This document shows, piece after piece, positions 1 through 58,656 of a stretch of DNA of 58,656 nt. Below the pieces are notes generated by a model. It saw only the letters and a list, made by a program, of their open reading frames with translations, was not told the origin of the DNA and searched no databases. A program made the translations under genes and the position numbers. Every line of letters begins with the position of its first letter. The first letter of the stretch is position 1. Source of the DNA: a virus (taxonomy: Duplodnaviria > Caudoviricetes); IMG/VR virus record IMGVR_UViG_3300033475_000026, positions 1 to 58,656 of that record. One strand, given 5' to 3'.

Positions 1-127
1 CGGCTTCACGCAAGCCACCTTCGCCAAGGCCCTCGGCGTTTCCCCCGGCTACATCGGCGACATCGAGCGCGGTCATCGGTTCGTGTCGCTGAAACTCGCG
101 ATGCGCATGGAGGGCGAACTGAAGCTG
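1..127. repeat. Terminal direct repeat (circular assembly overlap), copy 1
   Basis: Bases 1-127 are identical to 58530-58656, and the cro ORF reads through the junction. Confidence 0.95.
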
Positions 128-175
128 CCGATCGTAGCGGAGTTCGTCGCCTCGAAAACCAAAGTGGCGGCCTGA
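1..175 (+). CDS. cro: Cro-like XRE HTH protein, 3' part (starts at 58492 across the junction)
   Basis: Joined ORF MDKDRFIALRKDNGFTQATFAKALGVSPGYIGDIERGHRFVSLKLA...KVAA*; XRE HTH pattern; divergent from the repressor. Confidence 0.85.
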   Translation, partial: GFTQATFAKALGVSPGYIGDIERGHRFVSLKLAMRMEGELKLPIVAEFVASKTKVAA

Positions 176-564
176 TGTCTCAGACGCCCTTGCAGCGCGC
201 GCAGGCGCGACAGATCGACCGGATCAGCTCCACGCTTGGCGCCGAGGGCTCGTATAGCCCCCCCTCCAGCCGCCGGATGGTGCGCCGCAATCTCTTCGCG
301 CACCGCTCTATATCTGCTGGCCGCGCCGCATCCGGCACCACCAACACTATCGCGGCGACCATCGCCGGCTCCCGAGACGCAAGCACGTCCATCACCCAAG
401 GCACGACGATACTGACGGACACCGTCAGCTCCAGCGCGTCGCCCCCGAGCCGCGTTTTCGCCTGTGGCGCGAGTGAGCGCGCACAAGTGCAGGCCGTCAA
501 GCTGCAAGCCCAGGTCGCTAAGGCGGCTCCCGGCGTTGTGAACTGCAACCTCCGAGCGGCCTAG
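175..564 (+). CDS. Hypothetical protein
   Basis: TGATG overlap with the cro stop, but low-complexity product and competing antisense ORFs. Confidence 0.35.
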   Translation: MSQTPLQRAQARQIDRISSTLGAEGSYSPPSSRRMVRRNLFAHRSISAGRAASGTTNTIAATIAGSRDASTSITQGTTILTDTVSSSASPPSRVFACGASERAQVQAVKLQAQVAKAAPGVVNCNLRAA

Positions 565-873
565 TTCCATGCACGGGGGCATCACACATTTCCCATCAGT
601 CGGCCCGAAACGAGCCCCCCAGGGTCGACTGAGCGCGCCTCACCCCGGCGCGCGGGGAGGGCGCGGTGATCTCTCCCGCGCCCTCTCTCCCCATTCCACA
701 AGCTCCGAGCAGGTAGATCCAAGCCAGGCGCGCCAACGCCTTCTTGGTTCGCTCGTCAATGGCCGCTTCGCACGCTCCCAAAGCCCTGCGAGCCGCCTCG
801 AATTGTCCAGCGTTCCAGCCCTCCATTGTCGTGAACCCTCCGTCTGTCAGGTGCAAACTTGACAGGAGCGGTC

Positions 874-1320
874 GTGGAAATCCGGCAACCCAAATCGGGT
901 ACACAACACACCTTAGGGCTTGACAGGGGCCTTCGGGATGCTCTGGCCGACTATTGCCGCCGTCGCTGGCCGAGCAACACCGCGAAATATGTCGCGCGTG
1001 AGTTCGACCTGACGCTGGACGCGGCCCGCAGCATCGTCGCCGGGCGCACGTCGCTCACGACCCTAGAATGGGTCTTCAAGCAGGGCGGCTGGTCTGTTGC
1101 GCTTCCGATCCTAGCCGATGTCATCGGCCACGCCGTTGACCAATTCATCCTCCGAGAAAGACGCGTCCATGCAGAGCACGCTGAGCGCCTTGGGGCGCTG
1201 GTCGGTGGCTGGTGGCCTTTGGCTGCTGGTCGGGCTGTCGATCCTTCTGACGACGCTGGGACACGGCCTGAGCGCGCTGGGACTGCTTCTCGGCGAGTGG
1301 GCGAAAGCACGGCTCGATAA
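874..1320 (+). CDS. CII-position phage regulatory protein (HTH-like)
   Basis: AGGAG RBS before GTG; TAKYVAREFDLTLDAARSIVAG is HTH-like; position downstream of cro. Confidence 0.55.
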   Translation: MEIRQPKSGTQHTLGLDRGLRDALADYCRRRWPSNTAKYVAREFDLTLDAARSIVAGRTSLTTLEWVFKQGGWSVALPILADVIGHAVDQFILRERRVHAEHAERLGALVGGWWPLAAGRAVDPSDDAGTRPERAGTASRRVGESTAR

Positions 1321-1342
1321 GATCAAGGGGAGGGGGAAGTGA
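1118..1342 (+). CDS. Small hydrophobic protein overlapping the preceding gene (true start may be at ATG 1169)
   Basis: Hydrophobic stretch with basic tail; stop overlaps the next GTG start (GTGA). Confidence 0.4.
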   Translation: MSSATPLTNSSSEKDASMQSTLSALGRWSVAGGLWLLVGLSILLTTLGHGLSALGLLLGEWAKARLDKIKGRGK

Positions 1343-2193
1343 AGCCGCGTCAGCTTGAGATGTTCCCTGGTCCGCAGCCTGGGCCGGAAGAGATTATCGC
1401 TAAGGCGCTGTCGTTCAAACCGGTTGCCATCTTCGCCGGTTACTCCGGGGGCGACGACAGTCTGGCTACGGCCCACTGGATGATGGCCAACGTCCCCGGC
1501 TGTGAAATCCTCCACATCAACACCGGCATCGGGATCGAGGCGACCCGAAGGCATGTCCGCGAGACCTGTGCCGCCTTTAGCTGGCCGCTCACGGAGATGC
1601 GCGCCAAGGAAGATTGCGGCATCGACTATGACGCGCTCGTGCGGGCCTACGGCTTCCCCGGTCCTGCCGTGCACTACAAGATGTACCGGCAGCTCAAGGA
1701 GCGAGCGATCCGCAAGGTCGTCGCTAGCCGGAGGCGCAAGTACTCCCGCGAAAAGGTGATGATCGCGACTGGCATCCGTCAGGATGAGAGCCAGCGGCGC
1801 ATGGGCTACGGCGGCAACGAAGTGAACTTCGTCGGCTCGCAGATGTGGGTCAACCCCCTCTACTGGCAACCCAAGTCCTGGTTCATGGACTACATCGCGA
1901 AGCACGATCTTCCGCGCAGCCCGGTTTCCAAGATGCTCGGCATGAGCGGGGAATGCCTCTGCGGTGCGTTCGCCCATGCCGGTGAGAAGGCCCTGGTGCG
2001 GATCGTGTGCCCAGAGACGGCTGACCGCTTGGACCGGCTAGAGGCCGAGGTGCGCGCCGCGGGGCATAACTGGGGCTGGGAAGATCGGCCGCCTCGGCCT
2101 GCTAAGCCGCCCCGTGAGCCCAAGGTCTTGGCGTTCCGACCGATGTGCGTCGGCTGTGAAAAGACCGGCGACCTGTTCGAGGACGCCGCATGA
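1339..2193 (+). CDS. Phosphoadenosine phosphosulfate (PAPS) reductase family protein
   Basis: PP-loop YSGGDDS, NTGIG, TGIRQDESQRR, NPL..W, SGECLCG cysteine motif. Confidence 0.85.
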   Translation: MKPRQLEMFPGPQPGPEEIIAKALSFKPVAIFAGYSGGDDSLATAHWMMANVPGCEILHINTGIGIEATRRHVRETCAAFSWPLTEMRAKEDCGIDYDALVRAYGFPGPAVHYKMYRQLKERAIRKVVASRRRKYSREKVMIATGIRQDESQRRMGYGGNEVNFVGSQMWVNPLYWQPKSWFMDYIAKHDLPRSPVSKMLGMSGECLCGAFAHAGEKALVRIVCPETADRLDRLEAEVRAAGHNWGWEDRPPRPAKPPREPKVLAFRPMCVGCEKTGDLFEDAA

Positions 2194-2372
2194 TCTCCTT
2201 CCTACACCGTCTATTCCCCAAGCCCACACCCCCTGGCCTTAAAGCCTGGAGAGAAGCCCAGGCCGACTTCGATCGCCGTATCGCAGCCGCTCGTTCTGAT
2301 CACGCCAAGGTCCGTTACATCCAAGAGGAACGGGCTCGGTTTGTCGTCGATTGCCTCAAGGGATCGGCGTGA
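2190..2372 (+). CDS. Hypothetical protein
   Basis: ATGA-coupled to both neighbours. Confidence 0.6.
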   Translation: MISFLHRLFPKPTPPGLKAWREAQADFDRRIAAARSDHAKVRYIQEERARFVVDCLKGSA

Positions 2373-2743
2373 TGACCACGCTCAACATTCCCTGGCCGCC
2401 CTCCGCCAATCGGATCTGGCGCAACGTCAACGGCAAGACGCTCAAGTCCGCCGAGTATCGTCAATGGCTCAGCATCGCGGCGCTCTCGACCCGGATGCAG
2501 CGCCCAAAGCCCGTCGCCGGACGCTACCGGCTGACCGTGATCGCCACTCGGCCAGACAACCGCCGCCGCGACCTCGACAATCTGCTGAAACCAGTCTGCG
2601 ATTTGCTGACCACCATGGGTCTGATCGAGGACGATCACCTGGCCCAGGAAATCCGCATCGGCTGGTCCGACGAAGGCCCTGTCGAGGGCGGCTGCATCGT
2701 AGCACAGATCGAGGCCGTCAGCGACATCGCGAGGGCGGCATGA
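2372..2743 (+). CDS. rusA: RusA-family Holliday junction resolvase
   Basis: PWPPSAN start, RRRDLDNLLK, D...IEDD catalytic motifs. Confidence 0.9.
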   Translation: MTTLNIPWPPSANRIWRNVNGKTLKSAEYRQWLSIAALSTRMQRPKPVAGRYRLTVIATRPDNRRRDLDNLLKPVCDLLTTMGLIEDDHLAQEIRIGWSDEGPVEGGCIVAQIEAVSDIARAA

Positions 2744-3054
2744 ACTGTCCGGATTGCAAAGCGCCTGCTGGTGTTATCGACAGCCGTCATAGCGAGATCC
2801 TGAACGGCGTTCGCCGCCGCCGTAAGTGCTCGGAGTGTGGAGCCCGCTTCACGACGCTGGAGTGCGTCTTCGGCGATCTCACACCAGAGACCGCCATAGG
2901 GCCGGGGAATGCAGGGCCGAAGGCCGACACCGTGCTCGCTCTACAGGCTCTCCTACTCTCGATGTCCTATCCTGATCGGCAGATTGTCATGGCGCTCGCG
3001 CGACGGCTTGCTGAAGAAGATTCGCTCAGCGTCTTGGCGGGGATGGCCGCATGA
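2740..3054 (+). CDS. NrdR-like zinc-ribbon protein (no recognisable ATP-cone)
   Basis: MNCPDC...VIDSR...RRRRKCSECGARFTTLE. Confidence 0.75.
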   Translation: MNCPDCKAPAGVIDSRHSEILNGVRRRRKCSECGARFTTLECVFGDLTPETAIGPGNAGPKADTVLALQALLLSMSYPDRQIVMALARRLAEEDSLSVLAGMAA

Positions 3055-3410
3055 GCCCCCCGATCGACAAGATGGAAGCCCGAGCGCTTGCCGAATGGTT
3101 CGGGGTCAAGCTGGGCGCTGGGCGCATCGCTGCGGTCCTACGGCACACCCGCCATCCGACCTATATCCCAACGCACCGGCTTTCCGAGCAAGCCAATATC
3201 TCGATGAGCGCGGTCGGGGTCTATCTCTGCGCCCTGCGCAAGGCCATGCCGGAAGACGCCATAGAGCACAACTGGCGCAGCGGATACCGACTCTCCGCCG
3301 CCGGCCGCACCGACTGCGACCAAGCCATTCTGGATCTTCAGTCCCGCGTCGCGGCGCTTTGGATCGCCATCCCCGCCACCATGATCCACAAGCCGGAGCA
3401 AACGGCATGA
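3051..3410 (+). CDS. Winged-helix DNA-binding protein (OmpR effector-domain-like)
   Basis: AVGVYLCALRKAM...IEHNWRSGYRL resembles the recognition helix and wing. Confidence 0.6.
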   Translation: MSPPIDKMEARALAEWFGVKLGAGRIAAVLRHTRHPTYIPTHRLSEQANISMSAVGVYLCALRKAMPEDAIEHNWRSGYRLSAAGRTDCDQAILDLQSRVAALWIAIPATMIHKPEQTA

Positions 3411-3850
3411 GCGACCACGACAGCATCGAGTCCCTGAAGATGCGGATTGCTATCGACAGTGGAATGCTGGCCCACCTGATGGGCAATGAACCGGCCGCCA
3501 AGACGCTTGCGAACATCGCCGGGGCGTTGCGGCAAGGTCCTACGTCCGGCCTTCTCGCAGGGAACACGACGCCAGTCGTTCCGCTCGCAGCCGTCATGCG
3601 CGAACTAACGGCCCAGGTTTCGGAGGAGACCGGCTACACGATCGAGGAATTGCGCGGTCGTGGGCGGGATCGCTGGCTTTCCTGGTCCAGGTTCGAATGC
3701 TGGGCGCGGATCTACGATACGGGCGGCATCAGCCTCCCTCAGATCGGCCGCTATTTTGACCGGGACCATAGCACGATTCTGAGTGGCATCCGGCGGGCGA
3801 AGCTGTTCCGCGCCCAGCGCGCCGCGGACGAGGAAAGGGTCGCCGGATGA
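3407..3850 (+). CDS. DnaA C-terminal (domain IV)-like HTH protein
   Basis: TIEELRGRGR...SLPQIGRYFDRDHSTILSGIRR. Confidence 0.8.
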   Translation: MSDHDSIESLKMRIAIDSGMLAHLMGNEPAAKTLANIAGALRQGPTSGLLAGNTTPVVPLAAVMRELTAQVSEETGYTIEELRGRGRDRWLSWSRFECWARIYDTGGISLPQIGRYFDRDHSTILSGIRRAKLFRAQRAADEERVAG

Positions 3851-4410
3851 CCAACGTCGTCCAGCTCCGCCGCCCCATCGCCGAGATCGAGCCCAGCACC
3901 TTTGCTACGGCCTGGAGCGCCCTGCCAGACACCATGCGTCAGCGCAGCGAGAAGAAGGCCACGGTAGAGACCCTATGGGACCGCGAGGCCAAGCGTCTGA
4001 ACGGCCAGGAAGACCTGCTTTGCCGTCTGCGCACCTATCTGCGCGACTGCAAGGACATCGCCCGCACGGGAGGACCTGGCCTGCAAGTGCTACTGCGCGC
4101 CGGGCGTCTGGAGCACTGGGCGCCGATGCAGCAAACGCCGCTATTCGCCGTCAAGTTCGAGAACGCAGCGGCCCGCGATCAGGTCGCCGCCTACAAGGGC
4201 GAGGCGTTCTGCCGGTCCTATCTAGATCCATGCCGGGTCGAAGGAACGACGCTTCTCGTCCGCACCGACATCGCGATCAAGCACCTGCGCGAAGTGGGTG
4301 CGATCCTAAAGACACACGGCTTCACCGGAATGAAAAAGATGGTGGAGAAAACGCCGAAACCGGAACTTTCCGAGAACATCCGAGTCGATCGGGGAGGGGA
4401 AAGCCGCTAG
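3847..4410 (+). CDS. Replication organiser-like protein (C-terminal-type domain only)
   Basis: FATAWSALP...RSEKKAT..LW resembles the FxxFWxxYP...K motif of phage initiator C-terminal domains; position in the early right operon. Confidence 0.5.
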   Translation: MTNVVQLRRPIAEIEPSTFATAWSALPDTMRQRSEKKATVETLWDREAKRLNGQEDLLCRLRTYLRDCKDIARTGGPGLQVLLRAGRLEHWAPMQQTPLFAVKFENAAARDQVAAYKGEAFCRSYLDPCRVEGTTLLVRTDIAIKHLREVGAILKTHGFTGMKKMVEKTPKPELSENIRVDRGGESR

Positions 4411-4985
4411 AATCAACGAGTTGGAGCGCGTCTGTGGGACAGTCCGCGCTCCGGGTCTCGATCGCTGATTAAGGCTAGTGCAGTAAATACTGTACCGGCC
4501 AGGAGGTCAAGACCTTTGATGTGTCCTCACGAGTTTGCGGCCTCTCCCAAAGGGCCGAAACAAAAAGCTGCCGCTCTGGTGAGCCCATTCCATCGGCAGG
4601 CCTTCGGGTGCGGGCATACCCCGCAATCGGTGATGAACACAGGCGCGCGTCATTGGATGACGACCGACCGCGCGTTTTGTGGGAGCGGCCTTGAAAACGC
4701 TCCGGCGACGATTTCGGGGACAACGAAATCGGCCCCATTTCGGGGGAAGGGGACTGAGTACGCGGGGTTTCGACCCTCTCCCTCGTCAGGAGCTTCGGAA
4801 GACCCGCGAAGGTCCTCTCCGAAGGCGGAAAGGGCGAAGCTATGGAGAAACGGAACATGAACTGTCTCGCCCCGCAAAGCCAATCGGAGATCGCAGCGTG
4901 AGAGATCAGGAAAGCCTTATGTCCTCCCAGGACCACACCCTCACCACCTTTGCTGCGCGGATCGCAAGCGATCTCTCCGGTCAAC
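4385..4985 (+). ncRNA. Large hairpin-dense non-coding element (candidate structured RNA and/or replication origin)
   Basis: More than a dozen back-to-back stems, e.g. GGAGCGCG/CGCGCTCC, GGCTAGTGCAGT/ACTGTACCGGCC, CTGCCG/CGGCAG, TGCGGG/CCCGCA, CGTCAT/ATGACG, GGAGCG/CGCTCC, CGATTTCG/CGAAATCG, CTTCGGA/TCCGAAG, GGGCGA/TCGCCC; no convincing ORF. Strand is inferred from the operon. Confidence 0.55.
4921..4934 (+). repeat. Cassette-end repeat, left type (GTCCTCCCAGGACC)
   Basis: Matches the reverse complement of GGTCCCGGGAGGAC with one mismatch. Confidence 0.55.
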
Positions 4986-5004
4986 AATTCCGAGGAACCG
5001 AGCA

Positions 5005-5199
5005 ATGACTATCAACATCGACCCATGCCCCTTCTGCGGCGGCGAAGCATCCATCGTCAGCACCTTTGACCGCGACGACGTGCAGCAGTTCTACGGCAAC
5101 TGCGAGACATGCGACGCCTACGGGCCATCCGGCCTGACCGAGAGCGAGGGCGTCGACAAATGGAACCGCAGGGTCTCCGACGCTGGGGAGCAGCGATGA
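5005..5199 (+). CDS. Lar-family restriction alleviation protein
   Basis: PCPFCGG...CETC...KWNRR. Confidence 0.8.
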   Translation: MTINIDPCPFCGGEASIVSTFDRDDVQQFYGNCETCDAYGPSGLTESEGVDKWNRRVSDAGEQR

Positions 5200-5429
5200 G
5201 TAGATCCAAGGCGATATTTTTCCTCGGCTCCAACGCAACGATTTCGCACTGCTACGCATACGCGATGCCAAGTTTCGGGGGCCCGCAGAAGCATCCCTAT
5301 GTGAGCGGTGTCTTCATATGCCCGAACGACCTTAGTTTGTGGTGGCGGATCAAGGCGGCTTGGCGGCTTATTTTCATGGTTCCTGAAGAACTTAGGAAAA
5401 GAGCCGCGTCCAGCGGAGAGCAGCATTGA
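5196..5429 (+). CDS. Hypothetical protein
   Basis: ATGA overlap, GGAG RBS. Confidence 0.55.
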   Translation: MSRSKAIFFLGSNATISHCYAYAMPSFGGPQKHPYVSGVFICPNDLSLWWRIKAAWRLIFMVPEELRKRAASSGEQH

Positions 5430-5472
5430 GATCAGACCCCACAGCCCCAGCCCTGAAGGAGGGCGAGCAGCC

Positions 5473-5961
5473 GTGAAATACTATCTCGACACTGAGTTTG
5501 ACGGTCACGGCGGCCCGCTGCTTAGCCTCGCGTTGGTCAGCGAGGATGGGTTGGGTTGCCATTACCGCACTGGCGTCCGCGCCATGGACCTATGGGTCAT
5601 CCGCAATGTGGAGCCCCTGATGGACCAGCATGACGCGGATATCTGGGCGACGTTGCGCGGGCCGAACTACATGGGCAGTGCGATCCGGGAGTTCATCGAG
5701 CGCTCCAGCCTCGGAGGCGACGAAGAGCATACGATCATCGCGGACAGCCCCGTGGATATCGGCAGATTCTGCGAAGCGCTGTCAACCGGAGATGATGGCG
5801 TCTGGATCTCGACCGAATACCCGCACATGACGTTCGAGGTTCACAACGTCGCCTGCTACCCGACTACGCTCCCCGGCGCTGTCCAGCACAACGCATGGTG
5901 GGACGCCATGGCCCTGCGACACCTCCTGACCACCCCGAAGGAGGCCGTGAACCATGGCTGA
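5473..5961 (+). CDS. DEDDh 3'-5' exoribonuclease (Rv2179c-like)
   Basis: YYLDTEF...LLSLALV...D...HNAWWDA. Confidence 0.8.
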   Translation: MKYYLDTEFDGHGGPLLSLALVSEDGLGCHYRTGVRAMDLWVIRNVEPLMDQHDADIWATLRGPNYMGSAIREFIERSSLGGDEEHTIIADSPVDIGRFCEALSTGDDGVWISTEYPHMTFEVHNVACYPTTLPGAVQHNAWWDAMALRHLLTTPKEAVNHG

Positions 5962-6151
5962 GACCCACGAAACCTGCATCGCCTGCGAGGTCGCGTTCAA
6001 GGCCGGAGACGAGTTCCTGCCCGACATCGGCGGCGGGTTCATCCACATGGACTGCTGCGGCCCGGAGCCGGAGAGCCTCGTTGACCTGGAGACGGGCGAA
6101 CCGCTGGCGGAGAAGCCGGAGCCGCTGATCTGGGAAGCTGACCATGGCTGA
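5954..6151 (+). CDS. Small Cys/His zinc-finger-like protein
   Basis: CIAC...HMDC; flanked by a 16-bp direct repeat ACCATGGCTGAGACCC (5951, 6141). Confidence 0.65.
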   Translation: MAETHETCIACEVAFKAGDEFLPDIGGGFIHMDCCGPEPESLVDLETGEPLAEKPEPLIWEADHG

Positions 6152-6241
6152 GACCCCGAACCCCCCTCAGATCCCCCCGGCCCTAGCCCAGCTAAAACGG
6201 GTAGAGGCAAGCCATAAGCGAGAAGCCCGAAAGGCGAGGAA

Positions 6242-6439
6242 ATGATCGAGCAGGACAGGGGTTCATCCCGGGACCAGAACGACGGTTCAGCGAGTGGACG
6301 TGGTGCAGTAGCCCACGCCATCCCAGACGCCGAGCATGTTGAGCCGCGTTGGCGCTGCGCCCGTTGTGGACGAGACGAAATCGACTGTCGGCAGAATGGT
6401 TGCTCGCGGGGTCCGTGTCCTATGGATTTTGTTGGATGA
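6242..6439 (+). CDS. Small Cys-rich protein; N-terminus encoded by the cassette repeat
   Basis: GAGGA RBS; CARC...C...C...CPM. Confidence 0.6.
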   Translation: MIEQDRGSSRDQNDGSASGRGAVAHAIPDAEHVEPRWRCARCGRDEIDCRQNGCSRGPCPMDFVG

Positions 6440-6792
6440 GCGACCGCACCAACCGTCTCCTTCACGAGCTTGCTGCGTCCATTCGGGAGGATGTCGGCGC
6501 GCTGCCGAGCAATGTCCGGACGCTTGGCGCTGAAATCAAGGCGGCGCGGGATAGCGCGCGGATGAGTCTGCAAGAAGTCGCGGACGTCGCTGGGTTCACC
6601 AAATCCCACGTCTGGGAAGTCGAGCAGGGTCGATCCAGAAATCCTACTGTGGCGATGATCGCGGGTCTATCCAGGGCGCTCGGGGTGCCGTTCTTGCGGC
6701 TCGCTCAGGCCGCTCTCAACACTGCCTTGGCCGATGGCGAGGGTAGGGTTCCCTCGTCCACCACAGAGGCCAGCCAAGTCCCCGGGAGGACC
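6260..6792. mobile_element. Candidate accessory cassette bounded by inverted repeats GGTTCATCCCGGGACC / GTCCCCGGGAGGACC
   Basis: Inverted repeat pair at 6260-6275 and 6778-6792 enclosing two genes. Confidence 0.55.
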
Positions 6793-6801
6793 AATAAATG
6801 A
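6436..6801 (+). CDS. XRE-family HTH transcriptional regulator
   Basis: IKAARDSARMSLQEVADVAGFTKSHVWEVEQGRSRNPT. Confidence 0.85.
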   Translation: MSDRTNRLLHELAASIREDVGALPSNVRTLGAEIKAARDSARMSLQEVADVAGFTKSHVWEVEQGRSRNPTVAMIAGLSRALGVPFLRLAQAALNTALADGEGRVPSSTTEASQVPGRTNK

Positions 6802-7079
6802 CCCCCCCAACTTCACCAATCGAAGCCATGGCTAGGGCTATGCGCGCAGTGGACTTGAACGTCTGGCGTGAAGATTCAGTCCTGCGAACAGTGCTTAGCC
6901 AAGATGGCGCCGACAAACTCGCCAAAGCCGCCCTCCGGGCCCTCCTAGACCATCCCCTACCGGAAGAGGTGATAGATGCTGGACGTGGAGACTTCGATTG
7001 GGGACCAAGCCGGGACGACGAGCCGACACCACACCTCGTCTTCACTGCCATGATCCGCAAGATGCTGGAGACCGCATGA
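6798..7079 (+). CDS. Hypothetical protein
   Basis: IEAMARAM...AKAALRAL...P.EEVIDAG...FTAMI pattern; coupled starts. Confidence 0.7.
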   Translation: MTPPTSPIEAMARAMRAVDLNVWREDSVLRTVLSQDGADKLAKAALRALLDHPLPEEVIDAGRGDFDWGPSRDDEPTPHLVFTAMIRKMLETA

Positions 7080-7333
7080 CCCAGCCCTTCCAGATCACCC
7101 CCCAAACCCGCGCCAAGCCCTTCTGGACCTGGCCTGAATGGCTTCGCATCGCCAACGTCGAAGGCAAGGTCTGGGCCACGAACCGGGACCACAGCGACGG
7201 GACCGACAACCTCATCATCCAGACCCGACACGGAGAGCAGACCGTGGAGATCGGAGACTGGATCGTCCAGGGCGAGGACGGGGAGCTTGGGGTGCTGGTG
7301 GAGGCCGAAGCCAAGCTGGGTGCTGGAGGATGA
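7076..7333 (+). CDS. Hypothetical protein
   Basis: LIIQTRHGEQTVEIGDWIVQGEDGE resembles PGDYG-type phage proteins. Confidence 0.7.
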   Translation: MTQPFQITPQTRAKPFWTWPEWLRIANVEGKVWATNRDHSDGTDNLIIQTRHGEQTVEIGDWIVQGEDGELGVLVEAEAKLGAGG

Positions 7334-7524
7334 TCCCCACCACTCGCAACCTTCAGACGGACCAGCCGCTCGGCGACGACTACGAAGCCAGACCCGTCGT
7401 CAACTGCATCGAGTGCCTGGATACGGGCGCCAGGCCATTGCCCCATTCCGACGAAGCGACAGAGACCTGTGACTGCCCAGCCGGCGATCGGCTGCACCTC
7501 CTACGGACCCAACGAACCGCTTGA
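7330..7524 (+). CDS. Small zinc-finger protein
   Basis: CIECLDTG...CDCPAG; GGAGG RBS. Confidence 0.65.
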   Translation: MIPTTRNLQTDQPLGDDYEARPVVNCIECLDTGARPLPHSDEATETCDCPAGDRLHLLRTQRTA

Positions 7525-7569
7525 TAAAAGCCCCGCTTCCGTCATAATCCTACCGGTTCAGTAGGGATT
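7521..7569 (+). promoter_or_regulatory. Late promoter (TTGATA...CATAAT) with overlapping operator TAATCCTAC-N7-GTAGGGATT
   Basis: sigma70-like boxes; palindrome repeated at 11284, 16604, 25216 and 33447. Confidence 0.65.
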
Positions 7570-8107
7570 GGCGTTCATGACCACGACGGGTATCCACGGC
7601 GCAGTCGCAGTTGGCGACCCAGACGCCCCCAGTCATGTGATCAAGCCCAATGCTGACGGCTCGGTGAACATCGTCGGCGGCGCTGGAGACGGCGGCCCGG
7701 TCAGTGTCGCGGATGGAGCTGACGTCGCCTTGGGCGCCAAGGCTGACGCGGCAGTATTCAGCCCAGCGGCGACGGCCACCCTGATCTCGCTGTTCAAGGG
7801 CCTGCTTAGCCTCGTCAACGGCGAATACGAGACCGTCGCGGCTAGCCAGACTGCGCAGGTCCTTGGGGCCACGGGCGCGACCGGAGACTATCTGTCCGGC
7901 ATTCTGGTTATCCCCGCCACCACATCGCCTGGCGAGGTGACGCTTCTCGACAACGCGACGAGCATTCCGGTTTTCGTTGGGGGCGCGACCTCTGTTTCCA
8001 CCCTGATCCCGTTCTTCGTTCAGATCGGCGCCAAATCCACCTCTGGCGCCTGGAAGTTGACGACTGGCACGAACGTGTCGGCCATCGGCATCGGAAACTT
8101 CACCTGA
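7568..8107 (+). CDS. Putative virion structural/adaptor protein (start may be ATG 7578)
   Basis: Ala/Gly/Thr-rich beta-type sequence; first gene after the late promoter. Confidence 0.6.
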   Translation: MAFMTTTGIHGAVAVGDPDAPSHVIKPNADGSVNIVGGAGDGGPVSVADGADVALGAKADAAVFSPAATATLISLFKGLLSLVNGEYETVAASQTAQVLGATGATGDYLSGILVIPATTSPGEVTLLDNATSIPVFVGGATSVSTLIPFFVQIGAKSTSGAWKLTTGTNVSAIGIGNFT

Positions 8108-8760
8108 TGGCTCTCTTCCGCGGTCAATCGTCGTCCGTGGCCGCAGCGTTAAGCCCGGGGGGCGGGGGACCTCCTCCAGCCGGCCTGCTGTTCGACGCCA
8201 ACTTCCAGACGGGGACGTATGAGGTGGCGGGATCACCGGCCACAGTAGCAGACATCCTTTCCGAGAACACGAACTGGGGCTCATGGAACCCCGCGACGGA
8301 TATTGATTCCAATGGAATTGTGTTCGACCCCGGAGTTGGCCCGGTGCTTGCGGCAGCCTTCTTCACCACTGCATCAACGGCTGGCATCACCCTAACCGGC
8401 GCCATCACCCTTGGCGCTCAGACCGATTCCGGCGTGCTATGGGAGATGAACGACGACCCCACCTACACCGCGGAAAATGCAGGGGAAATCCAAACGGATG
8501 CCCTAACCATAGTTGATTACGTCGGGTCTGACACCGCATCTGGTCCTGGGTCGGGAACTTTCAACTACGCCCTCAACATGGCCCCCGACCGGATCGCCAT
8601 GAGTGTCAACGGTAGCGGTGTGTTGGCGCGAGACGTTCCTGCTGTGACCTTCACCCTCTTGGGCCTCTACCCGGCGTCCGAAAGCGTGGCCTACCTAGTG
8701 TCCATAGCAGGCCGCGCCCTCGTCGCCGAATCCGAACTCCCGACGCTGAGCACGCCCTGA
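8107..8760 (+). CDS. Putative receptor-binding or lectin-like virion protein
   Basis: Short N-terminal peptide, GGGGPPP linker, then a beta-rich domain. Confidence 0.5.
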   Translation: MALFRGQSSSVAAALSPGGGGPPPAGLLFDANFQTGTYEVAGSPATVADILSENTNWGSWNPATDIDSNGIVFDPGVGPVLAAAFFTTASTAGITLTGAITLGAQTDSGVLWEMNDDPTYTAENAGEIQTDALTIVDYVGSDTASGPGSGTFNYALNMAPDRIAMSVNGSGVLARDVPAVTFTLLGLYPASESVAYLVSIAGRALVAESELPTLSTP

Positions 8761-8761
8761 C

Positions 8762-9046
8762 GTGCCTATCCCCGCCACCCATCTCATCCCCCACACCAAC
8801 ACGGACGGCTGGACTGATCTGGGTCCGGTGGATCTCGGTACGGCTGAGATCACGGGGAACCTTCCAACCGCGAACCTCAACAGCGGAACCGGAGCGAGCG
8901 ACACCACCTTCTGGCGCGGAGATGGGACCTGGGCGACACCCGCTGGGGGCGGAGTCTCCTATGTGCCCCTGTCGCTCGGCATCGAACCGCTGACCTTCGT
9001 CTCTGACGGGTTCGGACAACCCATCTTCATCTCGTACACTCCATGA
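8762..9046 (+). CDS. Short fibre adaptor protein
   Basis: SGTGASDTTFWRGDGTWATP fibre motif; C-terminus paralogous to that of 28352-29059. Confidence 0.65.
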   Translation: MPIPATHLIPHTNTDGWTDLGPVDLGTAEITGNLPTANLNSGTGASDTTFWRGDGTWATPAGGGVSYVPLSLGIEPLTFVSDGFGQPIFISYTP

Positions 9047-11211
9047 CCGACGCGACCCTGAACCGCTACCTGATTTACGGGACGGATGCCGATCGGCTAG
9101 CCTTTACCCCTGTTCCCGCCACAGGCGCACCAGGCGCCAACCTGCTGCCGATTTGGTGCGTGTCGGACGTGCTGGGGTTTCCGAAGTACTTCTGGGACAC
9201 GGGAACCTCCGCCTGGGTGCTGTGGGTCGAAGGTGGCGGGTCTTCCCGTCAGTTGTGGCAGTACAAGGCCAAGGTCTCCGCCACATCGGGATATCCCGGC
9301 GACGGGTTCATGCTGTGGAATAACGCCACTCAGACCTCCGCCACGGCGCTGCTGCTGTCCCACCTGACCGATGATGGCCTGGATATCGATCTGTTCCTCG
9401 CCTTCATCGCATCCGGTGACACCATCATCGTGCAGGATGCGGATACCTCGGCCAATTTCCAGACTTGGGCTGTCAGCGGCTCGCCTTCCAATACCAATCC
9501 GGGGACCTCGACAAGCTATTGGACGATCCCCACGATGCTCTCCACCTCGGGGGGTACGGGAACGACGGGATTTGCGGCCAATACACGGCTGATCGTCGCC
9601 GTCTTCGCGGCCTCGTCCGCCGGGACCGTCACGACCACGGGTTCGCCGGCTTCCGGAAATCTCACCAAGTTCTCTGGCGCCGCGTCGATCACCAACGGAG
9701 ACCTTTCCGGGGACGTGACGACCTCGGGTACGCTGGTGACCACTATCGCCAGCAATGCGGTGACGACGGCGAAGATCCTCAACGCCAATGTCACCCTCGC
9801 CAAGATCGCCAACGCCGCGGCGAATGACAAGCTGCTCGGCAGCGGCAACACGGGCTCCGGCGCGGCCTATGCCGAGATCACGCTCGGCTCTGGCCTCACT
9901 ATGACCGGGACCACGCTCTCGGCCTCAGGAGGGGCCGGGACGGTCACTCACACCGGAACTCTGACCGCCAACGCGTTGATCCTCGGCAACGGCTCGGCGG
10001 ACGTCACGGCCCTGGGCAGTCTGGGAACCACCACCACGGTCCTGCATGGCAACGCCGCCGGTGCGCCCACGTTCGGGGCCGTGAGCCTGACGGCGGATGT
10101 GAGCGGGACGCTGCCTGTCGCCAATGGAGGCACCGGAGCGACCACCTTTACCAACCACGGGGTGCTGATTGGGCAGGCGGGCTCGGCCCCAGTAGCGACG
10201 ACTGCGGGAACAGCTGGCCAGGTTCTGACCTCTAACGGAGCCTCCGCCGACCCAACCTTCCAAGCTGCGGCTGCGGCAACCATTGTCCAACCTCAAGGTC
10301 GCCTAACCCTCACCTCCAACACTCCTGTAATGACCGCCGATGCGACAGCGCAAGCCAGCGTCTACTACACCCCCTACACTGGAGGCTATTTCCCCACCTA
10401 CTCAGGCTCGGCATGGTCGATGTTGGCCTTTACTCAACTGACTATGAGCCTGGATACATCCAACCAGCTTTCGGCCAAGCTCTACGATCTCTATGTGTGG
10501 AGCAATTCGGGAACACCTGCGATCGGCGCTGGACCGGCCTGGACATCCTCGACCGCACGGGGAACGGGCGCCGGAACCACGGAGTTACAGCAGCTTAACG
10601 GCATCTGGACGAACAAGAACTCGATCACCTTGACCAATGGAGCCGGCGGGGGGACCTCCGGCATCGCCGCCAACACGGCTACCTATGTGGGGACAATCTA
10701 TTGCACCGCTAACGGACAAACCGGGATGGCCTTCAAACCTGCCGCGACAAATGGCGGGACAAACAATATTCTTGGGGTGTGGAACGCTTACAATCGAACG
10801 ACGATTCAGGCCCTTAATCGGGACGCCACGGCCAGTTGGACCTATTCCACCTTCACTTGGCGAGCGCAGAACAACAGCAATTCCAACCGGGTCAGTTGGG
10901 TGGATGGCCTCCAACAATCCAGCGTGACAGGGGTGCGCAACCAATATCTGACGCCCAACACGACCGCCGCTTTCTCTGCCGCCGGAATTGCTCTTGATAG
11001 CACGTCTGCCTCTCCCGGTGTGGCAGGACAAGCGGATACGGCCAATACTGTCGGCGGCGGAAACGCAGTTGCGACAGAGGCCTTCCTCCCTCAGATCGGA
11101 TTTCACTTTATCCAGGCGCTTGAACTTGGCGGCGGAGCTGGAACGACTACGTGGTACGGCGGCAACGGATCGCGCCAACTCAACGGCCTCACCGTCAGCT
11201 TGGAAATGTAA
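9043..11211 (+). CDS. Tail/head fibre protein
   Basis: GTLPVANGGTGAT, GQVLTSNG and SGDVTT fibre repeats; PQGRLTL domain; N-terminus paralogous to 29056. Confidence 0.8.
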   Translation: MTDATLNRYLIYGTDADRLAFTPVPATGAPGANLLPIWCVSDVLGFPKYFWDTGTSAWVLWVEGGGSSRQLWQYKAKVSATSGYPGDGFMLWNNATQTSATALLLSHLTDDGLDIDLFLAFIASGDTIIVQDADTSANFQTWAVSGSPSNTNPGTSTSYWTIPTMLSTSGGTGTTGFAANTRLIVAVFAASSAGTVTTTGSPASGNLTKFSGAASITNGDLSGDVTTSGTLVTTIASNAVTTAKILNANVTLAKIANAAANDKLLGSGNTGSGAAYAEITLGSGLTMTGTTLSASGGAGTVTHTGTLTANALILGNGSADVTALGSLGTTTTVLHGNAAGAPTFGAVSLTADVSGTLPVANGGTGATTFTNHGVLIGQAGSAPVATTAGTAGQVLTSNGASADPTFQAAAAATIVQPQGRLTLTSNTPVMTADATAQASVYYTPYTGGYFPTYSGSAWSMLAFTQLTMSLDTSNQLSAKLYDLYVWSNSGTPAIGAGPAWTSSTARGTGAGTTELQQLNGIWTNKNSITLTNGAGGGTSGIAANTATYVGTIYCTANGQTGMAFKPAATNGGTNNILGVWNAYNRTTIQALNRDATASWTYSTFTWRAQNNSNSNRVSWVDGLQQSSVTGVRNQYLTPNTTAAFSAAGIALDSTSASPGVAGQADTANTVGGGNAVATEAFLPQIGFHFIQALELGGGAGTTTWYGGNGSRQLNGLTVSLEM

Positions 11212-11283
11212 GCGCCCGCCGGGTGCCTCCCTCTACGGCCACTACTAGGAGCCTCCCATGTCCGGCGCCTGGGGCTTGGATCA

Positions 11284-11345
11284 AATCCCCATCGGCACGG
11301 TAGGAATAAGGTTGCCAACTCGTCCACTTCCGGTACTATGATACC
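11284..11345 (+). promoter_or_regulatory. Operator AATCCCCAT-N7-GTAGGAATA plus promoter TTGCCA-16-TACTAT with a GGTACTATGATACC box
   Basis: Both motifs recur elsewhere in the late region. Confidence 0.6.
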
Positions 11346-11413
11346 CACATCGGAGCCAATCCTAACCGCGAGGCGCGGTCCATGGGCGGCCCTGGCCTGT
11401 GGAGATTGTGACG

Positions 11414-11950
11414 ATGGCCCTCAACCTGCGCCAGACTGGCTACCGCCTCCCCCTTGGGGAATGGTTCAACGACATCATCAACGTCGTGAACGGCCTCACT
11501 GGCGGCACCGGAGCGGCCTCCAGCTCCACGCTGGCGGTGTCTGGCGCGTCCACCCTCAACGCGACCACGGTAACCACGCTCGGCGCATCTGGCGCTTCGA
11601 CGCTCGCCGCGACCTCCGTGACGGATTTCACCCAGAACGGCCTCGTCGTCACCACCCCACAGATCCTGGCCGCCGCCGGCGCCACCCAGGGCAATGCGGG
11701 CGTGATCACCAAGTCCACGGTGATCGTGACCGTTACGGCTTCGACCCAAGGCGTGAAGCTCCCGACCGCTGCGACGGGCAAGCGCTTCCAGGTCTTCTGT
11801 CCCGGCACGGTCGGGGTGAAGGTCTACCCCAACACCAATGACAAGCTCAGCACCGCCGCCACCAACGCCGCGGTCCTGCTGGTCGCCGACAAGGCCAACA
11901 CCTACGTCGCCAAGGACGCCACGACCTGGGTCGTGCAGAAGGGCGCCTAA
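11414..11950 (+). CDS. Putative head decoration/fibre protein (paralog of 12745)
   Basis: Thr/Ala-rich; AGATQGNA...GVKLP...VYP...W shared with 12745-13230. Confidence 0.65.
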   Translation: MALNLRQTGYRLPLGEWFNDIINVVNGLTGGTGAASSSTLAVSGASTLNATTVTTLGASGASTLAATSVTDFTQNGLVVTTPQILAAAGATQGNAGVITKSTVIVTVTASTQGVKLPTAATGKRFQVFCPGTVGVKVYPNTNDKLSTAATNAAVLLVADKANTYVAKDATTWVVQKGA

Positions 11951-11954
11951 GCCG

Positions 11955-12701
11955 ATGGCCTTCGGGGAAATCCAGTTCGATGTTCGGACGCCCGTGGCAG
12001 ACGAGGGGCTGAAGCTCAACGTCGCCAAGGCGCTCGCGCGCGGACTACCCGAAATCCCCGATCTGATGCGACGCCCCGGCGAGCTGATTACCATCGTCGC
12101 CAATGGCCCTACGGCGCGCCAATGCACCCTGAGCGGCCCCTCGCTGGCCCTCAACGGCGCCCTGAAGCTGTTTGGCGAGCGCGGCGCCGTACCGACCTTC
12201 TGGGCGGCCTGCGACCCTCAGGAGATCGTCGCGGACTTCCTCGACTACATCCCCGAGGACACCACCTATCTCGTCGCCTCCAAATGCCATCCGAAGGTGT
12301 TCGATCGCCTGAAGGACCGCAACGTCATCGTCTGGCATGTGGACGACTTCGCGACCTGGGACCAGGTGAGTGATCGCAAGCCAATCTCGACGGGTGTGAG
12401 CATCACCATTGTCGCGTTCGAGCTGATGAGCCGCTTCGGCTACGACCGCTATGAGACCTGGGGCTGGGACGGCTGCTATTCGGAAGGTCGATCGCACGCC
12501 GTTCCGCAAGCCCATGGCGGCTCGGACGTCACCGTCGAGGTGGGCCGCCAGGTCTTCGCGACCACGACCACCTGGGCGCTTGAGGCCCAGGACGCCCGTG
12601 ACAAGCTCCTCCAGACCCATCGAGACGTGAAGATCCGAGGCGGCGGCTTTATCGGCGCTTACCTCCAACACCAGTTCGCCGAACGACAGGCGTTCGTATG
12701 A
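11955..12701 (+). CDS. DUF115/MptE/Maf-like (sialyltransferase-fold) enzyme
   Basis: IVANGPT, ALNGA, ACDPQ, YLVASKCHP, GWDGCY motifs. Confidence 0.65.
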   Translation: MAFGEIQFDVRTPVADEGLKLNVAKALARGLPEIPDLMRRPGELITIVANGPTARQCTLSGPSLALNGALKLFGERGAVPTFWAACDPQEIVADFLDYIPEDTTYLVASKCHPKVFDRLKDRNVIVWHVDDFATWDQVSDRKPISTGVSITIVAFELMSRFGYDRYETWGWDGCYSEGRSHAVPQAHGGSDVTVEVGRQVFATTTTWALEAQDARDKLLQTHRDVKIRGGGFIGAYLQHQFAERQAFV

Positions 12702-12744
12702 GCATTTTCAACCCCGGCAAGCCGGCTAACTAGGAGATACCAAC

Positions 12745-13230
12745 ATGGCCACCGCTTCCGGAGGCTACCTGACCAACGGCCTGACCCTGGCGACCATCGC
12801 CACGGTCGATGCCAACTCGGTCGTGAACTGCGATACCCAGGACCCCAACGGCTCTGCCCCGCAATCGCTGGCCGTCCCGCTCTGGCTGCTCAGCCAGTTC
12901 CAGAACGTCAACCTGGGCGTCACGGCCCAGGCCGGTGGCGGCCAGACCTCGGCCACGCTGCTGGAGTACGGCTACAACACCGTGACCGTCGTCGCTACCA
13001 ACGCCGACAGCGTGAAACTGCCGCCGTCCTATGCCGGCGCCATGGTGATCATCGCCAACGACGACGCGGCCCAATCGACCACGGTCTATGGTTCGGGCAT
13101 CGACACGGTGAACAACGTGGCCACCGCCACTGGCGTTTCCCTCGCGGCCGGCAAGACCTGCATCTACATCGCCAGCGCGACCGGCACCTCGTCCGCCGCC
13201 GCCAACTGGTCCACCATCCTGACCGCGTAA
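12745..13230 (+). CDS. Putative head decoration/fibre protein (paralog of 11414)
   Basis: Strong RBS AGGAGA; AGGGQTSATLL...DSVKLP...VYGSG. Confidence 0.7.
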   Translation: MATASGGYLTNGLTLATIATVDANSVVNCDTQDPNGSAPQSLAVPLWLLSQFQNVNLGVTAQAGGGQTSATLLEYGYNTVTVVATNADSVKLPPSYAGAMVIIANDDAAQSTTVYGSGIDTVNNVATATGVSLAAGKTCIYIASATGTSSAAANWSTILTA

Positions 13231-13259
13231 TCTGGTCCGGCAGTACCGCGTAGAGTAAG

Positions 13260-13290
13260 CGGGGCGTCCTTCCACCCTCGGGACGCCCCG
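13260..13290 (+). terminator. GC-rich hairpin, possible terminator
   Basis: CGGGGCGTCC/GGACGCCCCG stem; lacks a U-tract. Confidence 0.4.
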
Positions 13291-13303
13291 TCCCCCTTGG
13301 CGG

Positions 13304-13323
13304 ACTCACGGTACTATGTTACC
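13304..13323 (+). promoter_or_regulatory. GGTACTATGTTACC box (copy of the late -10 palindrome)
   Basis: ACTCACGGTACTAT matches the 11326 and 22656 copies. Confidence 0.55.
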
Positions 13324-13332
13324 GTTCGAGAC

Positions 13333-13446
13333 ATGGCCAAGAAGCCCAAGCCTTTGCCTTCATACAAGTTCGCCGGCAGCTCGCCTACGAACATCCCGAA
13401 GGACGAGAAGAGGAAGCCCGGCGTCTGCGGACAGCGGAAGAAGTGA
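13333..13446 (+). CDS. Tiny basic protein (37 aa)
   Basis: MAKKPKPLPSYKF...RKK*; coupled to the next gene. Confidence 0.55.
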   Translation: MAKKPKPLPSYKFAGSSPTNIPKDEKRKPGVCGQRKK

Positions 13447-13655
13447 TGGCCAAGCTCACCGCAAAGACGCGCAACGCGCTTCCCACCTCGAAGTTCGCGC
13501 TGCCTAAGGAGCGCAAGTTCCCCATCGAAAACGCGTCGCATGCGGCCAACGCCAAAGCCCGCGCCAATCAGATGGTCAACGCCGGAAAGCTCTCGCCCTC
13601 CGCCAAGGCCACCATCGACCGGAAAGCCAATTCGATCCTGAAGGGCAAGCGATGA
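13446..13655 (+). CDS. Small basic virion-associated protein (DUF6582-like)
   Basis: LTAKTRNALPTSKFALPKERKFPI.NASHA.NA.AR. Confidence 0.75.
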   Translation: MAKLTAKTRNALPTSKFALPKERKFPIENASHAANAKARANQMVNAGKLSPSAKATIDRKANSILKGKR

Positions 13656-13816
13656 AAAAGCCGATGACCAAACGCTGGGAAGGCTCAGCCGCCGACAAGC
13701 GCATGGACAAGGCCGGAGCCAAGAAGGCTGGCGTTTCCATGAAGGCCTGGGAAGGCTCCAAGGCCGACGAGAAGATGGACCGCAAGGCCATGGCCGCGAA
13801 AGGCAAACGCAAATGA
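13652..13816 (+). CDS. Tiny basic protein with an internal WEGSxADxxMD repeat
   Basis: Translated by hand; ATGA overlaps at both ends. Confidence 0.65.
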   Translation: MKKPMTKRWEGSAADKRMDKAGAKKAGVSMKAWEGSKADEKMDRKAMAAKGKRK

Positions 13817-13929
13817 AGCCCACCAACAAGCCCCAGCCGATCCCGGTCACCCACTTCAAGACCTCCCCGGCCGGAAAGCCCAACGCCCCGCAACAGACCT
13901 ACGGCGGCAAGCCGCTGAAGAGTTCGTGA
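13813..13929 (+). CDS. Tiny basic Pro/Lys-rich protein
   Basis: MKPTNKPQPIPVTHFK...; ATGA/GTGA coupling. Confidence 0.55.
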   Translation: MKPTNKPQPIPVTHFKTSPAGKPNAPQQTYGGKPLKSS

Positions 13930-14207
13930 TGGAACCGGAGCGCTCGGCTCATCCGCTGCTCCTGCTGGGCGAAGAGCGTCGCACGCTCTGCTCCGCCAGG
14001 CTTAAGGCGCGTGAGGAAATCGAGCGCCAGGCTAAGCAGATCGCGAAGCTCGACGTGCAGATCGCCAGCCTTGAAGAGACCATTGAGGTTCTGGAGGCGC
14101 AAGCATCTTCCATGCGCAGGCTGAAGGTCGAGCACTACGATCCCGAAACCGACGCGTTCATCGACGTCACGCACGCCCCCTCGAAAAGCCAATGGCTGAG
14201 CGCATAA
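13926..14207 (+). CDS. Coiled-coil hypothetical protein
   Basis: Heptad pattern IAKLDVQIASLEETIEVLE. Confidence 0.65.
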   Translation: MMEPERSAHPLLLLGEERRTLCSARLKAREEIERQAKQIAKLDVQIASLEETIEVLEAQASSMRRLKVEHYDPETDAFIDVTHAPSKSQWLSA

Positions 14208-14209
14208 CC

Positions 14210-14329
14210 ATGGCCACCAAGATCATCTGCGAGTCCTGCAACTGGACAGCCCAAACTCGCCACGACCAGATCCAACCCCGCCATCGCTGCCCCAAGTGCG
14301 GAAGCGAGAAGCTGAAGACGGTGAAGTGA
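14210..14329 (+). CDS. Small zinc-ribbon protein
   Basis: CESC...CPKCGS. Confidence 0.6.
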   Translation: MATKIICESCNWTAQTRHDQIQPRHRCPKCGSEKLKTVK

Positions 14330-14336
14330 GCGCGCC

Positions 14337-14555
14337 GTGGCCTGGTCTCAAGTCGACGCCCAAGCGCGCTACCTGAAGGGTGGCCTCGCCGCTGTCTACC
14401 CGGATGTCTATGGCGTTCGCGGTCTGAGAGAGAAAATCCCCGACCCGATGCCGATCGACCGCTTCCAGCCAAGCCGCAAGACGCTTGAGGCTCAACTCGC
14501 GAACGGCGTGATCGACCAAGTGACGTTTGATCGGCACATCGACAGGGCCGTCTAA
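14337..14555 (+). CDS. Hypothetical protein
   Basis: TAATG coupling to terS. Confidence 0.55.
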   Translation: MAWSQVDAQARYLKGGLAAVYPDVYGVRGLREKIPDPMPIDRFQPSRKTLEAQLANGVIDQVTFDRHIDRAV

Positions 14556-15031
14556 TGGGTCGGCCTTCCTCTTACACATCAGAGATAGCCGAAGACATCT
14601 GCTCGCGATTGAGCACGGGTGAACCGCTCGCGCAAATCTGCCGTGACGATGCGATGCCAGCTTATCGAACGGTCTACGATTGGATGGCTGCTCACGACGA
14701 CTTTTCCGCCAACATCGCACGCGCGCGCGAGGCGGGATTCGATCAGATCGCCATGGACTGCTTGGACATCGCCGACGACAAGTCCGGTGACGTTCGGTTC
14801 GTCGGAGAAGACGAGCGCGAGGTCTGCAACACCGAATTTGTCCAGCGGGCCAAGCTGCGCATTGAGACGCGACTGAAGCTCCTGGCGAAGTGGGACCCCA
14901 AGCGCTACGGCGACAAAATGGCGCTCGTGGGTGGCGATCCGGCGCAGGGCGATCAGCCTATCGACGTCGCCTATTCCAATCGCGACCGCGCCAAGGCGAT
15001 GGCCGCGCTTGTCGCGAAGCAGCGTGGCTGA
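14555..15031 (+). CDS. terS: Terminase small subunit (Sf6 gp1-like)
   Basis: GRPSSYT.EIA..IC..L..G..L..IC...MP...TV..W; RAKLRIETRLKLLAKWDPKRYGDK. Confidence 0.9.
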   Translation: MGRPSSYTSEIAEDICSRLSTGEPLAQICRDDAMPAYRTVYDWMAAHDDFSANIARAREAGFDQIAMDCLDIADDKSGDVRFVGEDEREVCNTEFVQRAKLRIETRLKLLAKWDPKRYGDKMALVGGDPAQGDQPIDVAYSNRDRAKAMAALVAKQRG

Positions 15032-16571
15032 CGTCCTCGCCGAGTTCGAGGCGATGATCGCTCGGATGGAACCGGGCGAACTCGCCGAGCTGGACAAGCT
15101 GCTGGCGCCGGAACTGAACGCCAAGTGGCTCCCCAACCCGGGTCCGCAGACCGAAGCCTATCTCTCCGAGGCCGACCTGCTGCTCTATGGCGGGGCAGCG
15201 GGGGGCGGCAAGACGGACCTACTGCTAGGCCTCACCCAGACCACGCAAACGCGCTCGGTGATCTTCCGGCGCGCCTATGTCGACCTGCGCGGCCTGACCG
15301 AGCGCTTGCTGGAGATGGTCGGGTCACGAGATGGGTGGAACGGCCAGGACAAGATTCTCAAGCGCGACGGCAAGACGCTGGAGTTTGGCGCGCTCGAAAA
15401 GCCCGGCGCGGAACTCTCATGGCAGGGCCGGGACCACGATTTCATAGGCTTTGACGAGGGCGCGCAACTCTCGGCCGCCAAGGTCGCGTTCGTCATGGGC
15501 TGGCTCAGGTCCGCCAAGCCCGACCAGCGCTGCCGCGTGGTGATCGCATCGAACCCGCCGATCGGGGGCGATGGCGAGTGGTTGCTGGAATGGTTCGCGC
15601 CATGGCTCGACCCTCTCTATCCGAACCCCGCGAAGGACGGTGAACTGCGCTGGGCGATCCTCCGGGGCGTCGAGACGCTTTGGGTCGACGGGCCTGGCGT
15701 CACGATGATCGACGGCGAAGAATACGCCCACGAAAGCCGCACCTTCATCCCCGCGCTCTTGGATGACAATCCCTACCTGAAGGACAGCGGCTATCGCTCG
15801 CGCCTCCAGAACATGCCGGAACCGCTTCGTTCCCAGCTCCTCAAAGGGGACTTCCTCGCGGGTCGGGAAGACCACGAGTGGCAGGTCATTCCAAGCGAGT
15901 GGATCAAGCTGGCGCAGGAGCGCTGGGCGAACGCGCCCCCCAAGCGACGCAGGATGCTCGCCCTGGCCGGCGACGTGGCGCTTGGGGGGCTGGATTACAC
16001 CTCGCTCGCCTCGGTGCATGAGGATTGCTGGTTTGGGCCTATGGTCAGGAAACCGGGCGTCGAGTGCCGCAGCCCCGCCGATGTAGCGCTGCTGATGCTC
16101 CAGACCCAGAAGGACGGGGCTGATCTCTCGGTGGATGGAACGGGAGGCTGGGGATCAGGTGTCAAGTCGCACCTGAAGACCGCTCACGACCTGGAATGCG
16201 CGTCAGTCGTGTTCTCCGCCGGCTCGGCCATGCGGACCAAGGACGGCAAGCTGGGCTATCTCAATCTGCGCGCCCAGATGTACTGGCAGTTCCGCGAGGC
16301 CCTCGACCCTGAAGACGGCGACGAGATCATGCTGCCGCCGGACCAGAAGATGGCCGCCCAGCTCGCTGCGGCCCGCTACACGGTCAAGGGCGACAGGATC
16401 AAGCTTGAGGACAAGGAAGAGATCAAGGACCGAATTGGATCGTCTCCGGATGATGCCGACGCCGTGGTGATCGCATGGCTGCGCAGGAAGGCGGCGCTCA
16501 AGCGCGACAGGCCGAAACCCTTCATCCAGAAGCCCAAGGTCGCGGGCGCCACAGCCTGGATGGGCAACTAG
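15024..16571 (+). CDS. terL: Terminase large subunit
   Basis: PNPGPQ, YGGAAGGGKT Walker A, FIGFDE Walker B, ASNP, nuclease GDVA, SSPDDADA. Confidence 0.95.
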   Translation: MADVLAEFEAMIARMEPGELAELDKLLAPELNAKWLPNPGPQTEAYLSEADLLLYGGAAGGGKTDLLLGLTQTTQTRSVIFRRAYVDLRGLTERLLEMVGSRDGWNGQDKILKRDGKTLEFGALEKPGAELSWQGRDHDFIGFDEGAQLSAAKVAFVMGWLRSAKPDQRCRVVIASNPPIGGDGEWLLEWFAPWLDPLYPNPAKDGELRWAILRGVETLWVDGPGVTMIDGEEYAHESRTFIPALLDDNPYLKDSGYRSRLQNMPEPLRSQLLKGDFLAGREDHEWQVIPSEWIKLAQERWANAPPKRRRMLALAGDVALGGLDYTSLASVHEDCWFGPMVRKPGVECRSPADVALLMLQTQKDGADLSVDGTGGWGSGVKSHLKTAHDLECASVVFSAGSAMRTKDGKLGYLNLRAQMYWQFREALDPEDGDEIMLPPDQKMAAQLAAARYTVKGDRIKLEDKEEIKDRIGSSPDDADAVVIAWLRRKAALKRDRPKPFIQKPKVAGATAWMGN

Positions 16572-16603
16572 TCCCAAGAGTGGACGAATCCCGCCGATAA
16601 GCT

Positions 16604-16628
16604 ATACTCTAGCGGTTCGGTAGGGATT
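16604..16628 (+). promoter_or_regulatory. Operator copy ATACTCTAG-N7-GTAGGGATT before the portal
   Basis: Same right half-site and spacing as 7545-7569. Confidence 0.55.
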
Positions 16629-16631
16629 AAG

Positions 16632-18842
16632 ATGGCGACGCCAAAGCGTAGTGAGTCCGAGAAGGCGAAAATCCTCACGGAGGCTCGCGAGCGGTTCCGC
16701 AAGTGCGAGAGCTGGGAAGCCACCTTCCGCGGCCGATTCAAGGAAGACATCCGCCTAGACGCCGCCGACGCCTACAACCAGTGGCAATGGCCCACGGACG
16801 TGCTCAACGCCCGTACGAACCAGCCCTGCCTGACCATCAACAAGATCAGGCAGCACAATCTCGACGTCCTCAACGACGCCCGCCAGTCCAAGATCAGCAT
16901 CAAGGTCCGTGCGCTCAGGGACGGCGCCAGCTACGACAGCGCCCAGATCTACGACGGCGTGATCCGCCACATCGAGTACATCTCCAACGCCGACAGCGCC
17001 TATCAGCACGCGCTCGCCATGGCCGTTCGCGGCGGCATCGGCTTCATCCGCATCTCCACCGACTATGCGGACGACAAGAGCTTCGACCAGGAGATTTTCA
17101 TCCGCCGGGTGAAGGACCCGATGACGGTCTATCTCGACCCGGATATCACCGAGTTCGACGGCTCGGACGCCAGATTCGGCTTTGTCTTCACCGACATGCC
17201 CAAGGATGAGTTCGACCGCACCTATCCGAAACTGAAGGATGTGGCGCGGAACACGGAGCTGAAGCCGGAAGAGAGCTGGGCCGACGACGAGCATGTCAAG
17301 GTCGCCGAGTACTTCCGCTGCGTGAAGTCGGAGAAGCGCCGTGTGGCGTTCACCGATCCGCAGACCGGCCAGCAGGTCGTCGCCACCGAGGACGAGATCG
17401 ACGAGGCGATGCTGGACAGCGTGATCGACGCGCCGGACACCATGATCCGCTCGATCGAGCTGACCACGGTGGAGCACTTCCTGATCGTGGGCGACACGAT
17501 CGCTGAGGAAAAAGAGTGGCCTGGCCGCTACATCCCCCTCCTGCGCTGCGTGGGCGAGGAAACCATCATCGACGGTCAGATGGACCGCAAGGGCCACACC
17601 CGCGCCCTGATCGATCCGCAGCGGATGTTCAACTACAACGCTTCGGCCAGCATCGAATATGGCGCGTTGCAGAGCAAAATCCCCTACACCGCCGCCGTCG
17701 AGAGCATCGAGGGGTACGAGCCCACCTGGGAAGCGGCGAACACGAACAACGCCGCCGTGCTGCCCTACAAGGCCTATAACGACCAGGGCCAGGTTCTCCC
17801 CAAGCCGGAGCGCCAGCAGCCGCCCATGGGCGCCCCGGTCTTCATGCAGGGAATGAACGACGCCGCGGAATGGATGCGCATGGCGTCCGGCCAGTACCAG
17901 GCCGACATGGGCGCGCCGTCCAACGAACGCTCGGGCGTGGCGATCCAGCAGCGCCAGCGACAGGGCGACAACGCGACCTATCACTATCTCGACCACCAGT
18001 CCTCGATGATCCGCTATGCCGGCAAGCAGCTTCTCGACCTGATCCCGAAGGTCTATGATACGCCCAGGCTGATCCGCATCCGCGACGAGGCCGGCACGGA
18101 AACCGAGGTCAACATCGACCCGAACGCCGCCGAGCCCTTCAACCGCGAGAAGGTCGGCCCGGATCAGGACAAGGTGACGTTCAACCCCAAGGCGGGCTCC
18201 TACGACGTGATCGCCGATGTGGGCGCCGCCTACGCCACCCGCCGCCAGGAAGCCTTCGCGGCCTATACGCAAATCCTGACGCAGAACAAGGAGCTGACCG
18301 GCCTGATCGGCGACATCGCCATGCGGTTCGCGGATTTCCCAGGGGCGGAGGAGGCCGCCCAGCGGCTGCGGAGGATGGTCCCGAAACAGGCCCTGGAAGA
18401 CGGCCCGTCGCCGGACGTCCAGGCCCTGCAACAGCGGGTCCAGCAGATGCAGATGGTCGTGGATCAGCTCAACGACAAGCTGGCCTCCAAGGTGGCCTCG
18501 CATGTCAACGACCAGGAGCGCAACGCGATCCAGGCCTACGACAGCCAGACCAAGCGCATCGCCGCGCTGAAGGAGCAACTGGCGACCGATCCGCAAGACC
18601 TGCTCATGCTGGTGCGCGAGGTGCTGACGTCGGCGCTCTCGACCGAGGCGGCCTTGGAGCCGGCGCTCGACACCACAGCCGCCGTCGAGCCGACCGGACC
18701 CGCACAGGACGCAGCCTTGGCGCAAGGGGAGGGCGCGCCTGTGCAATCCCTGCCTCCGTCCGGTTTCGATCCGTCCGTGATCCATGCGCCAGGCGCACCG
18801 GAGCCGGAACCGCAAGAGGCGCCCGAGGGAGTTGACGCCTGA
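16632..18842 (+). CDS. P22-like portal protein
   Basis: QW...R..PCLTINKI, GGIGFIRI, DPQRMFNY..S, SGVAIQQRQ.QG, YATRRQEA, C-terminal coiled barrel. Confidence 0.92.
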   Translation: MATPKRSESEKAKILTEARERFRKCESWEATFRGRFKEDIRLDAADAYNQWQWPTDVLNARTNQPCLTINKIRQHNLDVLNDARQSKISIKVRALRDGASYDSAQIYDGVIRHIEYISNADSAYQHALAMAVRGGIGFIRISTDYADDKSFDQEIFIRRVKDPMTVYLDPDITEFDGSDARFGFVFTDMPKDEFDRTYPKLKDVARNTELKPEESWADDEHVKVAEYFRCVKSEKRRVAFTDPQTGQQVVATEDEIDEAMLDSVIDAPDTMIRSIELTTVEHFLIVGDTIAEEKEWPGRYIPLLRCVGEETIIDGQMDRKGHTRALIDPQRMFNYNASASIEYGALQSKIPYTAAVESIEGYEPTWEAANTNNAAVLPYKAYNDQGQVLPKPERQQPPMGAPVFMQGMNDAAEWMRMASGQYQADMGAPSNERSGVAIQQRQRQGDNATYHYLDHQSSMIRYAGKQLLDLIPKVYDTPRLIRIRDEAGTETEVNIDPNAAEPFNREKVGPDQDKVTFNPKAGSYDVIADVGAAYATRRQEAFAAYTQILTQNKELTGLIGDIAMRFADFPGAEEAAQRLRRMVPKQALEDGPSPDVQALQQRVQQMQMVVDQLNDKLASKVASHVNDQERNAIQAYDSQTKRIAALKEQLATDPQDLLMLVREVLTSALSTEAALEPALDTTAAVEPTGPAQDAALAQGEGAPVQSLPPSGFDPSVIHAPGAPEPEPQEAPEGVDA

Positions 18843-19348
18843 TGTTCTCCTCCAAGATGCTCTCCGAGCGCGTGAAGCAGTCCCCGGCCTATATGGGCCG
18901 CATGACCGCGCTCCAGCAGGCCGGCGCGATCCCGACGCCGCCAGCTGCCCAAGCTGCAACTCCAGCGCCAGCCGTGCAGGACAACGCGCGCAGGGCGGTG
19001 GAAGGCGATCTCCACACCAACGAGCCCATGGCGATCCTCCAGCGGAACCAGCCCAACGCGGGGCCAGGTCCCTACGTGACGCAGCTCAGCCCGACGCTTG
19101 AGGCTTCCTATCGCCAGTGGGTGCAGGGCGCGGGCATTCCGACCAATCCCGATCACCCAACGCCCGACTACGACACGCGGGGTCTGTGGCGTGATCATGG
19201 CTGGCAGGCCGCGACGCAGATGTACCAGCGCCCTGACTATCAACGGAAGCTGCCGGAGACCTATCGGACGCCCTACCATCGGCAGTTCACGCCCGCCAGC
19301 CAATATGCGGCGCAGAACGCGGCGATCAGCCCCAATATGCAGGCCTAA
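18842..19348 (+). CDS. Hypothetical protein
   Basis: TGATG coupling; YRQW...DYDTRGLW...P.TYRTPYH..F...S.YA. Confidence 0.65.
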   Translation: MFSSKMLSERVKQSPAYMGRMTALQQAGAIPTPPAAQAATPAPAVQDNARRAVEGDLHTNEPMAILQRNQPNAGPGPYVTQLSPTLEASYRQWVQGAGIPTNPDHPTPDYDTRGLWRDHGWQAATQMYQRPDYQRKLPETYRTPYHRQFTPASQYAAQNAAISPNMQA

Positions 19349-19410
19349 CAAAATGTTTGTCGGGATATCTGCCGCAGGCCGGGCGCTAAACCGGCTCATC
19401 CGTTAACTGA

Positions 19411-19541
19411 TGGGGCGTCAGGATTTGAACCTGAGATTAATTCCGGTCGTCACCAACGCTTTTAGGCGTCCCGGCTCACCCTGCGGGTCTGCTTTCCCCG
19501 CCGCTGCGGCAGCTACTCGTCTCATTGGTCGAGAGACCGCC
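19411..19541 (-). ncRNA. tRNA-like small RNA (T-arm plus CCA end), antisense to the late operon
   Basis: Minus strand ends TCAGG-TTCAAAT-CCTGA-CGCC-CCA and begins GGCG; internal stems GTCTC/GAGAC, GCGGG/CCCGC, CCGG/CCGG; no standard anticodon arm. Confidence 0.55.
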
Positions 19542-19616
19542 AAATGATCGCGCATATCGCCAGAGAGTTCAATACACCAAACCCGCTAGACGCTTGAATC
19601 GGCAAGGTTTAGACTC

Positions 19617-19910
19617 TTGGGAATGATCGAAATCTTCGCGGATACCCTAGTCTGGCACGGCGACGGAAAAACCGTGGCCGATCCCTTCACATGGCACGAC
19701 GTCGGCGACCTGATCGACAAGACGCGGGTTCCGCACTCCTTCGCCAAGGAGCATCAGTATTATAACGAGCAAGCATCCTGGAGGATGGCGGAAGCGGTTT
19801 CTCCGGGATGGCCGTATTATATTCCCCAGCACGAGTGGACGCCGGAGATGCAAAGGTTTGTGGCTGCCGAGCAACGGGCGCAAATCGCGCTCTGGGGGCA
19901 AGCATCGTGA
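19617..19910 (+). CDS. Hypothetical protein
   Basis: ORF coupled to the downstream GTG. Confidence 0.55.
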   Translation: MGMIEIFADTLVWHGDGKTVADPFTWHDVGDLIDKTRVPHSFAKEHQYYNEQASWRMAEAVSPGWPYYIPQHEWTPEMQRFVAAEQRAQIALWGQAS

Positions 19911-20074
19911 CCGATCTAGACTCCATTGCCGTGACGGCTGGCCCCGGAATGGACTATCCCAACCTCCGGGCCGCGCTAGAAGCGGCTCGCGACAATCCAG
20001 ACGTAAACCTGCTGATCGTGCTCACTGAGGATGCCGACGTGCCTGACTTCGCGGCGCCGAAAGGTGAAGCATGA
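19907..20074 (+). CDS. Hypothetical protein
   Basis: GTGA/ATGA coupling. Confidence 0.5.
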   Translation: MTDLDSIAVTAGPGMDYPNLRAALEAARDNPDVNLLIVLTEDADVPDFAAPKGEA

Positions 20075-20259
20075 CCGATCTAGAAGCCATCATCCAAGCT
20101 GCGGAAGAGACGCGGGCAGATGCCTACGCGTTTGCGCGGACGCCAGCGCCTAACGGCCCCAATTCGGACGACTCCTATAAGGCGGCGATCTACGACGTCG
20201 GGGTTTTCGACATCTTCATCGCCAAGCTCAAGGCTCTACGTCAGGGGATTTACGGGTGA
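20071..20259 (+). CDS. Hypothetical protein
   Basis: Coupled overlaps. Confidence 0.55.
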   Translation: MTDLEAIIQAAEETRADAYAFARTPAPNGPNSDDSYKAAIYDVGVFDIFIAKLKALRQGIYG

Positions 20260-20609
20260 GCCGCTTCCACCGCCTGAAATCTGGCCCTCCTGCTCCCGTC
20301 AAAGCCAAGGGCGCTGTCCACCATCAGGTCGCCGATCTCGCCAAGGAGTTCGCTGGCATGGTCTACGAGGACGCCGCCCACGACAACGAGTTCTACAAGA
20401 CTTGGCCCAGCGTTGACGGGTTCGTCCGCAGGCGCTGGCAGTCCTTCATCCAACCCGCCCGCGAACAGCTCTCAGCCATGCTCGGAATGCCTGATAGCGT
20501 GGTGAGCCCTCACATGAAGCGCGAAATCTACGACGCCCTGCTGCTGAACGCCGCCTCCAACCCGGCGGCAAACGCCATTGATGATGTGATCGACGGGAGG
20601 GTGCATTGA
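20256..20609 (+). CDS. Phage head-module hypothetical protein
   Basis: AKEFAG..YE..A..N.FY..W...K..IYDALL; sits before the scaffold gene. Confidence 0.7.
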   Translation: MSRFHRLKSGPPAPVKAKGAVHHQVADLAKEFAGMVYEDAAHDNEFYKTWPSVDGFVRRRWQSFIQPAREQLSAMLGMPDSVVSPHMKREIYDALLLNAASNPAANAIDDVIDGRVH

Positions 20610-20640
20610 GCGCCGCCCTTCACCAGCCCAAGGCCCCCGC

Positions 20641-21573
20641 ATGACCCTCCGCACCTTCCCCGGCCTCACGTCCCGCCAAGCCATCTTCCGCGCCCCTGAC
20701 GAGGACGCTGGCGTCGCAGAACCGACAACCGCTTTCGAGGGCGAAACCCCGATCCCCGACAGCTTCGATGAACGCGAGGGCGACCGCGAACCGGAAGCCG
20801 AACCCGTCGAGACCGAAGAGCGCGAGGAGGTCTCCGAAGCGGTCGAAGAGGCCGCCGCCGAGCCCGTCGAGGCACAAGCCGAAGCGGAAACCGGGGAGGG
20901 CGATCCCGAACCCGAACGGCCGGCGCGCAAGGACTGGCGCCAACAGCGCTTCGACAAGCTCACCGCGGAGCGCAAGGCGGCCGAGGAACGCGCTGCGGCG
21001 GCCGAGGAGCGCGCCAAGGCCCTGGAAGCTCTGTACGGCAACCAGGATGCTCCGGAAGGCGCTGAGCGTCCCAAGCTCTACACCGAGGCCGAGGTCCAGG
21101 CGCGCGCCAAGGAAGTCGCGCGGATCACCGATCTGAACACGCGCGCCGATCGGCTGTTCGATGACGGCTCGACCAAGTTCGGCAAGGACTGGACCGCGCG
21201 CATCGCACAGGTCAACGAGGCGTTCGGATCTGATCTCGCCCAGCGGGCCGACATCTTCGATGCCATCACCAAGCTCCCCAACGCGGCCGACGTCTACTAT
21301 GCGCTGGGCGGCGATCTCGATCACCTGGCCCATGTGCTCGATCTCTCGCCTGTCGAACTCGGGATGGAGCTGAAAGGCCTCAGCGACAAACTCGCCAAGC
21401 CCAAGGCCGCGCCGATCTCCCGCGTTCCGCCGCCGATCAGGCCTCTGGAGCGCAACAACATCGAGGACATGCCGCTCGATCAGCTCGCCAACGATCCCAG
21501 CCCCAAGGCCATGCGGGAGTTCGACCGGAGGATGGCGAAGGAAGAGGAAAAGCGCTGGGCGAACCGCCGCTGA
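20641..21573 (+). CDS. Capsid scaffolding protein
   Basis: Acidic N-terminus, W.Q.RFDKLT coiled coil, ISRVPPPI.P tail; between portal and coat. Confidence 0.8.
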   Translation: MTLRTFPGLTSRQAIFRAPDEDAGVAEPTTAFEGETPIPDSFDEREGDREPEAEPVETEEREEVSEAVEEAAAEPVEAQAEAETGEGDPEPERPARKDWRQQRFDKLTAERKAAEERAAAAEERAKALEALYGNQDAPEGAERPKLYTEAEVQARAKEVARITDLNTRADRLFDDGSTKFGKDWTARIAQVNEAFGSDLAQRADIFDAITKLPNAADVYYALGGDLDHLAHVLDLSPVELGMELKGLSDKLAKPKAAPISRVPPPIRPLERNNIEDMPLDQLANDPSPKAMREFDRRMAKEEEKRWANRR

Positions 21574-21685
21574 TCGCCTCGCGGCGTTGATTTTCCGCTA
21601 ACACTTCTTAACCACCTTTAACAAATACCGATTCACCCCAGAGTCCGGATGTGATTGGATTCAACCTTCGATAGGGGGTTGAACC

Positions 21686-21832
21686 ATGGGACTGCTGATG
21701 TGGGGCCTCGCCAGCATAGCGCTGATGACCGCCTCGATTATCGCATTCTGGCTGATCGTGAAGCGCCGGAAGGCCCGCGATAGCCGCGAACAGATCATCG
21801 CGCGTCGGCTGTTCGAGGGGCGCTGGCGGTGA
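21686..21832 (+). CDS. Small single-TM protein
   Basis: MGLLMWGLASIALMTASIIAFWLIVKRRK. Confidence 0.55.
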   Translation: MGLLMWGLASIALMTASIIAFWLIVKRRKARDSREQIIARRLFEGRWR

Positions 21833-21948
21833 ACCTGCGCCTACCCAGGATCGGCAAGGTCGGTCTGACGCTCATCCTGCTCAACGAGGCCCGGGGGCTT
21901 GTGGTTGTGGGCCTGACGCTCTGGGCGATGTTCCACCACACAACATGA
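21829..21948 (+). CDS. Small hydrophobic protein
   Basis: GTGA coupling; LTLILLNEARGLVVVGLTLW. Confidence 0.5.
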   Translation: MNLRLPRIGKVGLTLILLNEARGLVVVGLTLWAMFHHTT

Positions 21949-21980
21949 ATCCTTTTCCGACCTTGAGCGTTTGATCCTTC

Positions 21981-22166
21981 ATGGATCTCATCTCGCTCAT
22001 CGTCGTACTCGCCGTGCTTGGCCTCGTCTGGTGGCTGGTGACGAACTACATCCCCATGCCGCAGCCAATCAAGATGGTCATCACCGTCATCTGCGTGGTC
22101 GCGCTCTGCATCTTCCTGCTCCAGTGGGCAGGCCTGACGCACCTCAATCTCGGACATCGAGGCTGA
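21981..22166 (+). CDS. Small 2-TM membrane protein (Thivi_2564-like)
   Basis: LISLIVVLAVLGLVWWLVTNYIPMPQPIKMVI. Confidence 0.75.
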   Translation: MDLISLIVVLAVLGLVWWLVTNYIPMPQPIKMVITVICVVALCIFLLQWAGLTHLNLGHRG

Positions 22167-22528
22167 TGGCCGGGTTGCGCATCGACCACTTCATCCATCT
22201 CGACCCGGCTTCGCTCGACGCGCTTCGCCTCAGCCAGACCCACAACACCCACCTTCTGGAAAGACTGCTCAAAATGGCTACCGACCTCAAGACCGAAATC
22301 GCCGACCTTACCGATGATGTCGCGCAACTGACCACTGTCGATGCGTCCGCCGTGGCGCTGCTGACCGGGCTCTCCAAGCAGCTCGCCGACGCCATCGCAG
22401 CCGCCCAGGCGGCCGGCGCCACCGCCGAACAGCTTCAGCAACTGGCGGATCTGCACACCGCGATCACCACCCAGAACCAGGCGCTCGCCGATGCGGTCGC
22501 GGCGAACACGCCAGCACCCACCGCCTAG
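22166..22528 (+). CDS. Coiled-coil hypothetical protein (possible second start at MATDLK)
   Basis: TVDASAVALLTGL..QL..A...LADAVAANTP. Confidence 0.7.
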   Translation: MAGLRIDHFIHLDPASLDALRLSQTHNTHLLERLLKMATDLKTEIADLTDDVAQLTTVDASAVALLTGLSKQLADAIAAAQAAGATAEQLQQLADLHTAITTQNQALADAVAANTPAPTA

Positions 22529-22589
22529 CCACTTGACGACAGATCGGCCAACCCCGATCCTGTCCGTCTTCTGATTGATGCACACCTTC

Positions 22590-22624
22590 GGGGCGCCCCT
22601 CGTACACACGGGCGCCCCTTTTTT
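22590..22624 (+). terminator. Rho-independent terminator
   Basis: GGGGCGCCC/GGGCGCCCC stem followed by T6. Confidence 0.85.
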
Positions 22625-22641
22625 CATGCTCAAGCCCAGGC

Positions 22642-22675
22642 TTGACGATTAGTCCACTTACGGTACTATAGTACC
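22642..22675 (+). promoter_or_regulatory. Coat-gene promoter TTGACG-16-TACTAT with perfect palindrome GGTACTATAGTACC
   Basis: Near-consensus -35; motif shared with 11332 and 13310. Confidence 0.7.
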
Positions 22676-22841
22676 CGAAGCTCACGCTTCCGCTCTGGGC
22701 GCGACAGTCCCTGGTGAGTTCCTGCGGACTCCTAAAACCGCTGATGGCCCGATCTCCCGGCGCGGGCAGCCGGACAATCCATCCCCATCAGCACGCTCGC
22801 GACGCCGAGTGCTCGCGAGCACAGTTTCAGGAGCGGCTTCC

Positions 22842-24065
22842 TTGGCCCTGCTTACCACCCTGGCGATCACTCGCCTTGCTGTCCGTCTGTTCAAGAACAG
22901 CAACAACTTCATCAAGAACATCGACACCCAATACGACTCGATGTTCGCGGTCGAGGGCGCCAAGATCGGCGACACCCTGCGCATCCGCCTGCCGAACGAC
23001 TACACCGTGGCCGATGGCCCGGCCCTGAGCGCCCAGGACACCAACGAACAGTCCACCAGCCTGGTCGTGCAGTACCAGCGCCACGTCGACACCACGTTCA
23101 GCGCCGCCCAGCTCTCGCTGTCCATGCAGGACTTCTCGGAACGCGTGGCCGCGCCGATGATGAACAACCTCGCCGGCAACGTCGCGCGCACCGTCATGGG
23201 CGGCGTCGAGGGCGGGATCTCCAACTTCGTCGCCAACACCGATGGAACCGGAGCGATCATCAGTCCGACCGCCCAGACCTTCCTCGACGCGGATGCGCTG
23301 CTGACCACCCGTTCGGCCCAGGAGATGGACCGCAACGTGATGACCAGCCCGCCGACCATGGCCCGCGCCGTGGGCACCATGCAGGGCCTGTTCAACCCGC
23401 AGACCGACATCTCGCGCCAATACCGCACGGGCCAGGTCTACCAGGCCCTGAACTTCCGCTGGTTCCGCGACCAGACCGTCCTCGTCCACACGACCGGCAC
23501 CTTCACGGCCGGCACGGTGAACGGCGCCGGGCAATCCGGCACCACCCTCACCACCAACGCGATCACCGGCACCCTCAAGAAGGGCGACATCATCACCATC
23601 GCCGGGGTGAACAGCGTCAACCGCGTGACCAAGCAGGACGACGGCACCCTGCAACAGTTCGTGGTGACCGCCGACGTGGCGACCGCCGCGACCTCGATCC
23701 CGATCTATCCGGCGATCATCGCGCCCGCCACTTCTGGTCCGAGCGCTGGGGCCGACGTGCAGTACCAGACCTGCGCCAGCTCGCCGGCCAACGCTGCGGC
23801 GATCTCGCTCGTCAACACCGCCTCGGAGGTCTACCGCAAGAACTTCGCCTACGTCCCGCAAGCCGTGACCATGGCGACGGCCGATCTGAAGCTTCCGACC
23901 GGCAACGGCAATGCGGCCCGGGCCGAAAGCGATGGCCTCGCGATCCGCGTGATCCGCAACTTCTACAACGTCGCGACTGATCAGTTCGTGGACCGGGTGG
24001 ACTGCTTATTCGGTTATCTCTGGGTCCGCCCTGAGTGGGCCGTAATCGTGGCAGACACAGTCTGA
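22842..24065 (+). CDS. Major capsid protein, P22 gp5 family (TTG start)
   Basis: AGGAG RBS; YDS.FAVEGAKIGDTLRIRLP, GTLKKGDIITIAGVNSVN, LQQFVVTAD, RVDCLFGY...RPEWA. Confidence 0.92.
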   Translation: MALLTTLAITRLAVRLFKNSNNFIKNIDTQYDSMFAVEGAKIGDTLRIRLPNDYTVADGPALSAQDTNEQSTSLVVQYQRHVDTTFSAAQLSLSMQDFSERVAAPMMNNLAGNVARTVMGGVEGGISNFVANTDGTGAIISPTAQTFLDADALLTTRSAQEMDRNVMTSPPTMARAVGTMQGLFNPQTDISRQYRTGQVYQALNFRWFRDQTVLVHTTGTFTAGTVNGAGQSGTTLTTNAITGTLKKGDIITIAGVNSVNRVTKQDDGTLQQFVVTADVATAATSIPIYPAIIAPATSGPSAGADVQYQTCASSPANAAAISLVNTASEVYRKNFAYVPQAVTMATADLKLPTGNGNAARAESDGLAIRVIRNFYNVATDQFVDRVDCLFGYLWVRPEWAVIVADTV

Positions 24066-24107
24066 GATTGCACTGATCGCCTCTGAATTGCGCTGTTCTG
24101 CGGAAAT

Positions 24108-24136
24108 GCCCCGAGAAATCGGGGCTTTTCTGTTTT
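24108..24136 (+). terminator. Rho-independent terminator after the coat gene
   Basis: GCCCCGA-GAAA-TCGGGGC-TTTTCTGTTTT. Confidence 0.85.
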
Positions 24137-24155
24137 ATTGGTTGTGATAATGTAC

Positions 24156-24191
24156 GGAGGCGATGTGGTGCTGTAACACCGCATCGCCTCC
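24156..24191 (+). promoter_or_regulatory. 15-bp leader hairpin upstream of the endonuclease gene
   Basis: GGAGGCGATGTGGTG-CTGTAA-CACCGCATCGCCTCC. Confidence 0.55.
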
Positions 24192-24221
24192 TAACCACTG
24201 AACCTGTAGCGGAGGCTCAAT

Positions 24222-25217
24222 ATGGCTATGCCGAAATTAGAACAGCTACCCGGCGAAAGCGACCGGGACTATAGGCGCCGATATCACCGTGAATGGGAGC
24301 GCCAGGACCGCATCAAAAAGGGACTCCCCGTGCGGACCCCCAAGGGGGTTTGCAGCATCGAGGGATGTGACCAGAAGGCGACGACCAAAGATAAGTGCCA
24401 CAAGCACTATCACCAGGCCTGGAGCAAGGACCGCGCCAATAGGACGGACCTGCCTGCTGGCAAGCGTCGTCATCCACTTTATATCATCTGGAACGAGCGC
24501 AAGCTTCGCGGGGGGCTTTGCGATGAATGGCTCGATTTCGAAGCCTTTATAGCGGGTGTGGGTGAGCGCCCAGGACCTGACTACTTTCTAGCGCGCCGGA
24601 CCGCCCACGCCGACTATGGCCCAGACAACTTCGTTTGGAAGCAGCATATCCGCCGAATGCCTGGTGAAAGCGATAAAGCCTTCTTCGCGCGCAAATGGCA
24701 GGCCCAGAAGGAGCGGCGGCCAGACTTCGATAAGCGCCGCCACCTCGTCCGCGCCTACGGTATCACCGAGGCGCGGTATGAGGAGATGTTCTCGGAACAG
24801 TCGGGCTTGTGCGCGATCTGCAGAAAAGCTGAAACCCACATCGACAAGGTTCGTGGAACCCCGAAGAGCCTAGCCGTTGATCACTGCCATAGAACCGGGG
24901 TCGTCCGAGATCTGCTCTGCTGGACATGCAATTCCACGCTTGGAAAAATCGGCGAGTCCGTCGACCTCCTACGCGCTATGATCGGTTATCTTGAGAAGTG
25001 GTCCGATCCCATCACCGCTTCGGCGGGGCGTCCAGAGCCGGTCAAGCCCTACCAGCATGAAGTGATCCTTGAGACGGAGTGGGGACCGCTAAAAATGAGT
25101 GATGCCGCCCGCAAGGCCGGTCTGCGCGTTCATACTGTCATCGCGCGCCGTGCCCGAGGCTGGCCGGATGATCGGCTACTGATTCCTCTGCGGCGACCAC
25201 AGCGCAAGGGCCTCTAA
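24222..25217 (+). CDS. Free-standing homing endonuclease (endonuclease VII domain, zinc finger, degenerate HNH-type domain)
   Basis: YGITE..Y..M...Q...CAIC...LAVDHCHRTG.VR.LLC..CN; CSIEGC...CHKHY. Confidence 0.85.
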   Translation: MAMPKLEQLPGESDRDYRRRYHREWERQDRIKKGLPVRTPKGVCSIEGCDQKATTKDKCHKHYHQAWSKDRANRTDLPAGKRRHPLYIIWNERKLRGGLCDEWLDFEAFIAGVGERPGPDYFLARRTAHADYGPDNFVWKQHIRRMPGESDKAFFARKWQAQKERRPDFDKRRHLVRAYGITEARYEEMFSEQSGLCAICRKAETHIDKVRGTPKSLAVDHCHRTGVVRDLLCWTCNSTLGKIGESVDLLRAMIGYLEKWSDPITASAGRPEPVKPYQHEVILETEWGPLKMSDAARKAGLRVHTVIARRARGWPDDRLLIPLRRPQRKGL

Positions 25218-25240
25218 TCCCTACCATTCTAGTATTGTTT
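25216..25240 (+). promoter_or_regulatory. Operator copy AATCCCTAC-N7-GTATTGTTT
   Basis: Perfect left half-site of the late operator family. Confidence 0.5.
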
Positions 25241-25295
25241 AAACGGCGCTTTCGGGTGATAGTCCATCTATTGGACAAACCGCCTGAGGCTGCCT

Positions 25296-25640
25296 ATGCC
25301 GAGCATGTACGATAACATGGAGTTCGCGCCCTACGAGTTCAGGGCGTTTCCGCGAGCGGTTCCCATTGGCCCGGACGGCAAGCCCTCCGACACCCCCTAT
25401 GAGAAGGTCGGCAAGCGCAACGTCTCGCTGCCGGTGATCGAGGTCCAGACCCAGGAGGAGTTCGATCTCCTGATGGGTGGCGATGTCGCCCTGGTGGAGG
25501 GTCGGGTCCGCACCGAGGACGATGACCGCCGGGCGCTCTATCTGGAGGCTGACCGCGTCGGCGCCAAGGTCGACAAGCGCTGGTCGGTCGAGCGGATCGC
25601 GAGCGAGATCGAAGCCCACAAGAAGAGCCTCGCGGCCTGA
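25296..25640 (+). CDS. Head-associated hypothetical protein
   Basis: YEFRAFPR...G.KVDKRWS.ERI..EI, typical after P22-like coat genes. Confidence 0.7.
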   Translation: MPSMYDNMEFAPYEFRAFPRAVPIGPDGKPSDTPYEKVGKRNVSLPVIEVQTQEEFDLLMGGDVALVEGRVRTEDDDRRALYLEADRVGAKVDKRWSVERIASEIEAHKKSLAA

Positions 25641-26365
25641 TGGCGACCTGGGCGCAACTTCTGGAGTTGACGCTCAAGGACTCCGGCGTACTGGGCGTGG
25701 GCCAATCGGCGCTGCCGGAGGACACCCGGGACACCGCCTTCCGCTGCAACATGATGCTGGGCCAGTGGCGCCGCAAGCGCTGGCTCGTCTACCACCTGGT
25801 GAACATCTCCTGCGCGGCGACGGGCGCCCAGTTCTACACGGTCGGTCCCGGCATGGACCTCAACGTGACGCGCCCGGACAAGCTGGAAGCGGCCTATTCC
25901 AAGCAGCTCAACGTCCCGAACCTGCCGATCAACTACCCGATGCGGCTGATCCCCTCGTATGAGGAATACGTGCGGATTTCGGCGCCGACGCTCCAGGCGT
26001 CGCCCCCGGTGGCGATCTTCTACGACAGCGGCTATCCGACCGGGAAGGTCTATCCGTGGCCCCGGCCCGGCAACGGCTATGAGATCCACATCCTCGTCAA
26101 GGATGTGCTGGACAGCGTTCCGGCTGATCTCGATGCGGATGTCAGCCTGCCGCCGGAATATCAGGACGCCATCTACCTGTGCCTGATGGAACGCAACCGG
26201 ATGGCCTACCAGCTTCCGCCCGATCCCATACTGGCGGGGCAGGCGCGTTCGGCCCTGGAGACCCTGCGCTCGTCCAACTTCCAGATCGCCAACCTGCTGA
26301 TGCCGCGAGGGGCGGCGAACCGCAGTCCAGCGAACTACAACATAAACTCTGATCAGTTCATCTAG
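25640..26365 (+). CDS. Head-tail adaptor (P22 gp4-like)
   Basis: LKDSGVLGVGQ...NMML.QW...YDSGYP.G.VYPWP.P...LPPEY..A. Confidence 0.8.
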   Translation: MATWAQLLELTLKDSGVLGVGQSALPEDTRDTAFRCNMMLGQWRRKRWLVYHLVNISCAATGAQFYTVGPGMDLNVTRPDKLEAAYSKQLNVPNLPINYPMRLIPSYEEYVRISAPTLQASPPVAIFYDSGYPTGKVYPWPRPGNGYEIHILVKDVLDSVPADLDADVSLPPEYQDAIYLCLMERNRMAYQLPPDPILAGQARSALETLRSSNFQIANLLMPRGAANRSPANYNINSDQFI

Positions 26366-26369
26366 GACA

Positions 26370-28352
26370 ATGGCCCGTATTCAGCTAGTCTCCGGGGCCT
26401 ACACAGCGCGCAGCCTTATTTCCAATGCTCAGCGCTCGGTGAATTTGTACGCCGAGGTCGGAGCGGCCGACAGTCCGGCGCTCGCCACGCATTATCCTAC
26501 GCCCGGCACGACCACCATCGCGGCGGCCACGTCCAGCAACTGCCGCTGCGTCTACAAGGCCTCGAACGGCGTCCTCTACGTGGTGGAGGGCGGCCAGGTA
26601 TTCGTGGTCGACAATGCCTTCACCCGCACGCTGCTGGGGACCATCCCGCCGGGCGACAACCCCGTGGTCATGGCCGACAACGGTCTGGTGATCATCCTCG
26701 TGGATGGGACGCCGAACAACGGCTGGGCGATCAACCTGGCGGGGAACGCCTTCGCCCAGATCGTCGGGGACTCGTTCTACGGCGGGACTTCGGTCTGGTA
26801 TCTCGACACCTATTTCCTGCTGAACCGGCCCGATCCCACGGCCACCACGACCACGATCAGCGCCCAGTGGTACATCTCGCTTCCCGACGTGACCTTTGCC
26901 GACCTGACCGGAGGGCCTGCGGTGGACGGGGTGATCTCGGGCGTTGGTTCCGGCTATGCGGACGGGACCTATGCGGCGCTGCCGTTCACCGGCGGAACGC
27001 CCACGACTGGGATGACCGCGGACGTGACGGTGACGGGCGGTGTGGTCACCGATGTCGCGATTGTCGACGGCGGCGGCCCCTACACCGTGGGCCAGGTGCT
27101 CACCACCAACCTGAACGGCCAGATCGCGACCGCGACATTGGCGGGGGGGGCCGGGTACGTCAACGGGCTCTATGCCGAGGTTCCCCTGACGGGTGGATCT
27201 GGAGCCGGGTTCACGGCGGATATCACCGTCGATCTCGGAGCCGTGACCGCGGTCTCCATCGTCAGCGCCGGAGCTGGCTATGCGGTGGGCGATGTCCTGA
27301 CCTCCGACATCATCGGAACCGGGATCGGCTTCACCTACACCGTGGACACGATTTCCGGGTCCGGCAGCGGCTTTACCTGGGTGATCAGCGACATCGGCCT
27401 GACTGGTTTCGATCCGCTGGACTTCGCGACCAAGGTGGACGGGGCCGACTCCATCGTCAACATGATCGTGTCTCGCGGCGAAGTGTGGCTGCTGGGCCGG
27501 CAGACCTCGGAGGTCTGGTTCTTCAACGCCGATCCGGTGTTCCCGTTCGCCAGGGTCGACAGCGTCTTTGCGCAATATGGCTGCAACGCGCCCTACAGTG
27601 TGGCCTCCACGGATATTCAGGCAGTCTGGCTGGGACGCAACTCCCAGGGCCATTGCCTGGTGCTGGAGGCGGCTTCCTACGAGGTCAAGCGCATCTCCAC
27701 CCACGCCATCGAATACGCGATCTCGGCCTATCCCAACGCCTCGATCCTGAATGCGGCGGCCTTCGTCTACCAGCAGGAAGGGCACACCTTCTATGTGCTG
27801 AATTTCCCGGTGATCGCCGGCAGCTTCCGGGGCGCGACCTGGGTCTATGACTTCGCCTCGATGCTCTGGCACGAGCGGACCTGGACCGACACGGATGGCC
27901 TGGAATGGCGCCATCGGGTCTCGGACGCGACCTTCGTCTATGGGGTCATGGTCGCGGGTGATTGGGAAGACGGCCGGCTCTACAACTGGAGCCTCGACAC
28001 CTACACTGACGATGGGGGCCCGATCGTCCGCCGCCGCGGCTTCCCGCACATGGTCAACGACGGCAAGCGGGCCTCCTATGCCGGGTTCGCCGCGGACATC
28101 TCCGTCGCTCAGCAGGCGGGACTGCTCAGCGATGAGCCGCCGCTGATCTCGCTGCGATGGTCCGACACGCGCGGCCAGACCTGGGGCGATCCGGTGCGGC
28201 AGAGCCTGGGCGCCACAGGACAATATCTCACGCAGCCCCGGTGGAACCGGCTCGGCATGGCCCGTGACCGGGTGTTCGAGTTGTTCTGGGATGCGCCAGG
28301 CGGCTACGCGATCCAGTCGGCGTTCCTCGACGCTGTTCCGGCGAGGACCTGA
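26370..28352 (+). CDS. Packaged-DNA stabilisation / tail hub protein (P22 gp10-like) with an internal Gly-rich insertion
   Basis: QRSVNLYAE, FDPLDFA, LLG..TSEVW, RISTHAIE, YQQEGHTFYVLNFP, WNRLGMARDRVFEL. Confidence 0.88.
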   Translation: MARIQLVSGAYTARSLISNAQRSVNLYAEVGAADSPALATHYPTPGTTTIAAATSSNCRCVYKASNGVLYVVEGGQVFVVDNAFTRTLLGTIPPGDNPVVMADNGLVIILVDGTPNNGWAINLAGNAFAQIVGDSFYGGTSVWYLDTYFLLNRPDPTATTTTISAQWYISLPDVTFADLTGGPAVDGVISGVGSGYADGTYAALPFTGGTPTTGMTADVTVTGGVVTDVAIVDGGGPYTVGQVLTTNLNGQIATATLAGGAGYVNGLYAEVPLTGGSGAGFTADITVDLGAVTAVSIVSAGAGYAVGDVLTSDIIGTGIGFTYTVDTISGSGSGFTWVISDIGLTGFDPLDFATKVDGADSIVNMIVSRGEVWLLGRQTSEVWFFNADPVFPFARVDSVFAQYGCNAPYSVASTDIQAVWLGRNSQGHCLVLEAASYEVKRISTHAIEYAISAYPNASILNAAAFVYQQEGHTFYVLNFPVIAGSFRGATWVYDFASMLWHERTWTDTDGLEWRHRVSDATFVYGVMVAGDWEDGRLYNWSLDTYTDDGGPIVRRRGFPHMVNDGKRASYAGFAADISVAQQAGLLSDEPPLISLRWSDTRGQTWGDPVRQSLGATGQYLTQPRWNRLGMARDRVFELFWDAPGGYAIQSAFLDAVPART

Positions 28353-29059
28353 TGACCACGCCGATCGATCCCTTCAATTTCCCCGGCCTGAGCGCCAATA
28401 TCCGGGTTGCCGACAAGAACGGCATGGCGGCCTTTACGTTCGTCGGCTGGTTCAATTCGCTGCTCGACAAGCTGAAGACGGCGCTGAACCAGATCACGGC
28501 CAATGTGCTGGAACTGGAAACCCTGTCGGCCAAGGTCGATCAGCAGGGCCAGAACTACAATAGCCTCGCCAAGATCGCCAAGACCGGCTCGGCGAGCGAT
28601 TTGGTGGCCGGAACGGTTCCGACCGCGCGCCTGGCGACCGTGAACAGCAATGTCGGGACCTTCGGCGACGCGACCAATGTCGGCCAGTTCACGGTGGACG
28701 CTAAGGGCCGGATCACGGCGGCGGCCAATATCCCGATCACCGGAGGTGGCTCCGGGATCACGGCTTTGACCGGAGATGTGACGGCCACAGGCCCAGGCAG
28801 CGTGCCTGCGACAATCGCCAGCCATGCCGTGACCTTCGCCAAGTTCCAGGCAGCCTCAGGGGGCTCGCTGCTGCTGGGCCGTGGGGATTCCGGGGCCGGG
28901 GATTTTCAGGAGATCACCTTGGGCGACGGGCTCTCGATGACCGGGGCTGTGCTCAAAGCGACCGGACAGCCTTATCAACCCCTGTCGATGGGGACCGAAC
29001 CCTTGGTCTTCATGTCTGACGGCATGGGGAACCCAATGATGATCCCCTTCTCGCCATGA
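28352..29059 (+). CDS. Tail needle/fibre-anchor protein (gp26 position)
   Basis: N-terminal coiled coil, TVDAKGRITAA fibre motif, C-terminal PLSMGTEPL module. Confidence 0.7.
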   Translation: MTTPIDPFNFPGLSANIRVADKNGMAAFTFVGWFNSLLDKLKTALNQITANVLELETLSAKVDQQGQNYNSLAKIAKTGSASDLVAGTVPTARLATVNSNVGTFGDATNVGQFTVDAKGRITAAANIPITGGGSGITALTGDVTATGPGSVPATIASHAVTFAKFQAASGGSLLLGRGDSGAGDFQEITLGDGLSMTGAVLKATGQPYQPLSMGTEPLVFMSDGMGNPMMIPFSP

Positions 29060-30642
29060 CCCAGCCATCAGCCGTCCAATACTACCTCGCGCAAGGCACC
29101 GACGCTGAGCGGCTGGCCTTCACGCCGGTCCCCAGCGTCCCGGCCAGCGGCCCCGGTTCCGCGGTCGCGGTGTTCTGGACCACGACCGACACGGGGGCGG
29201 CCTATTGGTGGAACAACGGCTCCAGCGCGTGGGTGTCCTTCGCCTCGGCGGCCGGCGCGCTACTGGCGGCGAACAACCTTTCCGACCTCGCCAACGCCGC
29301 GACGGCCAGGACCAATCTCGGCGTCGCCATCGGGTCCAATGTGCAGGCCTATGACGCCGAACTCCAGGCTATCGCAGGCCTGACCTCGGCGGCGAACAAG
29401 GTTCCCTATTTCACCGGAGCCGGAACAGCCGCGACGGCGGATTTCACGGCGGCGGGTCGGGCGGTCGCAGGAGCAGCGGACGCCTCGGCTCAGCGCACGG
29501 CCCTTGGCCTGGTGATCGGGACCGACGTCCAGGCTTTCGATGCAGACCTCTCGGCGCTCGCGGCTTTGTCGGGCACGGACACCATCTATTACCGCTCGGG
29601 TGTTTCGACCTGGACGGCGGTGACGGTCGGTTCCAACCTGACCTTCTCTGGAGGCACGCTCAGCGCCTCGGCGGCGGCTGGCGCCCTGCTGATCGCCAAC
29701 AACCTGTCGGACCTAGGGAATGCCGCCACCGCGCGGACCAACCTCGGCGTCGCGATCGGGACGAACGTCCAGGCCTACAATGCCGGGCTCGCCAGCCTGG
29801 CCTCGGCCGCCACCACGGACAGGTTCTACTATCTCTCGGCGGCGAATACATGGTCTCCGGTCACGATCGGATCGGGTCTCGCCTTCTCCACTGGCACTCT
29901 GACGGCGGCGGGGACGGCGGGGGGTCTGGTCGCGGCCAACAACCTTTCCGACGTGGCCTCGGCCTCTGCGTCGCGGACCAATCTCGGGCTTGCGATCGGG
30001 ACCGATGTGCAGGCGTTCAACGCCAACCTGACGGCGGTGTCCTCCGTCACCTCGGCGACCGACAAGCTGTTCTATTTCACCGGGTCGGGAACCGGTGCGG
30101 TGACGGATTTCACCTCCGTGGCCCGGACCCTGGTCGGCCAGACAACCCAGGCGCTGATGCGCACGACGGGTCTTGGCCTCGGAACGGTCGCCACGCTCAA
30201 CACCGGGACCTCAGGCGCCAATGTCCCGCTGCTCAACGGGGCGAACTCGTGGAGCGGCCTACAGACGCTTTCGGCGGGCGCGGACCTCACCATCGCGGCC
30301 ACGCCCTCGGCGACTGCTGTGGGCTATCTGGGCGCCCCGCAGAACATCATCAGCGCCAATTACACGACGGTGATGAGCGACGCCGGCAAGTCGTTCTATC
30401 ACACTTCCGGCACCGCCCATGACCTGACCATCGCCGCCAACGCTTCCGTCGCCTATCCCATCGGGACGGTGTTCGCGGGCGTGAACGAGAACGGCGCCGG
30501 CATCCTGTCGCTGAAGATCAACTCCGACACCTTGCGCTGGGGGTCTTCCACCGGCACGCGCTCCATCGCGGCCAACGGGACGTTCTCGGTGCTGAAGGTG
30601 GCCGCGACGGTCTGGCGGCTGACGGGTGATGGCATCTCGTAA
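29056..30642 (+). CDS. Tail fibre protein
   Basis: Three ANNLSD...ARTNLG.AIG..VQA repeats. Confidence 0.85.
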   Translation: MTQPSAVQYYLAQGTDAERLAFTPVPSVPASGPGSAVAVFWTTTDTGAAYWWNNGSSAWVSFASAAGALLAANNLSDLANAATARTNLGVAIGSNVQAYDAELQAIAGLTSAANKVPYFTGAGTAATADFTAAGRAVAGAADASAQRTALGLVIGTDVQAFDADLSALAALSGTDTIYYRSGVSTWTAVTVGSNLTFSGGTLSASAAAGALLIANNLSDLGNAATARTNLGVAIGTNVQAYNAGLASLASAATTDRFYYLSAANTWSPVTIGSGLAFSTGTLTAAGTAGGLVAANNLSDVASASASRTNLGLAIGTDVQAFNANLTAVSSVTSATDKLFYFTGSGTGAVTDFTSVARTLVGQTTQALMRTTGLGLGTVATLNTGTSGANVPLLNGANSWSGLQTLSAGADLTIAATPSATAVGYLGAPQNIISANYTTVMSDAGKSFYHTSGTAHDLTIAANASVAYPIGTVFAGVNENGAGILSLKINSDTLRWGSSTGTRSIAANGTFSVLKVAATVWRLTGDGIS

Positions 30643-32681
30643 TGGCCGGGGCCTCCATCGCGCGCTTCGGGCGCAATTCCGGATCGGCTCCGCCCCCGCC
30701 ATTGGGCCTTGCCCCGTCCAGCCAGTGGACAGGAGTTGCGGGGTCTGGGTTCGGAGGAGCCTTCGCTCCGGTTCCGACCAATCCCACGCGCACGACCGCC
30801 AAACCCTGGTGTCAGCCGCTCTGGCCCAACTGGCTCACCGTCACTGAGGACATGTATTGGGGTGTCGATGCGGGAGCAGACAGGACCCCCTCCGGCGGCA
30901 TCGCCAATGTCCAGTTCATCCTTGAAGGTGCGACATTCACCGTCACTTCGCAGTCGGTGGATTTCTTCGTCGATCCGAACGGCGCTACGCAATCGACCTA
31001 CGGGTTCCAGTGCCCCCTGGATGTCTCGGCATGGCTGGCCCAGAACCCCAACGGCGAAGCGCAGATGTACGTCGTGGTCACGGCCAGCGACGTCACCATG
31101 CAGCAACAGGTGATCGGACCCTACACCTTCTATGCCCGCACGACCGAGTTTTCTCAGACCAAGACGGTCGGGATCGGGGGGGACTTCACCAGTATCAAGG
31201 ACGGCCTGACCTATTGCCGGACCAATCCCACCCAGCGCGTCAACCTGCTGCTGCTGAACACGGCCAATTACAGGATCGACGCCCAGGCCTCGGATTTCGT
31301 GTCGGCCAAGTGGTGGACGGTGATCTCGCCGGCCGCCGGCGTTGCCGCGACCATGGGCGATGGCACGAAGGCCATGACCCAATGCGGGTACGATGGTATC
31401 GAGTTCCGCGGTTTCGGGATCAAGTGGGACATCGCCCAGCTCGGCTATAATCTCAGCTCGGCCTGGCGCTTCTCCAATGGCGGGGCGAATCGCCTGCGCC
31501 TGAACTGCGTCGATGGTCCGTTCTGTGGCGCGATGAACCCGGCGCATGGGGGTTCGGGTTCAGGCGCGGCGGCCCTGGTCAATTTCGCCCAGCAATCGTC
31601 GTTCTGGATCGGCGGCAACGACCCGACGACGGCCTGGAACGTGTACTTCACCGAATGCGCGGCGCATGACCTTCCGGCCTATGGCCTGTCGTTCTTCAAG
31701 CTGCGGCGCAACAGCACGGCGATCAACGTCTCGGGTTCCGACAACGAGAACGGCCAGTGCATCCATGGCGGCTATTCCGATCAGGTCGGCGGCTACTATT
31801 CCGGCCTGAGGACGGAGCAGGGGGCGTTCGATCTCACCGGTCCCGTGGGATCGGCCTACGAGAAGACCGGCGTCAATGGCTCGACGGGGGCGTTCAACGT
31901 CTACAACGTCGCCGCCGGATCGATCAGTCACAGCTTCCCGATCTCGACCGGCAACGAGGACATGGCGGCGCTGATCGCCGCGATCAACACCTGGGCCGGT
32001 TGGACAGCGACGCCCACCACCACAACCAACCAGCTCGGCGCGGCCTATCTGTCGCGGGCCGATCTCGCGCCCAGCGCCGCCATTCCGAAGACCAATCTCG
32101 TCGGGACCGCCCATCTCACCCGGATCGCCGACATCCACGCCGACGTGATCGTCCACCACACCCATCTGTGGGAGAATATATGCGGCCGGTTCTTCGAAAA
32201 CCGCAGCAGTGTCGGAACCGCCTTCGGCTCGGTCAATGGCGACCAGCCCATGCGCGACGCCGGCTTCCGCAACCTCTCCAATCAGGACATCTCCAGCACG
32301 GTCGGCGAGAGCACGCAGCCCGGCTATTGGGGCGGCGCGCGCCAGCACGTCGTCTGGCAGTATGTCTCGAACACCAACCCCTCCGGCAACCGCTTCCTCT
32401 CCGGCTCGACCTCTGACGCCTATTGCGATGTCGATCATGTGGCGAGCCCGATCACCATCGCCGCACCGCCGCTGGCGAACCAGCAGCTCACATCTATCGC
32501 GGCGCCGGTGCTGCCTTCGGGGTCGGATGGTAATTCCAAGGCGGTCTCGACCAATCAGGCGCTGCTCTACACCAACCCGACCAGCAATCCGCCGAACTTC
32601 ACGCCGCTGACACCGCTCAGGCTGGCCGACCTGAGCTATGCCGGGCGCTACAAGGCCGATGGGACGGAGCAAGGGGTTTGA
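30642..32681 (+). CDS. Putative tailspike/receptor-binding (depolymerase-like) protein
   Basis: N-peptide, PPPP linker, large beta-rich body; follows the fibre gene. Confidence 0.6.
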   Translation: MAGASIARFGRNSGSAPPPPLGLAPSSQWTGVAGSGFGGAFAPVPTNPTRTTAKPWCQPLWPNWLTVTEDMYWGVDAGADRTPSGGIANVQFILEGATFTVTSQSVDFFVDPNGATQSTYGFQCPLDVSAWLAQNPNGEAQMYVVVTASDVTMQQQVIGPYTFYARTTEFSQTKTVGIGGDFTSIKDGLTYCRTNPTQRVNLLLLNTANYRIDAQASDFVSAKWWTVISPAAGVAATMGDGTKAMTQCGYDGIEFRGFGIKWDIAQLGYNLSSAWRFSNGGANRLRLNCVDGPFCGAMNPAHGGSGSGAAALVNFAQQSSFWIGGNDPTTAWNVYFTECAAHDLPAYGLSFFKLRRNSTAINVSGSDNENGQCIHGGYSDQVGGYYSGLRTEQGAFDLTGPVGSAYEKTGVNGSTGAFNVYNVAAGSISHSFPISTGNEDMAALIAAINTWAGWTATPTTTTNQLGAAYLSRADLAPSAAIPKTNLVGTAHLTRIADIHADVIVHHTHLWENICGRFFENRSSVGTAFGSVNGDQPMRDAGFRNLSNQDISSTVGESTQPGYWGGARQHVVWQYVSNTNPSGNRFLSGSTSDAYCDVDHVASPITIAAPPLANQQLTSIAAPVLPSGSDGNSKAVSTNQALLYTNPTSNPPNFTPLTPLRLADLSYAGRYKADGTEQGV

Positions 32682-33448
32682 CCGTCCGTCGCACCATGGA
32701 CGCCGCGTTCCTCAACGCCATCGCCAACGACCCCTGCGTGCGCCCCTGGATAGGAGGCGACCCCTTCAAGCCGGTGGATCTGACTCCAATCCTGGCCGAC
32801 CAGAGCAACTATGCCATCGTCTGCGAGCACGGTGGGTGGGTGCTGCACAATCTCGCTCCGGGGACCTACGAAATCCACACCCTGTTCGGAAAGCAGGGGA
32901 GGGGCGCCTATTTCCGCAACGCCGCCGTCGAGATGCTGCGCTGGATATTCACCCGCACCGATGCGGTGGAAATCCTGACCAAATGCCCCGACGACAATCC
33001 AGGCGCCAGGATGGCCGCAACGTGGGTCGGCTTCCGCGAGCGGTTCCACCGGGACGACGCCTGGAAGCCCGGCGTGGGGGTCTCCTACCGCGCCCTGACC
33101 ATTGACGACTGGTATGTACGTGATCCTCTGGGGCGCCAGGAGGGCGCCAAGTTCCATGAGGTGCTGGAGTGGGCCAAGGGGCCTGAAATCCATCAGCACC
33201 CGGAAGACGCAGCGCATGACCAGGCCGTGGGTTGCGCCCTGATGATGGCCTATGCGGGCCAGATCGAGAAGGGCGTGGCGTTCTACAACCGCTGGGCGAC
33301 GTTCGCGGGATACGCCCAGATCGAACAGGTCGGCCCGCGCGAGATCGACATCCAAGACGCCCTGGTCGAGATCGCGGAGGCGACCGTCAACGTCCTTATG
33401 GTGCGCCGGGAAACCGCGCCCACAAGCGGTAGTGTTGTGCTAGCCTAA
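32678..33448 (+). CDS. GNAT-like virion assembly protein (P22 gp14 position)
   Basis: DAAFLN.IANDP.VRPW...YEIHTLF...GRG...N..A...A..VGF. Confidence 0.7.
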   Translation: MTVRRTMDAAFLNAIANDPCVRPWIGGDPFKPVDLTPILADQSNYAIVCEHGGWVLHNLAPGTYEIHTLFGKQGRGAYFRNAAVEMLRWIFTRTDAVEILTKCPDDNPGARMAATWVGFRERFHRDDAWKPGVGVSYRALTIDDWYVRDPLGRQEGAKFHEVLEWAKGPEIHQHPEDAAHDQAVGCALMMAYAGQIEKGVAFYNRWATFAGYAQIEQVGPREIDIQDALVEIAEATVNVLMVRRETAPTSGSVVLA

Positions 33449-33471
33449 TTCCTACGAAACGTGTAGGGTTT
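33447..33471 (+). promoter_or_regulatory. Operator copy AATTCCTAC-N7-GTAGGGTTT
   Basis: Near-perfect palindrome before the ejection genes. Confidence 0.6.
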
Positions 33472-33496
33472 AGGCGGTGAGTTCGGAGTTCGCTTA

Positions 33497-34342
33497 ATGC
33501 CTGTCGCCGCCGTCATGGCCGCCGCCACAGTCGGAAGCGCCGCCCTTGGTGCGAGCGCGGCCGGAAAGGCCTCCAAGCAGCAAGCCAATGCCGCGAACCG
33601 GGCGGCGGACATCCAGCTCCAGATGTTCAACACGACCCAGCAGGGTCTTGCGCCGTTCCGGGATTTCGGGACCGGCGCGCTCAGTCCCTACGGTCAACTC
33701 CTGGGCATCGGTTCCAGCACCCCGCAGCCCGACTGGAACGCCTATCTGCGCATGAACCCCGATGTCATGCAGGAGGCCATCAAGCAGGGCATCGATCCGC
33801 TGAAATACGCCCAGCAGCACTATCAGCAGTTCGGGGCGGCGGAGGGCCGCAAGCTCGCCATGACCCGTCCGCAGAGCGCGGGCGACGCGATGCAGGCCGC
33901 GCTCGAAGCGACGCCTGGTTATCAGTTCACCCGCGACCAGGGCATCAAGAACACGGTCAACACCTTCTCGGGACGGGGGCTTTCGGGAGCCCAGGCCAAG
34001 GGGATTTCGCGGTTCGTCACCGGCCTCGCCGACACGACCTATGGAAACCAGGTTCAGCGGCTGCACGATGCGGCGGCCCTTGGTGAGAACGCCGCGGCGG
34101 GTGTCGGTACAGCAGCCGTGCAGACTGGAGCCAACGTCGGAAATTCGTATCAGTCGGCCGGTCAGGCGCAAGCCGCCGGCACGGTGGGGCAGGCCAACGC
34201 CCTGCAACAAGGGCTCTACGGCCTCTCGAACTCGTATCTGACCAGCAAGCTTCTCGGTGGCGGCATGAGCGGTTCGGGCGGATCATCGAACATCTTCGGG
34301 CAGTCGACGCCGATCTATGGCGACGCCGGGACGCCGATCTGA
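33497..34342 (+). CDS. DNA ejection protein (P22 gp7-like)
   Basis: Ala/Gly N-terminus, LAPFRDFG, LEATPGYQFT.DQG, LGENAAAGVG. Confidence 0.85.
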   Translation: MPVAAVMAAATVGSAALGASAAGKASKQQANAANRAADIQLQMFNTTQQGLAPFRDFGTGALSPYGQLLGIGSSTPQPDWNAYLRMNPDVMQEAIKQGIDPLKYAQQHYQQFGAAEGRKLAMTRPQSAGDAMQAALEATPGYQFTRDQGIKNTVNTFSGRGLSGAQAKGISRFVTGLADTTYGNQVQRLHDAAALGENAAAGVGTAAVQTGANVGNSYQSAGQAQAAGTVGQANALQQGLYGLSNSYLTSKLLGGGMSGSGGSSNIFGQSTPIYGDAGTPI

Positions 34343-35901
34343 TGGCTGAGATCAACAACGCCATCGCCCTGCAAGCCGCTCCGGGCGCTTATGATCCCCT
34401 GGCGACCGTCGGGAAGATTTCCGGCGTCCAGGCCCAGCTTCTCCAGAACAAACTGCTCCAGCAGCAGTACGGCAGCAAGATCAGTGGGGGCCGGGCGCTG
34501 GGAGCGTCGATCGACCCCGCCACGGGCCTTCCCGATCAGGCCAAGGTCGGCCAGTATTACGTCGACCATCCCGACGAGGCACAATACGGGGCCGAAGCCC
34601 TGTCCCAGGCCCAGCAGCTCCACAGCGGCCAGCTTGGCAACCAGAAGACCCAGACCGAACTCAGCGCCGAACAGCTCAAACTCTCCCAGCAGCGCTGGGG
34701 CGTGGCGAGCGGTGTCATGGATGGGCTGCTTTCCAAGCAGGGTCCGGTGACGCCGGATGACGTGATCGCAGCGGTCAAGACCCAGATGATCCCGCTGGGC
34801 CATTTCAACGACAAGGACAGCATCGGCCAGGTCGTCAGTTTCGTCCAAGGCCTGCCGCCGTCCACCGGAAATCCCGTCGCCGACGACAAGGCGACGCGGG
34901 CCTACCTCCAGCAATGGTCTCTCCAGGCGAACAACGCCCTGGAACATGTCAACATGTTGCTGGGCGCGCCGTCCAATGTGGACACCGGCGGTCGCATCGT
35001 CAGCCAACAGGTGAGCCCACTCACCGGAACCCAGCGCATCAACGGCGCGCTCGACAAGAGCCTGACGCCCGAGGCCGGGGCGGAATTGATCGACGTGGTC
35101 GGAGCCGATGGCGCGCACTACAAGGTCCCGAAGGCGTCGCTTCTGGGTGGGTCTGCCCCCAGTGGCGCCATGCCTGCGGCAGGAGGGGGCGATGGCCGCT
35201 ATCCAGGCTCCCGCGCGGCGGCCTCTCAAGGCGTCCCAGGTGCGGTCGGCATGGGTTCGTTGCCTCCGGGCGCCGACAAGGCCATGGCGGACAGCTATCA
35301 GGCCTTCCAGGCCGATCAGCAGGCGGTTCCCGATCTGCGCAAGGTGCTGACCACCTTCGACCAGGCCTTTGACGCGATCAAGAAGGCCAAGACCGGCCCA
35401 GGTTCTGAAACCCTCCAGAACCTGCGCGGCATCGCCGACACCTATGGCATTCCGCTTCCAGCGGGGATCGGCTCGAAAGACCAGACCGTCGCCTATGCCG
35501 AGGCCAACAAGTGGATGACCACGGCGCTGACCTCGGAAGCCAAGCGGCTCGGACTGGGAACCGATCAGGCCCGCGCGCTGCAACAGGAAGCCCAGCCTGG
35601 GGTCCATACGGTGCATGACGCCGCCGTGGCGATGATCCCGGTCCTGAAGGGGCTGAAATCGATGGACGTCGCTGCTCCGTTGCTTGCCCAGAAGGAGGGG
35701 GTCTCGCCGCAGCAATACGTCCAGTGGCGCGCGAACTGGGCGAACAGCGTCGACCCGCTGGCGTTCGGAGCCGACCTTATGCCCGCTGCCCAGCGCAAAG
35801 CCATGATCGACAAGATGAAGCCCGACCAGAAGGCCCGCTACGTGAAGGGTATCAAGTCGGCGGTCAATGCCGGCCTCTTCACCTATGACGATCTGAGGTA
35901 G
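34342..35901 (+). CDS. DNA ejection protein (gp20-like)
   Basis: Gln/Ala-rich, in the position between gp7-like and gp16-like genes. Confidence 0.7.
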   Translation: MAEINNAIALQAAPGAYDPLATVGKISGVQAQLLQNKLLQQQYGSKISGGRALGASIDPATGLPDQAKVGQYYVDHPDEAQYGAEALSQAQQLHSGQLGNQKTQTELSAEQLKLSQQRWGVASGVMDGLLSKQGPVTPDDVIAAVKTQMIPLGHFNDKDSIGQVVSFVQGLPPSTGNPVADDKATRAYLQQWSLQANNALEHVNMLLGAPSNVDTGGRIVSQQVSPLTGTQRINGALDKSLTPEAGAELIDVVGADGAHYKVPKASLLGGSAPSGAMPAAGGGDGRYPGSRAAASQGVPGAVGMGSLPPGADKAMADSYQAFQADQQAVPDLRKVLTTFDQAFDAIKKAKTGPGSETLQNLRGIADTYGIPLPAGIGSKDQTVAYAEANKWMTTALTSEAKRLGLGTDQARALQQEAQPGVHTVHDAAVAMIPVLKGLKSMDVAAPLLAQKEGVSPQQYVQWRANWANSVDPLAFGADLMPAAQRKAMIDKMKPDQKARYVKGIKSAVNAGLFTYDDLR

Positions 35902-35905
35902 GCTC

Positions 35906-38900
35906 GTGCCCGTCTCGGATTTCTCGGACCTGTTCGAAGCCAAGGGGCGGCAATACAACGTCGATCCGGCTCTGCTGGCGACCGTCGCCCAGCAGGAAAG
36001 CAGCGGCAACCCCAAGGCGCTAGGTCCGGAAACCAAGTCCGGTCGCGCCAAGGGCCTGATGCAGATCGTGGACCACACCGCGGCCAAGCTCGGTATCGAC
36101 CCCTACGACCCGGCCCAGGCGATCGACGGTGGCGCGCGACTGCTTGCCCAGCACCTCGACAAGTTCGGCAATGTCGGTGACGCGCTGGCGGCCTACTACG
36201 GCGGTCCCGATCCGCAACTCTGGGGACCGAAGACTCGCAAGTACCGTGAGACGGTGCTGGCGAAGTATCAGGGCAGCTCTCCGGCGGCTTCCAGCGCCCC
36301 CGTAGCTTCGTCCGAACCCAGCGACGCCGAGGTGTTGGCGCTGGCCTCCGGCGCTCCCGCCACGAAAAGCCCTCCTGCGACCTCGGAAGCCGCTCCAGCT
36401 CCAGCCGATGCGCCCGCGCCGACAGCCGAACCCACGGATGAGGATATCCTGAAGATGGCCTCCGGCGAGCCCATCGCCGGAGCTAAGAACTATCGCTACC
36501 AGGAGTCCTTCAAGCGCATCAACGACCTCCAGCAGCCGACCGTCGAGGCGATGGTCAAGGGCCGGCAATGGGACAATTCCGCGCCGGAAGGGTCCCAGAA
36601 GCATCCCTACATGATGGCCCACGGCCAGACGGAGGAGAATGTCCCCGAGGGCGCGTTCTACATCGATCTCGGCGGCAAACTGTCCCGGCGTCCCATGCCG
36701 GGAGACACGAGCGATCTTCCGAAAGGCTTCGGGCAAGGCTTGAGCGACGTGATGCTGAGCGCAGGCCGCTTCGCGCCTGGCTCGCAGGATTCCGAAATTC
36801 TCCAATCTCTCGTCGCCCGGCAGATGGGCTATGACGCCCAGTACAAGGGTGACATCCCCACGGGGCTCGCGCGGTTCGGCGGCCAGATGACCGCGACCCT
36901 TCCGGCGATGGCCGGGGGTGAGGCCGCAGTCGCGCCAATTTTGGGCCGCGCCGGGGCCGTGGGTGAGTTTCTGGCGGGGAAGGCCGGACAAGCCGCGTTG
37001 CCCGAGGGGGCCGGGATCGTCTCCAAGCTGCTGAACACCGGCCTCAAGACGGGCTCCAAGGCGGCGCTGGGCGCGCGTGAGGGCGCACTTGCCTCTGGTC
37101 TCGTCTCCTCGGCCGGCGAAGGCCCCGCGGGCGAACAGATGAAGACCGGAGCGCTTTTGGGTGCTGGCCTGGGCGTTGGGCTGCCCCTTGTGTCTAGGGC
37201 TGGTCGCTGGACTGGGGAGACGGCGCGCGATCTAGTGCAGCCGCTTACAACAGCGGGCCGCGAACAGATCGCCAATCGGATGATTGGCAAGTTCGCCGAA
37301 GGTAGCCCTATCGCGACCGACGCCGGTGAGATCATTCCAGGCTCTGTCCCAACGCTTGCACAGGCGACCGCCAATCCCGGCATCGCCACGCTAGAGCGCA
37401 CGGTGCGGCTCTCTCGCCCAACGCCTTTCGCAGAACGTGCGGCGCAGAACAACGAAGCCCGCGCCGTCGCTCTGGATGCCGCTCGGGGCGATCCCAACAC
37501 TGTCGCCGATCTTGTGGCGAGCCGAGACGCCGCTGTGAGTGCGGCGCGGCAACAGGCGTTCGATGGGGCCCAGACCGTCAATAGCGGATCGCTCGTTGGG
37601 ACAATCGACAGGGCGCTTGAGGCACCCGCAGCCCACATGGAGGCTGTCGCAAAGCCCCTCCAGCAACTCCGCGACAAGATCGTCCAGCCCGTGGCCGAGA
37701 CCACGCCGGAGCAGACCGCGCAATTCAACCGGCGTGTATCACAGACCTTCGGGGCCAATGCGCCGGCGCTAACGCCTGAAGTCATGCAAGCGGCGCGCAC
37801 AAGACTGGGCGAGCAGTTCGAGCGCATTGCGGGCGCTACCCACGTTCCGTGGGACGACACGCTGCGCAAGAACATCGGACAGGTGATCGCGGACACCGCT
37901 CAGGTCGTTCCCGAGAGTCAGCTTCCGCCGCTATTCAAACAGCTGGACAACATCGTCAGCACGGCGAATGACGGCAAAACCATTTCCGGGGCCTCCTATC
38001 AGGCCCTGACCCGTAAGGGCTCGCCCCTCGATAGCCTGATGAAGTCGGGTGATCCGACGATCCGCCAGGCCGCAGGGGCTATCCGAGAAGCACTGGATGA
38101 TGCCCTGGAGCGGCGCTTGGGAGCTGAGGGTACGGGAGCGACGAACACTCTCGCTGAACTTCGAAACGCTCGCCTTCAGTACAAGAATCTCAAGACGGTT
38201 GAGGCCGCGCTGCGCTCGGCGGGGCCTGATCACCAAGTCACACCCCAGGCCGTGCTTTCCGCCGTCAAGCGCAATTTCGGAAATTACGCATATCAGGGTG
38301 GCGGCGGCCTTGGAGATGTCGCTGAGGCGGCGGTGCGCGAAATATCGAGCCGCACCCCGCAGGTGGAGGGCCGCGCTGATCAGGTGTTCGGAATGCGCCA
38401 GTCCCTGGATTCCGCAATCCAGAAACTGAGCAAGGGTGAAACCGACGCCGACCAGCAAGCCGCCCAGCATCTGATGACGGTTCGCGATGCGCTGGATGCG
38501 GAGATCGATCGCGCCGCGCCAGGATATGCGCAATACCTCGAAACGACCCACAGCACCGCCGAGCCCATCGCGGCCCAACGATTCCTCCAGACCCTGCGTC
38601 TGACGGACGCCAAGGGCTCTGTTACGCTTGGCCGTTTGGATAGCGCCATGAAGCGCATCGCCGACATGCGCGCCAAGCCGGGCGCCAATCCTGCCAAGTC
38701 GATAACCCAGGAGACGCTGGACCAGCTCGAACGCCTCCATGCCGATCTGGTGCGCGAAAGCAATTCCGGGCTTGGGCGTCCCATCGGATCTGATACTGCG
38801 CAGCATCTGGCGACGGGGAACATCGGAAGCAAAATGGGCGTCCCTCTGGCCTTGGGTGCGGGCGCACTGATGCACAATCCCGTTGCCGCCGCCGCGATCG

Positions 38901-39106
38901 GAGCAGGTAAGCTCTTCTATGGCATGAAGAATGAGCAGATCACCGATGCGCTCGCGACAAAGCTACTTCAGCCGGAAGCGGGGATGCTGAACGTGACGCC
39001 GAAGAAGCCGGGGATTACGGCGCTTGTGGGACGCGGTTCTGTCCGGGCGGCCCCAATAGTTGCTGGGGCGCTCAATAGTCGAATGGTCGGATCGAACCGT
39101 GAATAA
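35906..39106 (+). CDS. DNA ejection protein (gp16-like) with N-terminal lytic transglycosylase (SLT) domain
   Basis: YNVDPALL..VAQQESSGNP.A......AKGLMQI...ALAAYYGG. Confidence 0.85.
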   Translation: MPVSDFSDLFEAKGRQYNVDPALLATVAQQESSGNPKALGPETKSGRAKGLMQIVDHTAAKLGIDPYDPAQAIDGGARLLAQHLDKFGNVGDALAAYYGGPDPQLWGPKTRKYRETVLAKYQGSSPAASSAPVASSEPSDAEVLALASGAPATKSPPATSEAAPAPADAPAPTAEPTDEDILKMASGEPIAGAKNYRYQESFKRINDLQQPTVEAMVKGRQWDNSAPEGSQKHPYMMAHGQTEENVPEGAFYIDLGGKLSRRPMPGDTSDLPKGFGQGLSDVMLSAGRFAPGSQDSEILQSLVARQMGYDAQYKGDIPTGLARFGGQMTATLPAMAGGEAAVAPILGRAGAVGEFLAGKAGQAALPEGAGIVSKLLNTGLKTGSKAALGAREGALASGLVSSAGEGPAGEQMKTGALLGAGLGVGLPLVSRAGRWTGETARDLVQPLTTAGREQIANRMIGKFAEGSPIATDAGEIIPGSVPTLAQATANPGIATLERTVRLSRPTPFAERAAQNNEARAVALDAARGDPNTVADLVASRDAAVSAARQQAFDGAQTVNSGSLVGTIDRALEAPAAHMEAVAKPLQQLRDKIVQPVAETTPEQTAQFNRRVSQTFGANAPALTPEVMQAARTRLGEQFERIAGATHVPWDDTLRKNIGQVIADTAQVVPESQLPPLFKQLDNIVSTANDGKTISGASYQALTRKGSPLDSLMKSGDPTIRQAAGAIREALDDALERRLGAEGTGATNTLAELRNARLQYKNLKTVEAALRSAGPDHQVTPQAVLSAVKRNFGNYAYQGGGGLGDVAEAAVREISSRTPQVEGRADQVFGMRQSLDSAIQKLSKGETDADQQAAQHLMTVRDALDAEIDRAAPGYAQYLETTHSTAEPIAAQRFLQTLRLTDAKGSVTLGRLDSAMKRIADMRAKPGANPAKSITQETLDQLERLHADLVRESNSGLGRPIGSDTAQHLATGNIGSKMGVPLALGAGALMHNPVAAAAIGAGKLFYGMKNEQITDALATKLLQPEAGMLNVTPKKPGITALVGRGSVRAAPIVAGALNSRMVGSNRE

Positions 39107-39264
39107 ACCCCCTAGAAAACTCCGCACAAAGGCGACCGCTAGAATGACGGCGACGATCCATCCGCGATGGTCCGGATTCATGCCGTTTGCGCCTGCGAGA
39201 CGTGGATACCCAGAAGGGTCATGCGCGGAAAAGTCCGTTCGCCCGAAGGCGGGAGGCCGATAGT

Positions 39265-40386
39265 ATGGCATATCTGCGCAGCCCGACAATCACCTACACC
39301 ACCCAGAACACCGCGCCGTTCAATCTCTATACGGCGCAGGGACAGTTCGACATCACCATTCCGGCGGACTGGGATAACACAGTCTTCTCGCCGACCCTCG
39401 ACATCAATGTGGTGGGCGGCATCGTCTGCCCCGGCGATCCTCCGCTTGGCCTGAACATGCTGGTCAAGTTCGAGTTCGCGACCGTCGATGGCGGCTCGAT
39501 CATCACGGCGGCCACGAGCCCGGACGGGTTCAGCTATCTTCCCGGCGCGGTGACCAATGTCTGGGGCACCGCCTCCTCCTCTCCCATCACCACGGCGGGG
39601 CTGGACCAGACCTTCAGCACGATCAGCATCTCGCCCAACGAGATCAGCGGCGGCAATGATGTCCTGATCGACGGGACGGCCTATGGGTTCCCGGGGGATG
39701 GCTTCGGAACCGGATTCGCTCCGGTTCCGAGCGCGATCCAGGGGCCGATCGGGTGGGTCCCGAACATCTACCAGACGAACGCCGACGCGGGCGTCAAACT
39801 GGTCGCCGGCCAGACCGCGACCCTGGGGGTGACGATCTATTTCACGATCGACGACAACACCTTTCCGGATCGGGAAGCCTACGGCGCCATCCAGTCGATC
39901 TCCTATACCTACAACGGTACGACGGTCTCGGTTCCGATCACGAGCGTTTATGTCGGGTTCGGAGGTGGCGGCCCGGTGCTGCCTTATCCCCCCGCCGAAT
40001 ACGACAACACGCCGATCGACTTCAATCCGCTGCGCCTGGTGGAGGCGACCGTTCCGCCCATCGCCTATTCGGGGCAGGATCTCTTTCTGGAGGGAGTTGT
40101 TGAGACCATGGTGTATTTCGTCCCCCCCGGTAAGCAGACCTTCATCGACCCGGCGACTGGCGATGTGGCCGCGCTGGGCACAGTCGGCATGTACCAACCC
40201 GACCTGACCGATGATCCGCCGATCGCCAAGGATAGCTGGTCCAACGAGGCGGCGACGGAGCTGAACACCGTTCCCATCCAACTTGACGGGGGCGGCCAGT
40301 GCATCATCTGGGGCAGCGGCCTCTATCGGCAGATTTTCAAGCTCGCGGACGGTTCGACCGTCTGGGACAAGATCACCGGGGGCTAG
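39265..40386 (+). CDS. Virion protein with a C-terminal tailspike head-binding-like domain
   Basis: GGAGG RBS; C-terminal QTFIDP...LNTVPIQLDGGGQCIIWGSGLYRQIFK..DGSTVWD. Confidence 0.65.
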   Translation: MAYLRSPTITYTTQNTAPFNLYTAQGQFDITIPADWDNTVFSPTLDINVVGGIVCPGDPPLGLNMLVKFEFATVDGGSIITAATSPDGFSYLPGAVTNVWGTASSSPITTAGLDQTFSTISISPNEISGGNDVLIDGTAYGFPGDGFGTGFAPVPSAIQGPIGWVPNIYQTNADAGVKLVAGQTATLGVTIYFTIDDNTFPDREAYGAIQSISYTYNGTTVSVPITSVYVGFGGGGPVLPYPPAEYDNTPIDFNPLRLVEATVPPIAYSGQDLFLEGVVETMVYFVPPGKQTFIDPATGDVAALGTVGMYQPDLTDDPPIAKDSWSNEAATELNTVPIQLDGGGQCIIWGSGLYRQIFKLADGSTVWDKITGG

Positions 40387-40671
40387 ATGGCGACCTTCAT
40401 CTATTCCGGACTCCAAACCTTCATGGACCCCCTGACCGGGAACGTGCTCGCGGACGGGACCGTGGAACTCTACGTGCCTTGGACCTTCACCGACAAGGCG
40501 ACCTATACCGAGCCTACGGGCCTGAACCTGAACGTCAATCCGATCCAACTCGACGCCAACGGCCAGTGCAGTATCTGGGGAACCGGTCTCTACCGCCAGA
40601 TCGTCAAGCGCTCGGACGGAACCCAGCTCTGGGACCGGGTGACCAAGGTCACGCCGACCATACGACCCTAG
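40387..40671 (+). CDS. Stand-alone tailspike head-binding-like domain protein
   Basis: Paralog of the preceding C-terminus: LNVNPIQLDANGQCSIWGTGLYRQIVK.SDGTQLWD. Confidence 0.7.
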   Translation: MATFIYSGLQTFMDPLTGNVLADGTVELYVPWTFTDKATYTEPTGLNLNVNPIQLDANGQCSIWGTGLYRQIVKRSDGTQLWDRVTKVTPTIRP

Positions 40672-40680
40672 GAGAACATC

Positions 40681-40884
40681 ATGTCCGACCTGACCAATGA
40701 ACAACTCGGCGAGCGCATCGCTGCGGACCTCAACGAGGCCGAGGCGCGGATGGAGGCGGCGGATGTGCCGGCGCGCCTTCAGCGGCGCTTCAAGGCCGGT
40801 CATGCGCTGATCTCGGATGTATCCGAGGATCTGATCGGAAGCGGCCAGGTGCAGCCGTTCAGCGGCGGCGAGCCCAAGCCCTGA
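40681..40884 (+). CDS. Small protein ending QPFSGGEPKP
   Basis: AGGAGA RBS. Confidence 0.7.
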   Translation: MSDLTNEQLGERIAADLNEAEARMEAADVPARLQRRFKAGHALISDVSEDLIGSGQVQPFSGGEPKP

Positions 40885-40886
40885 TC

Positions 40887-41402
40887 ATGCTAGACGACCT
40901 GATCCGAAATTTCCCATGGCAGTGGGCCTTTCCGGTCCTCGTGATGATCCCGTTGCTTCTGAACGGCATCGCCAGCCGCTTCGACTTCAAGGGGTTCGTC
41001 GACGCCTTCGGGATTTCGGTGATGATCGTCCTGATCTGGGTGATCACCAATATCATGGCGGTGCTCTTCGATCCTCCGACCTCGAAAACACTGCATTGGC
41101 TGGTCGATTTCGTGGGCCTGAGCGTCTGCATGATCTCCTGGCGCACCCATCGAGAGGCCTGGAAGCTCATCCTTGCGGGGCTCTATCTCACTCAGCTTGG
41201 GCTACATGCGGCGTTTTGGACCGAATGGGAGACTCAACCCCACGGAAACATGTTGTACAACTACATCCTGTGCTTGAATATCACCTGGCTACTCCAGTTG
41301 GTGGTCAACGCGTGGCCTGGGGGACGACATGTGGCTGGCCGGCTTCTCGCTTGGGGCTTTTCTGGCCGGAGCCTGGATCATCGTAAAGGCCATGCGCGGT
41401 GA
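40887..41402 (+). CDS. Multi-pass (about 5 TM) membrane protein
   Basis: Alternating hydrophobic helices. Confidence 0.7.
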   Translation: MLDDLIRNFPWQWAFPVLVMIPLLLNGIASRFDFKGFVDAFGISVMIVLIWVITNIMAVLFDPPTSKTLHWLVDFVGLSVCMISWRTHREAWKLILAGLYLTQLGLHAAFWTEWETQPHGNMLYNYILCLNITWLLQLVVNAWPGGRHVAGRLLAWGFSGRSLDHRKGHAR

Positions 41403-41572
41403 TGACGCCAAGCGAGGTCGCAACCTGGATCGAGTACGTCGGGAAACCGGCGGTGAGAGACGTTGACGGCCTCAAGCGTGCGATGTGGATCATGTTCGGG
41501 GGAGGAACGGGCATCGGGACCGTTCTAGGCCTTCTGGCGCCGTTCCTGCTCAAGAAGCTCGGTTTAGCATGA
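41402..41572 (+). CDS. Small C-terminal-TM protein (lysis-associated)
   Basis: Translated by hand: MTPSEVATW...IGTVLGLLAPFLLKKLGLA*. Confidence 0.55.
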   Translation: MTPSEVATWIEYVGKPAVRDVDGLKRAMWIMFGGGTGIGTVLGLLAPFLLKKLGLA

Positions 41573-41893
41573 ATGGCCTTCGAACCAGCCCTGATCACGG
41601 TCGGCGCTTCGATAGCCTCGGGCATTCTGGGTTCCGTCGCCACGATCCTCGTCTCCAAGATCACCGCGGGTCCAGCGCAGGAAGAGGCGCTGACCAAGCG
41701 GTTCATGGCGCTGATCGAGGCGCAGGACAGGAAGATCGCCAAGCTGGAACGCAACCTGGCCGACTTGGAGGTGAAGATCATCCGAGACGACGCCTGGGCC
41801 GAGGCGGCGCAGGTCCTGGCCGCTCGCCGTCATGTCGAGCTGCCGCCCAGACCGAAGTTCTCGCACTTCAACGGGGGGAGCGATAGCGCATGA
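41573..41893 (+). CDS. Holin/antiholin-like protein (N-terminal TM plus coiled coil)
   Basis: Hydrophobic N-terminus; position in the lysis cassette. Confidence 0.55.
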   Translation: MAFEPALITVGASIASGILGSVATILVSKITAGPAQEEALTKRFMALIEAQDRKIAKLERNLADLEVKIIRDDAWAEAAQVLAARRHVELPPRPKFSHFNGGSDSA

Positions 41894-42300
41894 CCGATCC
41901 ATCCACCATCCGCACGGTCGAGTACGGAGACGCGTCGGACCTGCCGGAGATCAACTGGCTGTGGCGCCGGGTCTTCATCTTCCTGCTCACGGTCTGGTGT
42001 GCATTCCATCTGTGGCTGACCGTCCGGCGCATAGACGACATCGGAACGCTGCGGGAGGTTGTGCGGGGCGACCAACTGCTGATCGCTCTCCTGGCCCTGC
42101 TGTACATCGCGGGGGCCTCTACGGAGGCCATCACGCGGCTTGTCGGGGCGGTGCGGACATCTCGGAAGGAAACCATCGCCGAGGCCTCTCCGCCGACATC
42201 CATAGCCTCGCACGGCACGACCATCACATCAACGCCCGCTCCGACGCCAGCCCCGCCGCCGGTCCTTCCTGACCGTCCGCCATGGGAGCGCCACGCATGA
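41890..42300 (+). CDS. Putative holin (2 TM)
   Basis: WLWRRVFIFLL...LIALLALLYIAG; immediately before the endolysin. Confidence 0.6.
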   Translation: MTDPSTIRTVEYGDASDLPEINWLWRRVFIFLLTVWCAFHLWLTVRRIDDIGTLREVVRGDQLLIALLALLYIAGASTEAITRLVGAVRTSRKETIAEASPPTSIASHGTTITSTPAPTPAPPPVLPDRPPWERHA

Positions 42301-42917
42301 GCCTGATGACCCTGCGCGACGATCTCCGCGCCTTGATCGCCAAGGTCGAGGCGGAACTTGCCGAAACACCCCCGCCCGCGCCTCCGGTCCTGCCGCCCAA
42401 CGCAGGGCAATTGGCCTGGGGGGGCAAGGTCTCGTCGGTGTTCCGCGACCGCGTGCGCTGGATCGGGGAGGATCTGAATTTCGACCCCAACTGGCTCATG
42501 GCCTGCATGGCGTTCGAAACTGGCCGTCGCTTCACGGCGGACGTTCATAACCCCAGCTCCAGTGCGACGGGTCTGATCCAGTTCATGAATGCTACGGCAG
42601 CGGAACTCGGGACCACGACGATGGCGCTCGCGGCGATGACGCCTGAAGACCAGCTCAATTATGTTTGGCGCTACTTTCACAACCGCATCAAGGCCAAGGG
42701 GCCGATCCAGCGCCTGGCAGACTGCTACATGGCGATCCTGAACCCGGCGGCTATGGGGTTGCCGGACGGCTCGGTCATGTGGGTCCAGGGCTCCAGCCAG
42801 TACGGCGTGAATGCAGGTCTGGACGCCAATCATGACCACCAGATCACCAAGGCGGAGGCCGCGGCGCGCGTGGCCGCGATGCTAGCCGAGGGCCTGCAAG
42901 CGGGGAACGTCGGATGA
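42297..42917 (+). CDS. Endolysin (lysozyme-like/transglycosylase fold)
   Basis: WLMACMAFETG..F...N..S.ATGLIQFM...QL.YV..YF...N.GLD.N.D..IT..E. Confidence 0.88.
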   Translation: MSLMTLRDDLRALIAKVEAELAETPPPAPPVLPPNAGQLAWGGKVSSVFRDRVRWIGEDLNFDPNWLMACMAFETGRRFTADVHNPSSSATGLIQFMNATAAELGTTTMALAAMTPEDQLNYVWRYFHNRIKAKGPIQRLADCYMAILNPAAMGLPDGSVMWVQGSSQYGVNAGLDANHDHQITKAEAAARVAAMLAEGLQAGNVG

Positions 42918-43342
42918 TCTGGGCGACCGCAATGTCCGCGCTTGGCTTCTTCCGCTCCAAGGCCGGGGTCTATGTCCTGATCGGGATCGCCGTCCTGGGT
43001 GGTCTTTGGACCATCCACCATTTGGGGTATAACGCCGGGACAAAGCACGAACATACGGTGATGCAGAAGCGGCTGGACGGCGTGCAGCACAACTACGACA
43101 CCTGCAAAGCCAACGGTCTGAAGCTACAGACCGCGATAGACCGCCAGAACGCGGCGCTGACAGCGATCCAGCAGGAAGCCGACCGCAAGCTCGCCGAAAC
43201 CTCCAAGGCCCTCCAGCAGGCCCAGAGGAGCCGCTCAGCAGCCGAGAAGTCCGCCGCAGCGCTGCTGGTCTTCAAGCCCACCGGCAAGACCGCTGGGGAT
43301 AGATGCCTAGATGTCTACGCCAAATCTCTCGATGGAAATTAG
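42914..43342 (+). CDS. Inner-membrane spanin (Rz-like)
   Basis: N-terminal TM, coiled coil, C-terminal Cys. Confidence 0.75.
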   Translation: MIWATAMSALGFFRSKAGVYVLIGIAVLGGLWTIHHLGYNAGTKHEHTVMQKRLDGVQHNYDTCKANGLKLQTAIDRQNAALTAIQQEADRKLAETSKALQQAQRSRSAAEKSAAALLVFKPTGKTAGDRCLDVYAKSLDGN

Positions 43343-44016
43343 ACGTGCCGCCACGTGCCGCCAACACAAGCGTATCGCACTGTCGCGTGGTGAACGCCTA
43401 TAATTTTGCCGATCCTGTTATAGGAGCAGCCCTCCTTACGGAGGGCGCGCGCCCTCCTCACCAGCTCCTCGGTGAGGACACTGTTTGGTCGAGCCGACCC
43501 CTTCTCAGGTCCCGTATGAATGGGGGCCGTCTCCACATGCGTCCAGGTCCGCCCGCTTCGCGCCAAACTCACCGTTCCGGGCGACAGGCCCAATTGTCGG
43601 GCCAAGCAAGCCGCCGAAAGCGGGCTCGTGCGGATCATGCGAACGACGTTTTCGGTCAGCTTCGAGTTGGTGTGCCTAGAGCCAATACCACGGCGCCCTT
43701 TGCGGAAAGCATCGGCGTTGTTCTCGGCCGCGGTCCCCCGGGAGAGATGTGCCGGGTTCACGCAGGCTGGCGTGTCGCAGCGGTGGCAGATCACAAGGCC
43801 TGGGCCAATTGGCCCGTGGAACTGTTCATAGTAGAACCTATGAGCCGATTTGGTTTTCCCATCAACGGTGAGTTTTCCATAGCCGTTATGGGAAATTGCT
43901 CCAGTCCAAAGCCAGCATCCAGTGTTCAACTCCGGCTCATACCAAGCAAGCTTGTCTTCGGGTCGGCATGGTCTGCGCCGTGAAATCTGAGAGTGGTGCT
44001 CATAGGGGTTAAGCAT
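43339..44016 (-). CDS. HNH homing endonuclease with two C-terminal HTH repeats (start uncertain, possibly 44073)
   Basis: GCWLWTG...GYG...AHR..YE...GPI..GL.ICHRCDTPACVNPAHL..GT..EN..D. Confidence 0.9.
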   Translation of the reverse strand: MLNPYEHHSQISRRRPCRPEDKLAWYEPELNTGCWLWTGAISHNGYGKLTVDGKTKSAHRFYYEQFHGPIGPGLVICHRCDTPACVNPAHLSRGTAAENNADAFRKGRRGIGSRHTNSKLTENVVRMIRTSPLSAACLARQLGLSPGTVSLARSGRTWTHVETAPIHTGPEKGSARPNSVLTEELVRRARALRKEGCSYNRIGKIIGVHHATVRYACVGGTWRHV

Positions 44017-44317
44017 GTCTAGAAGATACATCTCGGGCAGTTGGCTTACAAAAGCTTTCTGCTGGTTTTCCATTGTGTTTCTAGTATCTTGCGGGAGCGT
44101 TACCCGAGAGCCTCGTATTGAAATTCGAGAGGTGAAAATTCCAATTCGGGCGCCGTGTGTTCCCCCTTCTCTCGGGGCCAAGCCCACTTATCCCGATGAT
44201 GTTGCCGACTTGAAAAGTCTTGCTCCAGAAAACGGGCTCGCGGCCCTTTTGGCGTCGAATAAACTGCGGCGGCAGCGCCTGGCCGAGGTCGAGCCGGTCA
44301 TCTCGGCCTGCCGCTGA
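44015..44317 (+). CDS. Outer-membrane lipoprotein spanin (Rz1-like)
   Basis: Lipobox LVSC, EVKIPI..PC, terminal ACR. Confidence 0.75.
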   Translation: MSRRYISGSWLTKAFCWFSIVFLVSCGSVTREPRIEIREVKIPIRAPCVPPSLGAKPTYPDDVADLKSLAPENGLAALLASNKLRRQRLAEVEPVISACR

Positions 44318-44357
44318 TTACACCCATCCCCGCTCTATCTCTCCCCGCTGCATACTT

Positions 44358-44387
44358 GGGCCGCCGTCTCCTTCAGTGGGGGCGGCT
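44358..44387. terminator. Hairpin between convergent transcription units
   Basis: GCCGCC...GGCGGC stem. Confidence 0.45.
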
Positions 44388-44754
44388 AGTAGCGATCACC
44401 CACCATCGCCCGCGCCATCTTCTCGGCGAGGTCGGAGATCAATGCTTCCCGCTTATCGCCCGTGAATAGGCGCTCCGCGACCTCGGCGAACAGTCCCTTG
44501 ACCTGAGCCTGAAACTCGCCGTCCGCCGCCAGTTGCTCGCGGGCGAACTTCTCGGCCTGGGAGCGAACGGCCGAGTTGAACGCCTCCTGAAGTGGCGATT
44601 TCCGGTCGCGGTCATAGCTTCCCATTCCGCCAGTCGGCTTGGTGATCAGATCCTTCACAGCCGCTTGCAGAATGGCTTCCCGCGCTTCCGGCGTAAGCGT
44701 GTCAAGGATCGCCTTCGCGACAATCGGCTCAAGATTCACATCGGTAAGGTTCAT
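44386..44754 (-). CDS. Hypothetical protein
   Basis: AAGGA RBS; helical protein. Confidence 0.7.
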   Translation of the reverse strand: MNLTDVNLEPIVAKAILDTLTPEAREAILQAAVKDLITKPTGGMGSYDRDRKSPLQEAFNSAVRSQAEKFAREQLAADGEFQAQVKGLFAEVAERLFTGDKREALISDLAEKMARAMVGDRY

Positions 44755-44794
44755 GGGGTTTCCTTTAGTAGGGGGGGATGGTCCCGGTTGCGCT

Positions 44795-45304
44795 TCAGGG
44801 TGCCTTCGGATCGTGGGGCGTCCCGCCATAAGCGAGACGGTCGTAGACCTCGCGAAGCTGGCCCTCGTCGTCGATGTTCGTCTCCATGCAGGCGAACGAG
44901 GTGGTCATGTCCCAGACGCGGTGATCGACCTCGGTCAGCTCTGAGAACAGCGAGCCGAAGACTGGAAACTCATCAGCCATATATCCGAGCACTGCCGTCA
45001 CACGCTGCTGTCCGTCGAGCAACCATGCGTCGTGAGGGCTGTGCATGTCTTCGGTGCGGTTATAGATGAACACCCCGATTGGGAGGTCCATCCAGCAGCT
45101 TTCCACGAACCGGACCTTCTGCTTTTCGGTCCAGACCGGCGGGCGCTGAAAAGGCGGCAGCACGAACCATCCGAGTTGGCGCTCACCCTCCGTCAGCGGC
45201 GCCAAGCGCATCTGATGCTTGCCGGACAGAAAGGCCATGGTCGTTTGGCGCGTGGTCGCGCGGAACCATGAGTCGGGAATGCGGCGTCGCTTGATGGCGC
45301 TCAC
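44795..45304 (-). CDS. Stand-alone DUF262 (ParB/Srx-fold) protein
   Basis: LPPFQRPPVW...FVES...LPIG...LLDGQQRVTA. Confidence 0.85.
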   Translation of the reverse strand: MSAIKRRRIPDSWFRATTRQTTMAFLSGKHQMRLAPLTEGERQLGWFVLPPFQRPPVWTEKQKVRFVESCWMDLPIGVFIYNRTEDMHSPHDAWLLDGQQRVTAVLGYMADEFPVFGSLFSELTEVDHRVWDMTTSFACMETNIDDEGQLREVYDRLAYGGTPHDPKAP

Positions 45305-45624
45305 GATGCTTTGCTCCTATAGCGCTCAACGAACCGGGCGTGCATCACTTCGGCTTCCGCCCATGTTGAGCATCGCTCCATATCGCCATCATCATCGCCG
45401 GGGCTGAAGACCATAGTCTCGAACAGCAGCGGCGGACCCTCGCCGAAATTGTGATCCAAGCCGAGGAAGACCGTGCTGATGCGGTAGGGACCGACGTCAT
45501 CGGCGCCAACGCGACGCGCCTCAGCGTCACCGAACATCCTTGCCCAGATCTCCAGATCATCGCACGGGATCGCTTCGTGGCGGTCGTTCAGAACGTACTT
45601 GTCGCTCACGGCGCTTGCCTCCAT
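45301..45624 (-). CDS. Phage hypothetical protein
   Basis: ISTVFLGLDHNFG.GPPLLFETMVF...RCSTW.EA...H. Confidence 0.75.
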   Translation of the reverse strand: MEASAVSDKYVLNDRHEAIPCDDLEIWARMFGDAEARRVGADDVGPYRISTVFLGLDHNFGEGPPLLFETMVFSPGDDDGDMERCSTWAEAEVMHARFVERYRSKAS

Positions 45625-45651
45625 GTGTGATGTAGGTTAAACCACATATCT

Positions 45652-45840
45652 ATGGACGAGGCAAGTGGGGTTAAACCGAAAAAGCGCGGCCGACCGGCCT
45701 CAGGGGGGCGCGATCCGTTCGTTGGCGTGCGCCTTCCCGCCGAGACCCTTGCGAGGATCGACGCCACTGGGCCTCGCTCGGTTTTCATCCGAGAAGCTGT
45801 CGACCGCGAACTCAAGCGCCGCGAGAAGACCAAGCCCTAG
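45652..45840 (+). CDS. Ribbon-helix-helix regulator
   Basis: KKRGRPA.GG.DP.VGVRLP.E.L..ID....RS.FIREAV. Confidence 0.8.
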   Translation: MDEASGVKPKKRGRPASGGRDPFVGVRLPAETLARIDATGPRSVFIREAVDRELKRREKTKP

Positions 45841-46027
45841 CCCCCGCCAAGCCTGTTCAAACCCAGCCGTTTATGCCATGGTGAGGATGCTGCGATGCGG
45901 TCTTGTAGGAGCGCACTGCGTGGGATTCGACGGATGCTGGCCTCGGCTGGCTCTGCGGCTTAAACTATCGAGCCTGACCTACCCGGAGACGTCTGGGGCA
46001 TCGCAGCATTCTCCCCTCGCCAAGCCT

Positions 46028-46276
46028 CTATCTCCACCACGGCCCAGTCTCCCAGACCCTGACCCCACACTCACAGTCACTCCGAGCATACCTCGCCACC
46101 TCTCGGATCGGTGTTGACCATCCCCCGACCTTCCGGCGCTGAAGGTCTGCCACTACGACCTCGAACGGCAAGTCGCGATGACGGCCGCAGGCGATGCAGG
46201 AGAAGCGGGCGCCGCAACACCGGTGCTGTCCGGCGAGGGTTGAGAGGGGGAGGCCGGGGTCTTGGGTGGGGCGCAA
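46028..46276 (-). CDS. Small zinc-binding protein, candidate SOS-induced antirepressor
   Basis: CIAC...CEC; GGAG RBS before TTG; LexA box upstream. Confidence 0.55.
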   Translation of the reverse strand: MRPTQDPGLPLSTLAGQHRCCGARFSCIACGRHRDLPFEVVVADLQRRKVGGWSTPIREVARYARSDCECGVRVWETGPWWR

Positions 46277-46318
46277 AACCGTCAGACTCCGTCGAAAACC
46301 CCAGGCGTTCCGGGGCGT

Positions 46319-46333
46319 GAACTGATCGGGAAC
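46319..46333 (-). promoter_or_regulatory. Alphaproteobacterial LexA box GTTC-N7-GTTC
   Basis: Plus strand GAAC-TGATCGG-GAAC. Confidence 0.65.
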
Positions 46334-46370
46334 AGTTGGACGGCCGCCAGCAAAATCAAGGGCCACCATG

Positions 46371-46418
46371 CGACTTTTAATCGAATGGTCGTGAGTTCGA
46401 ACCTCACCCGGCCTACCA
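46371..46418 (+). other. attP core: 3' half of tRNA-Lys(UUU)
   Basis: CGA-CTTTTAA-TCG anticodon arm, GTGAG-TTCGAAC-CTCAC T-arm, CCA end; next to the integrase; flanking CCGTC(AGAC/GAAAAC/CAAC) arm-type repeats. Confidence 0.88.
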
Positions 46419-46481
46419 TAACTCTTTGAAGTTATGGATTAATTTTCCGTCGAAAACGTATCGTCGCCGACCGTCCAACAT

Positions 46482-47630
46482 TCATCCGACCTCGCCGTCA
46501 GACCTTCGCGCCCGATTGGTTCCCACGAAGCCGCGCCGACGCTGGGCTTTCAGGGCCAAATCGCTGTCGCGCGGGAGGTAGTGGGAGAGGATCGCGGCGG
46601 CGCCAGCCGGCGAGTGGCCGGTGACGCTGGCGATCTCCGGGATGCCCGAGCCCTTGCGCGCCATCTGGACAACGCAGCTATGGCGGAGCGCGCGCAGGAC
46701 CAGGTGGGGACCGCCGGACGCCTTGCGGATGTCGGCGAAGACGTGGCCCAGGCGCTGCTCCGCCCAGGGCTTGCCGGTGGCCTTGTCGGTGAAGAGGTAG
46801 GGACTATCGGGGTCCTTGATCTCGTCCAGCAGGTCCTGCAGTTCGTCGTCTACGCGGACGGTGACATAGGCCTCGGTCTTCGATTGCCAGAAGCGGAAGG
46901 CCCCGGCTTTGTATTCGGCGCCACGCCGGAACAGCCGGGCGTCGGTGACGCGCTGGCCGATCTGCCAGAGGGTCAGGATCATCGCCGCGACCGCCGGCTG
47001 GCCATAGTCCACCGCGGCCTTGCGGTAGAAGTCCACGTCAGCCTTTTCCCAAATCGTGACCTTGGACTTGGGCGCGCCCATCTTCACGGTGGCGAGCGGG
47101 TTCGTGGTCCGCCACTCCAGCTGCATCGCGCGGTCGAGGAGCATCGAGAAGACGATCTTGAGATGGCGCCGCGTGGTCGGCCGGTCATCGAAATGGCGCA
47201 GGAACGCCTCGATCGGCTCCAGCTTCAGGCTCGACACGGGCGGATGGCCGACCGCCTTGGACCAGGCTTCGATCAGCCCGGCGTGGTAGATGTAGCCCTG
47301 CTGGGTCTTGGGCTTCTTGTCGCGGAAGCGCTGGGTCTGCTGCCAGGAGCGGATCAGCTCGGGCATGGACCTGGCCGGCGGACCGATCTCGCGACCCAGG
47401 CGCGCGGCGCGGAGCTTGTTCAGGAGGTGCTTGGCGTCGGCCTGGATGCGGCCCACCTCGGCGGCGTCGTTCAGATCGCCCCGCCGCTCACCGTTGACCG
47501 GAAGGGGTATCGCCGGCGACCAGCCGGAGGGCCGGAGCCTTGCCGGGACCTCGAACAGCACGCGCGCCGTCCCGTCCTTGCGGTAGCGGATGGTCACGTA
47601 GCGGCCGAGATCTAGCTGCACGATAGGCAT
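46482..47630 (-). CDS. int: Tyrosine integrase (start may be at 47666)
   Basis: GQRVTD (R), QSKT (K), RALRHS, TGH, SHYL (Y). Confidence 0.92.
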   Translation of the reverse strand: MPIVQLDLGRYVTIRYRKDGTARVLFEVPARLRPSGWSPAIPLPVNGERRGDLNDAAEVGRIQADAKHLLNKLRAARLGREIGPPARSMPELIRSWQQTQRFRDKKPKTQQGYIYHAGLIEAWSKAVGHPPVSSLKLEPIEAFLRHFDDRPTTRRHLKIVFSMLLDRAMQLEWRTTNPLATVKMGAPKSKVTIWEKADVDFYRKAAVDYGQPAVAAMILTLWQIGQRVTDARLFRRGAEYKAGAFRFWQSKTEAYVTVRVDDELQDLLDEIKDPDSPYLFTDKATGKPWAEQRLGHVFADIRKASGGPHLVLRALRHSCVVQMARKGSGIPEIASVTGHSPAGAAAILSHYLPRDSDLALKAQRRRGFVGTNRARRSDGEVG

Positions 47631-47892
47631 CGGGCTCGAATTTCCAGGGGTCGCCTTGCGAGGCATCGGAGGCTCCATCCGTGGTGAGGCCAAGCGCCTT
47701 GAGAACGTCCGCCCGGTCGAAAACTGTGGATCGACCGCCCTGGACGGTGGACGGTTTGAGCCAGGCCGGGTCCTGCCGGCGCTTGCGCATGAGGGTGGCC
47801 AGCGAGAAGCGGCCCAGCTGGCACACCTCAGCCGTCGTCATCCGCAGCGGCAGATGATCCGGGTCGAGAGCGATGCGGGCCAGGTCAGCCAT
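47488..47892 (-). CDS. xis: Excisionase-like HTH protein overlapping int
   Basis: MTTAEVCQLGRFSLATL...FDRADV. Confidence 0.7.
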   Translation of the reverse strand: MADLARIALDPDHLPLRMTTAEVCQLGRFSLATLMRKRRQDPAWLKPSTVQGGRSTVFDRADVLKALGLTTDGASDASQGDPWKFEPDAYRAARSRPLRDHPLPQGRDGARAVRGPGKAPALRLVAGDTPSGQR

Positions 47893-49108
47893 CAGCCTTC
47901 GCCTCGCTGGATTGAGTTGGATGGGGGTCCTTGAAGAGCTGATCGCTCGTCGCGCTTATCCGGCTGCTCCTGCGAGCGATTGACCGGCTTTCATCTGCAT
48001 GAGGCTGAGCGCTCAGCCCGATCCTGAGGATGTTCAGCGCTGCGTTGCGGTCACGATCGTGCTCCGCCCCGCAGTCCGAACAGACCCAGGACCTCATTCC
48101 AAGCGCACCCATGCCTTTCGGGCTGCTGGCGGGGATGGTCCCGCAAGCCGAGCACACCTGGGAAGTGAAACGCTCGTCGACCTCTACGAACCGGGCTCCG
48201 TGCCTGCTGGCCTTGTAGCGGAGCTGGGATCGGAACATCGACCAACCTGCGTCGAGCACGGACTTGGCCATCCGGGTCTTTGCTAGCTGGCCAGCGTCCA
48301 CGTTGCCGACAGCGATGAACTCGTAGGACTTGGCGATTCTGGTCGTCGCCTTGTGGATATGATCTTTGCGGATGTTGGCGATCCTGGCGTGGATCGCGCG
48401 CGTCCGCCGCTTGTTGCCGGCGCGTTGGGCGACCCCCAGGCGATGTTCATATTCGCGATATGACCGCAGAGCCTCGACAGTCGATCCGTCGCTCAGGTGG
48501 GCTACGGTCTTGAGGCCCAAGTCGATGCCGACTGCTGCAGTGCTAGCGCTCTCGGCTTGCTGAACCTCGCACTGTAGGGTCAACCACCATCGGCCCTGCG
48601 CGTCTTCGACAAAAGCGCCCGACTTGAACTTTGGCGGTAGCGGCCGGCTCTTGGTCCCAAAGACCCGGATTGGCTTGCCCAGGTAGACCAAGGCGCCGTC
48701 CTTCATGGGCTGGAACCGTCCTTTGAAAGGAACCCAGCCAAGCGCTCGCCTGCGGCCGCCTGAGGCCCGGAACCGTGGTGCGCGTCTAGCGGCGTCTCGC
48801 GCAACGGCAAAGGTGCGGCAGACCTCGCCGATTGTGTCTGATCGAATGCCCAACTCGGTCGACACGCCAGTCGTGAGCATTGTCAGATCGAAGTGTGAAG
48901 CCCAGCGCCGCTTGGGCGCACCGGCGCGATAGCGAGCCTCACAATCGCGCTGCAGGGCTACGGCGTAGTTCCAGATTTGATTGCAGCCCCAGGCGTAGGC
49001 GCGGAGTGCCTTGCGCGCAGACTTGTCCTTGATCCTGTACTTGTAGGTGAGGATCATTGTCGGCGTCGCCTTCTCAGCCGCACTCTTGAGCCCTTCGAGA
49101 TCGGTCAC
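47885..49108 (-). CDS. tnpB: TnpB-family RNA-guided nuclease, orphan, rearranged RuvC-II (internal ATG at 49057)
   Basis: TYKYRI, NQIWN, GIDLGLK, IAVGN, DAGWSMF..QL.YK, VDERFTSQ.CS.C, W.C..CG..HDRD.NAA.NI; no tnpA. Confidence 0.9.
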   Translation of the reverse strand: MTDLEGLKSAAEKATPTMILTYKYRIKDKSARKALRAYAWGCNQIWNYAVALQRDCEARYRAGAPKRRWASHFDLTMLTTGVSTELGIRSDTIGEVCRTFAVARDAARRAPRFRASGGRRRALGWVPFKGRFQPMKDGALVYLGKPIRVFGTKSRPLPPKFKSGAFVEDAQGRWWLTLQCEVQQAESASTAAVGIDLGLKTVAHLSDGSTVEALRSYREYEHRLGVAQRAGNKRRTRAIHARIANIRKDHIHKATTRIAKSYEFIAVGNVDAGQLAKTRMAKSVLDAGWSMFRSQLRYKASRHGARFVEVDERFTSQVCSACGTIPASSPKGMGALGMRSWVCSDCGAEHDRDRNAALNILRIGLSAQPHADESRSIARRSSRISATSDQLFKDPHPTQSSEAKADG

Positions 49109-49263
49109 GGCAGAAGCCCTCCACTCGACCTGACGGCGGACAGCTCGTCTTCCTCGTCCTCTTCCAGATCGACACAGGTCGGGCAGAGGTCGTCGTCGAG
49201 GACACCGGCCGGGTGCTCTTCGCCGCATCGGCGGCAGGACACAAACTCTTCGGGCTCGCTCAT
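49105..49263 (-). CDS. Small zinc-finger protein with acidic tail
   Basis: CRRC...CPTC...EEDEEDE; coupled overlaps. Confidence 0.6.
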   Translation of the reverse strand: MSEPEEFVSCRRCGEEHPAGVLDDDLCPTCVDLEEDEEDELSAVRSSGGLLP

Positions 49264-49679
49264 TTCGTGGTCCTCCCTGGGCCTAGATCAGCACCTGTGG
49301 GGGTGGGGGTGGGACTGCCGAGGGCCTTAGCCATGGCCTCGCGGACCTCTTCACGGGTGACGGAGCCCAGCACCGAGAAGCACGGGTCGGTGCTCACGAA
49401 TTGCAGCACCCTGAGCAGTTCGGGCGCAGCCGCAATCAAGCGGGCGTTGGCGACCCCTTCGGCGTGGTCGAACGCTTCATCTTCAAGCCGAGTCACCACG
49501 ATGGCGAAGTCCGACCAGTTAGCGCCTGACACGCCAGTCCAGCCGGGCGGCATTTGCTCCCCGTTCACGAAGCAGGTGGCGGTTTCGAGATGCCACGGCC
49601 CCGGCGTATGCACACCCCTGGTGCGACGGGGGCCGATCAGTTCGACTGGACCCGGGAGGGACATATCTTCCTTGTTCAT
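49260..49679 (-). CDS. HTPGPW...LIAAAP-family phage protein; both ends encoded by cassette repeats
   Basis: HTPGPW, ANARLIAAAPELL. Confidence 0.75.
   Translation of the reverse strand: MNKEDMSLPGPVELIGPRRTRGVHTPGPWHLETATCFVNGEQMPPGWTGVSGANWSDFAIVVTRLEDEAFDHAEGVANARLIAAAPELLRVLQFVSTDPCFSVLGSVTREEVREAMAKALGSPTPTPTGADLGPGRTTK
49269..49662. mobile_element. Candidate cassette bounded by GGTCCTCCCTGGGCC / GGACCCGGGAGGGAC
   Basis: Inverted repeat pair inside the two ends of one gene. Confidence 0.5.
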
Positions 49680-49873
49680 GGGCCTTTATCCTGGGGCTGA
49701 TCGGAGGTGGAAAAGGCTCTGCGCTCTTTCATCCGCATGATGATCCGATCCAGAGCGGCGCGGGCGTCATAGTCGTCGTCCAGAAGCCACGCCTCGTAGG
49801 AGCCGATCGCCTCGTCCACGATGTCGGCGAACCTGCCGCGTTCCTGTTGATGGCGCACGTAAGGCTCACCCAC
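49676..49873 (-). CDS. Hypothetical protein
   Basis: GGAGG before GTG; coupled. Confidence 0.5.
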   Translation of the reverse strand: MGEPYVRHQQERGRFADIVDEAIGSYEAWLLDDDYDARAALDRIIMRMKERRAFSTSDQPQDKGP

Positions 49874-50084
49874 GGTCGACCTCCTTGAGCAGGGCGCGGC
49901 CGGCGTCGGTGATGCGCGTGAAAAGGCTTCTGCCTTCGGTGTGCGGATCGCAGACGAGGCCCATCCTGGCGAGCGACAGAACGAGCCGTTGCTCTTCCGC
50001 GCCCCGCACATAGAGGCCGTGGGGTCGAAGCGCGACCATGCCCAGCATGACGTGCTCTTCCTCAGTCAGCTTCACGCCGCTCAT
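49866..50084 (-). CDS. Small winged-helix-like protein
   Basis: SLARMGLV...ITDAGRALL. Confidence 0.65.
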   Translation of the reverse strand: MSGVKLTEEEHVMLGMVALRPHGLYVRGAEEQRLVLSLARMGLVCDPHTEGRSLFTRITDAGRALLKEVDRG

Positions 50085-50398
50085 CTGTCCTGCTCCTGGG
50101 GGATGGGGGAGAGGGCGGAGGCCGCGATCTTGTCGATGTCTTCGAGCGTCGACTTCGGGACCGTGGGCGAGCTGTGTTGAAGCTCGAACGCGACGTTCTG
50201 CCGGACGGCGACAAGCGCCTCTCCTCGCGCCCGATGGGAGGCGATCAGGAGGCGGAGGTCGGCGGCGTGCTGAATGGCCTCGGGATACCAGCCGGGCACC
50301 TTCTCGACGTGCCGCTCGATCTCGGTCGCGCGCTTCTCCAACCGCTCTACAGCGGCTTGAAGCTCTTCCCTGTCAGCCGGGATGGGGTAGGGGCTCAT
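50081..50398 (-). CDS. Hypothetical protein
   Basis: GAGGA RBS; coupled. Confidence 0.6.
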   Translation of the reverse strand: MSPYPIPADREELQAAVERLEKRATEIERHVEKVPGWYPEAIQHAADLRLLIASHRARGEALVAVRQNVAFELQHSSPTVPKSTLEDIDKIAASALSPIPQEQDR

Positions 50399-50802
50399 GC
50401 TGTCCTCGTGGGGATGAAGCGGCGGAACCCGCGCGACTGGATCTTTCGACCCTGAGGCCATTCGTTCCGTGATTTGAGGCTGGACACTGGGGCGCCCTCA
50501 GTCTCACGCTTGATGATCCGGTTGGCCTTGGCCTGGGCTTTACGGTCGGCCTTGGTCTTCGCCGCGTGACAGGAGGTGCACTTGCCCAGCCAATTTGAGG
50601 GCTCGTGCCTTCCGCCAATTGCACGGCTGATCACGTGATCGATTTCCCAGCGACCGGTCAGCGGCTCTTCACAGTCGGAGCACTGACCGGACTGGGCTTC
50701 GAACACAGCCCTGCGCTGGGCGGGCGTGAACGACTTCCGCGTCTCGATCTCAACGATGGCCTGGCGTAGCTCGGCGAGCTTGGTGGCAATGGGAGCTTTC
50801 AC
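50395..50802 (-). CDS. HNH endonuclease
   Basis: CSDC...EIDHVI....GG....N....C..CH..KT. Confidence 0.85.
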   Translation of the reverse strand: MKAPIATKLAELRQAIVEIETRKSFTPAQRRAVFEAQSGQCSDCEEPLTGRWEIDHVISRAIGGRHEPSNWLGKCTSCHAAKTKADRKAQAKANRIIKRETEGAPVSSLKSRNEWPQGRKIQSRGFRRFIPTRTA

Positions 50803-51623
50803 AGCAATCTCCCGAGAGATTGCATGTAGTCGATCGGGTCCTTGGCGTTCTTGCGGACATTGCAGGTCCGGCAGAGAAGCTGGATGTTCCGCGCCTCATG
50901 AAGGCCGCCCCTGGCGAGCGGAACCACGTGATCCATGTGGTAGCCATGCTTGAGGTTGATACGGCAGATTGCGCAGCGCCATCCTTGGGCTTCGCCGATC
51001 CGCGGAATGGTGCCCCACGGCAAGCGGCCAAGCTTGCGCCCCAGGCGACGCCGCGAGGATTCTCGGGATTTGTGCGGGTTGCGCTTCCGATATGCCCGCA
51101 ATCTGGCGGCGGACTTACCGCTATCGCGCAGCCGCGCCCTCTGGGCTTCGTAGCCGCCCTTCCATGAGGCGCTCTCAGGCCCCCGTGGTCGCCGGATAAG
51201 TCCGGCGGCTGACATCGCTCCCGTAATCTGCTTTGCCAGTGCTTTTGCCTCAGGACTGTTTAGCGCTTCCTGAGCCGCGCTGTTGCACGCTTGGCGGCAG
51301 AAGCGCCCCTGTCCTAAGCGGATTTGGCGTGGCCGCGGAATGAAGCTGGCGCCGCAGGTTTCGCAGTTCCGGCGCCGCGCTTCACGCTCTTCGGCGCGTG
51401 CGGCTGCGGTGCATCTAGGTCCGCAGCGCCGGTACATCCCAACCTTGGATTGGGGCAACCACATAGAGCGAAGACATACGTTGCAAGTCACGTGTACCTT
51501 CGTCTCATCCTCCACGAACCTCAGCTCGTACCAGGTGACCCGTTTTGTCGGCCGTGACGCGCTGGCGATCTCAGCCTTGGCGGCGGCGATGCGGTCTCTG
51601 CGTTCCTTGTCGAGCTGGATCAT
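50799..51623 (-). CDS. HNH endonuclease with N-terminal zinc fingers (homing type)
   Basis: CETCG..F......GRFC...C; CAIC...HMDHVVPLARGG.H...NIQLLC..CN..K. Confidence 0.85.
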   Translation of the reverse strand: MIQLDKERRDRIAAAKAEIASASRPTKRVTWYELRFVEDETKVHVTCNVCLRSMWLPQSKVGMYRRCGPRCTAAARAEEREARRRNCETCGASFIPRPRQIRLGQGRFCRQACNSAAQEALNSPEAKALAKQITGAMSAAGLIRRPRGPESASWKGGYEAQRARLRDSGKSAARLRAYRKRNPHKSRESSRRRLGRKLGRLPWGTIPRIGEAQGWRCAICRINLKHGYHMDHVVPLARGGLHEARNIQLLCRTCNVRKNAKDPIDYMQSLGRLL

Positions 51624-51844
51624 TTGAACGCATCCGGAAAGACCATCACGAAATAGGGGTCGGGCTCCTCGCCGCACTTGAAGGCGATCACGGCTTCGGC
51701 CAGGCCTTCCCCGAGCGATTGTTCGCGGGCTGGTCGCAGCTCGCGCGCGGCCTTCTTCCCGTGCTTCGCCTTGGCGTGCTGATAGCGGGCGTTCTCGTCG
51801 GCGAAGCTGGCGGTGCAGTGGGGGCAATGGACGTCGCGCATCAC
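51620..51844 (-). CDS. C2H2-like zinc-finger protein
   Basis: CPHC...F...NARYQHAKAKH. Confidence 0.7.
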   Translation of the reverse strand: MMRDVHCPHCTASFADENARYQHAKAKHGKKAARELRPAREQSLGEGLAEAVIAFKCGEEPDPYFVMVFPDAFK

Positions 51845-51993
51845 TTGGCCCCTCTGCGGATCGACGCAAACAAGGCCTGCATTCGGTTGCGCTGACAGGT
51901 CGGACAGCCTCCCGGATAGCGCATCGCGTCATAGTTCGTGCCGCAACTCAGGCACTTCGACTTGCGACCCTTTGATTGCTGGCGCTTTCCCAT
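51841..51993 (-). CDS. Small zinc-ribbon protein
   Basis: Translated by hand: MGKRQQ...CLSCG...CPTC...GAK*. Confidence 0.5.
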   Translation of the reverse strand: MGKRQQSKGRKSKCLSCGTNYDAMRYPGGCPTCQRNRMQALFASIRRGAK

Positions 51994-51994
51994 G

Positions 51995-52552
51995 TCAGGC
52001 AGCTCGGACGGCGCTACGAACGCCGCCCGCTCCCTGCCCTGCCGATGAAAGCTGTTCGGGGCTGATCCCCAGCATATCGGAGATCAGTTCGAGGATAGCC
52101 CGCTTGGAGGCGTTGAAGTCCTTCCCGCCCATGGCCCGATAGGATTGCGACTTCGCCTCGCGCATGATCACAAACACGCCGCGCACGAACACCAGGCGGA
52201 AATCGTCCATCGCCCGGATCGCCGCGGCGACGCGGATCGCGGCGGCATTGGTCCCGGCGTCGATAACCGTCTCGTGGTAGTATCCGGCGTCGATCAGGGC
52301 GCGTTTGCGGAGGTGTTCGGGCGACGGATATTGGTCGGCGACCGACTCCGGCAGCGTCTTCCAGGCTTCCTTGATCCAGGCGAACTCGTGGCCATGGGTC
52401 TTGTCGGATCGCTGGGGCTCGATGCTCAGCCAATATGCGGCGCCACCCGTGAAGGTCTCGGCGGCGCGGCGGCGGAAGCGCGGAACGGCCGTCAGCGTCT
52501 CGGCTTCCGCGTCCCAGGTGAAAGCCATGGCGGCGGGGTTGTCGGTCATCAA
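51995..52552 (-). CDS. NinB/DUF1367-like recombination accessory protein
   Basis: RS...H...FA....AW..LPE...PSPEHLRK.ALI.AGY...AKSQS..AM. Confidence 0.65.
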   Translation of the reverse strand: MMTDNPAAMAFTWDAEAETLTAVPRFRRRAAETFTGGAAYWLSIEPQRSDKTHGHEFAWIKEAWKTLPESVADQYPSPEHLRKRALIDAGYYHETVIDAGTNAAAIRVAAAIRAMDDFRLVFVRGVFVIMREAKSQSYRAMGGKDFNASKRAILELISDMLGISPEQLSSAGQGAGGVRSAVRAA

Positions 52553-53307
52553 ACGACCCTCTGATCAGCATGGACGATGAAGCCCGGAATGGTGCGCTTG
52601 CCTTCGCGGACGTCGGTTTCCGCCAGCGACAGCAGGAATGCCTTCATCGCGTCGGGCTGGGTCTCGACGTAGTGGACGAGCGCCGCCTTGGGGCTCACCA
52701 GCTCGGGCCGGTAGTAGGTCCGCAGCGTGGTCGCCCGCGCTCCGCCCAAAGCCGCCGGCCGATCCTTCTCGGCGCGGGTCGCGGCGGCTTCCGCCTGGCG
52801 CGCGGCCTTGACCAGCGCCTCGGCATCTTCGCGCGCTTCCAGATCGGTCTCTGCGGCGGCTTCCAGGGCCTCCTGGGCGGCTTGGACTTTCGCCTCGGCC
52901 TCCTGACGCGCCAACTCCGCGGCGGCCTTCTTGGCGGCCTCTTGGGCCTGTAGCCACGGGGCGAGTGCCTTCTTGCAGGTGTCGACGGCCAGGTCCGCCC
53001 GTTCCAGCAACGGCTTCCACTTCGCCTGTACGGCCTTGGCCGCTTCATCGTGGGGCCGCTTCTCGTCCGAGCGGGCCCGGTCGGCATCCTTGGCGGCGGT
53101 GCGGATCAGATCCAGCAGCTTGGAGACCGCCTCGGCCTCACCCTCAGAGTTGACGCCCTCGCCGTCGAGGAAGTTCTTGGCCTCTGCGAACAGGTCGTTG
53201 ATGTGGGCCGCGAAGCCGTCGAGGGGGCTTTCCGAGGGTGGTTCGTTGTGACCGATCCCAGCGATGATCTGGGCGTCGGCGGCGAGTTCGGCGAGCGCGG
53301 CCATCAA
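52549..53307 (-). CDS. Recombination-module coiled-coil protein
   Basis: IGHNEPP...R..EK.P.......V.A.W...IPG; next to the annealing protein. Confidence 0.7.
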   Translation of the reverse strand: MMAALAELAADAQIIAGIGHNEPPSESPLDGFAAHINDLFAEAKNFLDGEGVNSEGEAEAVSKLLDLIRTAAKDADRARSDEKRPHDEAAKAVQAKWKPLLERADLAVDTCKKALAPWLQAQEAAKKAAAELARQEAEAKVQAAQEALEAAAETDLEAREDAEALVKAARQAEAAATRAEKDRPAALGGARATTLRTYYRPELVSPKAALVHYVETQPDAMKAFLLSLAETDVREGKRTIPGFIVHADQRVV

Positions 53308-54104
53308 GCGAACTCCGGCACGTTATCCGCGCCCAGGCCGAAGCCCTCGGCCTTCTCGGTCAGCCGCTCGAAGAGGGTCTTGTATAGCCCCTCGATCTCG
53401 GCCAGCCGCTCGGGGTCCCCCAGGTCCAGTTCGCCGCAAAGCTTGGAGCCCTTGGCGTAGGCCTTCCGCAGATCGTCAGCGGTCTTGCAGGAGCGCATGG
53501 CGCTTTCGAGGGTGTCGGCTCGCTGGCTGAGCGATAGCGTGGCGGTCGTGGTTGCTGGTGCCAGGCGCTTCTCGTCCTGCTTCGGCGCGTCGGCCTTGGT
53601 GGTGGACGCCGGGACGTTCTGGGCGGCGTCCTTGACCAGCAGGCCCTCCAGCTTCTTACGGTCGGCCGCGCTGATCTGCTCGCGCTCGTCCAGATCGACC
53701 CAGGGCGTCGGGAGGTGGTAGAGATACCGCCCGATCCCCCAGCGCACGGCGGCGCGCTTGAACGCGTCCGACAGCGCGCCCTTCTCGGCCTCGATGTCGC
53801 TGTCGCCGGCGCCGTCCGCCTTCGTGACCCAGCCGCGTCCTTCGACCCAGATGTCGATCTCACACACGGTCTTCTTGTCGACGTGCGGGTAGCGGTCCTG
53901 CCAGTTGTCGGGTCCGCACACCTCGTCCAGCCGGTCCATCACGTCGCGGGCGTCGATATAGGCGAGCACCTGACCCTTGGTGGCCTTGGCGTTGTTGTCT
54001 CCGGTCTCGCGTTGGCGCTTCTTCTTGTTGCTCACGCCCACGCGCCAGGACACTTGGTCAGGGCGGAACGGGGCGGCCAGGCGGGTGAACAGGTCGTCGC
54101 TCAT
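53304..54104 (-). CDS. Rad52/Sak-family single-strand annealing protein
   Basis: LAYIDAR.VMDRLDEVCG..NW...EAEKGALSDAFKRAAVRWGIGRYLY. Confidence 0.92.
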   Translation of the reverse strand: MSDDLFTRLAAPFRPDQVSWRVGVSNKKKRQRETGDNNAKATKGQVLAYIDARDVMDRLDEVCGPDNWQDRYPHVDKKTVCEIDIWVEGRGWVTKADGAGDSDIEAEKGALSDAFKRAAVRWGIGRYLYHLPTPWVDLDEREQISAADRKKLEGLLVKDAAQNVPASTTKADAPKQDEKRLAPATTTATLSLSQRADTLESAMRSCKTADDLRKAYAKGSKLCGELDLGDPERLAEIEGLYKTLFERLTEKAEGFGLGADNVPEFA

Positions 54105-54301
54105 GCCGCTTGCTCCTGCGGTTGATAGGCCTCAGCCATGGCCGCCGACAGTTCATCGGCCAGGCGCTTGGCGTCGGATTGGAAGTAGTCGGGCTGCTTG
54201 GCGTCCTTGCGGAAGATCGCCAGGAGCTGTTCGGCGGAGGGGCGCGGGAGGTAGGTCCCGCGATACTGGACCTCTCCGTGAAGGGCAGTGAAAATGGGCA
54301 T
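54101..54301 (-). CDS. Hypothetical protein
   Basis: AAGGGA RBS; ATGA coupling. Confidence 0.6.
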   Translation of the reverse strand: MPIFTALHGEVQYRGTYLPRPSAEQLLAIFRKDAKQPDYFQSDAKRLADELSAAMAEAYQPQEQAA

Positions 54302-54380
54302 TGCTCTGTCCCTTTCCAGTGAATTGCAGTATACATGTTGGCGCCTCTACGCGCCACGAAAGGTTATCGCGTGAGGAACA

Positions 54381-54575
54381 CTAAGACGACGCCACGAGCC
54401 TGATCTGAGGTCTGTAGATGCGATGCCGCGTAACTGTCGTCACGACCTCTTCCACCGACATACCGGGATAGGTCTCTGAATTTGCAGAGGCCCATTTCCT
54501 GGCGGCTTTTGGATCATCAAAGGTCTTGATGATGGCCCCAACTGAGGTAAGGGCGTGGTAGCTGGTGGAGATCAT
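54381..54575 (-). CDS. Hypothetical protein
   Basis: AGGAGG RBS. Confidence 0.6.
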   Translation of the reverse strand: MISTSYHALTSVGAIIKTFDDPKAARKWASANSETYPGMSVEEVVTTVTRHRIYRPQIRLVASS

Positions 54576-54576
54576 G

Positions 54577-54930
54577 TCAGGCCTCCTGTTTGGGTGGGGT
54601 TGCGGCCTTGAGCGTCGCGAGCTTGGCCGCGTAGGCGTCGCGCTCGGCCTCCATCTCGCGCAGACGGGCGGCCATCTGCTTGGCGTAGCGCTTGGTCGGG
54701 ATCGCCTCGTTGCGCCCGTTCGGCGTCTGCCAGTCGTGGTAGCTGGCGGCCTTGTCCAAGCCGAAGATGCCAGCCTCGGCGATGTCGTCGGTGTAGCCGC
54801 AGGCGCCGCCGTCATGGCCGCGCCGATGCCAGCGGCCCCAGTAGTGCGAGCGGATCAGCCAGGGGCCTTCGGTTGGGTCCACGGGACGACGGCGCGGCGG
54901 CTTCCGGCGCTTGGCGACAGCTTCGCTCAC
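54577..54930 (-). CDS. Phage hypothetical protein
   Basis: WLIRS..WGRWHR.....CGYT..IAEAG. Confidence 0.7.
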   Translation of the reverse strand: MSEAVAKRRKPPRRRPVDPTEGPWLIRSHYWGRWHRRGHDGGACGYTDDIAEAGIFGLDKAASYHDWQTPNGRNEAIPTKRYAKQMAARLREMEAERDAYAAKLATLKAATPPKQEA

Positions 54931-55015
54931 AGCCGATCCCCCTTCGGCCCGAAGGCTTCAGAAAGGGCAGAGCCGAACATCAGGATCAGCAGGGCCAGGA
55001 GGGCGGATTGGAGGA

Positions 55016-55345
55016 TCATTGCGGGGCTCCGGTTTCAGGGGGCGTCCCGGGGACTTCATCGGCGTCGGCGGGGCTCGCAGCGTCGGCGCCGAAGTCGCGA
55101 TTGGGACCGCCGCGCGCCCGCAACTCGTCGAGCGTCACGGTCGTCGAGTTGGCGATCATGCGTTCGAGTACGGTGAGGTGCTCGCGGCGGAAGCGGCGCT
55201 TGTGGTAGGCTCGAAACTCCTTGGCGAGCGCCAGCGCTTCGTCGCGATCGGGGCCTTTGTGCAGGGCATCCGCCATGCCTTCGCGGTCCTGAATGGCGAA
55301 GATCAGGGCGAGTTCGATAAGTTCGGAAACCGGCCGCTTAGCCAT
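55016..55345 (-). CDS. Hypothetical protein; C-terminus encoded by the cassette repeat
   Basis: Ends ASPADADEVPGTPPETGAPQ. Confidence 0.65.
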   Translation of the reverse strand: MAKRPVSELIELALIFAIQDREGMADALHKGPDRDEALALAKEFRAYHKRRFRREHLTVLERMIANSTTVTLDELRARGGPNRDFGADAASPADADEVPGTPPETGAPQ

Positions 55346-55740
55346 CAGGCCACCTCGTCAGTCGGGGGTTCAGGTTGAAACGGCTCCAGCACCGCCAGCG
55401 CCGCCAGCCGCGCGATCCGGGCGTGGAAATGGGCGACGTTCGAAGCGTCGTCGGGCAGAGACTCGAGATGTACGATGGCGCGCGCGACTTCCCGCCGATC
55501 AGTGCAGTACCCACACCCGTCCACACCCCGCCCGAAGGCGAAGAGCGCACGACGGCCGACCCGCTCGCACTCAGGGCTGAGACGGTTGAGGGCGTAGACG
55601 TGCTCGGCGAAGCGGCTGGCAGGCTCGTTGGGACGGATCGGGGTCGCGAACGAGGTCGGGCTTTCGGCCGGGAATGGCTGGGCCTGGCGGACGTCTCGCG
55701 CGAAGGACGGCTTGAGCGGAAGGTTGACGACTTCACCCAT
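55345..55740 (-). CDS. Hypothetical protein
   Basis: MGEVVNL start; TGATG coupling. Confidence 0.6.
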   Translation of the reverse strand: MGEVVNLPLKPSFARDVRQAQPFPAESPTSFATPIRPNEPASRFAEHVYALNRLSPECERVGRRALFAFGRGVDGCGYCTDRREVARAIVHLESLPDDASNVAHFHARIARLAALAVLEPFQPEPPTDEVA

Positions 55741-55742
55741 GG

Positions 55743-55928
55743 TCAGGCCGTCTTCGATACGGAGACGGTGATCAGGGTCGCGTGGCCCTGGAAGGTGACC
55801 TGATAGTCGAACTTCCAGACGCCGCTCTCCTCGCGGCCGGTGCCGGGGATGCGCTTGAACTCGACGTCGCGATGGTGGACGTCTCGATCCGACAGCGTGC
55901 CGTCGATATAGCGGGCAAGGTCTTCCAT
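55743..55928 (-). CDS. Hypothetical protein
   Basis: AAAGGG RBS; plausible small beta protein. Confidence 0.55.
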   Translation of the reverse strand: MEDLARYIDGTLSDRDVHHRDVEFKRIPGTGREESGVWKFDYQVTFQGHATLITVSVSKTA

Positions 55929-56031
55929 CAGAGGCCCTTTCTTTCGTCTTGGAACGGATGGATGGGGGCAGCGCTCTTGGGCGCGCCGTAACGCTTTCCC
56001 GGGAGGCAACCTATTGATCTTGCTGCCATAG

Positions 56032-56382
56032 TCAGGCCTCCCCGCGAGCGAGGGCGGCGAGTGTGCTGTACGCTGCTTCGGCTGCACGTCTGGCAGCGGC
56101 CCAACCACGCGGCATCATTCGCGAGCATTGATCAAGTTCGCCCGCAGCCTTCCTCAACGCCTCCCTAAGCACTAGGGACGGGTCATCGGAGAGGATGGCG
56201 TCGGCCTTAGCGAGGGACGGCGCTGTCAGGTCGATGGCTTGGTCGCGGTATTGGGTTCCGAGACGCGACGCGGGGCCTTCGATATTGAACCATTCCGCCG
56301 AGCGTTCGGCGTAGTGGTCGTGCGCAGCCCACGCATCGGGATCAATGATCCTGGCGGCCCTCGTTAGGGTCTGGGAGGTCAT
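56032..56382 (-). CDS. Hypothetical protein
   Basis: ARIIDP.AW...SLAKADAIL. Confidence 0.65.
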   Translation of the reverse strand: MTSQTLTRAARIIDPDAWAAHDHYAERSAEWFNIEGPASRLGTQYRDQAIDLTAPSLAKADAILSDDPSLVLREALRKAAGELDQCSRMMPRGWAAARRAAEAAYSTLAALARGEA

Positions 56383-56600
56383 TTGCGGTTCCCCTCAAAG
56401 GCCCCGTACCGCGCCACTTCGGCGCTCAAGAAACCGCTGATGCGGTCCATGCGGGCGACGTTGCAGGGCAGGCACCATGGCCCCCAGGCTGTAATGCAGC
56501 CGAGCGTGCCGCACCCGATGCAGCGCACCCGCGGCCGGACCCGATTTCCGGGATGCTGCGGGTCGGCATATGGACGTTCTGCGTCTTGCTGCTGGCTCAT
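56379..56600 (-). CDS. Small Cys-rich protein
   Basis: CIGC...C.TAWGPWC.PCN..R..RI. Confidence 0.65.
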   Translation of the reverse strand: MSQQQDAERPYADPQHPGNRVRPRVRCIGCGTLGCITAWGPWCLPCNVARMDRISGFLSAEVARYGAFEGNRK

Positions 56601-57022
56601 TCCCCACCCCCTCTTGCAAGAAGGAGGGCGGCTCGGGCGAGCTTGACGTTGTGCTTCGCCTCGGGTTCGCCAAGGTTATTGATCCGCGCGTAGTCGCAGA
56701 CCTCTTCGACCAGCGCCTCCAACGCTTCGTAGAGGGCTGGAGACGCGGCGAGCTTCTGGTTCGCGATGGCCAACTGGACCGATAGCCAGCGGATACGCTC
56801 CTTGGCCGCCGTCTGCATCGGCAGGAGGTCCAGGCTGTAGCGGTCGACCAAATAGACGGCGTTCGCCATGGCCAGATCGGGCTTGTCGCCGTGCGTCAGG
56901 TCCGCGCGCCTCATGGTGGCATACTCGACGGCCTTCTCGCGACCTTCCGGCGTGGTCCAGTGGCCGGGGAGCACATCGGGGAGCCCAGCCGTCCAAGGCT
57001 TAAGGGAGGGGGCTTGGGTCAT
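56597..57022 (-). CDS. Hypothetical protein
   Basis: TAAKERIRWLSVQL...LAASPALYEAL. Confidence 0.65.
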   Translation of the reverse strand: MTQAPSLKPWTAGLPDVLPGHWTTPEGREKAVEYATMRRADLTHGDKPDLAMANAVYLVDRYSLDLLPMQTAAKERIRWLSVQLAIANQKLAASPALYEALEALVEEVCDYARINNLGEPEAKHNVKLARAALLLARGGGE

Positions 57023-57303
57023 TGGGCGGAGGCCTTTTCGTTCATCCCGGGACCTGTCCCGTTCGCTCCGGCGGGGCTCGCGGTTGCGGCGTCCAGGGCC
57101 GCGATGGCCTCCATCACACCCGCCCACGCATGGGCATGAGCTTGGCGGTGCCATTGCGGGCGCTTCTTCGCGTTGGACTCGGCGAAATGGCGCTCGGCGA
57201 TGGGCATCAGGATTTGACGGTGATCTACTCCCCCATCGGCGCGATGTGCGTTGGTCGACGGTGCGTGGTCCCGGGAGGCCATCACCCCGTCCTCCCCCGA
57301 CAA
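57019..57303 (-). CDS. Hypothetical protein; both ends encoded by cassette repeats
   Basis: Begins MASRDHA and ends TGPGMNEKASAQ. Confidence 0.6.
   Translation of the reverse strand: MSGEDGVMASRDHAPSTNAHRADGGVDHRQILMPIAERHFAESNAKKRPQWHRQAHAHAWAGVMEAIAALDAATASPAGANGTGPGMNEKASAQ
57040..57280. mobile_element. Candidate cassette bounded by GTTCATCCCGGGACC / GGTCCCGGGAGGCC
   Basis: Left 15-mer identical to 6261-6275; right 16-mer GCGTGGTCCCGGGAGG identical to 57838-57853. Confidence 0.6.
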
Positions 57304-57500
57304 GCCCTCTTGAAAGCCGCGTCGATATCCGAGAACGCAGGCTCCAGAAGGTCGTGGGCTGAGTACAGCTTGCCCCGCAGTTCAGCCGGAACCCGAAGGC
57401 CCGTTCGGAAGTCGACGCCATCACCCACACGGGCTCGGACAAGGTCCGTCGCTATGGCGAGGTGCTGGGCGAGGGCGGCTTGGGTGGTATCTAGGGGCAT
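57282..57500 (-). CDS. Hypothetical protein
   Basis: ORF in the operon. Confidence 0.55.
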   Translation of the reverse strand: MPLDTTQAALAQHLAIATDLVRARVGDGVDFRTGLRVPAELRGKLYSAHDLLEPAFSDIDAAFKRACRGRTG

Positions 57501-57503
57501 GGG

Positions 57504-57917
57504 TTAGGCTTCCGTCGCTTTGGCGATGGCGGCGGTAAGCGCTTCATGGCGCCGCGCCATTTCTTCGCCGATGGCTTCGAAGTCGTAGACAAGCCCTTCG
57601 CCGTCATGGGCGTTGTAGTTGTCTAGGATCGCGCAAAGCTCGCGGGCCTCGTGAAGCAGGTCCGGCGCGGCGGCGATCAGGCGCCCATGTTCGGCCGTGA
57701 AGGCATAGGCGACAGGAGCGCCGCTATCGGCCGTGCGAATGTCGAACTGGGATTGGATGCCATCGAGATAGTCGGGCTCGCCGCTGTCGTTCAGAAACCA
57801 CGCTCCCTCATCGGCGCGAGCCCCGCTGTCCGTGTGGGCGTGGTCCCGGGAGGACCCCATCCCACCATCCGGTGACAGAACACCGGAGGAACCATGATCT
57901 TCAGATTGCGGGGTCAT
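57504..57917 (-). CDS. LIAAAP-family phage protein; N-terminus encoded by the cassette repeat
   Basis: GAGGA RBS; SSRDHAH...RLIAAAPDLL...AAIAKAT. Confidence 0.7.
   Translation of the reverse strand: MTPQSEDHGSSGVLSPDGGMGSSRDHAHTDSGARADEGAWFLNDSGEPDYLDGIQSQFDIRTADSGAPVAYAFTAEHGRLIAAAPDLLHEARELCAILDNYNAHDGEGLVYDFEAIGEEMARRHEALTAAIAKATEA
57809..57856. repeat. Cassette-end repeat, right type
   Basis: CATCGGCGCGA...GCGTGGTCCCGGGAGG with the same spacing as 57234-57278. Confidence 0.7.
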
Positions 57918-57921
57918 CTCG

Positions 57922-57951
57922 TTCCTCATCGCCGGGGTGGCTGATGAGGAA
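57922..57951 (-). promoter_or_regulatory. Leader hairpin of the leftward operon, sequestering the RBS
   Basis: TTCCTCATC-GCC...GGC-T-GATGAGGAA. Confidence 0.45.
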
Positions 57952-57953
57952 TA

Positions 57954-58002
57954 CTCACAGATTGCGAGGACGCTGTCTAGAACTATCCGCACATTTTGCG
58001 AG
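57954..58002. promoter_or_regulatory. OL-like operators CTCACAGATTGCGAG and CGCACATTTTGCGAG
   Basis: Consensus C(T/G)CACA-N3-TGCGAG also present in the cI-cro interval. Confidence 0.7.
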
Positions 58003-58074
58003 GAAAGTTTTCAGGCATGGAAAAGCCCGCACGATGGCGGGCATCCGATTCACTTTACGTGGGGGAGAGAGCGG

Positions 58075-58398
58075 CTAGCCGTGCGTTCCGGTCTTGAAGG
58101 TCCGGAGGATCTGAAGCGCCTGGGCGCGGGTCTCTTTAGGAAGCTCGGTCGCTGCTTCGATCAGCTCGCGGTTCACATCGTTAGGGTCGAAGTCTAGCAG
58201 GAAACCGGGCCGCGTACCAAGGGCTGGCGCGAGTTTCATGAGCCACTTCTGCGACAGGCCGCGCTCGCCGCTTTCCAGTAGGCCAATGACATTCCCCGCC
58301 GTCCCGACCTTCTCGGCTAGCTCTTCTTGCGTCAGGGACCGGAACTCACGCCAGGCGCGGAGATGGTTCATGGACTGTTTGGCGGCTCTCTTACCCAT
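58075..58398 (-). CDS. cI: CI-like repressor (XRE HTH, no peptidase domain)
   Basis: LRAWREFRSLTQEELAEKVGT....I..LESGERGLS; 107 aa; divergent from cro. Confidence 0.85.
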   Translation of the reverse strand: MGKRAAKQSMNHLRAWREFRSLTQEELAEKVGTAGNVIGLLESGERGLSQKWLMKLAPALGTRPGFLLDFDPNDVNRELIEAATELPKETRAQALQILRTFKTGTHG

Positions 58399-58399
58399 C

Positions 58400-58483
58400 C
58401 GCACAGTCTGCGAAACGGCAACGGGTGCGTCTCTGACGTAGTTGCGAGGATAAGCCATTGCGTCTAATCTCGCATTGTGTGAG
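58400..58483. promoter_or_regulatory. OR-like operators CGCACAGTCTGCGAA (58400), half-site TGCGAG (58443), CTCGCATTGTGTGAG (58469)
   Basis: Matches the OL consensus; lies between divergent cI and cro. Confidence 0.7.
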
Positions 58484-58491
58484 GATAGCGC

Positions 58492-58656
58492 ATGGACAAA
58501 GACCGCTTCATCGCCCTTCGGAAGGACAACGGCTTCACGCAAGCCACCTTCGCCAAGGCCCTCGGCGTTTCCCCCGGCTACATCGGCGACATCGAGCGCG
58601 GTCATCGGTTCGTGTCGCTGAAACTCGCGATGCGCATGGAGGGCGAACTGAAGCTG
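58492..58656 (+). CDS. cro: Cro-like protein, 5' part
   Basis: GAGGA RBS, ATG 58492; continues at window start to TGA 173-175. Confidence 0.85.
   Translation, partial: MDKDRFIALRKDNGFTQATFAKALGVSPGYIGDIERGHRFVSLKLAMRMEGELKL
58530..58656. repeat. Terminal direct repeat, copy 2
   Basis: Identical to 1-127. Confidence 0.95.

Follow-up and report, generated by a model that had tools for sequence, protein, structure and literature searches.

The question raised by this phage locus is whether the CCCGGG-cored words that recur at the ends of its small accessory genes are the arms of mobile cassettes or belong to the genes themselves. The original prediction took them for inverted repeats around unrelated genes, acted on in trans by a gene-capture or shuffling system. 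In the window, i.e. the whole 58,656-nucleotide stretch analysed here, all sequences quoted for that view are present at their positions, including GCGGGGCTCGC at 55068, 57071 and, inverted, 57816, and CATCGGCGCGA at 57234 and 57809, as are the peptides SSRDQ, ASRDH, SSRDH, VPGRTNK, GPGRTTK, GPGMNEK and VPGTPPE. The words are best read as conserved gene-end blocks, not as mobile-element arms, and the explanation we favour, with a probability of about 0.45, is that these start- and stop-associated blocks were spread by general recombination without a dedicated recombinase. Rather than a new cassette-capture machine, the locus appears to show a portable gene-end block that ordinary phage recombination has reshuffled.

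Five sites in the window match TCCTCCCGGGACC with at most one mismatch (4922+, 6263+, 57042+, 57267- and 57842-) against 0.20 expected, and five were reached in none of 100 shuffles. At up to two mismatches eight sites stand against 4.27 expected, a number reached in 7 of 100 shuffles, and at up to three mismatches the count is that of background (31, with 41.9 expected). The predicted set of copies is upheld for the five closest sites, but the two-mismatch tier (6778-, 49271+ and 49648-) is at background in number and the copies at 55041, 55995 and 57289 match the motif poorly; the 55041 copy, though weak as a motif, shares about 90 nucleotides of homology with that at 57042. The 15-nucleotide identity between 6261 and 57040, pointed out in the original prediction, is nothing unusual, being one among 34 exact repeated 15-mer pairs in the genome. 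The hexamer CCCGGG is rarer than expected (15 sites, where 44.5 would be predicted), and gene-junction copies make up 8 of the 15; TCCCGGGAC with at most one mismatch occurs 26 times against 29.8 expected. The 11-mer GCGGGGCTCGC is found three times, where 0.15 (third-order Markov) or 0.29 (first-order) would be expected, and further words are equally enriched in the k-mer ranking.

As had been claimed, all eight copies at up to two mismatches lie in variable accessory DNA and mark gene ends: each is found within 21 nucleotides of a called start codon, as are 11% of random 13-mers in accessory DNA but all members in 0 of 20,000 sets of eight, the gene calls being our own and crude, with two starts added by hand and two block-bearing genes starting elsewhere in the source record. 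That strong ribosome-binding sites and a palindromic hexamer in a GC-rich genome simply yield look-alike words is consistent with the background counts at two and three mismatches and for TCCCGGGAC, with the abundance of 15-mer pairs and other enriched words, and with the copies at 49648 and 55995, which lack similarity outside the core. This reading is already disfavoured and seems to us hardly credible in view of the excess at one mismatch, the position of all eight copies beside starts, the share of the family among the best junction pairs (see below) and four exact copies of TCCCGGGACC in the same context in a distant phage contig (G007), with none in about 0.6 Mb of loci not chosen for the word.

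Two kinds of block can be distinguished (Table 1). The head block consists of a ribosome-binding site, ATG, zero to four codons and TCC CGG GAC CAC GC, encoding S-R-D-H-A. The tail block has two forms, CCCGGGAGGACC-N7-ATGA (CCC GGG AGG ACC-N7-ATGA), whose GGGAGGA serves the next, translationally coupled gene as ribosome-binding site, and CCCGGGATGAAC (CCC GGG ATG AAC). In the tail copies at 6781 and 49275 GGGAGGA stands 7-8 nucleotides ahead of the ATGA overlap start.

Table 1. Gene-end blocks, the genes that carry them, patches shared with the relative G001, and recombination genes of the window.
Feature	Position	Strand	Remarks
Head copy, MSSQDH (ATG TCC TCC CAG GAC CAC)	4920..4946	+	1 mismatch; core 4922-4934, CCCAGG replaces CCCGGG; opens 29-codon ORF overlapping start of Lar-like gene at 5005
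Head-type copy GGTTCATCCCGGGACC	6260..6275	+	codons 7-11 (GSSRD) of ORF 6242-6439; left edge of 85-nt patch 6260-6344, 86% identical to G001
Tail copy GTCCCCGGGAGGACC-N7-ATGA	6777..6801	+	2 mismatches; score 20 against 49269 tail; encodes C-terminus VPGRTNK of HTH gene 6436-6801; supplies GGGAGGA ribosome-binding site for gene 6798-7079
Tail copy, GGCCCAGGGAGGACC-N7-ATGA in coding direction	49260..49283	-	2 mismatches; encodes GPGRTTK C-terminus of 49260-49679 and ribosome-binding site of ORF 49105-49263
Head-like copy ATG TCC CTC CCG GGT CC	49648..49664	-	2 mismatches; other reading frame; similarity ends at core, every pair score <=12.5; may be a chance match
PF27050/phrog_1273 paralogue	49260..49679	-	family profile spans residues 24-121; head and tail stretches fall outside it
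Diverged tail copy (ASPADADEVPGTPPETGAPQ*) of gene 55016-55345	55016..55105	-	score 20; about 90 nt homologous to 57019-57282 tail, including GCGGGGCTCGC box and CAATGA stop/start overlap
Weak copy GCCTCCCGGGAAA	55995..56007	-	3 mismatches; within doubtful 33-codon ORF; similarity confined to core; probably chance
87-codon ORFan	57019..57282	-	no homologue found; not a PF27050 member; MASRDH head copy at 57267-57279; tail GPGMNEKASAQ*, inverted copy 57040-57054, box at 57071
Direct duplicate of 57803-57877	57228..57302	-	75 nt, 71% identical, score 31; covers 22 nt upstream of ATG, core and about 15 following codons
Head of PF27050 gene	57803..57877	-	core 57842-57854, 0 mismatches
PF27050/phrog_1273 gene	57504..57917	-	SRDH head native to family; 137-aa protein of source record starts at 57917, placing head block at codons 20-26
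Window/G001 junction patches	7047-7075; 56036-56061; 56597-56636; 56985-57029
RusA Holliday-junction resolvase	2372..2743	+
HNH/endonuclease VII-like genes (two)	50395-50802; 50799-51932	-
NinB/Orf-like	51995-52549	-	general recombination module 51995..54104
Exonuclease	52549-53304	-	same module
Erf/Rad52-like annealing protein	53304-54104	-	same module

Judged by sequence comparison, PF27050/phrog_1273 early genes of one set of GC-rich temperate phages have the SRDH head as their native N-terminus. Two adjacent PF27050 genes of G007 begin MASRDLSPS… and MNTESRDHAPS…, each continuing with HTPGPW…LIAAAPELL, and proteins P0004 (MGSSQD…) and P0011 (MASRDLSPS…) carry such heads as well. The SRDH head also opens non-PF27050 ORFs of the window (57019-57282, 4920-5008 and 6242-6439) and, elsewhere, a 92-aa gene of G007, a lipoprotein-like gene of contig L144 and a gene of contig L176. 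Unrelated ORFs do share the blocks, as proposed, but 57504-57860 and 49260-49679 are phrog_1273 paralogues.

When all gene-start and gene-end segments were compared, the high-scoring pairs of the family proved to be mostly direct, with scores of 31 for 57282/57860 and 19 for 4920/57860 among the starts, and of 20 for 6801/49260 and 19 for 55016/57019 among the ends. Six or seven of the 40 best junction pairs belong to this small family, and a single inverted pair stands out among the 40 (score 17.5). The idea of inverted repeats bracketing cassettes is borne out only in part: the top pairs are mainly direct, and the inverted look arises largely because the core TCCCGGGA is palindromic and GGAGG is set against CCTCC. 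Homology runs across the core in the 75-nucleotide duplicate, where the core occupies positions 24-36, and continues through it in the tails at 55016 and 57019. In at least four genes (57019-57282, the 92-aa gene of G007 and those of L176 and L144; P0004 by peptide only) the tail carries the head in reverse complement, with 10-15 nucleotides in common, and GCGGGGCTCGC links the 57856 head, in inverted orientation and 16-19 nucleotides from the core, to the tails at 57042 and 55043. Homologous recombination alone does not predict the head-tail inversion or the inverted GCGGGGCTCGC.

The block might instead be a regulatory operator, read on RNA or DNA, with shuffling as a secondary effect, which we regard as conceivable but rather unlikely. 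Either a trans-acting factor would bind at the translation starts of an early-gene set, in the manner of start-associated sequences or of a RegA-type translational operator, or long-range pairing of first and last codons would link the next gene's translation to that of the cistron. Seven of the eight exact TCCCGGGACC copies (window and G007) lie on the sense strand, 2-22 codons past the start, and tail copies overlap the ribosome-binding site of the next gene. Head and tail are complementary within four genes, where in L144 a tail CCTGGG opposite a head CCCGGG makes a G·U pair in RNA and a mismatch in DNA; most head-bearing genes, however, lack a tail partner (among them the two PF27050 genes of G007, ORF 4920 of the window and L151), and no pair-specific compensatory changes were seen between partner copies. 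A hairpin in which GGGGAGG pairs with CCUCCC is predicted around the AUG at 56029, but none of the ten junction folds exceeds shuffled sequence in stability (z -1.5 to +1.0), the constant TCCCGGGA palindrome cannot by itself form a hairpin, and no candidate binding protein was identified.

The operator reading also draws on the nucleotide identity that survives between phages whose structural proteins are only about 30% identical. Between window and G007 heads 20-22 nucleotides are identical, among them a GCA alanine codon, which we take to be uncommon, while the portal and capsid proteins of the two phages are 32% and 26% identical; such block conservation exceeds expectation, which counts against the favoured explanation and points to selection on nucleotides or recent transfer. 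Our guess, by analogy with a proposal for start-associated sequences in Cluster K mycobacteriophages, is that the conserved nucleotides may serve translation start and coupling. Those phages also supply a published parallel to the gene-end blocks, a 13-bp repeat with a ribosome-binding site, placed 3-7 bp before starts and confined to non-structural genes from different families, to which no function is assigned (PMC3203893).

The conserved feature could also be the peptide, S-R-D-H-A-P-S at the N-terminus and V-P-G-M-N-x-K at the C-terminus serving as tags that target or destabilise early proteins, with DNA similarity following from the peptides and strong codon bias. The S-R-D frame is preserved in seven of the eight exact TCCCGGGACC copies (window and G007), similar peptides occur on P0004, P0009 and P0011 from other sources, and the capsid-targeting leaders on unrelated internal proteins of T4 would be a precedent. 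Yet two independent tags are not expected to be reverse-complementary over 10-15 nucleotides, contigs L004, L006 and L185 carry the same 18-21 nucleotides antisense, as gene tail and ribosome-binding site, the 49648 copy is in a different frame, and the first 40 residues, used as a query, matched no other protein, all of which makes tags very improbable. Of 73 distinct matches of the tail word in viral contigs only 3 have a tail context, and the word is not a general gene tail.

The scan of other phages proposed at the outset recovered the blocks in the distant contigs G007, L144 and L176 and in P0004, P0009 and P0011, and around the invariant 10-nucleotide core TCCCGGGACC left and right flanks reassort: the left flank ATGGCC of the head at 57282 recurs in G007-29027 and its right flank ACGCACCGTCGA in G007-29664, and the head at 57860 has the right flank ACGCCCACACGG of G007-36995 but differs on the left. 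This reassortment, together with inverted copies flanking single genes of unrelated families in four contigs and the occurrence of blocks in different phage types, could suggest that the blocks are crossover points at which a dedicated recombination or nuclease system, acting in trans, cleaves or swaps DNA within the core and carries gene cassettes from phage to phage. An HNH enzyme, the tyrosine recombinase or a host enzyme would be candidates, and two HNH genes and TnpB are encoded; we nevertheless consider such a system improbable. An invariant core would focus homologous crossovers without a dedicated enzyme too, and intragenomic copies are homologous across it. In L144 the blocks lie within a 1.2-kb GC-rich island (rest of the contig about 45% GC), but the island exceeds the bracketed gene and its edges miss the blocks. 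The rarity of the tail word in tail context also argues against it.

The enzymes point the same way. No target-site duplication is visible, as originally noted; the accompanying statement that no transposase lies adjacent fails as worded, since about 150 bp separate the TnpB gene at 47885-49108 from the 49269 copy, TnpA not being found. The sole tyrosine recombinase adjoins its own tRNA-like attP, the match to a XerA/integron-integrase model is weak and sub-threshold (19.6 bits, where the cut-off is 220), and among about 50 ORFs scanned no IntI, invertase, DDE or HUH enzyme was found.

Comparison with relatives rests on G001, one moderately close relative, which has no TCCTCCCGGGACC copy within two mismatches and none at the junctions flanking the replaced 57019-57282 gene. 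Gene interiors are nevertheless swapped in G001, between other conserved junction patches without CCCGGG. The accessory regions of both phages share six short nucleotide patches, four of them at a stop/start junction, and the product of 56597-57022 (141 aa) has only its first 13 and last 12 residues in common with that of a 66-aa gene of G001.

General recombination between gene-end blocks accommodates these observations best. Because the blocks are the longest stretches common to otherwise unrelated small early genes, we infer that they act as homology patches, at which the Erf/Rad52-like annealing protein, the exonuclease, NinB/Orf, RusA and the HNH/endonuclease VII enzymes would exchange, duplicate or replace gene interiors; unrelated proteins would thereby retain stereotyped first and last residues, and a dedicated recombinase would play no part. 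Rad52-like recombinases with orf and rap are reported to build mosaics from diverged short homologies (PMC3945230). Since the blocks mark gene ends, are shared between genes, are confined to variable DNA, recur in other phages and have reassorting flanks, the predicted tie to gene shuffling stands, but a dedicated trans-acting, site-specific system is not supported. The block-bearing phage is temperate, and its blocks sit in small early genes, as well as in a few distant phages.

The CCCGGG-cored repeats of this phage are concluded to be gene-end blocks associated with starts and stops, and the conclusion was drawn from their number and position, from their anatomy, and from their occurrence in other phages. 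The record of 58,656 bases (GC ~64%) is a whole phage genome, in which bases 1-127 are repeated exactly at 58530-58656 as a terminal redundancy of 127 nt. Genes run rightward up to ~43.3 kb and leftward over 44.4-58.6 kb, and the variable early DNA comprises ~43.4-58.5 kb together with 1-7.5 kb. The phage has a P22-like portal; identity to the best database phages is 46% or less. Near and distant DNA searches of the phage collection with the window gave no matches, a capsid-protein search of genome contigs gave no confirmed relative, and a metagenome scan led to 80 loci that have only the C-terminal half of protein 7577-8107 in common. The TnpB gene was found between a small Cys-rich ORF (49105-49263) and an excisionase-like ORF beside the integrase (47612-47824), and its best matches in the phage collection (Ralstonia and Salmonella phages) are at most 45% identical.

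Block-bearing genes of the window and of other phages (G007, a distant phage; L144 and L176, viral-contig loci), and genes of the early region
Feature	Position	Strand	Details
Head	4920		MSSQDH
Head	6260		GSSRDQ
Head	57282		MASRDH
Head	57860		MGSSRDH
TCCCGGGACC carriers, two adjacent PF27050 genes	G007		MASRDLSPS…, MNTESRDHAPS…
TCCCGGGACC carrier, unrelated 92-aa gene	G007		MKSSSRDHATT…
TCCCGGGACC carrier, 39-codon frame	G007
Inverted head and tail	57019-57282		window gene
Inverted head and tail, 92-aa gene	G007		…DPGMPT…
Inverted head and tail, 121-aa gene	L176		…AVPGMNPK-stop
Inverted head and tail, lipoprotein-like 138-aa gene	L144		…AVPGTNKETDQ-stop; CCTGGG opposite CCCGGG
Integrase	46482-47666		tyrosine recombinase, PF00589, 31 bits
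TnpB	47885-49108	-	NF040570, 199 bits; RNA-guided endonuclease
NinB/Orf-like protein, exonuclease and Erf/Rad52-like annealing protein	51995-54104		phrog_319; phrog_10477; PF04098 9e-20/phrog_1097
RusA	early DNA		PF05866
Two HNH enzymes	early DNA		HNH/endonuclease VII-like
Lar-like restriction-alleviation gene	5005-5199
HTH regulators	early DNA

The sequences and peptides quoted in the original prediction were all found where it had placed them. With at most one mismatch, TCCTCCCGGGACC has five sites (4922+, 6263+, 57042+, 57267-, 57842-) against 0.20 expected, a number reached in 0 of 100 shuffles; with at most two mismatches there are eight against 4.27 expected (7 of 100 shuffles reach 8), and with at most three 31 against 41.9. 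Therefore five copies are solid, and the other three (6778-, 49271+, 49648-) are ordinary in number. Of the larger set first put forward, those at 55041, 55995 and 57289 match the motif only weakly, the last being the reverse of the ribosome binding site (RBS) of gene 57019-57282. The 15-nt identity between 6261 and 57040 that had been singled out is nothing unusual, as the genome contains 34 repeated pairs of this kind. What stands out is the position of the copies. All eight sites with at most two mismatches lie in accessory, i.e. non-structural, DNA, and by our own gene calls, on which this test rests, all eight are within 21 nt of a start codon, as against 11% of random 13-mers in accessory DNA and none of 20,000 random sets of eight. 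CCCGGG itself is depleted genome-wide (15 sites against 44.5 expected), and eight of the 15 are these junction sites; a restriction-site logic for the blocks was considered, but most 6-bp palindromes are likewise depleted and no mechanism results, and it was dropped. This avoidance of 6-bp palindromes is strong throughout the genome (GGATCC 0 against 20 expected, GAGCTC 0 against 13, CTCGAG 1 against 19, GCATGC 1 against 15), and the same pattern was seen in the nearest relative, G001.

The left and right types of repeat originally distinguished are two real kinds, but they are the heads and tails of genes on either strand. In heads, ATG is followed by 0-2 codons (seven in gene 6242) and then by TCC (TCC) CGG GAC CAC/CAG. 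Some tails double as RBS: those at 6781 and 49275 read CCC GGG AGG ACC-N7-ATGA, and their GGGAGGA, 7-8 nt before ATG, is the RBS of the next, overlapping gene. The four to five better-conserved copies are instead situated 0-21 nt downstream of ATG. A second form of tail, CCC GGG ATG AAC or CCC GGG ACG CC, occurs at 57046 and 55046. Core spacing differs between copies (CCCGGG, CCCCGGG, CCCTGGG, CCCAGG), and the genes overlap via ATGA or TGATG with no spacer between them. When 186 gene-start and gene-end segments were compared all against all, the block family accounted for 6-7 of the 40 best pairs, with direct start/start pairs (57282/57860, score 31; 4920/57860, score 19) and direct end/end pairs (6801/49260, score 20; 55016/57019, score 19); a single inverted pair was among the 40 best, with a score of 17.5. 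Segments 57228-57302 and 57803-57877 are duplicates of each other over 75 nt, and the core lies in the middle of the duplicated stretch; between the tails of genes 55016-55345 and 57019-57282, homology extends for ~90 nt and reaches the CAATGA overlap. Homology thus continues across the core. To judge from these alignments, the junction sequences of the phage resemble one another in general. The DnaA-C-like HTH gene and erf, which are unrelated, have 27 nt in common at 89% in their start regions (3392-3418/54093-54119), consisting of RBS, spacer and ATG AGC GAC, and other junction pairs score similarly.

Two genes of the window, 57504-57860 and 49260-49679, match phrog_1273 over residues 18-116 and 24-121, respectively, with both termini outside the profile. 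A wide protein search found 18 relatives, 16 of them tagged PF27050, and the end peptides recur in three relatives: P0004 starts with MGSSQDLSPS and ends with SGMNPEKGSGQ, P0009 ends with GSGMNPK and P0011 starts with MASRDLSPS. The head of the 87-codon ORF 57019-57282 reads MASRDHAPS and its tail GPGMNEKASAQ. A protein search with the ORF returned one hit, itself, and no likeness to the PF27050 family profile was found; the idea that it is a frameshifted PF27050 gene found no support. A search with the head peptide matched solely the query, and the PF27050 alignment, run against viral contigs, gave four loci, none of them with blocks. We conclude that the head was inherited from PF27050 genes; blocks are present on these and on at least five unrelated ORFs (window, G007, L144, L176).

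The clearest case outside the window is G007, a complete 43.2-kb phage, the portal and capsid of which are 32% and 26% identical to those of the window. It has four exact copies of TCCCGGGACC, all sense and within the first ~15 codons of a frame, three of them with ATG 2-4 codons upstream; ~0.6 Mb of loci not chosen by the word held no copy. The heads of the two phages have 20-22 identical nucleotides in common and their flanks reassort: the head of gene 57019-57282 agrees with G007-29027 on its left flank and with G007-29664 on its right, and the head at 57860 agrees on its right flank with G007-36995. Scans of viral contigs gave 17 loci for TCCTCCCGGGACCAC, four of which are tRNA 3' ends and three (L004, L006, L009) are antisense and form a gene tail plus RBS; seven loci for GTTCATCCCGGGACC, one in head context; and 74 rows, ~64 of them distinct, for TCCCGGGACCACGC. 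In seven of these rows, an in-frame ATG stands no more than 8 codons upstream and the frame goes on for 40 codons or more; one of the seven, L006, probably lies antisense to a real gene. The tail word TTCCCGGGATGAAC stood in tail context in 3 of 73 distinct viral-contig hits, accompanied by a head only in L176. In L144, a phage contig otherwise at ~42-46% GC, the block-bearing lipoprotein-like gene (4524-4940) lies with neighbouring genes in a 1.2-kb island of 55-70% GC (4200-5400), which by its composition looks like a module from a GC-rich phage.

Inverted pairing of the repeats around cassettes, as originally proposed, applies to some genes and fails as a general rule. Four genes carry a head plus its reverse complement in the tail, over 10-15 nt (see table), and P0004 fits by peptide only; heads lacking a tail partner are those of both G007 PF27050 genes, of window ORF 4920 and of L151. 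Near the cores, three copies of the 11-mer GCGGGGCTCGC, one of them inverted, were found in the window, each at a distance of 16-19 nt from a core; Markov models predict 0.15 (third order) to 0.29 (first order). Head-tail inversion, nucleotide conservation between distant phages and reassortment of flanks are three points that the block reading leaves unexplained, and because of them two other readings stay alive. According to the one that had been favoured originally, an enzyme acting in trans, e.g. an HNH enzyme, would cleave DNA or promote crossover at the invariant TCCCGGGACC core. A group of GC-rich temperate phages would thereby possess a cassette exchange system with its sites inside coding sequence, in which small early genes would have their interiors swapped but retain a shared translated head and an inverted tail. 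We regard this reading as improbable. The dedicated recombinase expected to accompany the sites was not found: among ~50 ORFs scanned there was no invertase, Rci-type, DDE or HUH/TnpA enzyme, and the tyrosine recombinase, placed beside a tRNA-like stretch that is likely its own attP, reached only 19.6 bits on the XerA/integron-integrase model, the cut-off of which is 220.

The attC sites of integrons are imperfect hairpins of ~60-120 nt that follow each ORF in one orientation. Integron cassettes are similar to the genes studied here in that unrelated ORFs are bounded by short inverted cores; however, no IntI was found, there is no attC hairpin of 60-120 nt between genes, the blocks are translated, and no attI or Pc arrangement is present. 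With pdif modules, shufflons and Gin/Hin systems the blocks share sites of alternating orientation that bracket short modules, and shufflon and invertase sites can lie within coding sequence; yet no dif-like 28-bp site was seen, most heads are partnerless, and the scanned ORFs include no Rci-type, Xer-type or serine invertase gene. The inverted ends of 10-15 nt around 0.25-0.45 kb and the TnpB gene in the genome recall MITEs and insertion sequences, but no TnpA/DDE was found among the ~50 ORFs scanned, homology extends outward past the ends, and target-site duplications are absent, in agreement with the original prediction, at the flanks of 57040-57282 and 6260-6792. The ends of IS200/IS605 elements are hairpins on one strand, not mutual inverted repeats, and a TnpB guide or end matching the motif was rejected, as 47600-47900 and the copies have no repeat in common.

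A tRNA or attP origin of the motif was rejected as well: although some phage tRNAs have TCCTCCCGGGACCA at their 3' end (4 of the 17 hits in viral contigs), ARAGORN called no genes, and the window copies are not tRNA-like upstream of the word. Just downstream of the integrase, 46383-46419 resembles the 3' part of a tRNA (T-arm GTGAG-TTCGAAC-CTCAC, acceptor strand, ACCA), where ARAGORN called no whole tRNA, and this resemblance makes it the likely phage attP core; next comes a terminator-like hairpin (46416-46437).

The second reading, in which the blocks are regulatory (operator) elements, is doubtful. In tests for expression signals, promoter-like sites were absent from 44000-58656, the one in 1-9000 lies away from the copies, and terminator-like sites were at background number, so that promoter/terminator cassettes were discarded; one terminator-like hairpin (49654-49671), on the strand opposite the genes, overlaps the copy at 49651. 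RNA hairpins or a sequestered RBS were likewise rejected, since 10 of 10 junction folds were no better than shuffles (z -1.5 to +1.0), and known RNA families (Rfam) gave no matches at gathering score. The closest described counterpart of the blocks, in the account of it given in PMC3203893, is the SAS/ESAS of Cluster K mycobacteriophages, short repeats of unknown function at translation starts in the non-structural half, with SAS located 3-7 bp upstream of the start in 11-19 copies per genome (PMC3203893). As described there, SAS and the blocks are alike in being conserved both inside a phage and among related phages, in accompanying genes from several families, in keeping mostly to one orientation relative to the genes, and in having a Shine-Dalgarno core flanked by symmetric outer bases (GGG…CCC in SAS, GGTCC…GGACC in the blocks). 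Unlike SAS, only the tail copies of the blocks are upstream of a start, while the better copies are just downstream of ATG and translated; blocks are fewer (5-8 copies), some genes possess an inverted 3' copy, the sequence is unrelated, and the host group is different. In T4-type phages, PeSLs are small repeated motifs that flank non-essential ORFs in hyperplastic regions, where recombination between their copies leads to insertions, deletions and replacements (PMC2839356); as portrayed there they work like the blocks but are intergenic early promoters plus terminator stem-loops, and no promoter-like site was found at any block.

Gene replacement could be followed in G001 (57,270 bp), the sole moderately close relative found. 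The window and G001 are collinear, identity between their structural proteins is typically ~60-90%, and almost all accessory DNA is replaced. G001 has no copy of the head word within two mismatches and one degenerate copy, GGTTCATCCCAGGGC, at the left edge of a patch matching 6260-6344 (G001 37053-37137, reverse complement; 85 nt, 86% identical, 39 nt at 100%). In conservation this patch, which sits in otherwise unrelated ORFs (65 aa versus 211 aa) and contains the 8-mer GTGCAGTA, greatly exceeds the structural genes; searches with two conserved patches gave matches in G001 only. Breakpoints had been predicted to fall at the repeats, which was not borne out at gene 57019-57282: the flanks of the gene are conserved in G001, ~650 bp of different DNA stand in its place, and there is no block at either border. 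Four of the six short accessory patches that the two genomes share lie at a stop/start junction. Moreover, 56597-57022 (141 aa) and G001 28305-28503 (reverse complement; 66 aa) occupy the same position with unrelated middles, having in common only the first 13 (MTQAxSxKPWTAG) and last 12 residues (RAALLLARGGGE). Therefore interior replacement between conserved ends occurs in this phage group without the CCCGGG block.

Short conserved stretches at module borders have been proposed as substrates for homologous exchange in temperate phages (PMC3029335), and Rad52-type recombinases have been connected with their mosaic formation (PMC3945230). As far as these accounts go, the window phage agrees with them in having a Rad52-like annealing protein plus an orf-type mediator of the kind named there, and in the homology traces at the borders of pieces exchanged between window and G001; it differs in that the blocks are inside ORFs, so that the exchanged unit is the gene interior, and in that one block is multi-copy per genome and common to otherwise distant phages. 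Most likely, the Erf/exonuclease/NinB/RusA machinery would exchange gene interiors at the blocks, which are likely exchange points because they are the longest shared stretches among the small early genes; RusA and the HNH/endonuclease VII-like enzymes could act as junction nuclease.

A literature search, with supplements outside its scope, found no publication of the block. Small orphan genes abound in the early regions of phages, and their gain and replacement are poorly understood; here the same 10-22 nt open unrelated genes in phages with capsid and portal only ~26-32% identical. As recombination handles, if that is what they are, the blocks would provide a concrete, testable route to in-frame gene replacement that leaves expression signals untouched; as operators, they would mark out early genes that are regulated together. 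In both cases they add, from a different host group, a second example to the start-associated repeats of mycobacteriophages, which still lack an explanation, and can serve as a practical marker for exchangeable genes in this phage group.

Further repeated words were noticed in the genome. GTGCAGTA has six copies against 0.28 expected, all on the + strand (4478, 6303, 23067, 23757, 40566, 55502); at 4478-4495, within the 500-nt intergenic region 4411-4919, it is half of the near-palindromic 18-mer GTGCAGTAAATACTGTAC, which has the look of an operator. GGAACCGGAGCG has 5-7 copies at one mismatch (8885, 10129, 11504, 13931, 23244, 30764, 39717), and two of these belong to a 39-nt repeat in structural genes (30739-30777 and 39692-39730), in which TCGGAACCGGA…TCCGGTTCCGA form a perfect hairpin stem of 11 bp. 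In the 528-aa gene 29056-30642, positions 29246-30036 contain three to four imperfect repeats (75-119 nt long, 60-76% identical, at spacings of 186-426 nt, mostly 240), which point to a putative repeat-domain structural protein.

What the first reader, a model, noticed from the sequence alone, without database searches (positions are those of the whole stretch)
47885..49108. Orphan TnpB with a Fanzor-type rearranged RuvC site, fused to a phage N-terminus and wired into the early operon
Seen: RuvC-I D (GIDLG) and RuvC-III D (DRDRNAA) are present. The canonical RuvC-II E is a G (IAVGNV), and an alternative E lies 44 residues later (VDERFTS). There is no tnpA. The frame begins at a GTG coupled to the upstream gene with a typical phage leader (TDLEGLKSAAEKATP), and its stop overlaps xis. 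The 3' end reads GAAAGCCGG-TCAA, without the usual IS200/IS605 subterminal hairpin, followed by the hairpin ATCGCTCG...CGAGCGAT. Known: the G-for-E swap with a downstream compensating E marks Fanzors and their closest TnpB relatives, which can be active. Inference: an immobile, phage-domesticated RNA-guided nuclease or regulator whose guide is either 47964-47979 or supplied in trans.
Basis: partly seen in the sequence, partly recalled or inferred. Interest (0 to 1): 0.72.

Follow-up and report, generated by a model that had tools for sequence, protein, structure and literature searches.

The report
Stranded TnpB insertion element in phage
This is an intact RNA-guided nuclease gene (tnpB) with its own guide-RNA module, left without transposase or left end between the early genes and xis of a temperate phage; it belongs to a known, common class and is ordinary.

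Summary
Aligned to ISDra2 TnpB, D179, G251 (in place of the RuvC-II Glu) and D336 fall at the catalytic positions, and E295 lies 44 residues after G251. This is a clade-wide trait, not a peculiarity of this copy: G251 and E295 are invariant in 120 of 120 closest homologues. It matches the published "RuvC-II rearranged" TnpBs, one of which is an active nuclease (PMC10691335, PMC10530073).

Three parts of the interpretation fail:
- **No phage N-terminus.** Homologues and the database gene call start at ATG 49057.
- **A right end exists.** A covariance model built without the window matches 47951-48056 at full length (89 bits). The guide is therefore 47950-47931, not 47964-47979.
- **Not Fanzor-like by sequence**.

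No tnpA, no detectable left end and no near-identical copy were found, so this copy is probably immobile. The protein shows no decay (0 of 89 conserved columns changed). Its nearest relatives are multi-copy mobile elements. No conserved gene partnership supports domestication.

Verdict: a new member of a known kind, of low interest.

The parts
47885..49057 (-). tnpB coding sequence (390 aa, ATG start). RuvC-I D179 is at 48521-48523, G251 at 48305-48307, alternative E295 at 48173-48175 and RuvC-III D336 at 48050-48052. The C4 zinc finger is C302, C305, C326, C329. The last ~29 residues (47888-47974) are read-through of the right end and flank.
   Evidence: (identical 390-aa database call). The tail 353-390 has pLDDT below 50. 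91 of 120 homologues end by query position 370.
49058..49108 (-). It is probably untranslated leader, or where a left end once lay.
   Evidence: No homologue support. A GGAGG lies 9 nt before the GTG, so use of this start is not excluded. No left-end similarity was found.
47951..48056 (-). Right end / 3' module of the omega-RNA scaffold. Stems lie at 48014-48019 with 48002-48007, 47999-48001 with 47992-47994, and 47984-47987 with 47960-47963. The terminal motif CCGGATAAGCGCG ends at 47951. The scaffold probably starts further 5', inside tnpB.
   Evidence: Model R1, built from 15 relatives without the window, scores 89 bits, E about 1e-20, model positions 1-110 of 110, with no non-standard pairs. 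10 of 23 predicted pairs show compensatory changes.
47931..47950 (-). Predicted guide segment of the omega-RNA: the DNA immediately 3' of the right end, 38 nt upstream of the xis ATG.
   Evidence: The position follows from the right-end boundary and from the known TnpB rule that the guide is the flank 3' of the RE (recalled, and in the PMC10530073 passages). No second match within 3 mismatches exists in the phage.
47942..47981 (.). It pairs guide nt 2-9 with the 5' half of the scaffold's variable hairpin.
   Evidence: It is not used in the minimum-energy fold. Its significance is marginal and it remains unexplained.
49105..49263 (-). Upstream 52-aa CxxC...CxxC gene of unknown family.
   Evidence: No Pfam or PHROG match.
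47488..47892 (-). xis-like gene, named by position and by 70% identical relatives upstream of integrases. Its ATG overlaps the tnpB stop.
   Evidence: No Pfam or PHROG family match.
46482..47693 (-). Tyrosine integrase. The true start is probably downstream of the listed TTG.
   Evidence: PF00589, 2.4e-07. 71% identical over 389 aa to L018.

Best explanation
The locus is a non-autonomous, tnpB-only element of the IS200/IS605 superfamily (IS1341-like layout). It sits in the gap between the phage's early-left genes (Erf, exonuclease, NinB-like, two HNH genes, small ORFs) and xis-int.

**Shown.**
- The protein is a full-length TnpB of the described RuvC-II-rearranged class: Gly at the canonical Glu, and an invariant Glu at the end of the next beta-strand.
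- It carries its own right end, a structured omega-RNA 3' module ending at 47951.
- No left end, no transposase and no second copy were found.
- The closest relatives are mobile, multi-copy elements with 23-bp inverted ends.

**Inferred.**
- This copy descends from such an element and has lost (or never brought) its left end, so it is stranded.
- Read-through transcription from the early-left operon gives tnpB mRNA.
- TnpB cuts the 3' part of that mRNA into an omega-RNA whose guide is 47950 to about 47931.
- The complex would cleave DNA carrying a TAM plus that roughly 20-nt sequence, which is the tnpB-less version of the same site in a related phage. Recombinational repair would then copy the element in. 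This is the known selfish retention or homing role of TnpB.

The 30-aa C-terminal tail is read-through of the right end and flank, up to the stop codon that belongs to the xis module.
For: **Family and catalytic residues.**
- Pfam and PDB matches. Foldseek ranks ISDra2 and ISFba1 TnpB first.
- D179 in 119 of 120, G251 in 120 of 120, E295 in 120 of 120 and D336 in 120 of 120 closest homologues. The four zinc-finger Cys are invariant in 20 of 20.
- 0 of 89 columns that are at least 95% conserved are changed in this copy (others: median 1, maximum 5).
- In the model, E295 follows strand 289-294, next to strand 247-252. This fits the beta-5 glutamate described in PMC10691335.

**Right end and omega-RNA.**
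- Alignment and covariation.
- The independent model hit ends exactly at 47951.
- Its 89 bits lie just below the training set (94-114 bits) and far above the other right-end type (52 bits or less).

**No tnpA:**

**No left end.** The best local match to the expected inverted end scores 9, and 23% of shuffles do as well.

**Single copy.**. The nearest protein among 5.8 billion is 64% identical.

**Mobile kin.**
- L002 and L003 are 100% identical over 1117 bp at two sites of one contig. L004 is 94.7% identical in another context.
- In the tree, WIN groups with L019, L002 and L004 inside a sub-clade with SH-aLRT 99 (quick tree only).

**Tail.** Most relatives stop inside the right end. The same overlapping stop/start (ATGGxTGA) ends unrelated upstream ORFs in L018 and L098.
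Against: - No tnpB-less sibling of this phage was found, so the insertion boundaries, and the 5' one in particular, are not shown directly.
- The TAM is unknown. The 5' flanks of the six relatives that have a left end show no common motif.
- 10 of 16 distinct loci of this sub-clade lack the inverted left end yet sit in different contexts. A left end of another kind, or another way of spreading, is therefore not excluded.
- The homologue set was chosen by likeness to this protein, which favours a low deviation count.
- The GTG start has the better Shine-Dalgarno match.
Confidence: 0.7

Rival explanations
1. Domesticated phage tool. The TnpB-omega-RNA pair has been kept by the phage for its own benefit. 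It could act as a free-standing RNA-guided homing or exclusion nuclease against co-infecting relatives. Alternatively, it could modulate xis-int expression by processing or binding just upstream of xis.
For: - The protein is intact with no decay and the omega-RNA module is intact, although the left end and tnpA are gone.
- It is co-oriented in the early-left operon beside phage recombination genes.
- Its stop is coupled to the xis start, like the native upstream ORFs of relatives.
- In cultured Ralstonia phages, a copy without left end or tnpA (Heva) and a different tnpB (Cimandef) fill the same site next to terS.
- Non-restorative homing into co-infecting phages is discussed in PMC13565253 (passages).
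Against: - No conserved association was found: 0 of 4 xis-int relatives have tnpB, though only L018/L097 and L098 have several kb of upstream sequence. 1 of 92 family loci is near an integrase, and there it is in divergent orientation.
- Copies without a left end are scattered in the tree (4 changes for 8 rows), as expected for repeated decay.
- No target for the guide was found in the phage. The single hit in viral contigs is an unrelated AT-rich contig.
- 89% of TnpB clusters are immobile anyway (PMC10691335).
Confidence: 0.12
2. The element is still mobile. Its left end is present but of a kind I did not recognise, and a transposase encoded by the host moves it in trans.
For: - 10 of 16 loci of the sub-clade lack the inverted left end yet lie in unrelated contexts.
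- Sister clades have Y1 TnpA next door: 12 of 92 loci. Pfam confirmed this for two of them (L007, L020) and for the tnpA of phage Hyacinthe (L106).
- Mini-elements that carry only the ends and the omega-RNA module exist in relatives.
Against: - No significant similarity was found between the 203 nt upstream and either the expected inverted end or any of five relatives' left ends.
- The best upstream similarity to any of the family loci compared (L045) is not significant after allowing for the number of loci compared.
- No near-identical copy exists in the protein database.
Confidence: 0.1
3. Inert relic. The gene is intact by chance or recent arrival but makes no functional ribonucleoprotein in this context. 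Possible reasons are that translation runs through the right end, or that guide nt 2-9 pair with the scaffold.
For: - The ORF reads through the omega-RNA 3' module and the guide.
- An 8-bp complementarity links the guide and the scaffold.
- The variable hairpin is shorter here than in relatives, and the alignment there has low posterior probability.
- Truncated tnpB remnants occur in phages, for example Gamede with 39% coverage.
Against: - 0 of 89 conserved columns are changed.
- All 13 model base pairs are standard.
- Other family members also read through the same terminal motif (RIS(A)T tails in P0003, P0004, P0006 and P0011).
Confidence: 0.08

Closest known systems
RuvC-II-rearranged TnpBs ('RIIr' clades of Altae-Tran et al. 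2023, PMC10691335; 'TnpB2', e.g. Thermoplasma volcanium TvTnpB, Saito/Xu et al. 2023, PMC10530073)
   Same: - Gly at the canonical RuvC-II Glu.
- A conserved Glu about 45 residues downstream (44 here).
- A DRDxN RuvC-III motif and a C4 zinc finger.
- The whole clade shares the trait.
   Different: - TvTnpB is archaeal, sits in an IS605 with TnpA, and is shown to cut DNA. This copy is bacterial-phage borne, has no TnpA and is untested.
- I could not assign it to a named RIIr branch, because the papers' supplements are closed and I saw only passages.
ISDra2 TnpB (PDB 8exa, 8bf8, 8h1j)
   Same: It is the best solved relative by sequence (2e-28) and by fold (Foldseek 2.3e-18), with the same domain order and RuvC-I and RuvC-III Asp.
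   Different: - ISDra2 has the canonical E278 where this protein has G251.
- ISDra2 is part of an element with Y1 TnpA and hairpin ends.
Inverted-repeat-bounded tnpB-only elements in IMG/VR contigs (L002/L003, L004, L019, L034, L040, L041)
   Same: - Nearest clade (58-60% aa identity).
- The same right-end motif and omega-RNA stems.
- The same Gly/alternative-Glu arrangement.
   Different: They keep a 23-bp inverted left end 25-39 nt before the ATG, occur in several copies, and mostly stop translation inside the right end. The window copy has none of these features.
ISPa83-like IS605 elements of cultured Ralstonia phages (Dimitile, Hyacinthe, Heva)
   Same: - 45% identical TnpB with the same Gly/alternative-Glu arrangement.
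- Resident in phage genomes.
- The Heva copy also lacks tnpA and a left end and is co-oriented just upstream of a conserved phage gene.
   Different: - The right end is of the classical hairpin-plus-TCAA type.
- 99.5-99.8% identical copies lie in three phages at different places, so these elements are demonstrably recent and mobile.
TldR (TnpB-like nuclease-dead repressors; Wiegand et al., bioRxiv 10.1101/2023.11.30.569447)
   Same: A prophage-borne TnpB relative with an adjacent guide RNA and no transposase.
   Different: - TldRs have lost two or more RuvC residues and often the zinc finger, and they have a fixed partner gene (fliC, oppF).
- Here the triad (with the alternative Glu) and the zinc finger are intact and no partner is conserved.
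- That paper itself warns that alternative-Glu TnpBs are falsely flagged as dead (passage).
Fanzor (eukaryotic and giant-virus TnpB homologues)
   Same: The same kind of Glu relocation.
   Different: - Only distantly similar: Fanzor2 9b0l scores 4.6e-12, weaker than ISDra2, and Fanzor1 is not hit.
- The host here is a bacterial temperate phage.
Free-standing homing endonuclease genes of phages (SegF, Mob, HNH)
   Same: This is a functional analogy only. It is a selfish nuclease gene in an intergenic spot next to a conserved gene, and it would cut the allele that lacks it.
   Different: Target recognition would be by RNA guide, not by protein, and it is unrelated in fold to those families.

Membership tests
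TnpB (IS200/IS605 accessory RNA-guided nuclease) | OrfB_IS605 (RuvC) plus zinc-ribbon/TNB domains and the TnpB fold | tested here: met
   PF01385 at 7e-12 and PF07282 at 2e-24. ISDra2 TnpB at 2e-28. Foldseek ranks 8h1j and 8iaz first, probability 1.00 (model mean pLDDT 74.9).
TnpB (IS200/IS605 accessory RNA-guided nuclease) | Canonical RuvC D-E-D triad | tested here: not met
   D179 and D336 are present, but the canonical Glu is G251.
RuvC-II-rearranged TnpB class | Inert residue (Gly/Pro) at the canonical Glu, plus a conserved alternative Glu about 45 residues downstream, conserved across the clade | tested here: met
   G251 and E295 are 44 residues apart and both occur in 120 of 120 homologues. 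The criterion is taken from PMC10530073 and PMC10691335 passages.
RuvC-II-rearranged TnpB class | The alternative Glu sits in the active site next to the two Asp | tested here: inconclusive
   The model puts E295 right after strand 289-294, beside strand 247-252. The tool returns no coordinates, so no distances could be measured.
RuvC-II-rearranged TnpB class | RNA-guided DNA cleavage | not testable with these tools
   This needs biochemistry.
IS200/IS605-type insertion sequence (complete, mobile) | Right end with omega-RNA scaffold | tested here: met
   Model R1 scores 89 bits at full length and ends at 47951. Covariation supports the stems.
IS200/IS605-type insertion sequence (complete, mobile) | Left end | tested here: not met
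   No match better than shuffles in the 203 nt upstream. The only motif-like hit within 7 kb (51192-51201, 1 mismatch) lies inside a coding region with no extended repeat, and 6 hits were seen against 3.8 expected by chance.
IS200/IS605-type insertion sequence (complete, mobile) | TnpA (Y1 or serine) in the element or genome | tested here: not met
   0 matches at E up to 1 in the complete phage record. The host genome is unknown.
IS200/IS605-type insertion sequence (complete, mobile) | Near-identical copies at unrelated loci | tested here: not met
   One copy in the phage. The nearest protein is 64% identical. Met only for relatives.
TldR | [quoted passage not shown] | tested here: not met
   Only the canonical Glu is missing and it is compensated. 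The zinc finger is intact.
TldR | Conserved association with a non-transposon partner gene | tested here: not met
   0 of 4 xis-int relatives have tnpB. 1 of 92 family loci lies near int/xis, and there it is divergent.
Fanzor | Encoded in eukaryotes or giant viruses, with closest sequence kinship to Fanzor clades | tested here: not met
   The setting is a bacterial temperate phage. Fanzor2 scores weaker than ISDra2, and Fanzor1 is absent from the hits.

The most novel reading that the evidence does not exclude
tnpB-plus-omega-RNA cassettes without a left end or transposase, like this one, may be a phage-adapted lifestyle rather than wrecks. On this reading they are free-standing RNA-guided homing or exclusion nucleases. 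They would spread between related phages by cutting the tnpB-less allele and being copied in by the phage's own recombination genes (Erf and exonuclease lie 3.5-5 kb upstream). Here the guide is aimed at the DNA just upstream of xis. The read-through tail would have been kept because it preserves translational coupling to xis.
Probability: 0.2. Interest if true: 0.5.

Novelty: new member of a known kind. Interest (0 to 1): 0.2.

Why it matters
There is little news for the biology of TnpB. The rearranged catalytic site, the frequent lack of a transposase and the frequent immobility are all in print.

Practically, it adds one compact (about 360-aa core), apparently intact nuclease with a definable omega-RNA 3' end. 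It also shows how a sequence-only reading can mistake an ORF extension and a sub-clade-specific right end for a fusion and a missing end.

The side observations may deserve a look of their own:
- inverted-repeat ends and omega-RNA-only mini-elements in this sub-clade;
- different tnpB genes filling one site next to terS in Ralstonia phages.

Tried and rejected
- **Rfam.** Nothing at E up to 1 in 46000-50000.
- **tRNA at the attachment site.** None called.
- **Search for a tnpB-less sibling.**
  - The 139-aa upstream protein has no relative in viral contigs.
  - The xis query found L018 in viral contigs. In genome contigs the first scan found nothing and the second one Caulobacter MAG fragment. 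The metagenome scan gave three loci, one of them the same contig as L018.
  - In all of these, homology to the window starts at xis, so no empty site was obtained.
- **Guide 20-mer.** No second site in the phage. The one exact hit in viral contigs lies in an unrelated AT-rich contig with no other similarity, so it is chance.
- **P0006** (63% identical, similar tail, on a 61.8-kb contig).
- **Candidate distant left end at 51192-51201.** Rejected: it is coding, has no extended repeat and is expected by chance.
- **Flank similarity to L045.** The 5' flank gives p = 0.003 for one comparison, but it was picked from the family loci compared. The 3' flank gives p = 0.11. Rejected.
- **Composition.** tnpB GC3 is 0.748 against a phage mean of 0.777 (sd 0.06), which is uninformative.
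- **Promoter and terminator scan.** 0 promoter-like sites, and 5 terminator-like sites against 3.0 expected, which is uninformative.
- **Tree.** The careful tree did not finish in time, so the quick tree (SH-aLRT only) is what I cite.
- **dN/dS.** Not attempted, because the nearest relative is 60-64% identical and synonymous sites would be saturated.
- **Papers.** Supplements are closed, so the named RIIr branch and mobility tables of PMC10691335 were not seen.
Full report
**What the window is.** The window is a complete 58,656-bp virus record with direct terminal repeats, and the region in question occurs once in it. All genes from about 46.4 to 56 kb lie on the minus strand. PHROG and Pfam scans give this order:
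- Erf-like annealing protein (53304-54104)
- exonuclease (52549-53307)
- NinB-like protein (51995-52552)
- two HNH endonucleases (50799-51932 and 50395-50802)
- several small ORFs
- the tnpB ORF
- an xis-like gene (47488-47892)
- a tyrosine integrase (46482-47693)

The phage is therefore temperate, and tnpB sits at the distal end of its early-left operon.

**The observation.**
- HMMER alignment to ISDra2 TnpB places D179 on D191, G251 on the catalytic E278 and D336 on D361. E295, 44 residues after G251, faces a proline.
- Pfam finds OrfB_IS605 and the Cas12f1-like TNB zinc ribbon.
- The Foldseek search of an AlphaFold2 model (mean pLDDT 74.9) ranks ISDra2 and ISFba1 TnpB first.
- No Y1 or serine transposase is encoded anywhere in the phage.

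**The rearranged site is a clade trait and is in print.**
- Among the 120 best of 3973 significant homologues, G251 and E295 are invariant (120 of 120 each), D179 is present in 119 and D336 in 120. The four zinc-finger cysteines are invariant in a 20-sequence alignment.
- Passages of PMC10691335 describe RuvC-II rearrangements in two major clades and eight large branches. The largest has Gly for Glu and a compensating Glu on the next strand, and some branches are enriched in viruses.
- Passages of PMC10530073 describe the alternative Glu 'approximately 45 residues away' and show that such a TnpB (TvTnpB) cuts DNA.
- The TldR preprint notes that these proteins are falsely flagged as dead.
- By sequence the protein is nearer to canonical ISDra2 TnpB (2e-28) than to Fanzor2 (4.6e-12), and Fanzor1 is not hit. 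'Fanzor-type' therefore overstates the kinship.

**The start.**
- 101 of 120 homologues begin in the column of the Met at 49057, and 7 have unrelated long extensions.
- The database's own gene call for this contig is the 390-aa ATG form.
- tblastn matches to phage TnpBs begin at residues 18-27 of the GTG form for the 16 listed rows that reach the N-terminal part of the query. The other 14 listed rows are partial matches starting at residues 129-206.
- The 17 extra codons have no support. The frame is simply open, and in fact stays open up to 49228.
- A GGAGG lies 9 nt before the GTG, so its use cannot be excluded. There is still no phage-derived domain.

**The 3' end.** Comparing 3' regions of family loci from viral contigs shows two right-end types.
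- Most loci have the classical hairpin followed by ..GTCAA or ..GTTA.
- A sub-clade of 16 distinct loci, including the window, ends in ..CCGGATA(A/G)GC(A/G)CG.
- Within this sub-clade the last ~110 nt form conserved stems. 10 of 23 predicted pairs show compensatory changes.
- A covariance model built from the 15 other members matches the window once, at 47951-48056. It covers the full model length, scores 89 bits, has all pairs standard and ends exactly at 47951.
- That score lies just below the training sequences (94-114 bits) and far above the other end type (52 bits or less).

The right end and omega-RNA module are therefore intact. The guide should be the next 16-20 nt (47950-47931), not 47964-47979, which lies in the scaffold's variable hairpin.

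**The tail.** Most relatives stop inside the right end, and 91 of 120 end by query position 370. This copy lacks that stop and reads on through the right end and guide to the TGA that overlaps the xis ATG.
- The model gives residues 353-390 a pLDDT below 50.
- In two xis-int relatives, unrelated upstream ORFs end at the same overlapping ATGGxTGA. That stop therefore belongs to the xis module.
- Whether the read-through is selected because it keeps translational coupling is inference.

**Left end, mobility and kin.**
- The closest viral relatives (L002/L003: two 100% identical copies in one contig; L004: 94.7% identical in another context) define a 1136-bp element. It has 23-bp inverted ends, and the left one starts 39 nt before the ATG.
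- Six of the 16 sub-clade loci have this left end, and ten, including the window, do not.
- In the window, the 203 nt upstream match neither the expected inverted end nor five relatives' left ends better than shuffles.
- In a quick maximum-likelihood tree the sub-clade is well supported (SH-aLRT 99). WIN groups with L019, L002 and L004, and copies without a left end are scattered (4 changes for 8 rows).
- The nearest protein anywhere is 64% identical.
- The protein is not decaying: 0 of 89 highly conserved columns are changed. The caveat is that the set was chosen by likeness to the query.
- Sister clades carry a divergent Y1 TnpA. The neighbour cluster covers 12 of 92 loci, and Pfam confirmed two of them (L007, L020) plus the tnpA of phage Hyacinthe.

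**Domestication.** I found no conserved partner.
- None of the four xis-int relatives has tnpB upstream. L018/L097 and L098 have 5-7 kb of upstream sequence, while L099 and L096 have only 555 and 146 nt. In all four, homology begins at xis.
- Only 1 of 92 family loci lies beside an integrase, and there it is in divergent orientation.
- PMC10691335 reports 89% of TnpB clusters as immobile, so a single-copy, TnpA-less tnpB is the norm.

**A parallel in cultured phages.**
- Ralstonia phages Dimitile, Hyacinthe and Heva carry 99.5-99.8% identical ISPa83-like tnpB genes (45% identical to ours, with the same Gly/alternative-Glu arrangement) at different places.
- Dimitile and Hyacinthe have the Y1 tnpA. 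The Heva copy shares only 1091 bp, starting 2 nt before the ATG.
- At the Heva site, just upstream of terS, the sister phage Cimandef has a different, canonical-Glu tnpB whose right end abuts the same flank. Alix has an unrelated gene there.
- This looks like the cassette turnover seen at homing-endonuclease hot spots. It fits the 'non-restorative homing' idea in PMC13565253, but it is not evidence about the window itself.

**Verdict.** The locus is a stranded but intact tnpB plus omega-RNA element of a known rearranged class. The fusion, missing-end, guide-position and domestication readings do not.

Noticed in passing
L003:5962-7097, L004:5962-7097, L019:3485-4640, L040, L041, L034: A sub-clade of IS200/IS605-type tnpB elements is bounded by about 23-bp terminal inverted repeats (CATGCTTATCCGG.. 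/ ..CCGGATAAGCACG). None of the 18 tree rows has an adjacent TnpA. The family is usually said to lack inverted ends (PMC13565253 passage). The transposase that moves them is unknown.
   Followed up: partly
L003:4270-4507, L004:3172-3439, L002:1493-1594: Mini-elements of about 235 bp have the same inverted ends and carry the omega-RNA 3' module but no tnpB (model R1, 57-66 bits). They could supply extra guides in trans.
   Followed up: partly
L102:7999-8108 and 8122-8220: A tandem duplicate of the omega-RNA 3' module lies directly after a tnpB (79 and 77 bits). It is a two-unit array-like arrangement.
   Followed up: no
L107 (Ralstonia phage Heva) 2484-3574; L109 (Cimandef) 1141-2404; L108 (Alix) 1486-2298: The same intergenic site just upstream of terS holds a rearranged-Glu tnpB in Heva, a different canonical-Glu tnpB in Cimandef and an unrelated reverse gene in Alix. 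The two tnpB right ends share their last ~37 nt and abut the same flank. In Alix a TTGAC precedes the matching flank.
   Followed up: partly
L019:3471-3484 and 4641-4654: The same 14 nt (TCTGATATCATGCT) stand on both sides of this element. The other copies show no target duplication.
   Followed up: no
window 47488-47693: The xis-like ORF and the integrase ORF overlap by about 200 nt in different frames. Both frames give tblastx matches to relative L018, so either the true integrase start is further downstream or the overlap is real.
   Followed up: no
window 46270-46430: A non-coding stretch after the integrase is conserved in relatives L018 and L096 (a Caulobacter MAG fragment). It is a candidate attachment site, although no tRNA is called in the window.
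   Followed up: no
window 50395-51932: Two HNH endonuclease genes stand back to back in the early-left operon, about 1.3 kb upstream of tnpB. This region of the phage has collected several selfish-type nucleases.
   Followed up: no
window 47942-47949 / 47974-47981: An 8-bp perfect inverted repeat pairs nt 2-9 of the predicted guide with the scaffold's variable hairpin. It could mask the guide or could be chance.
   Followed up: partly
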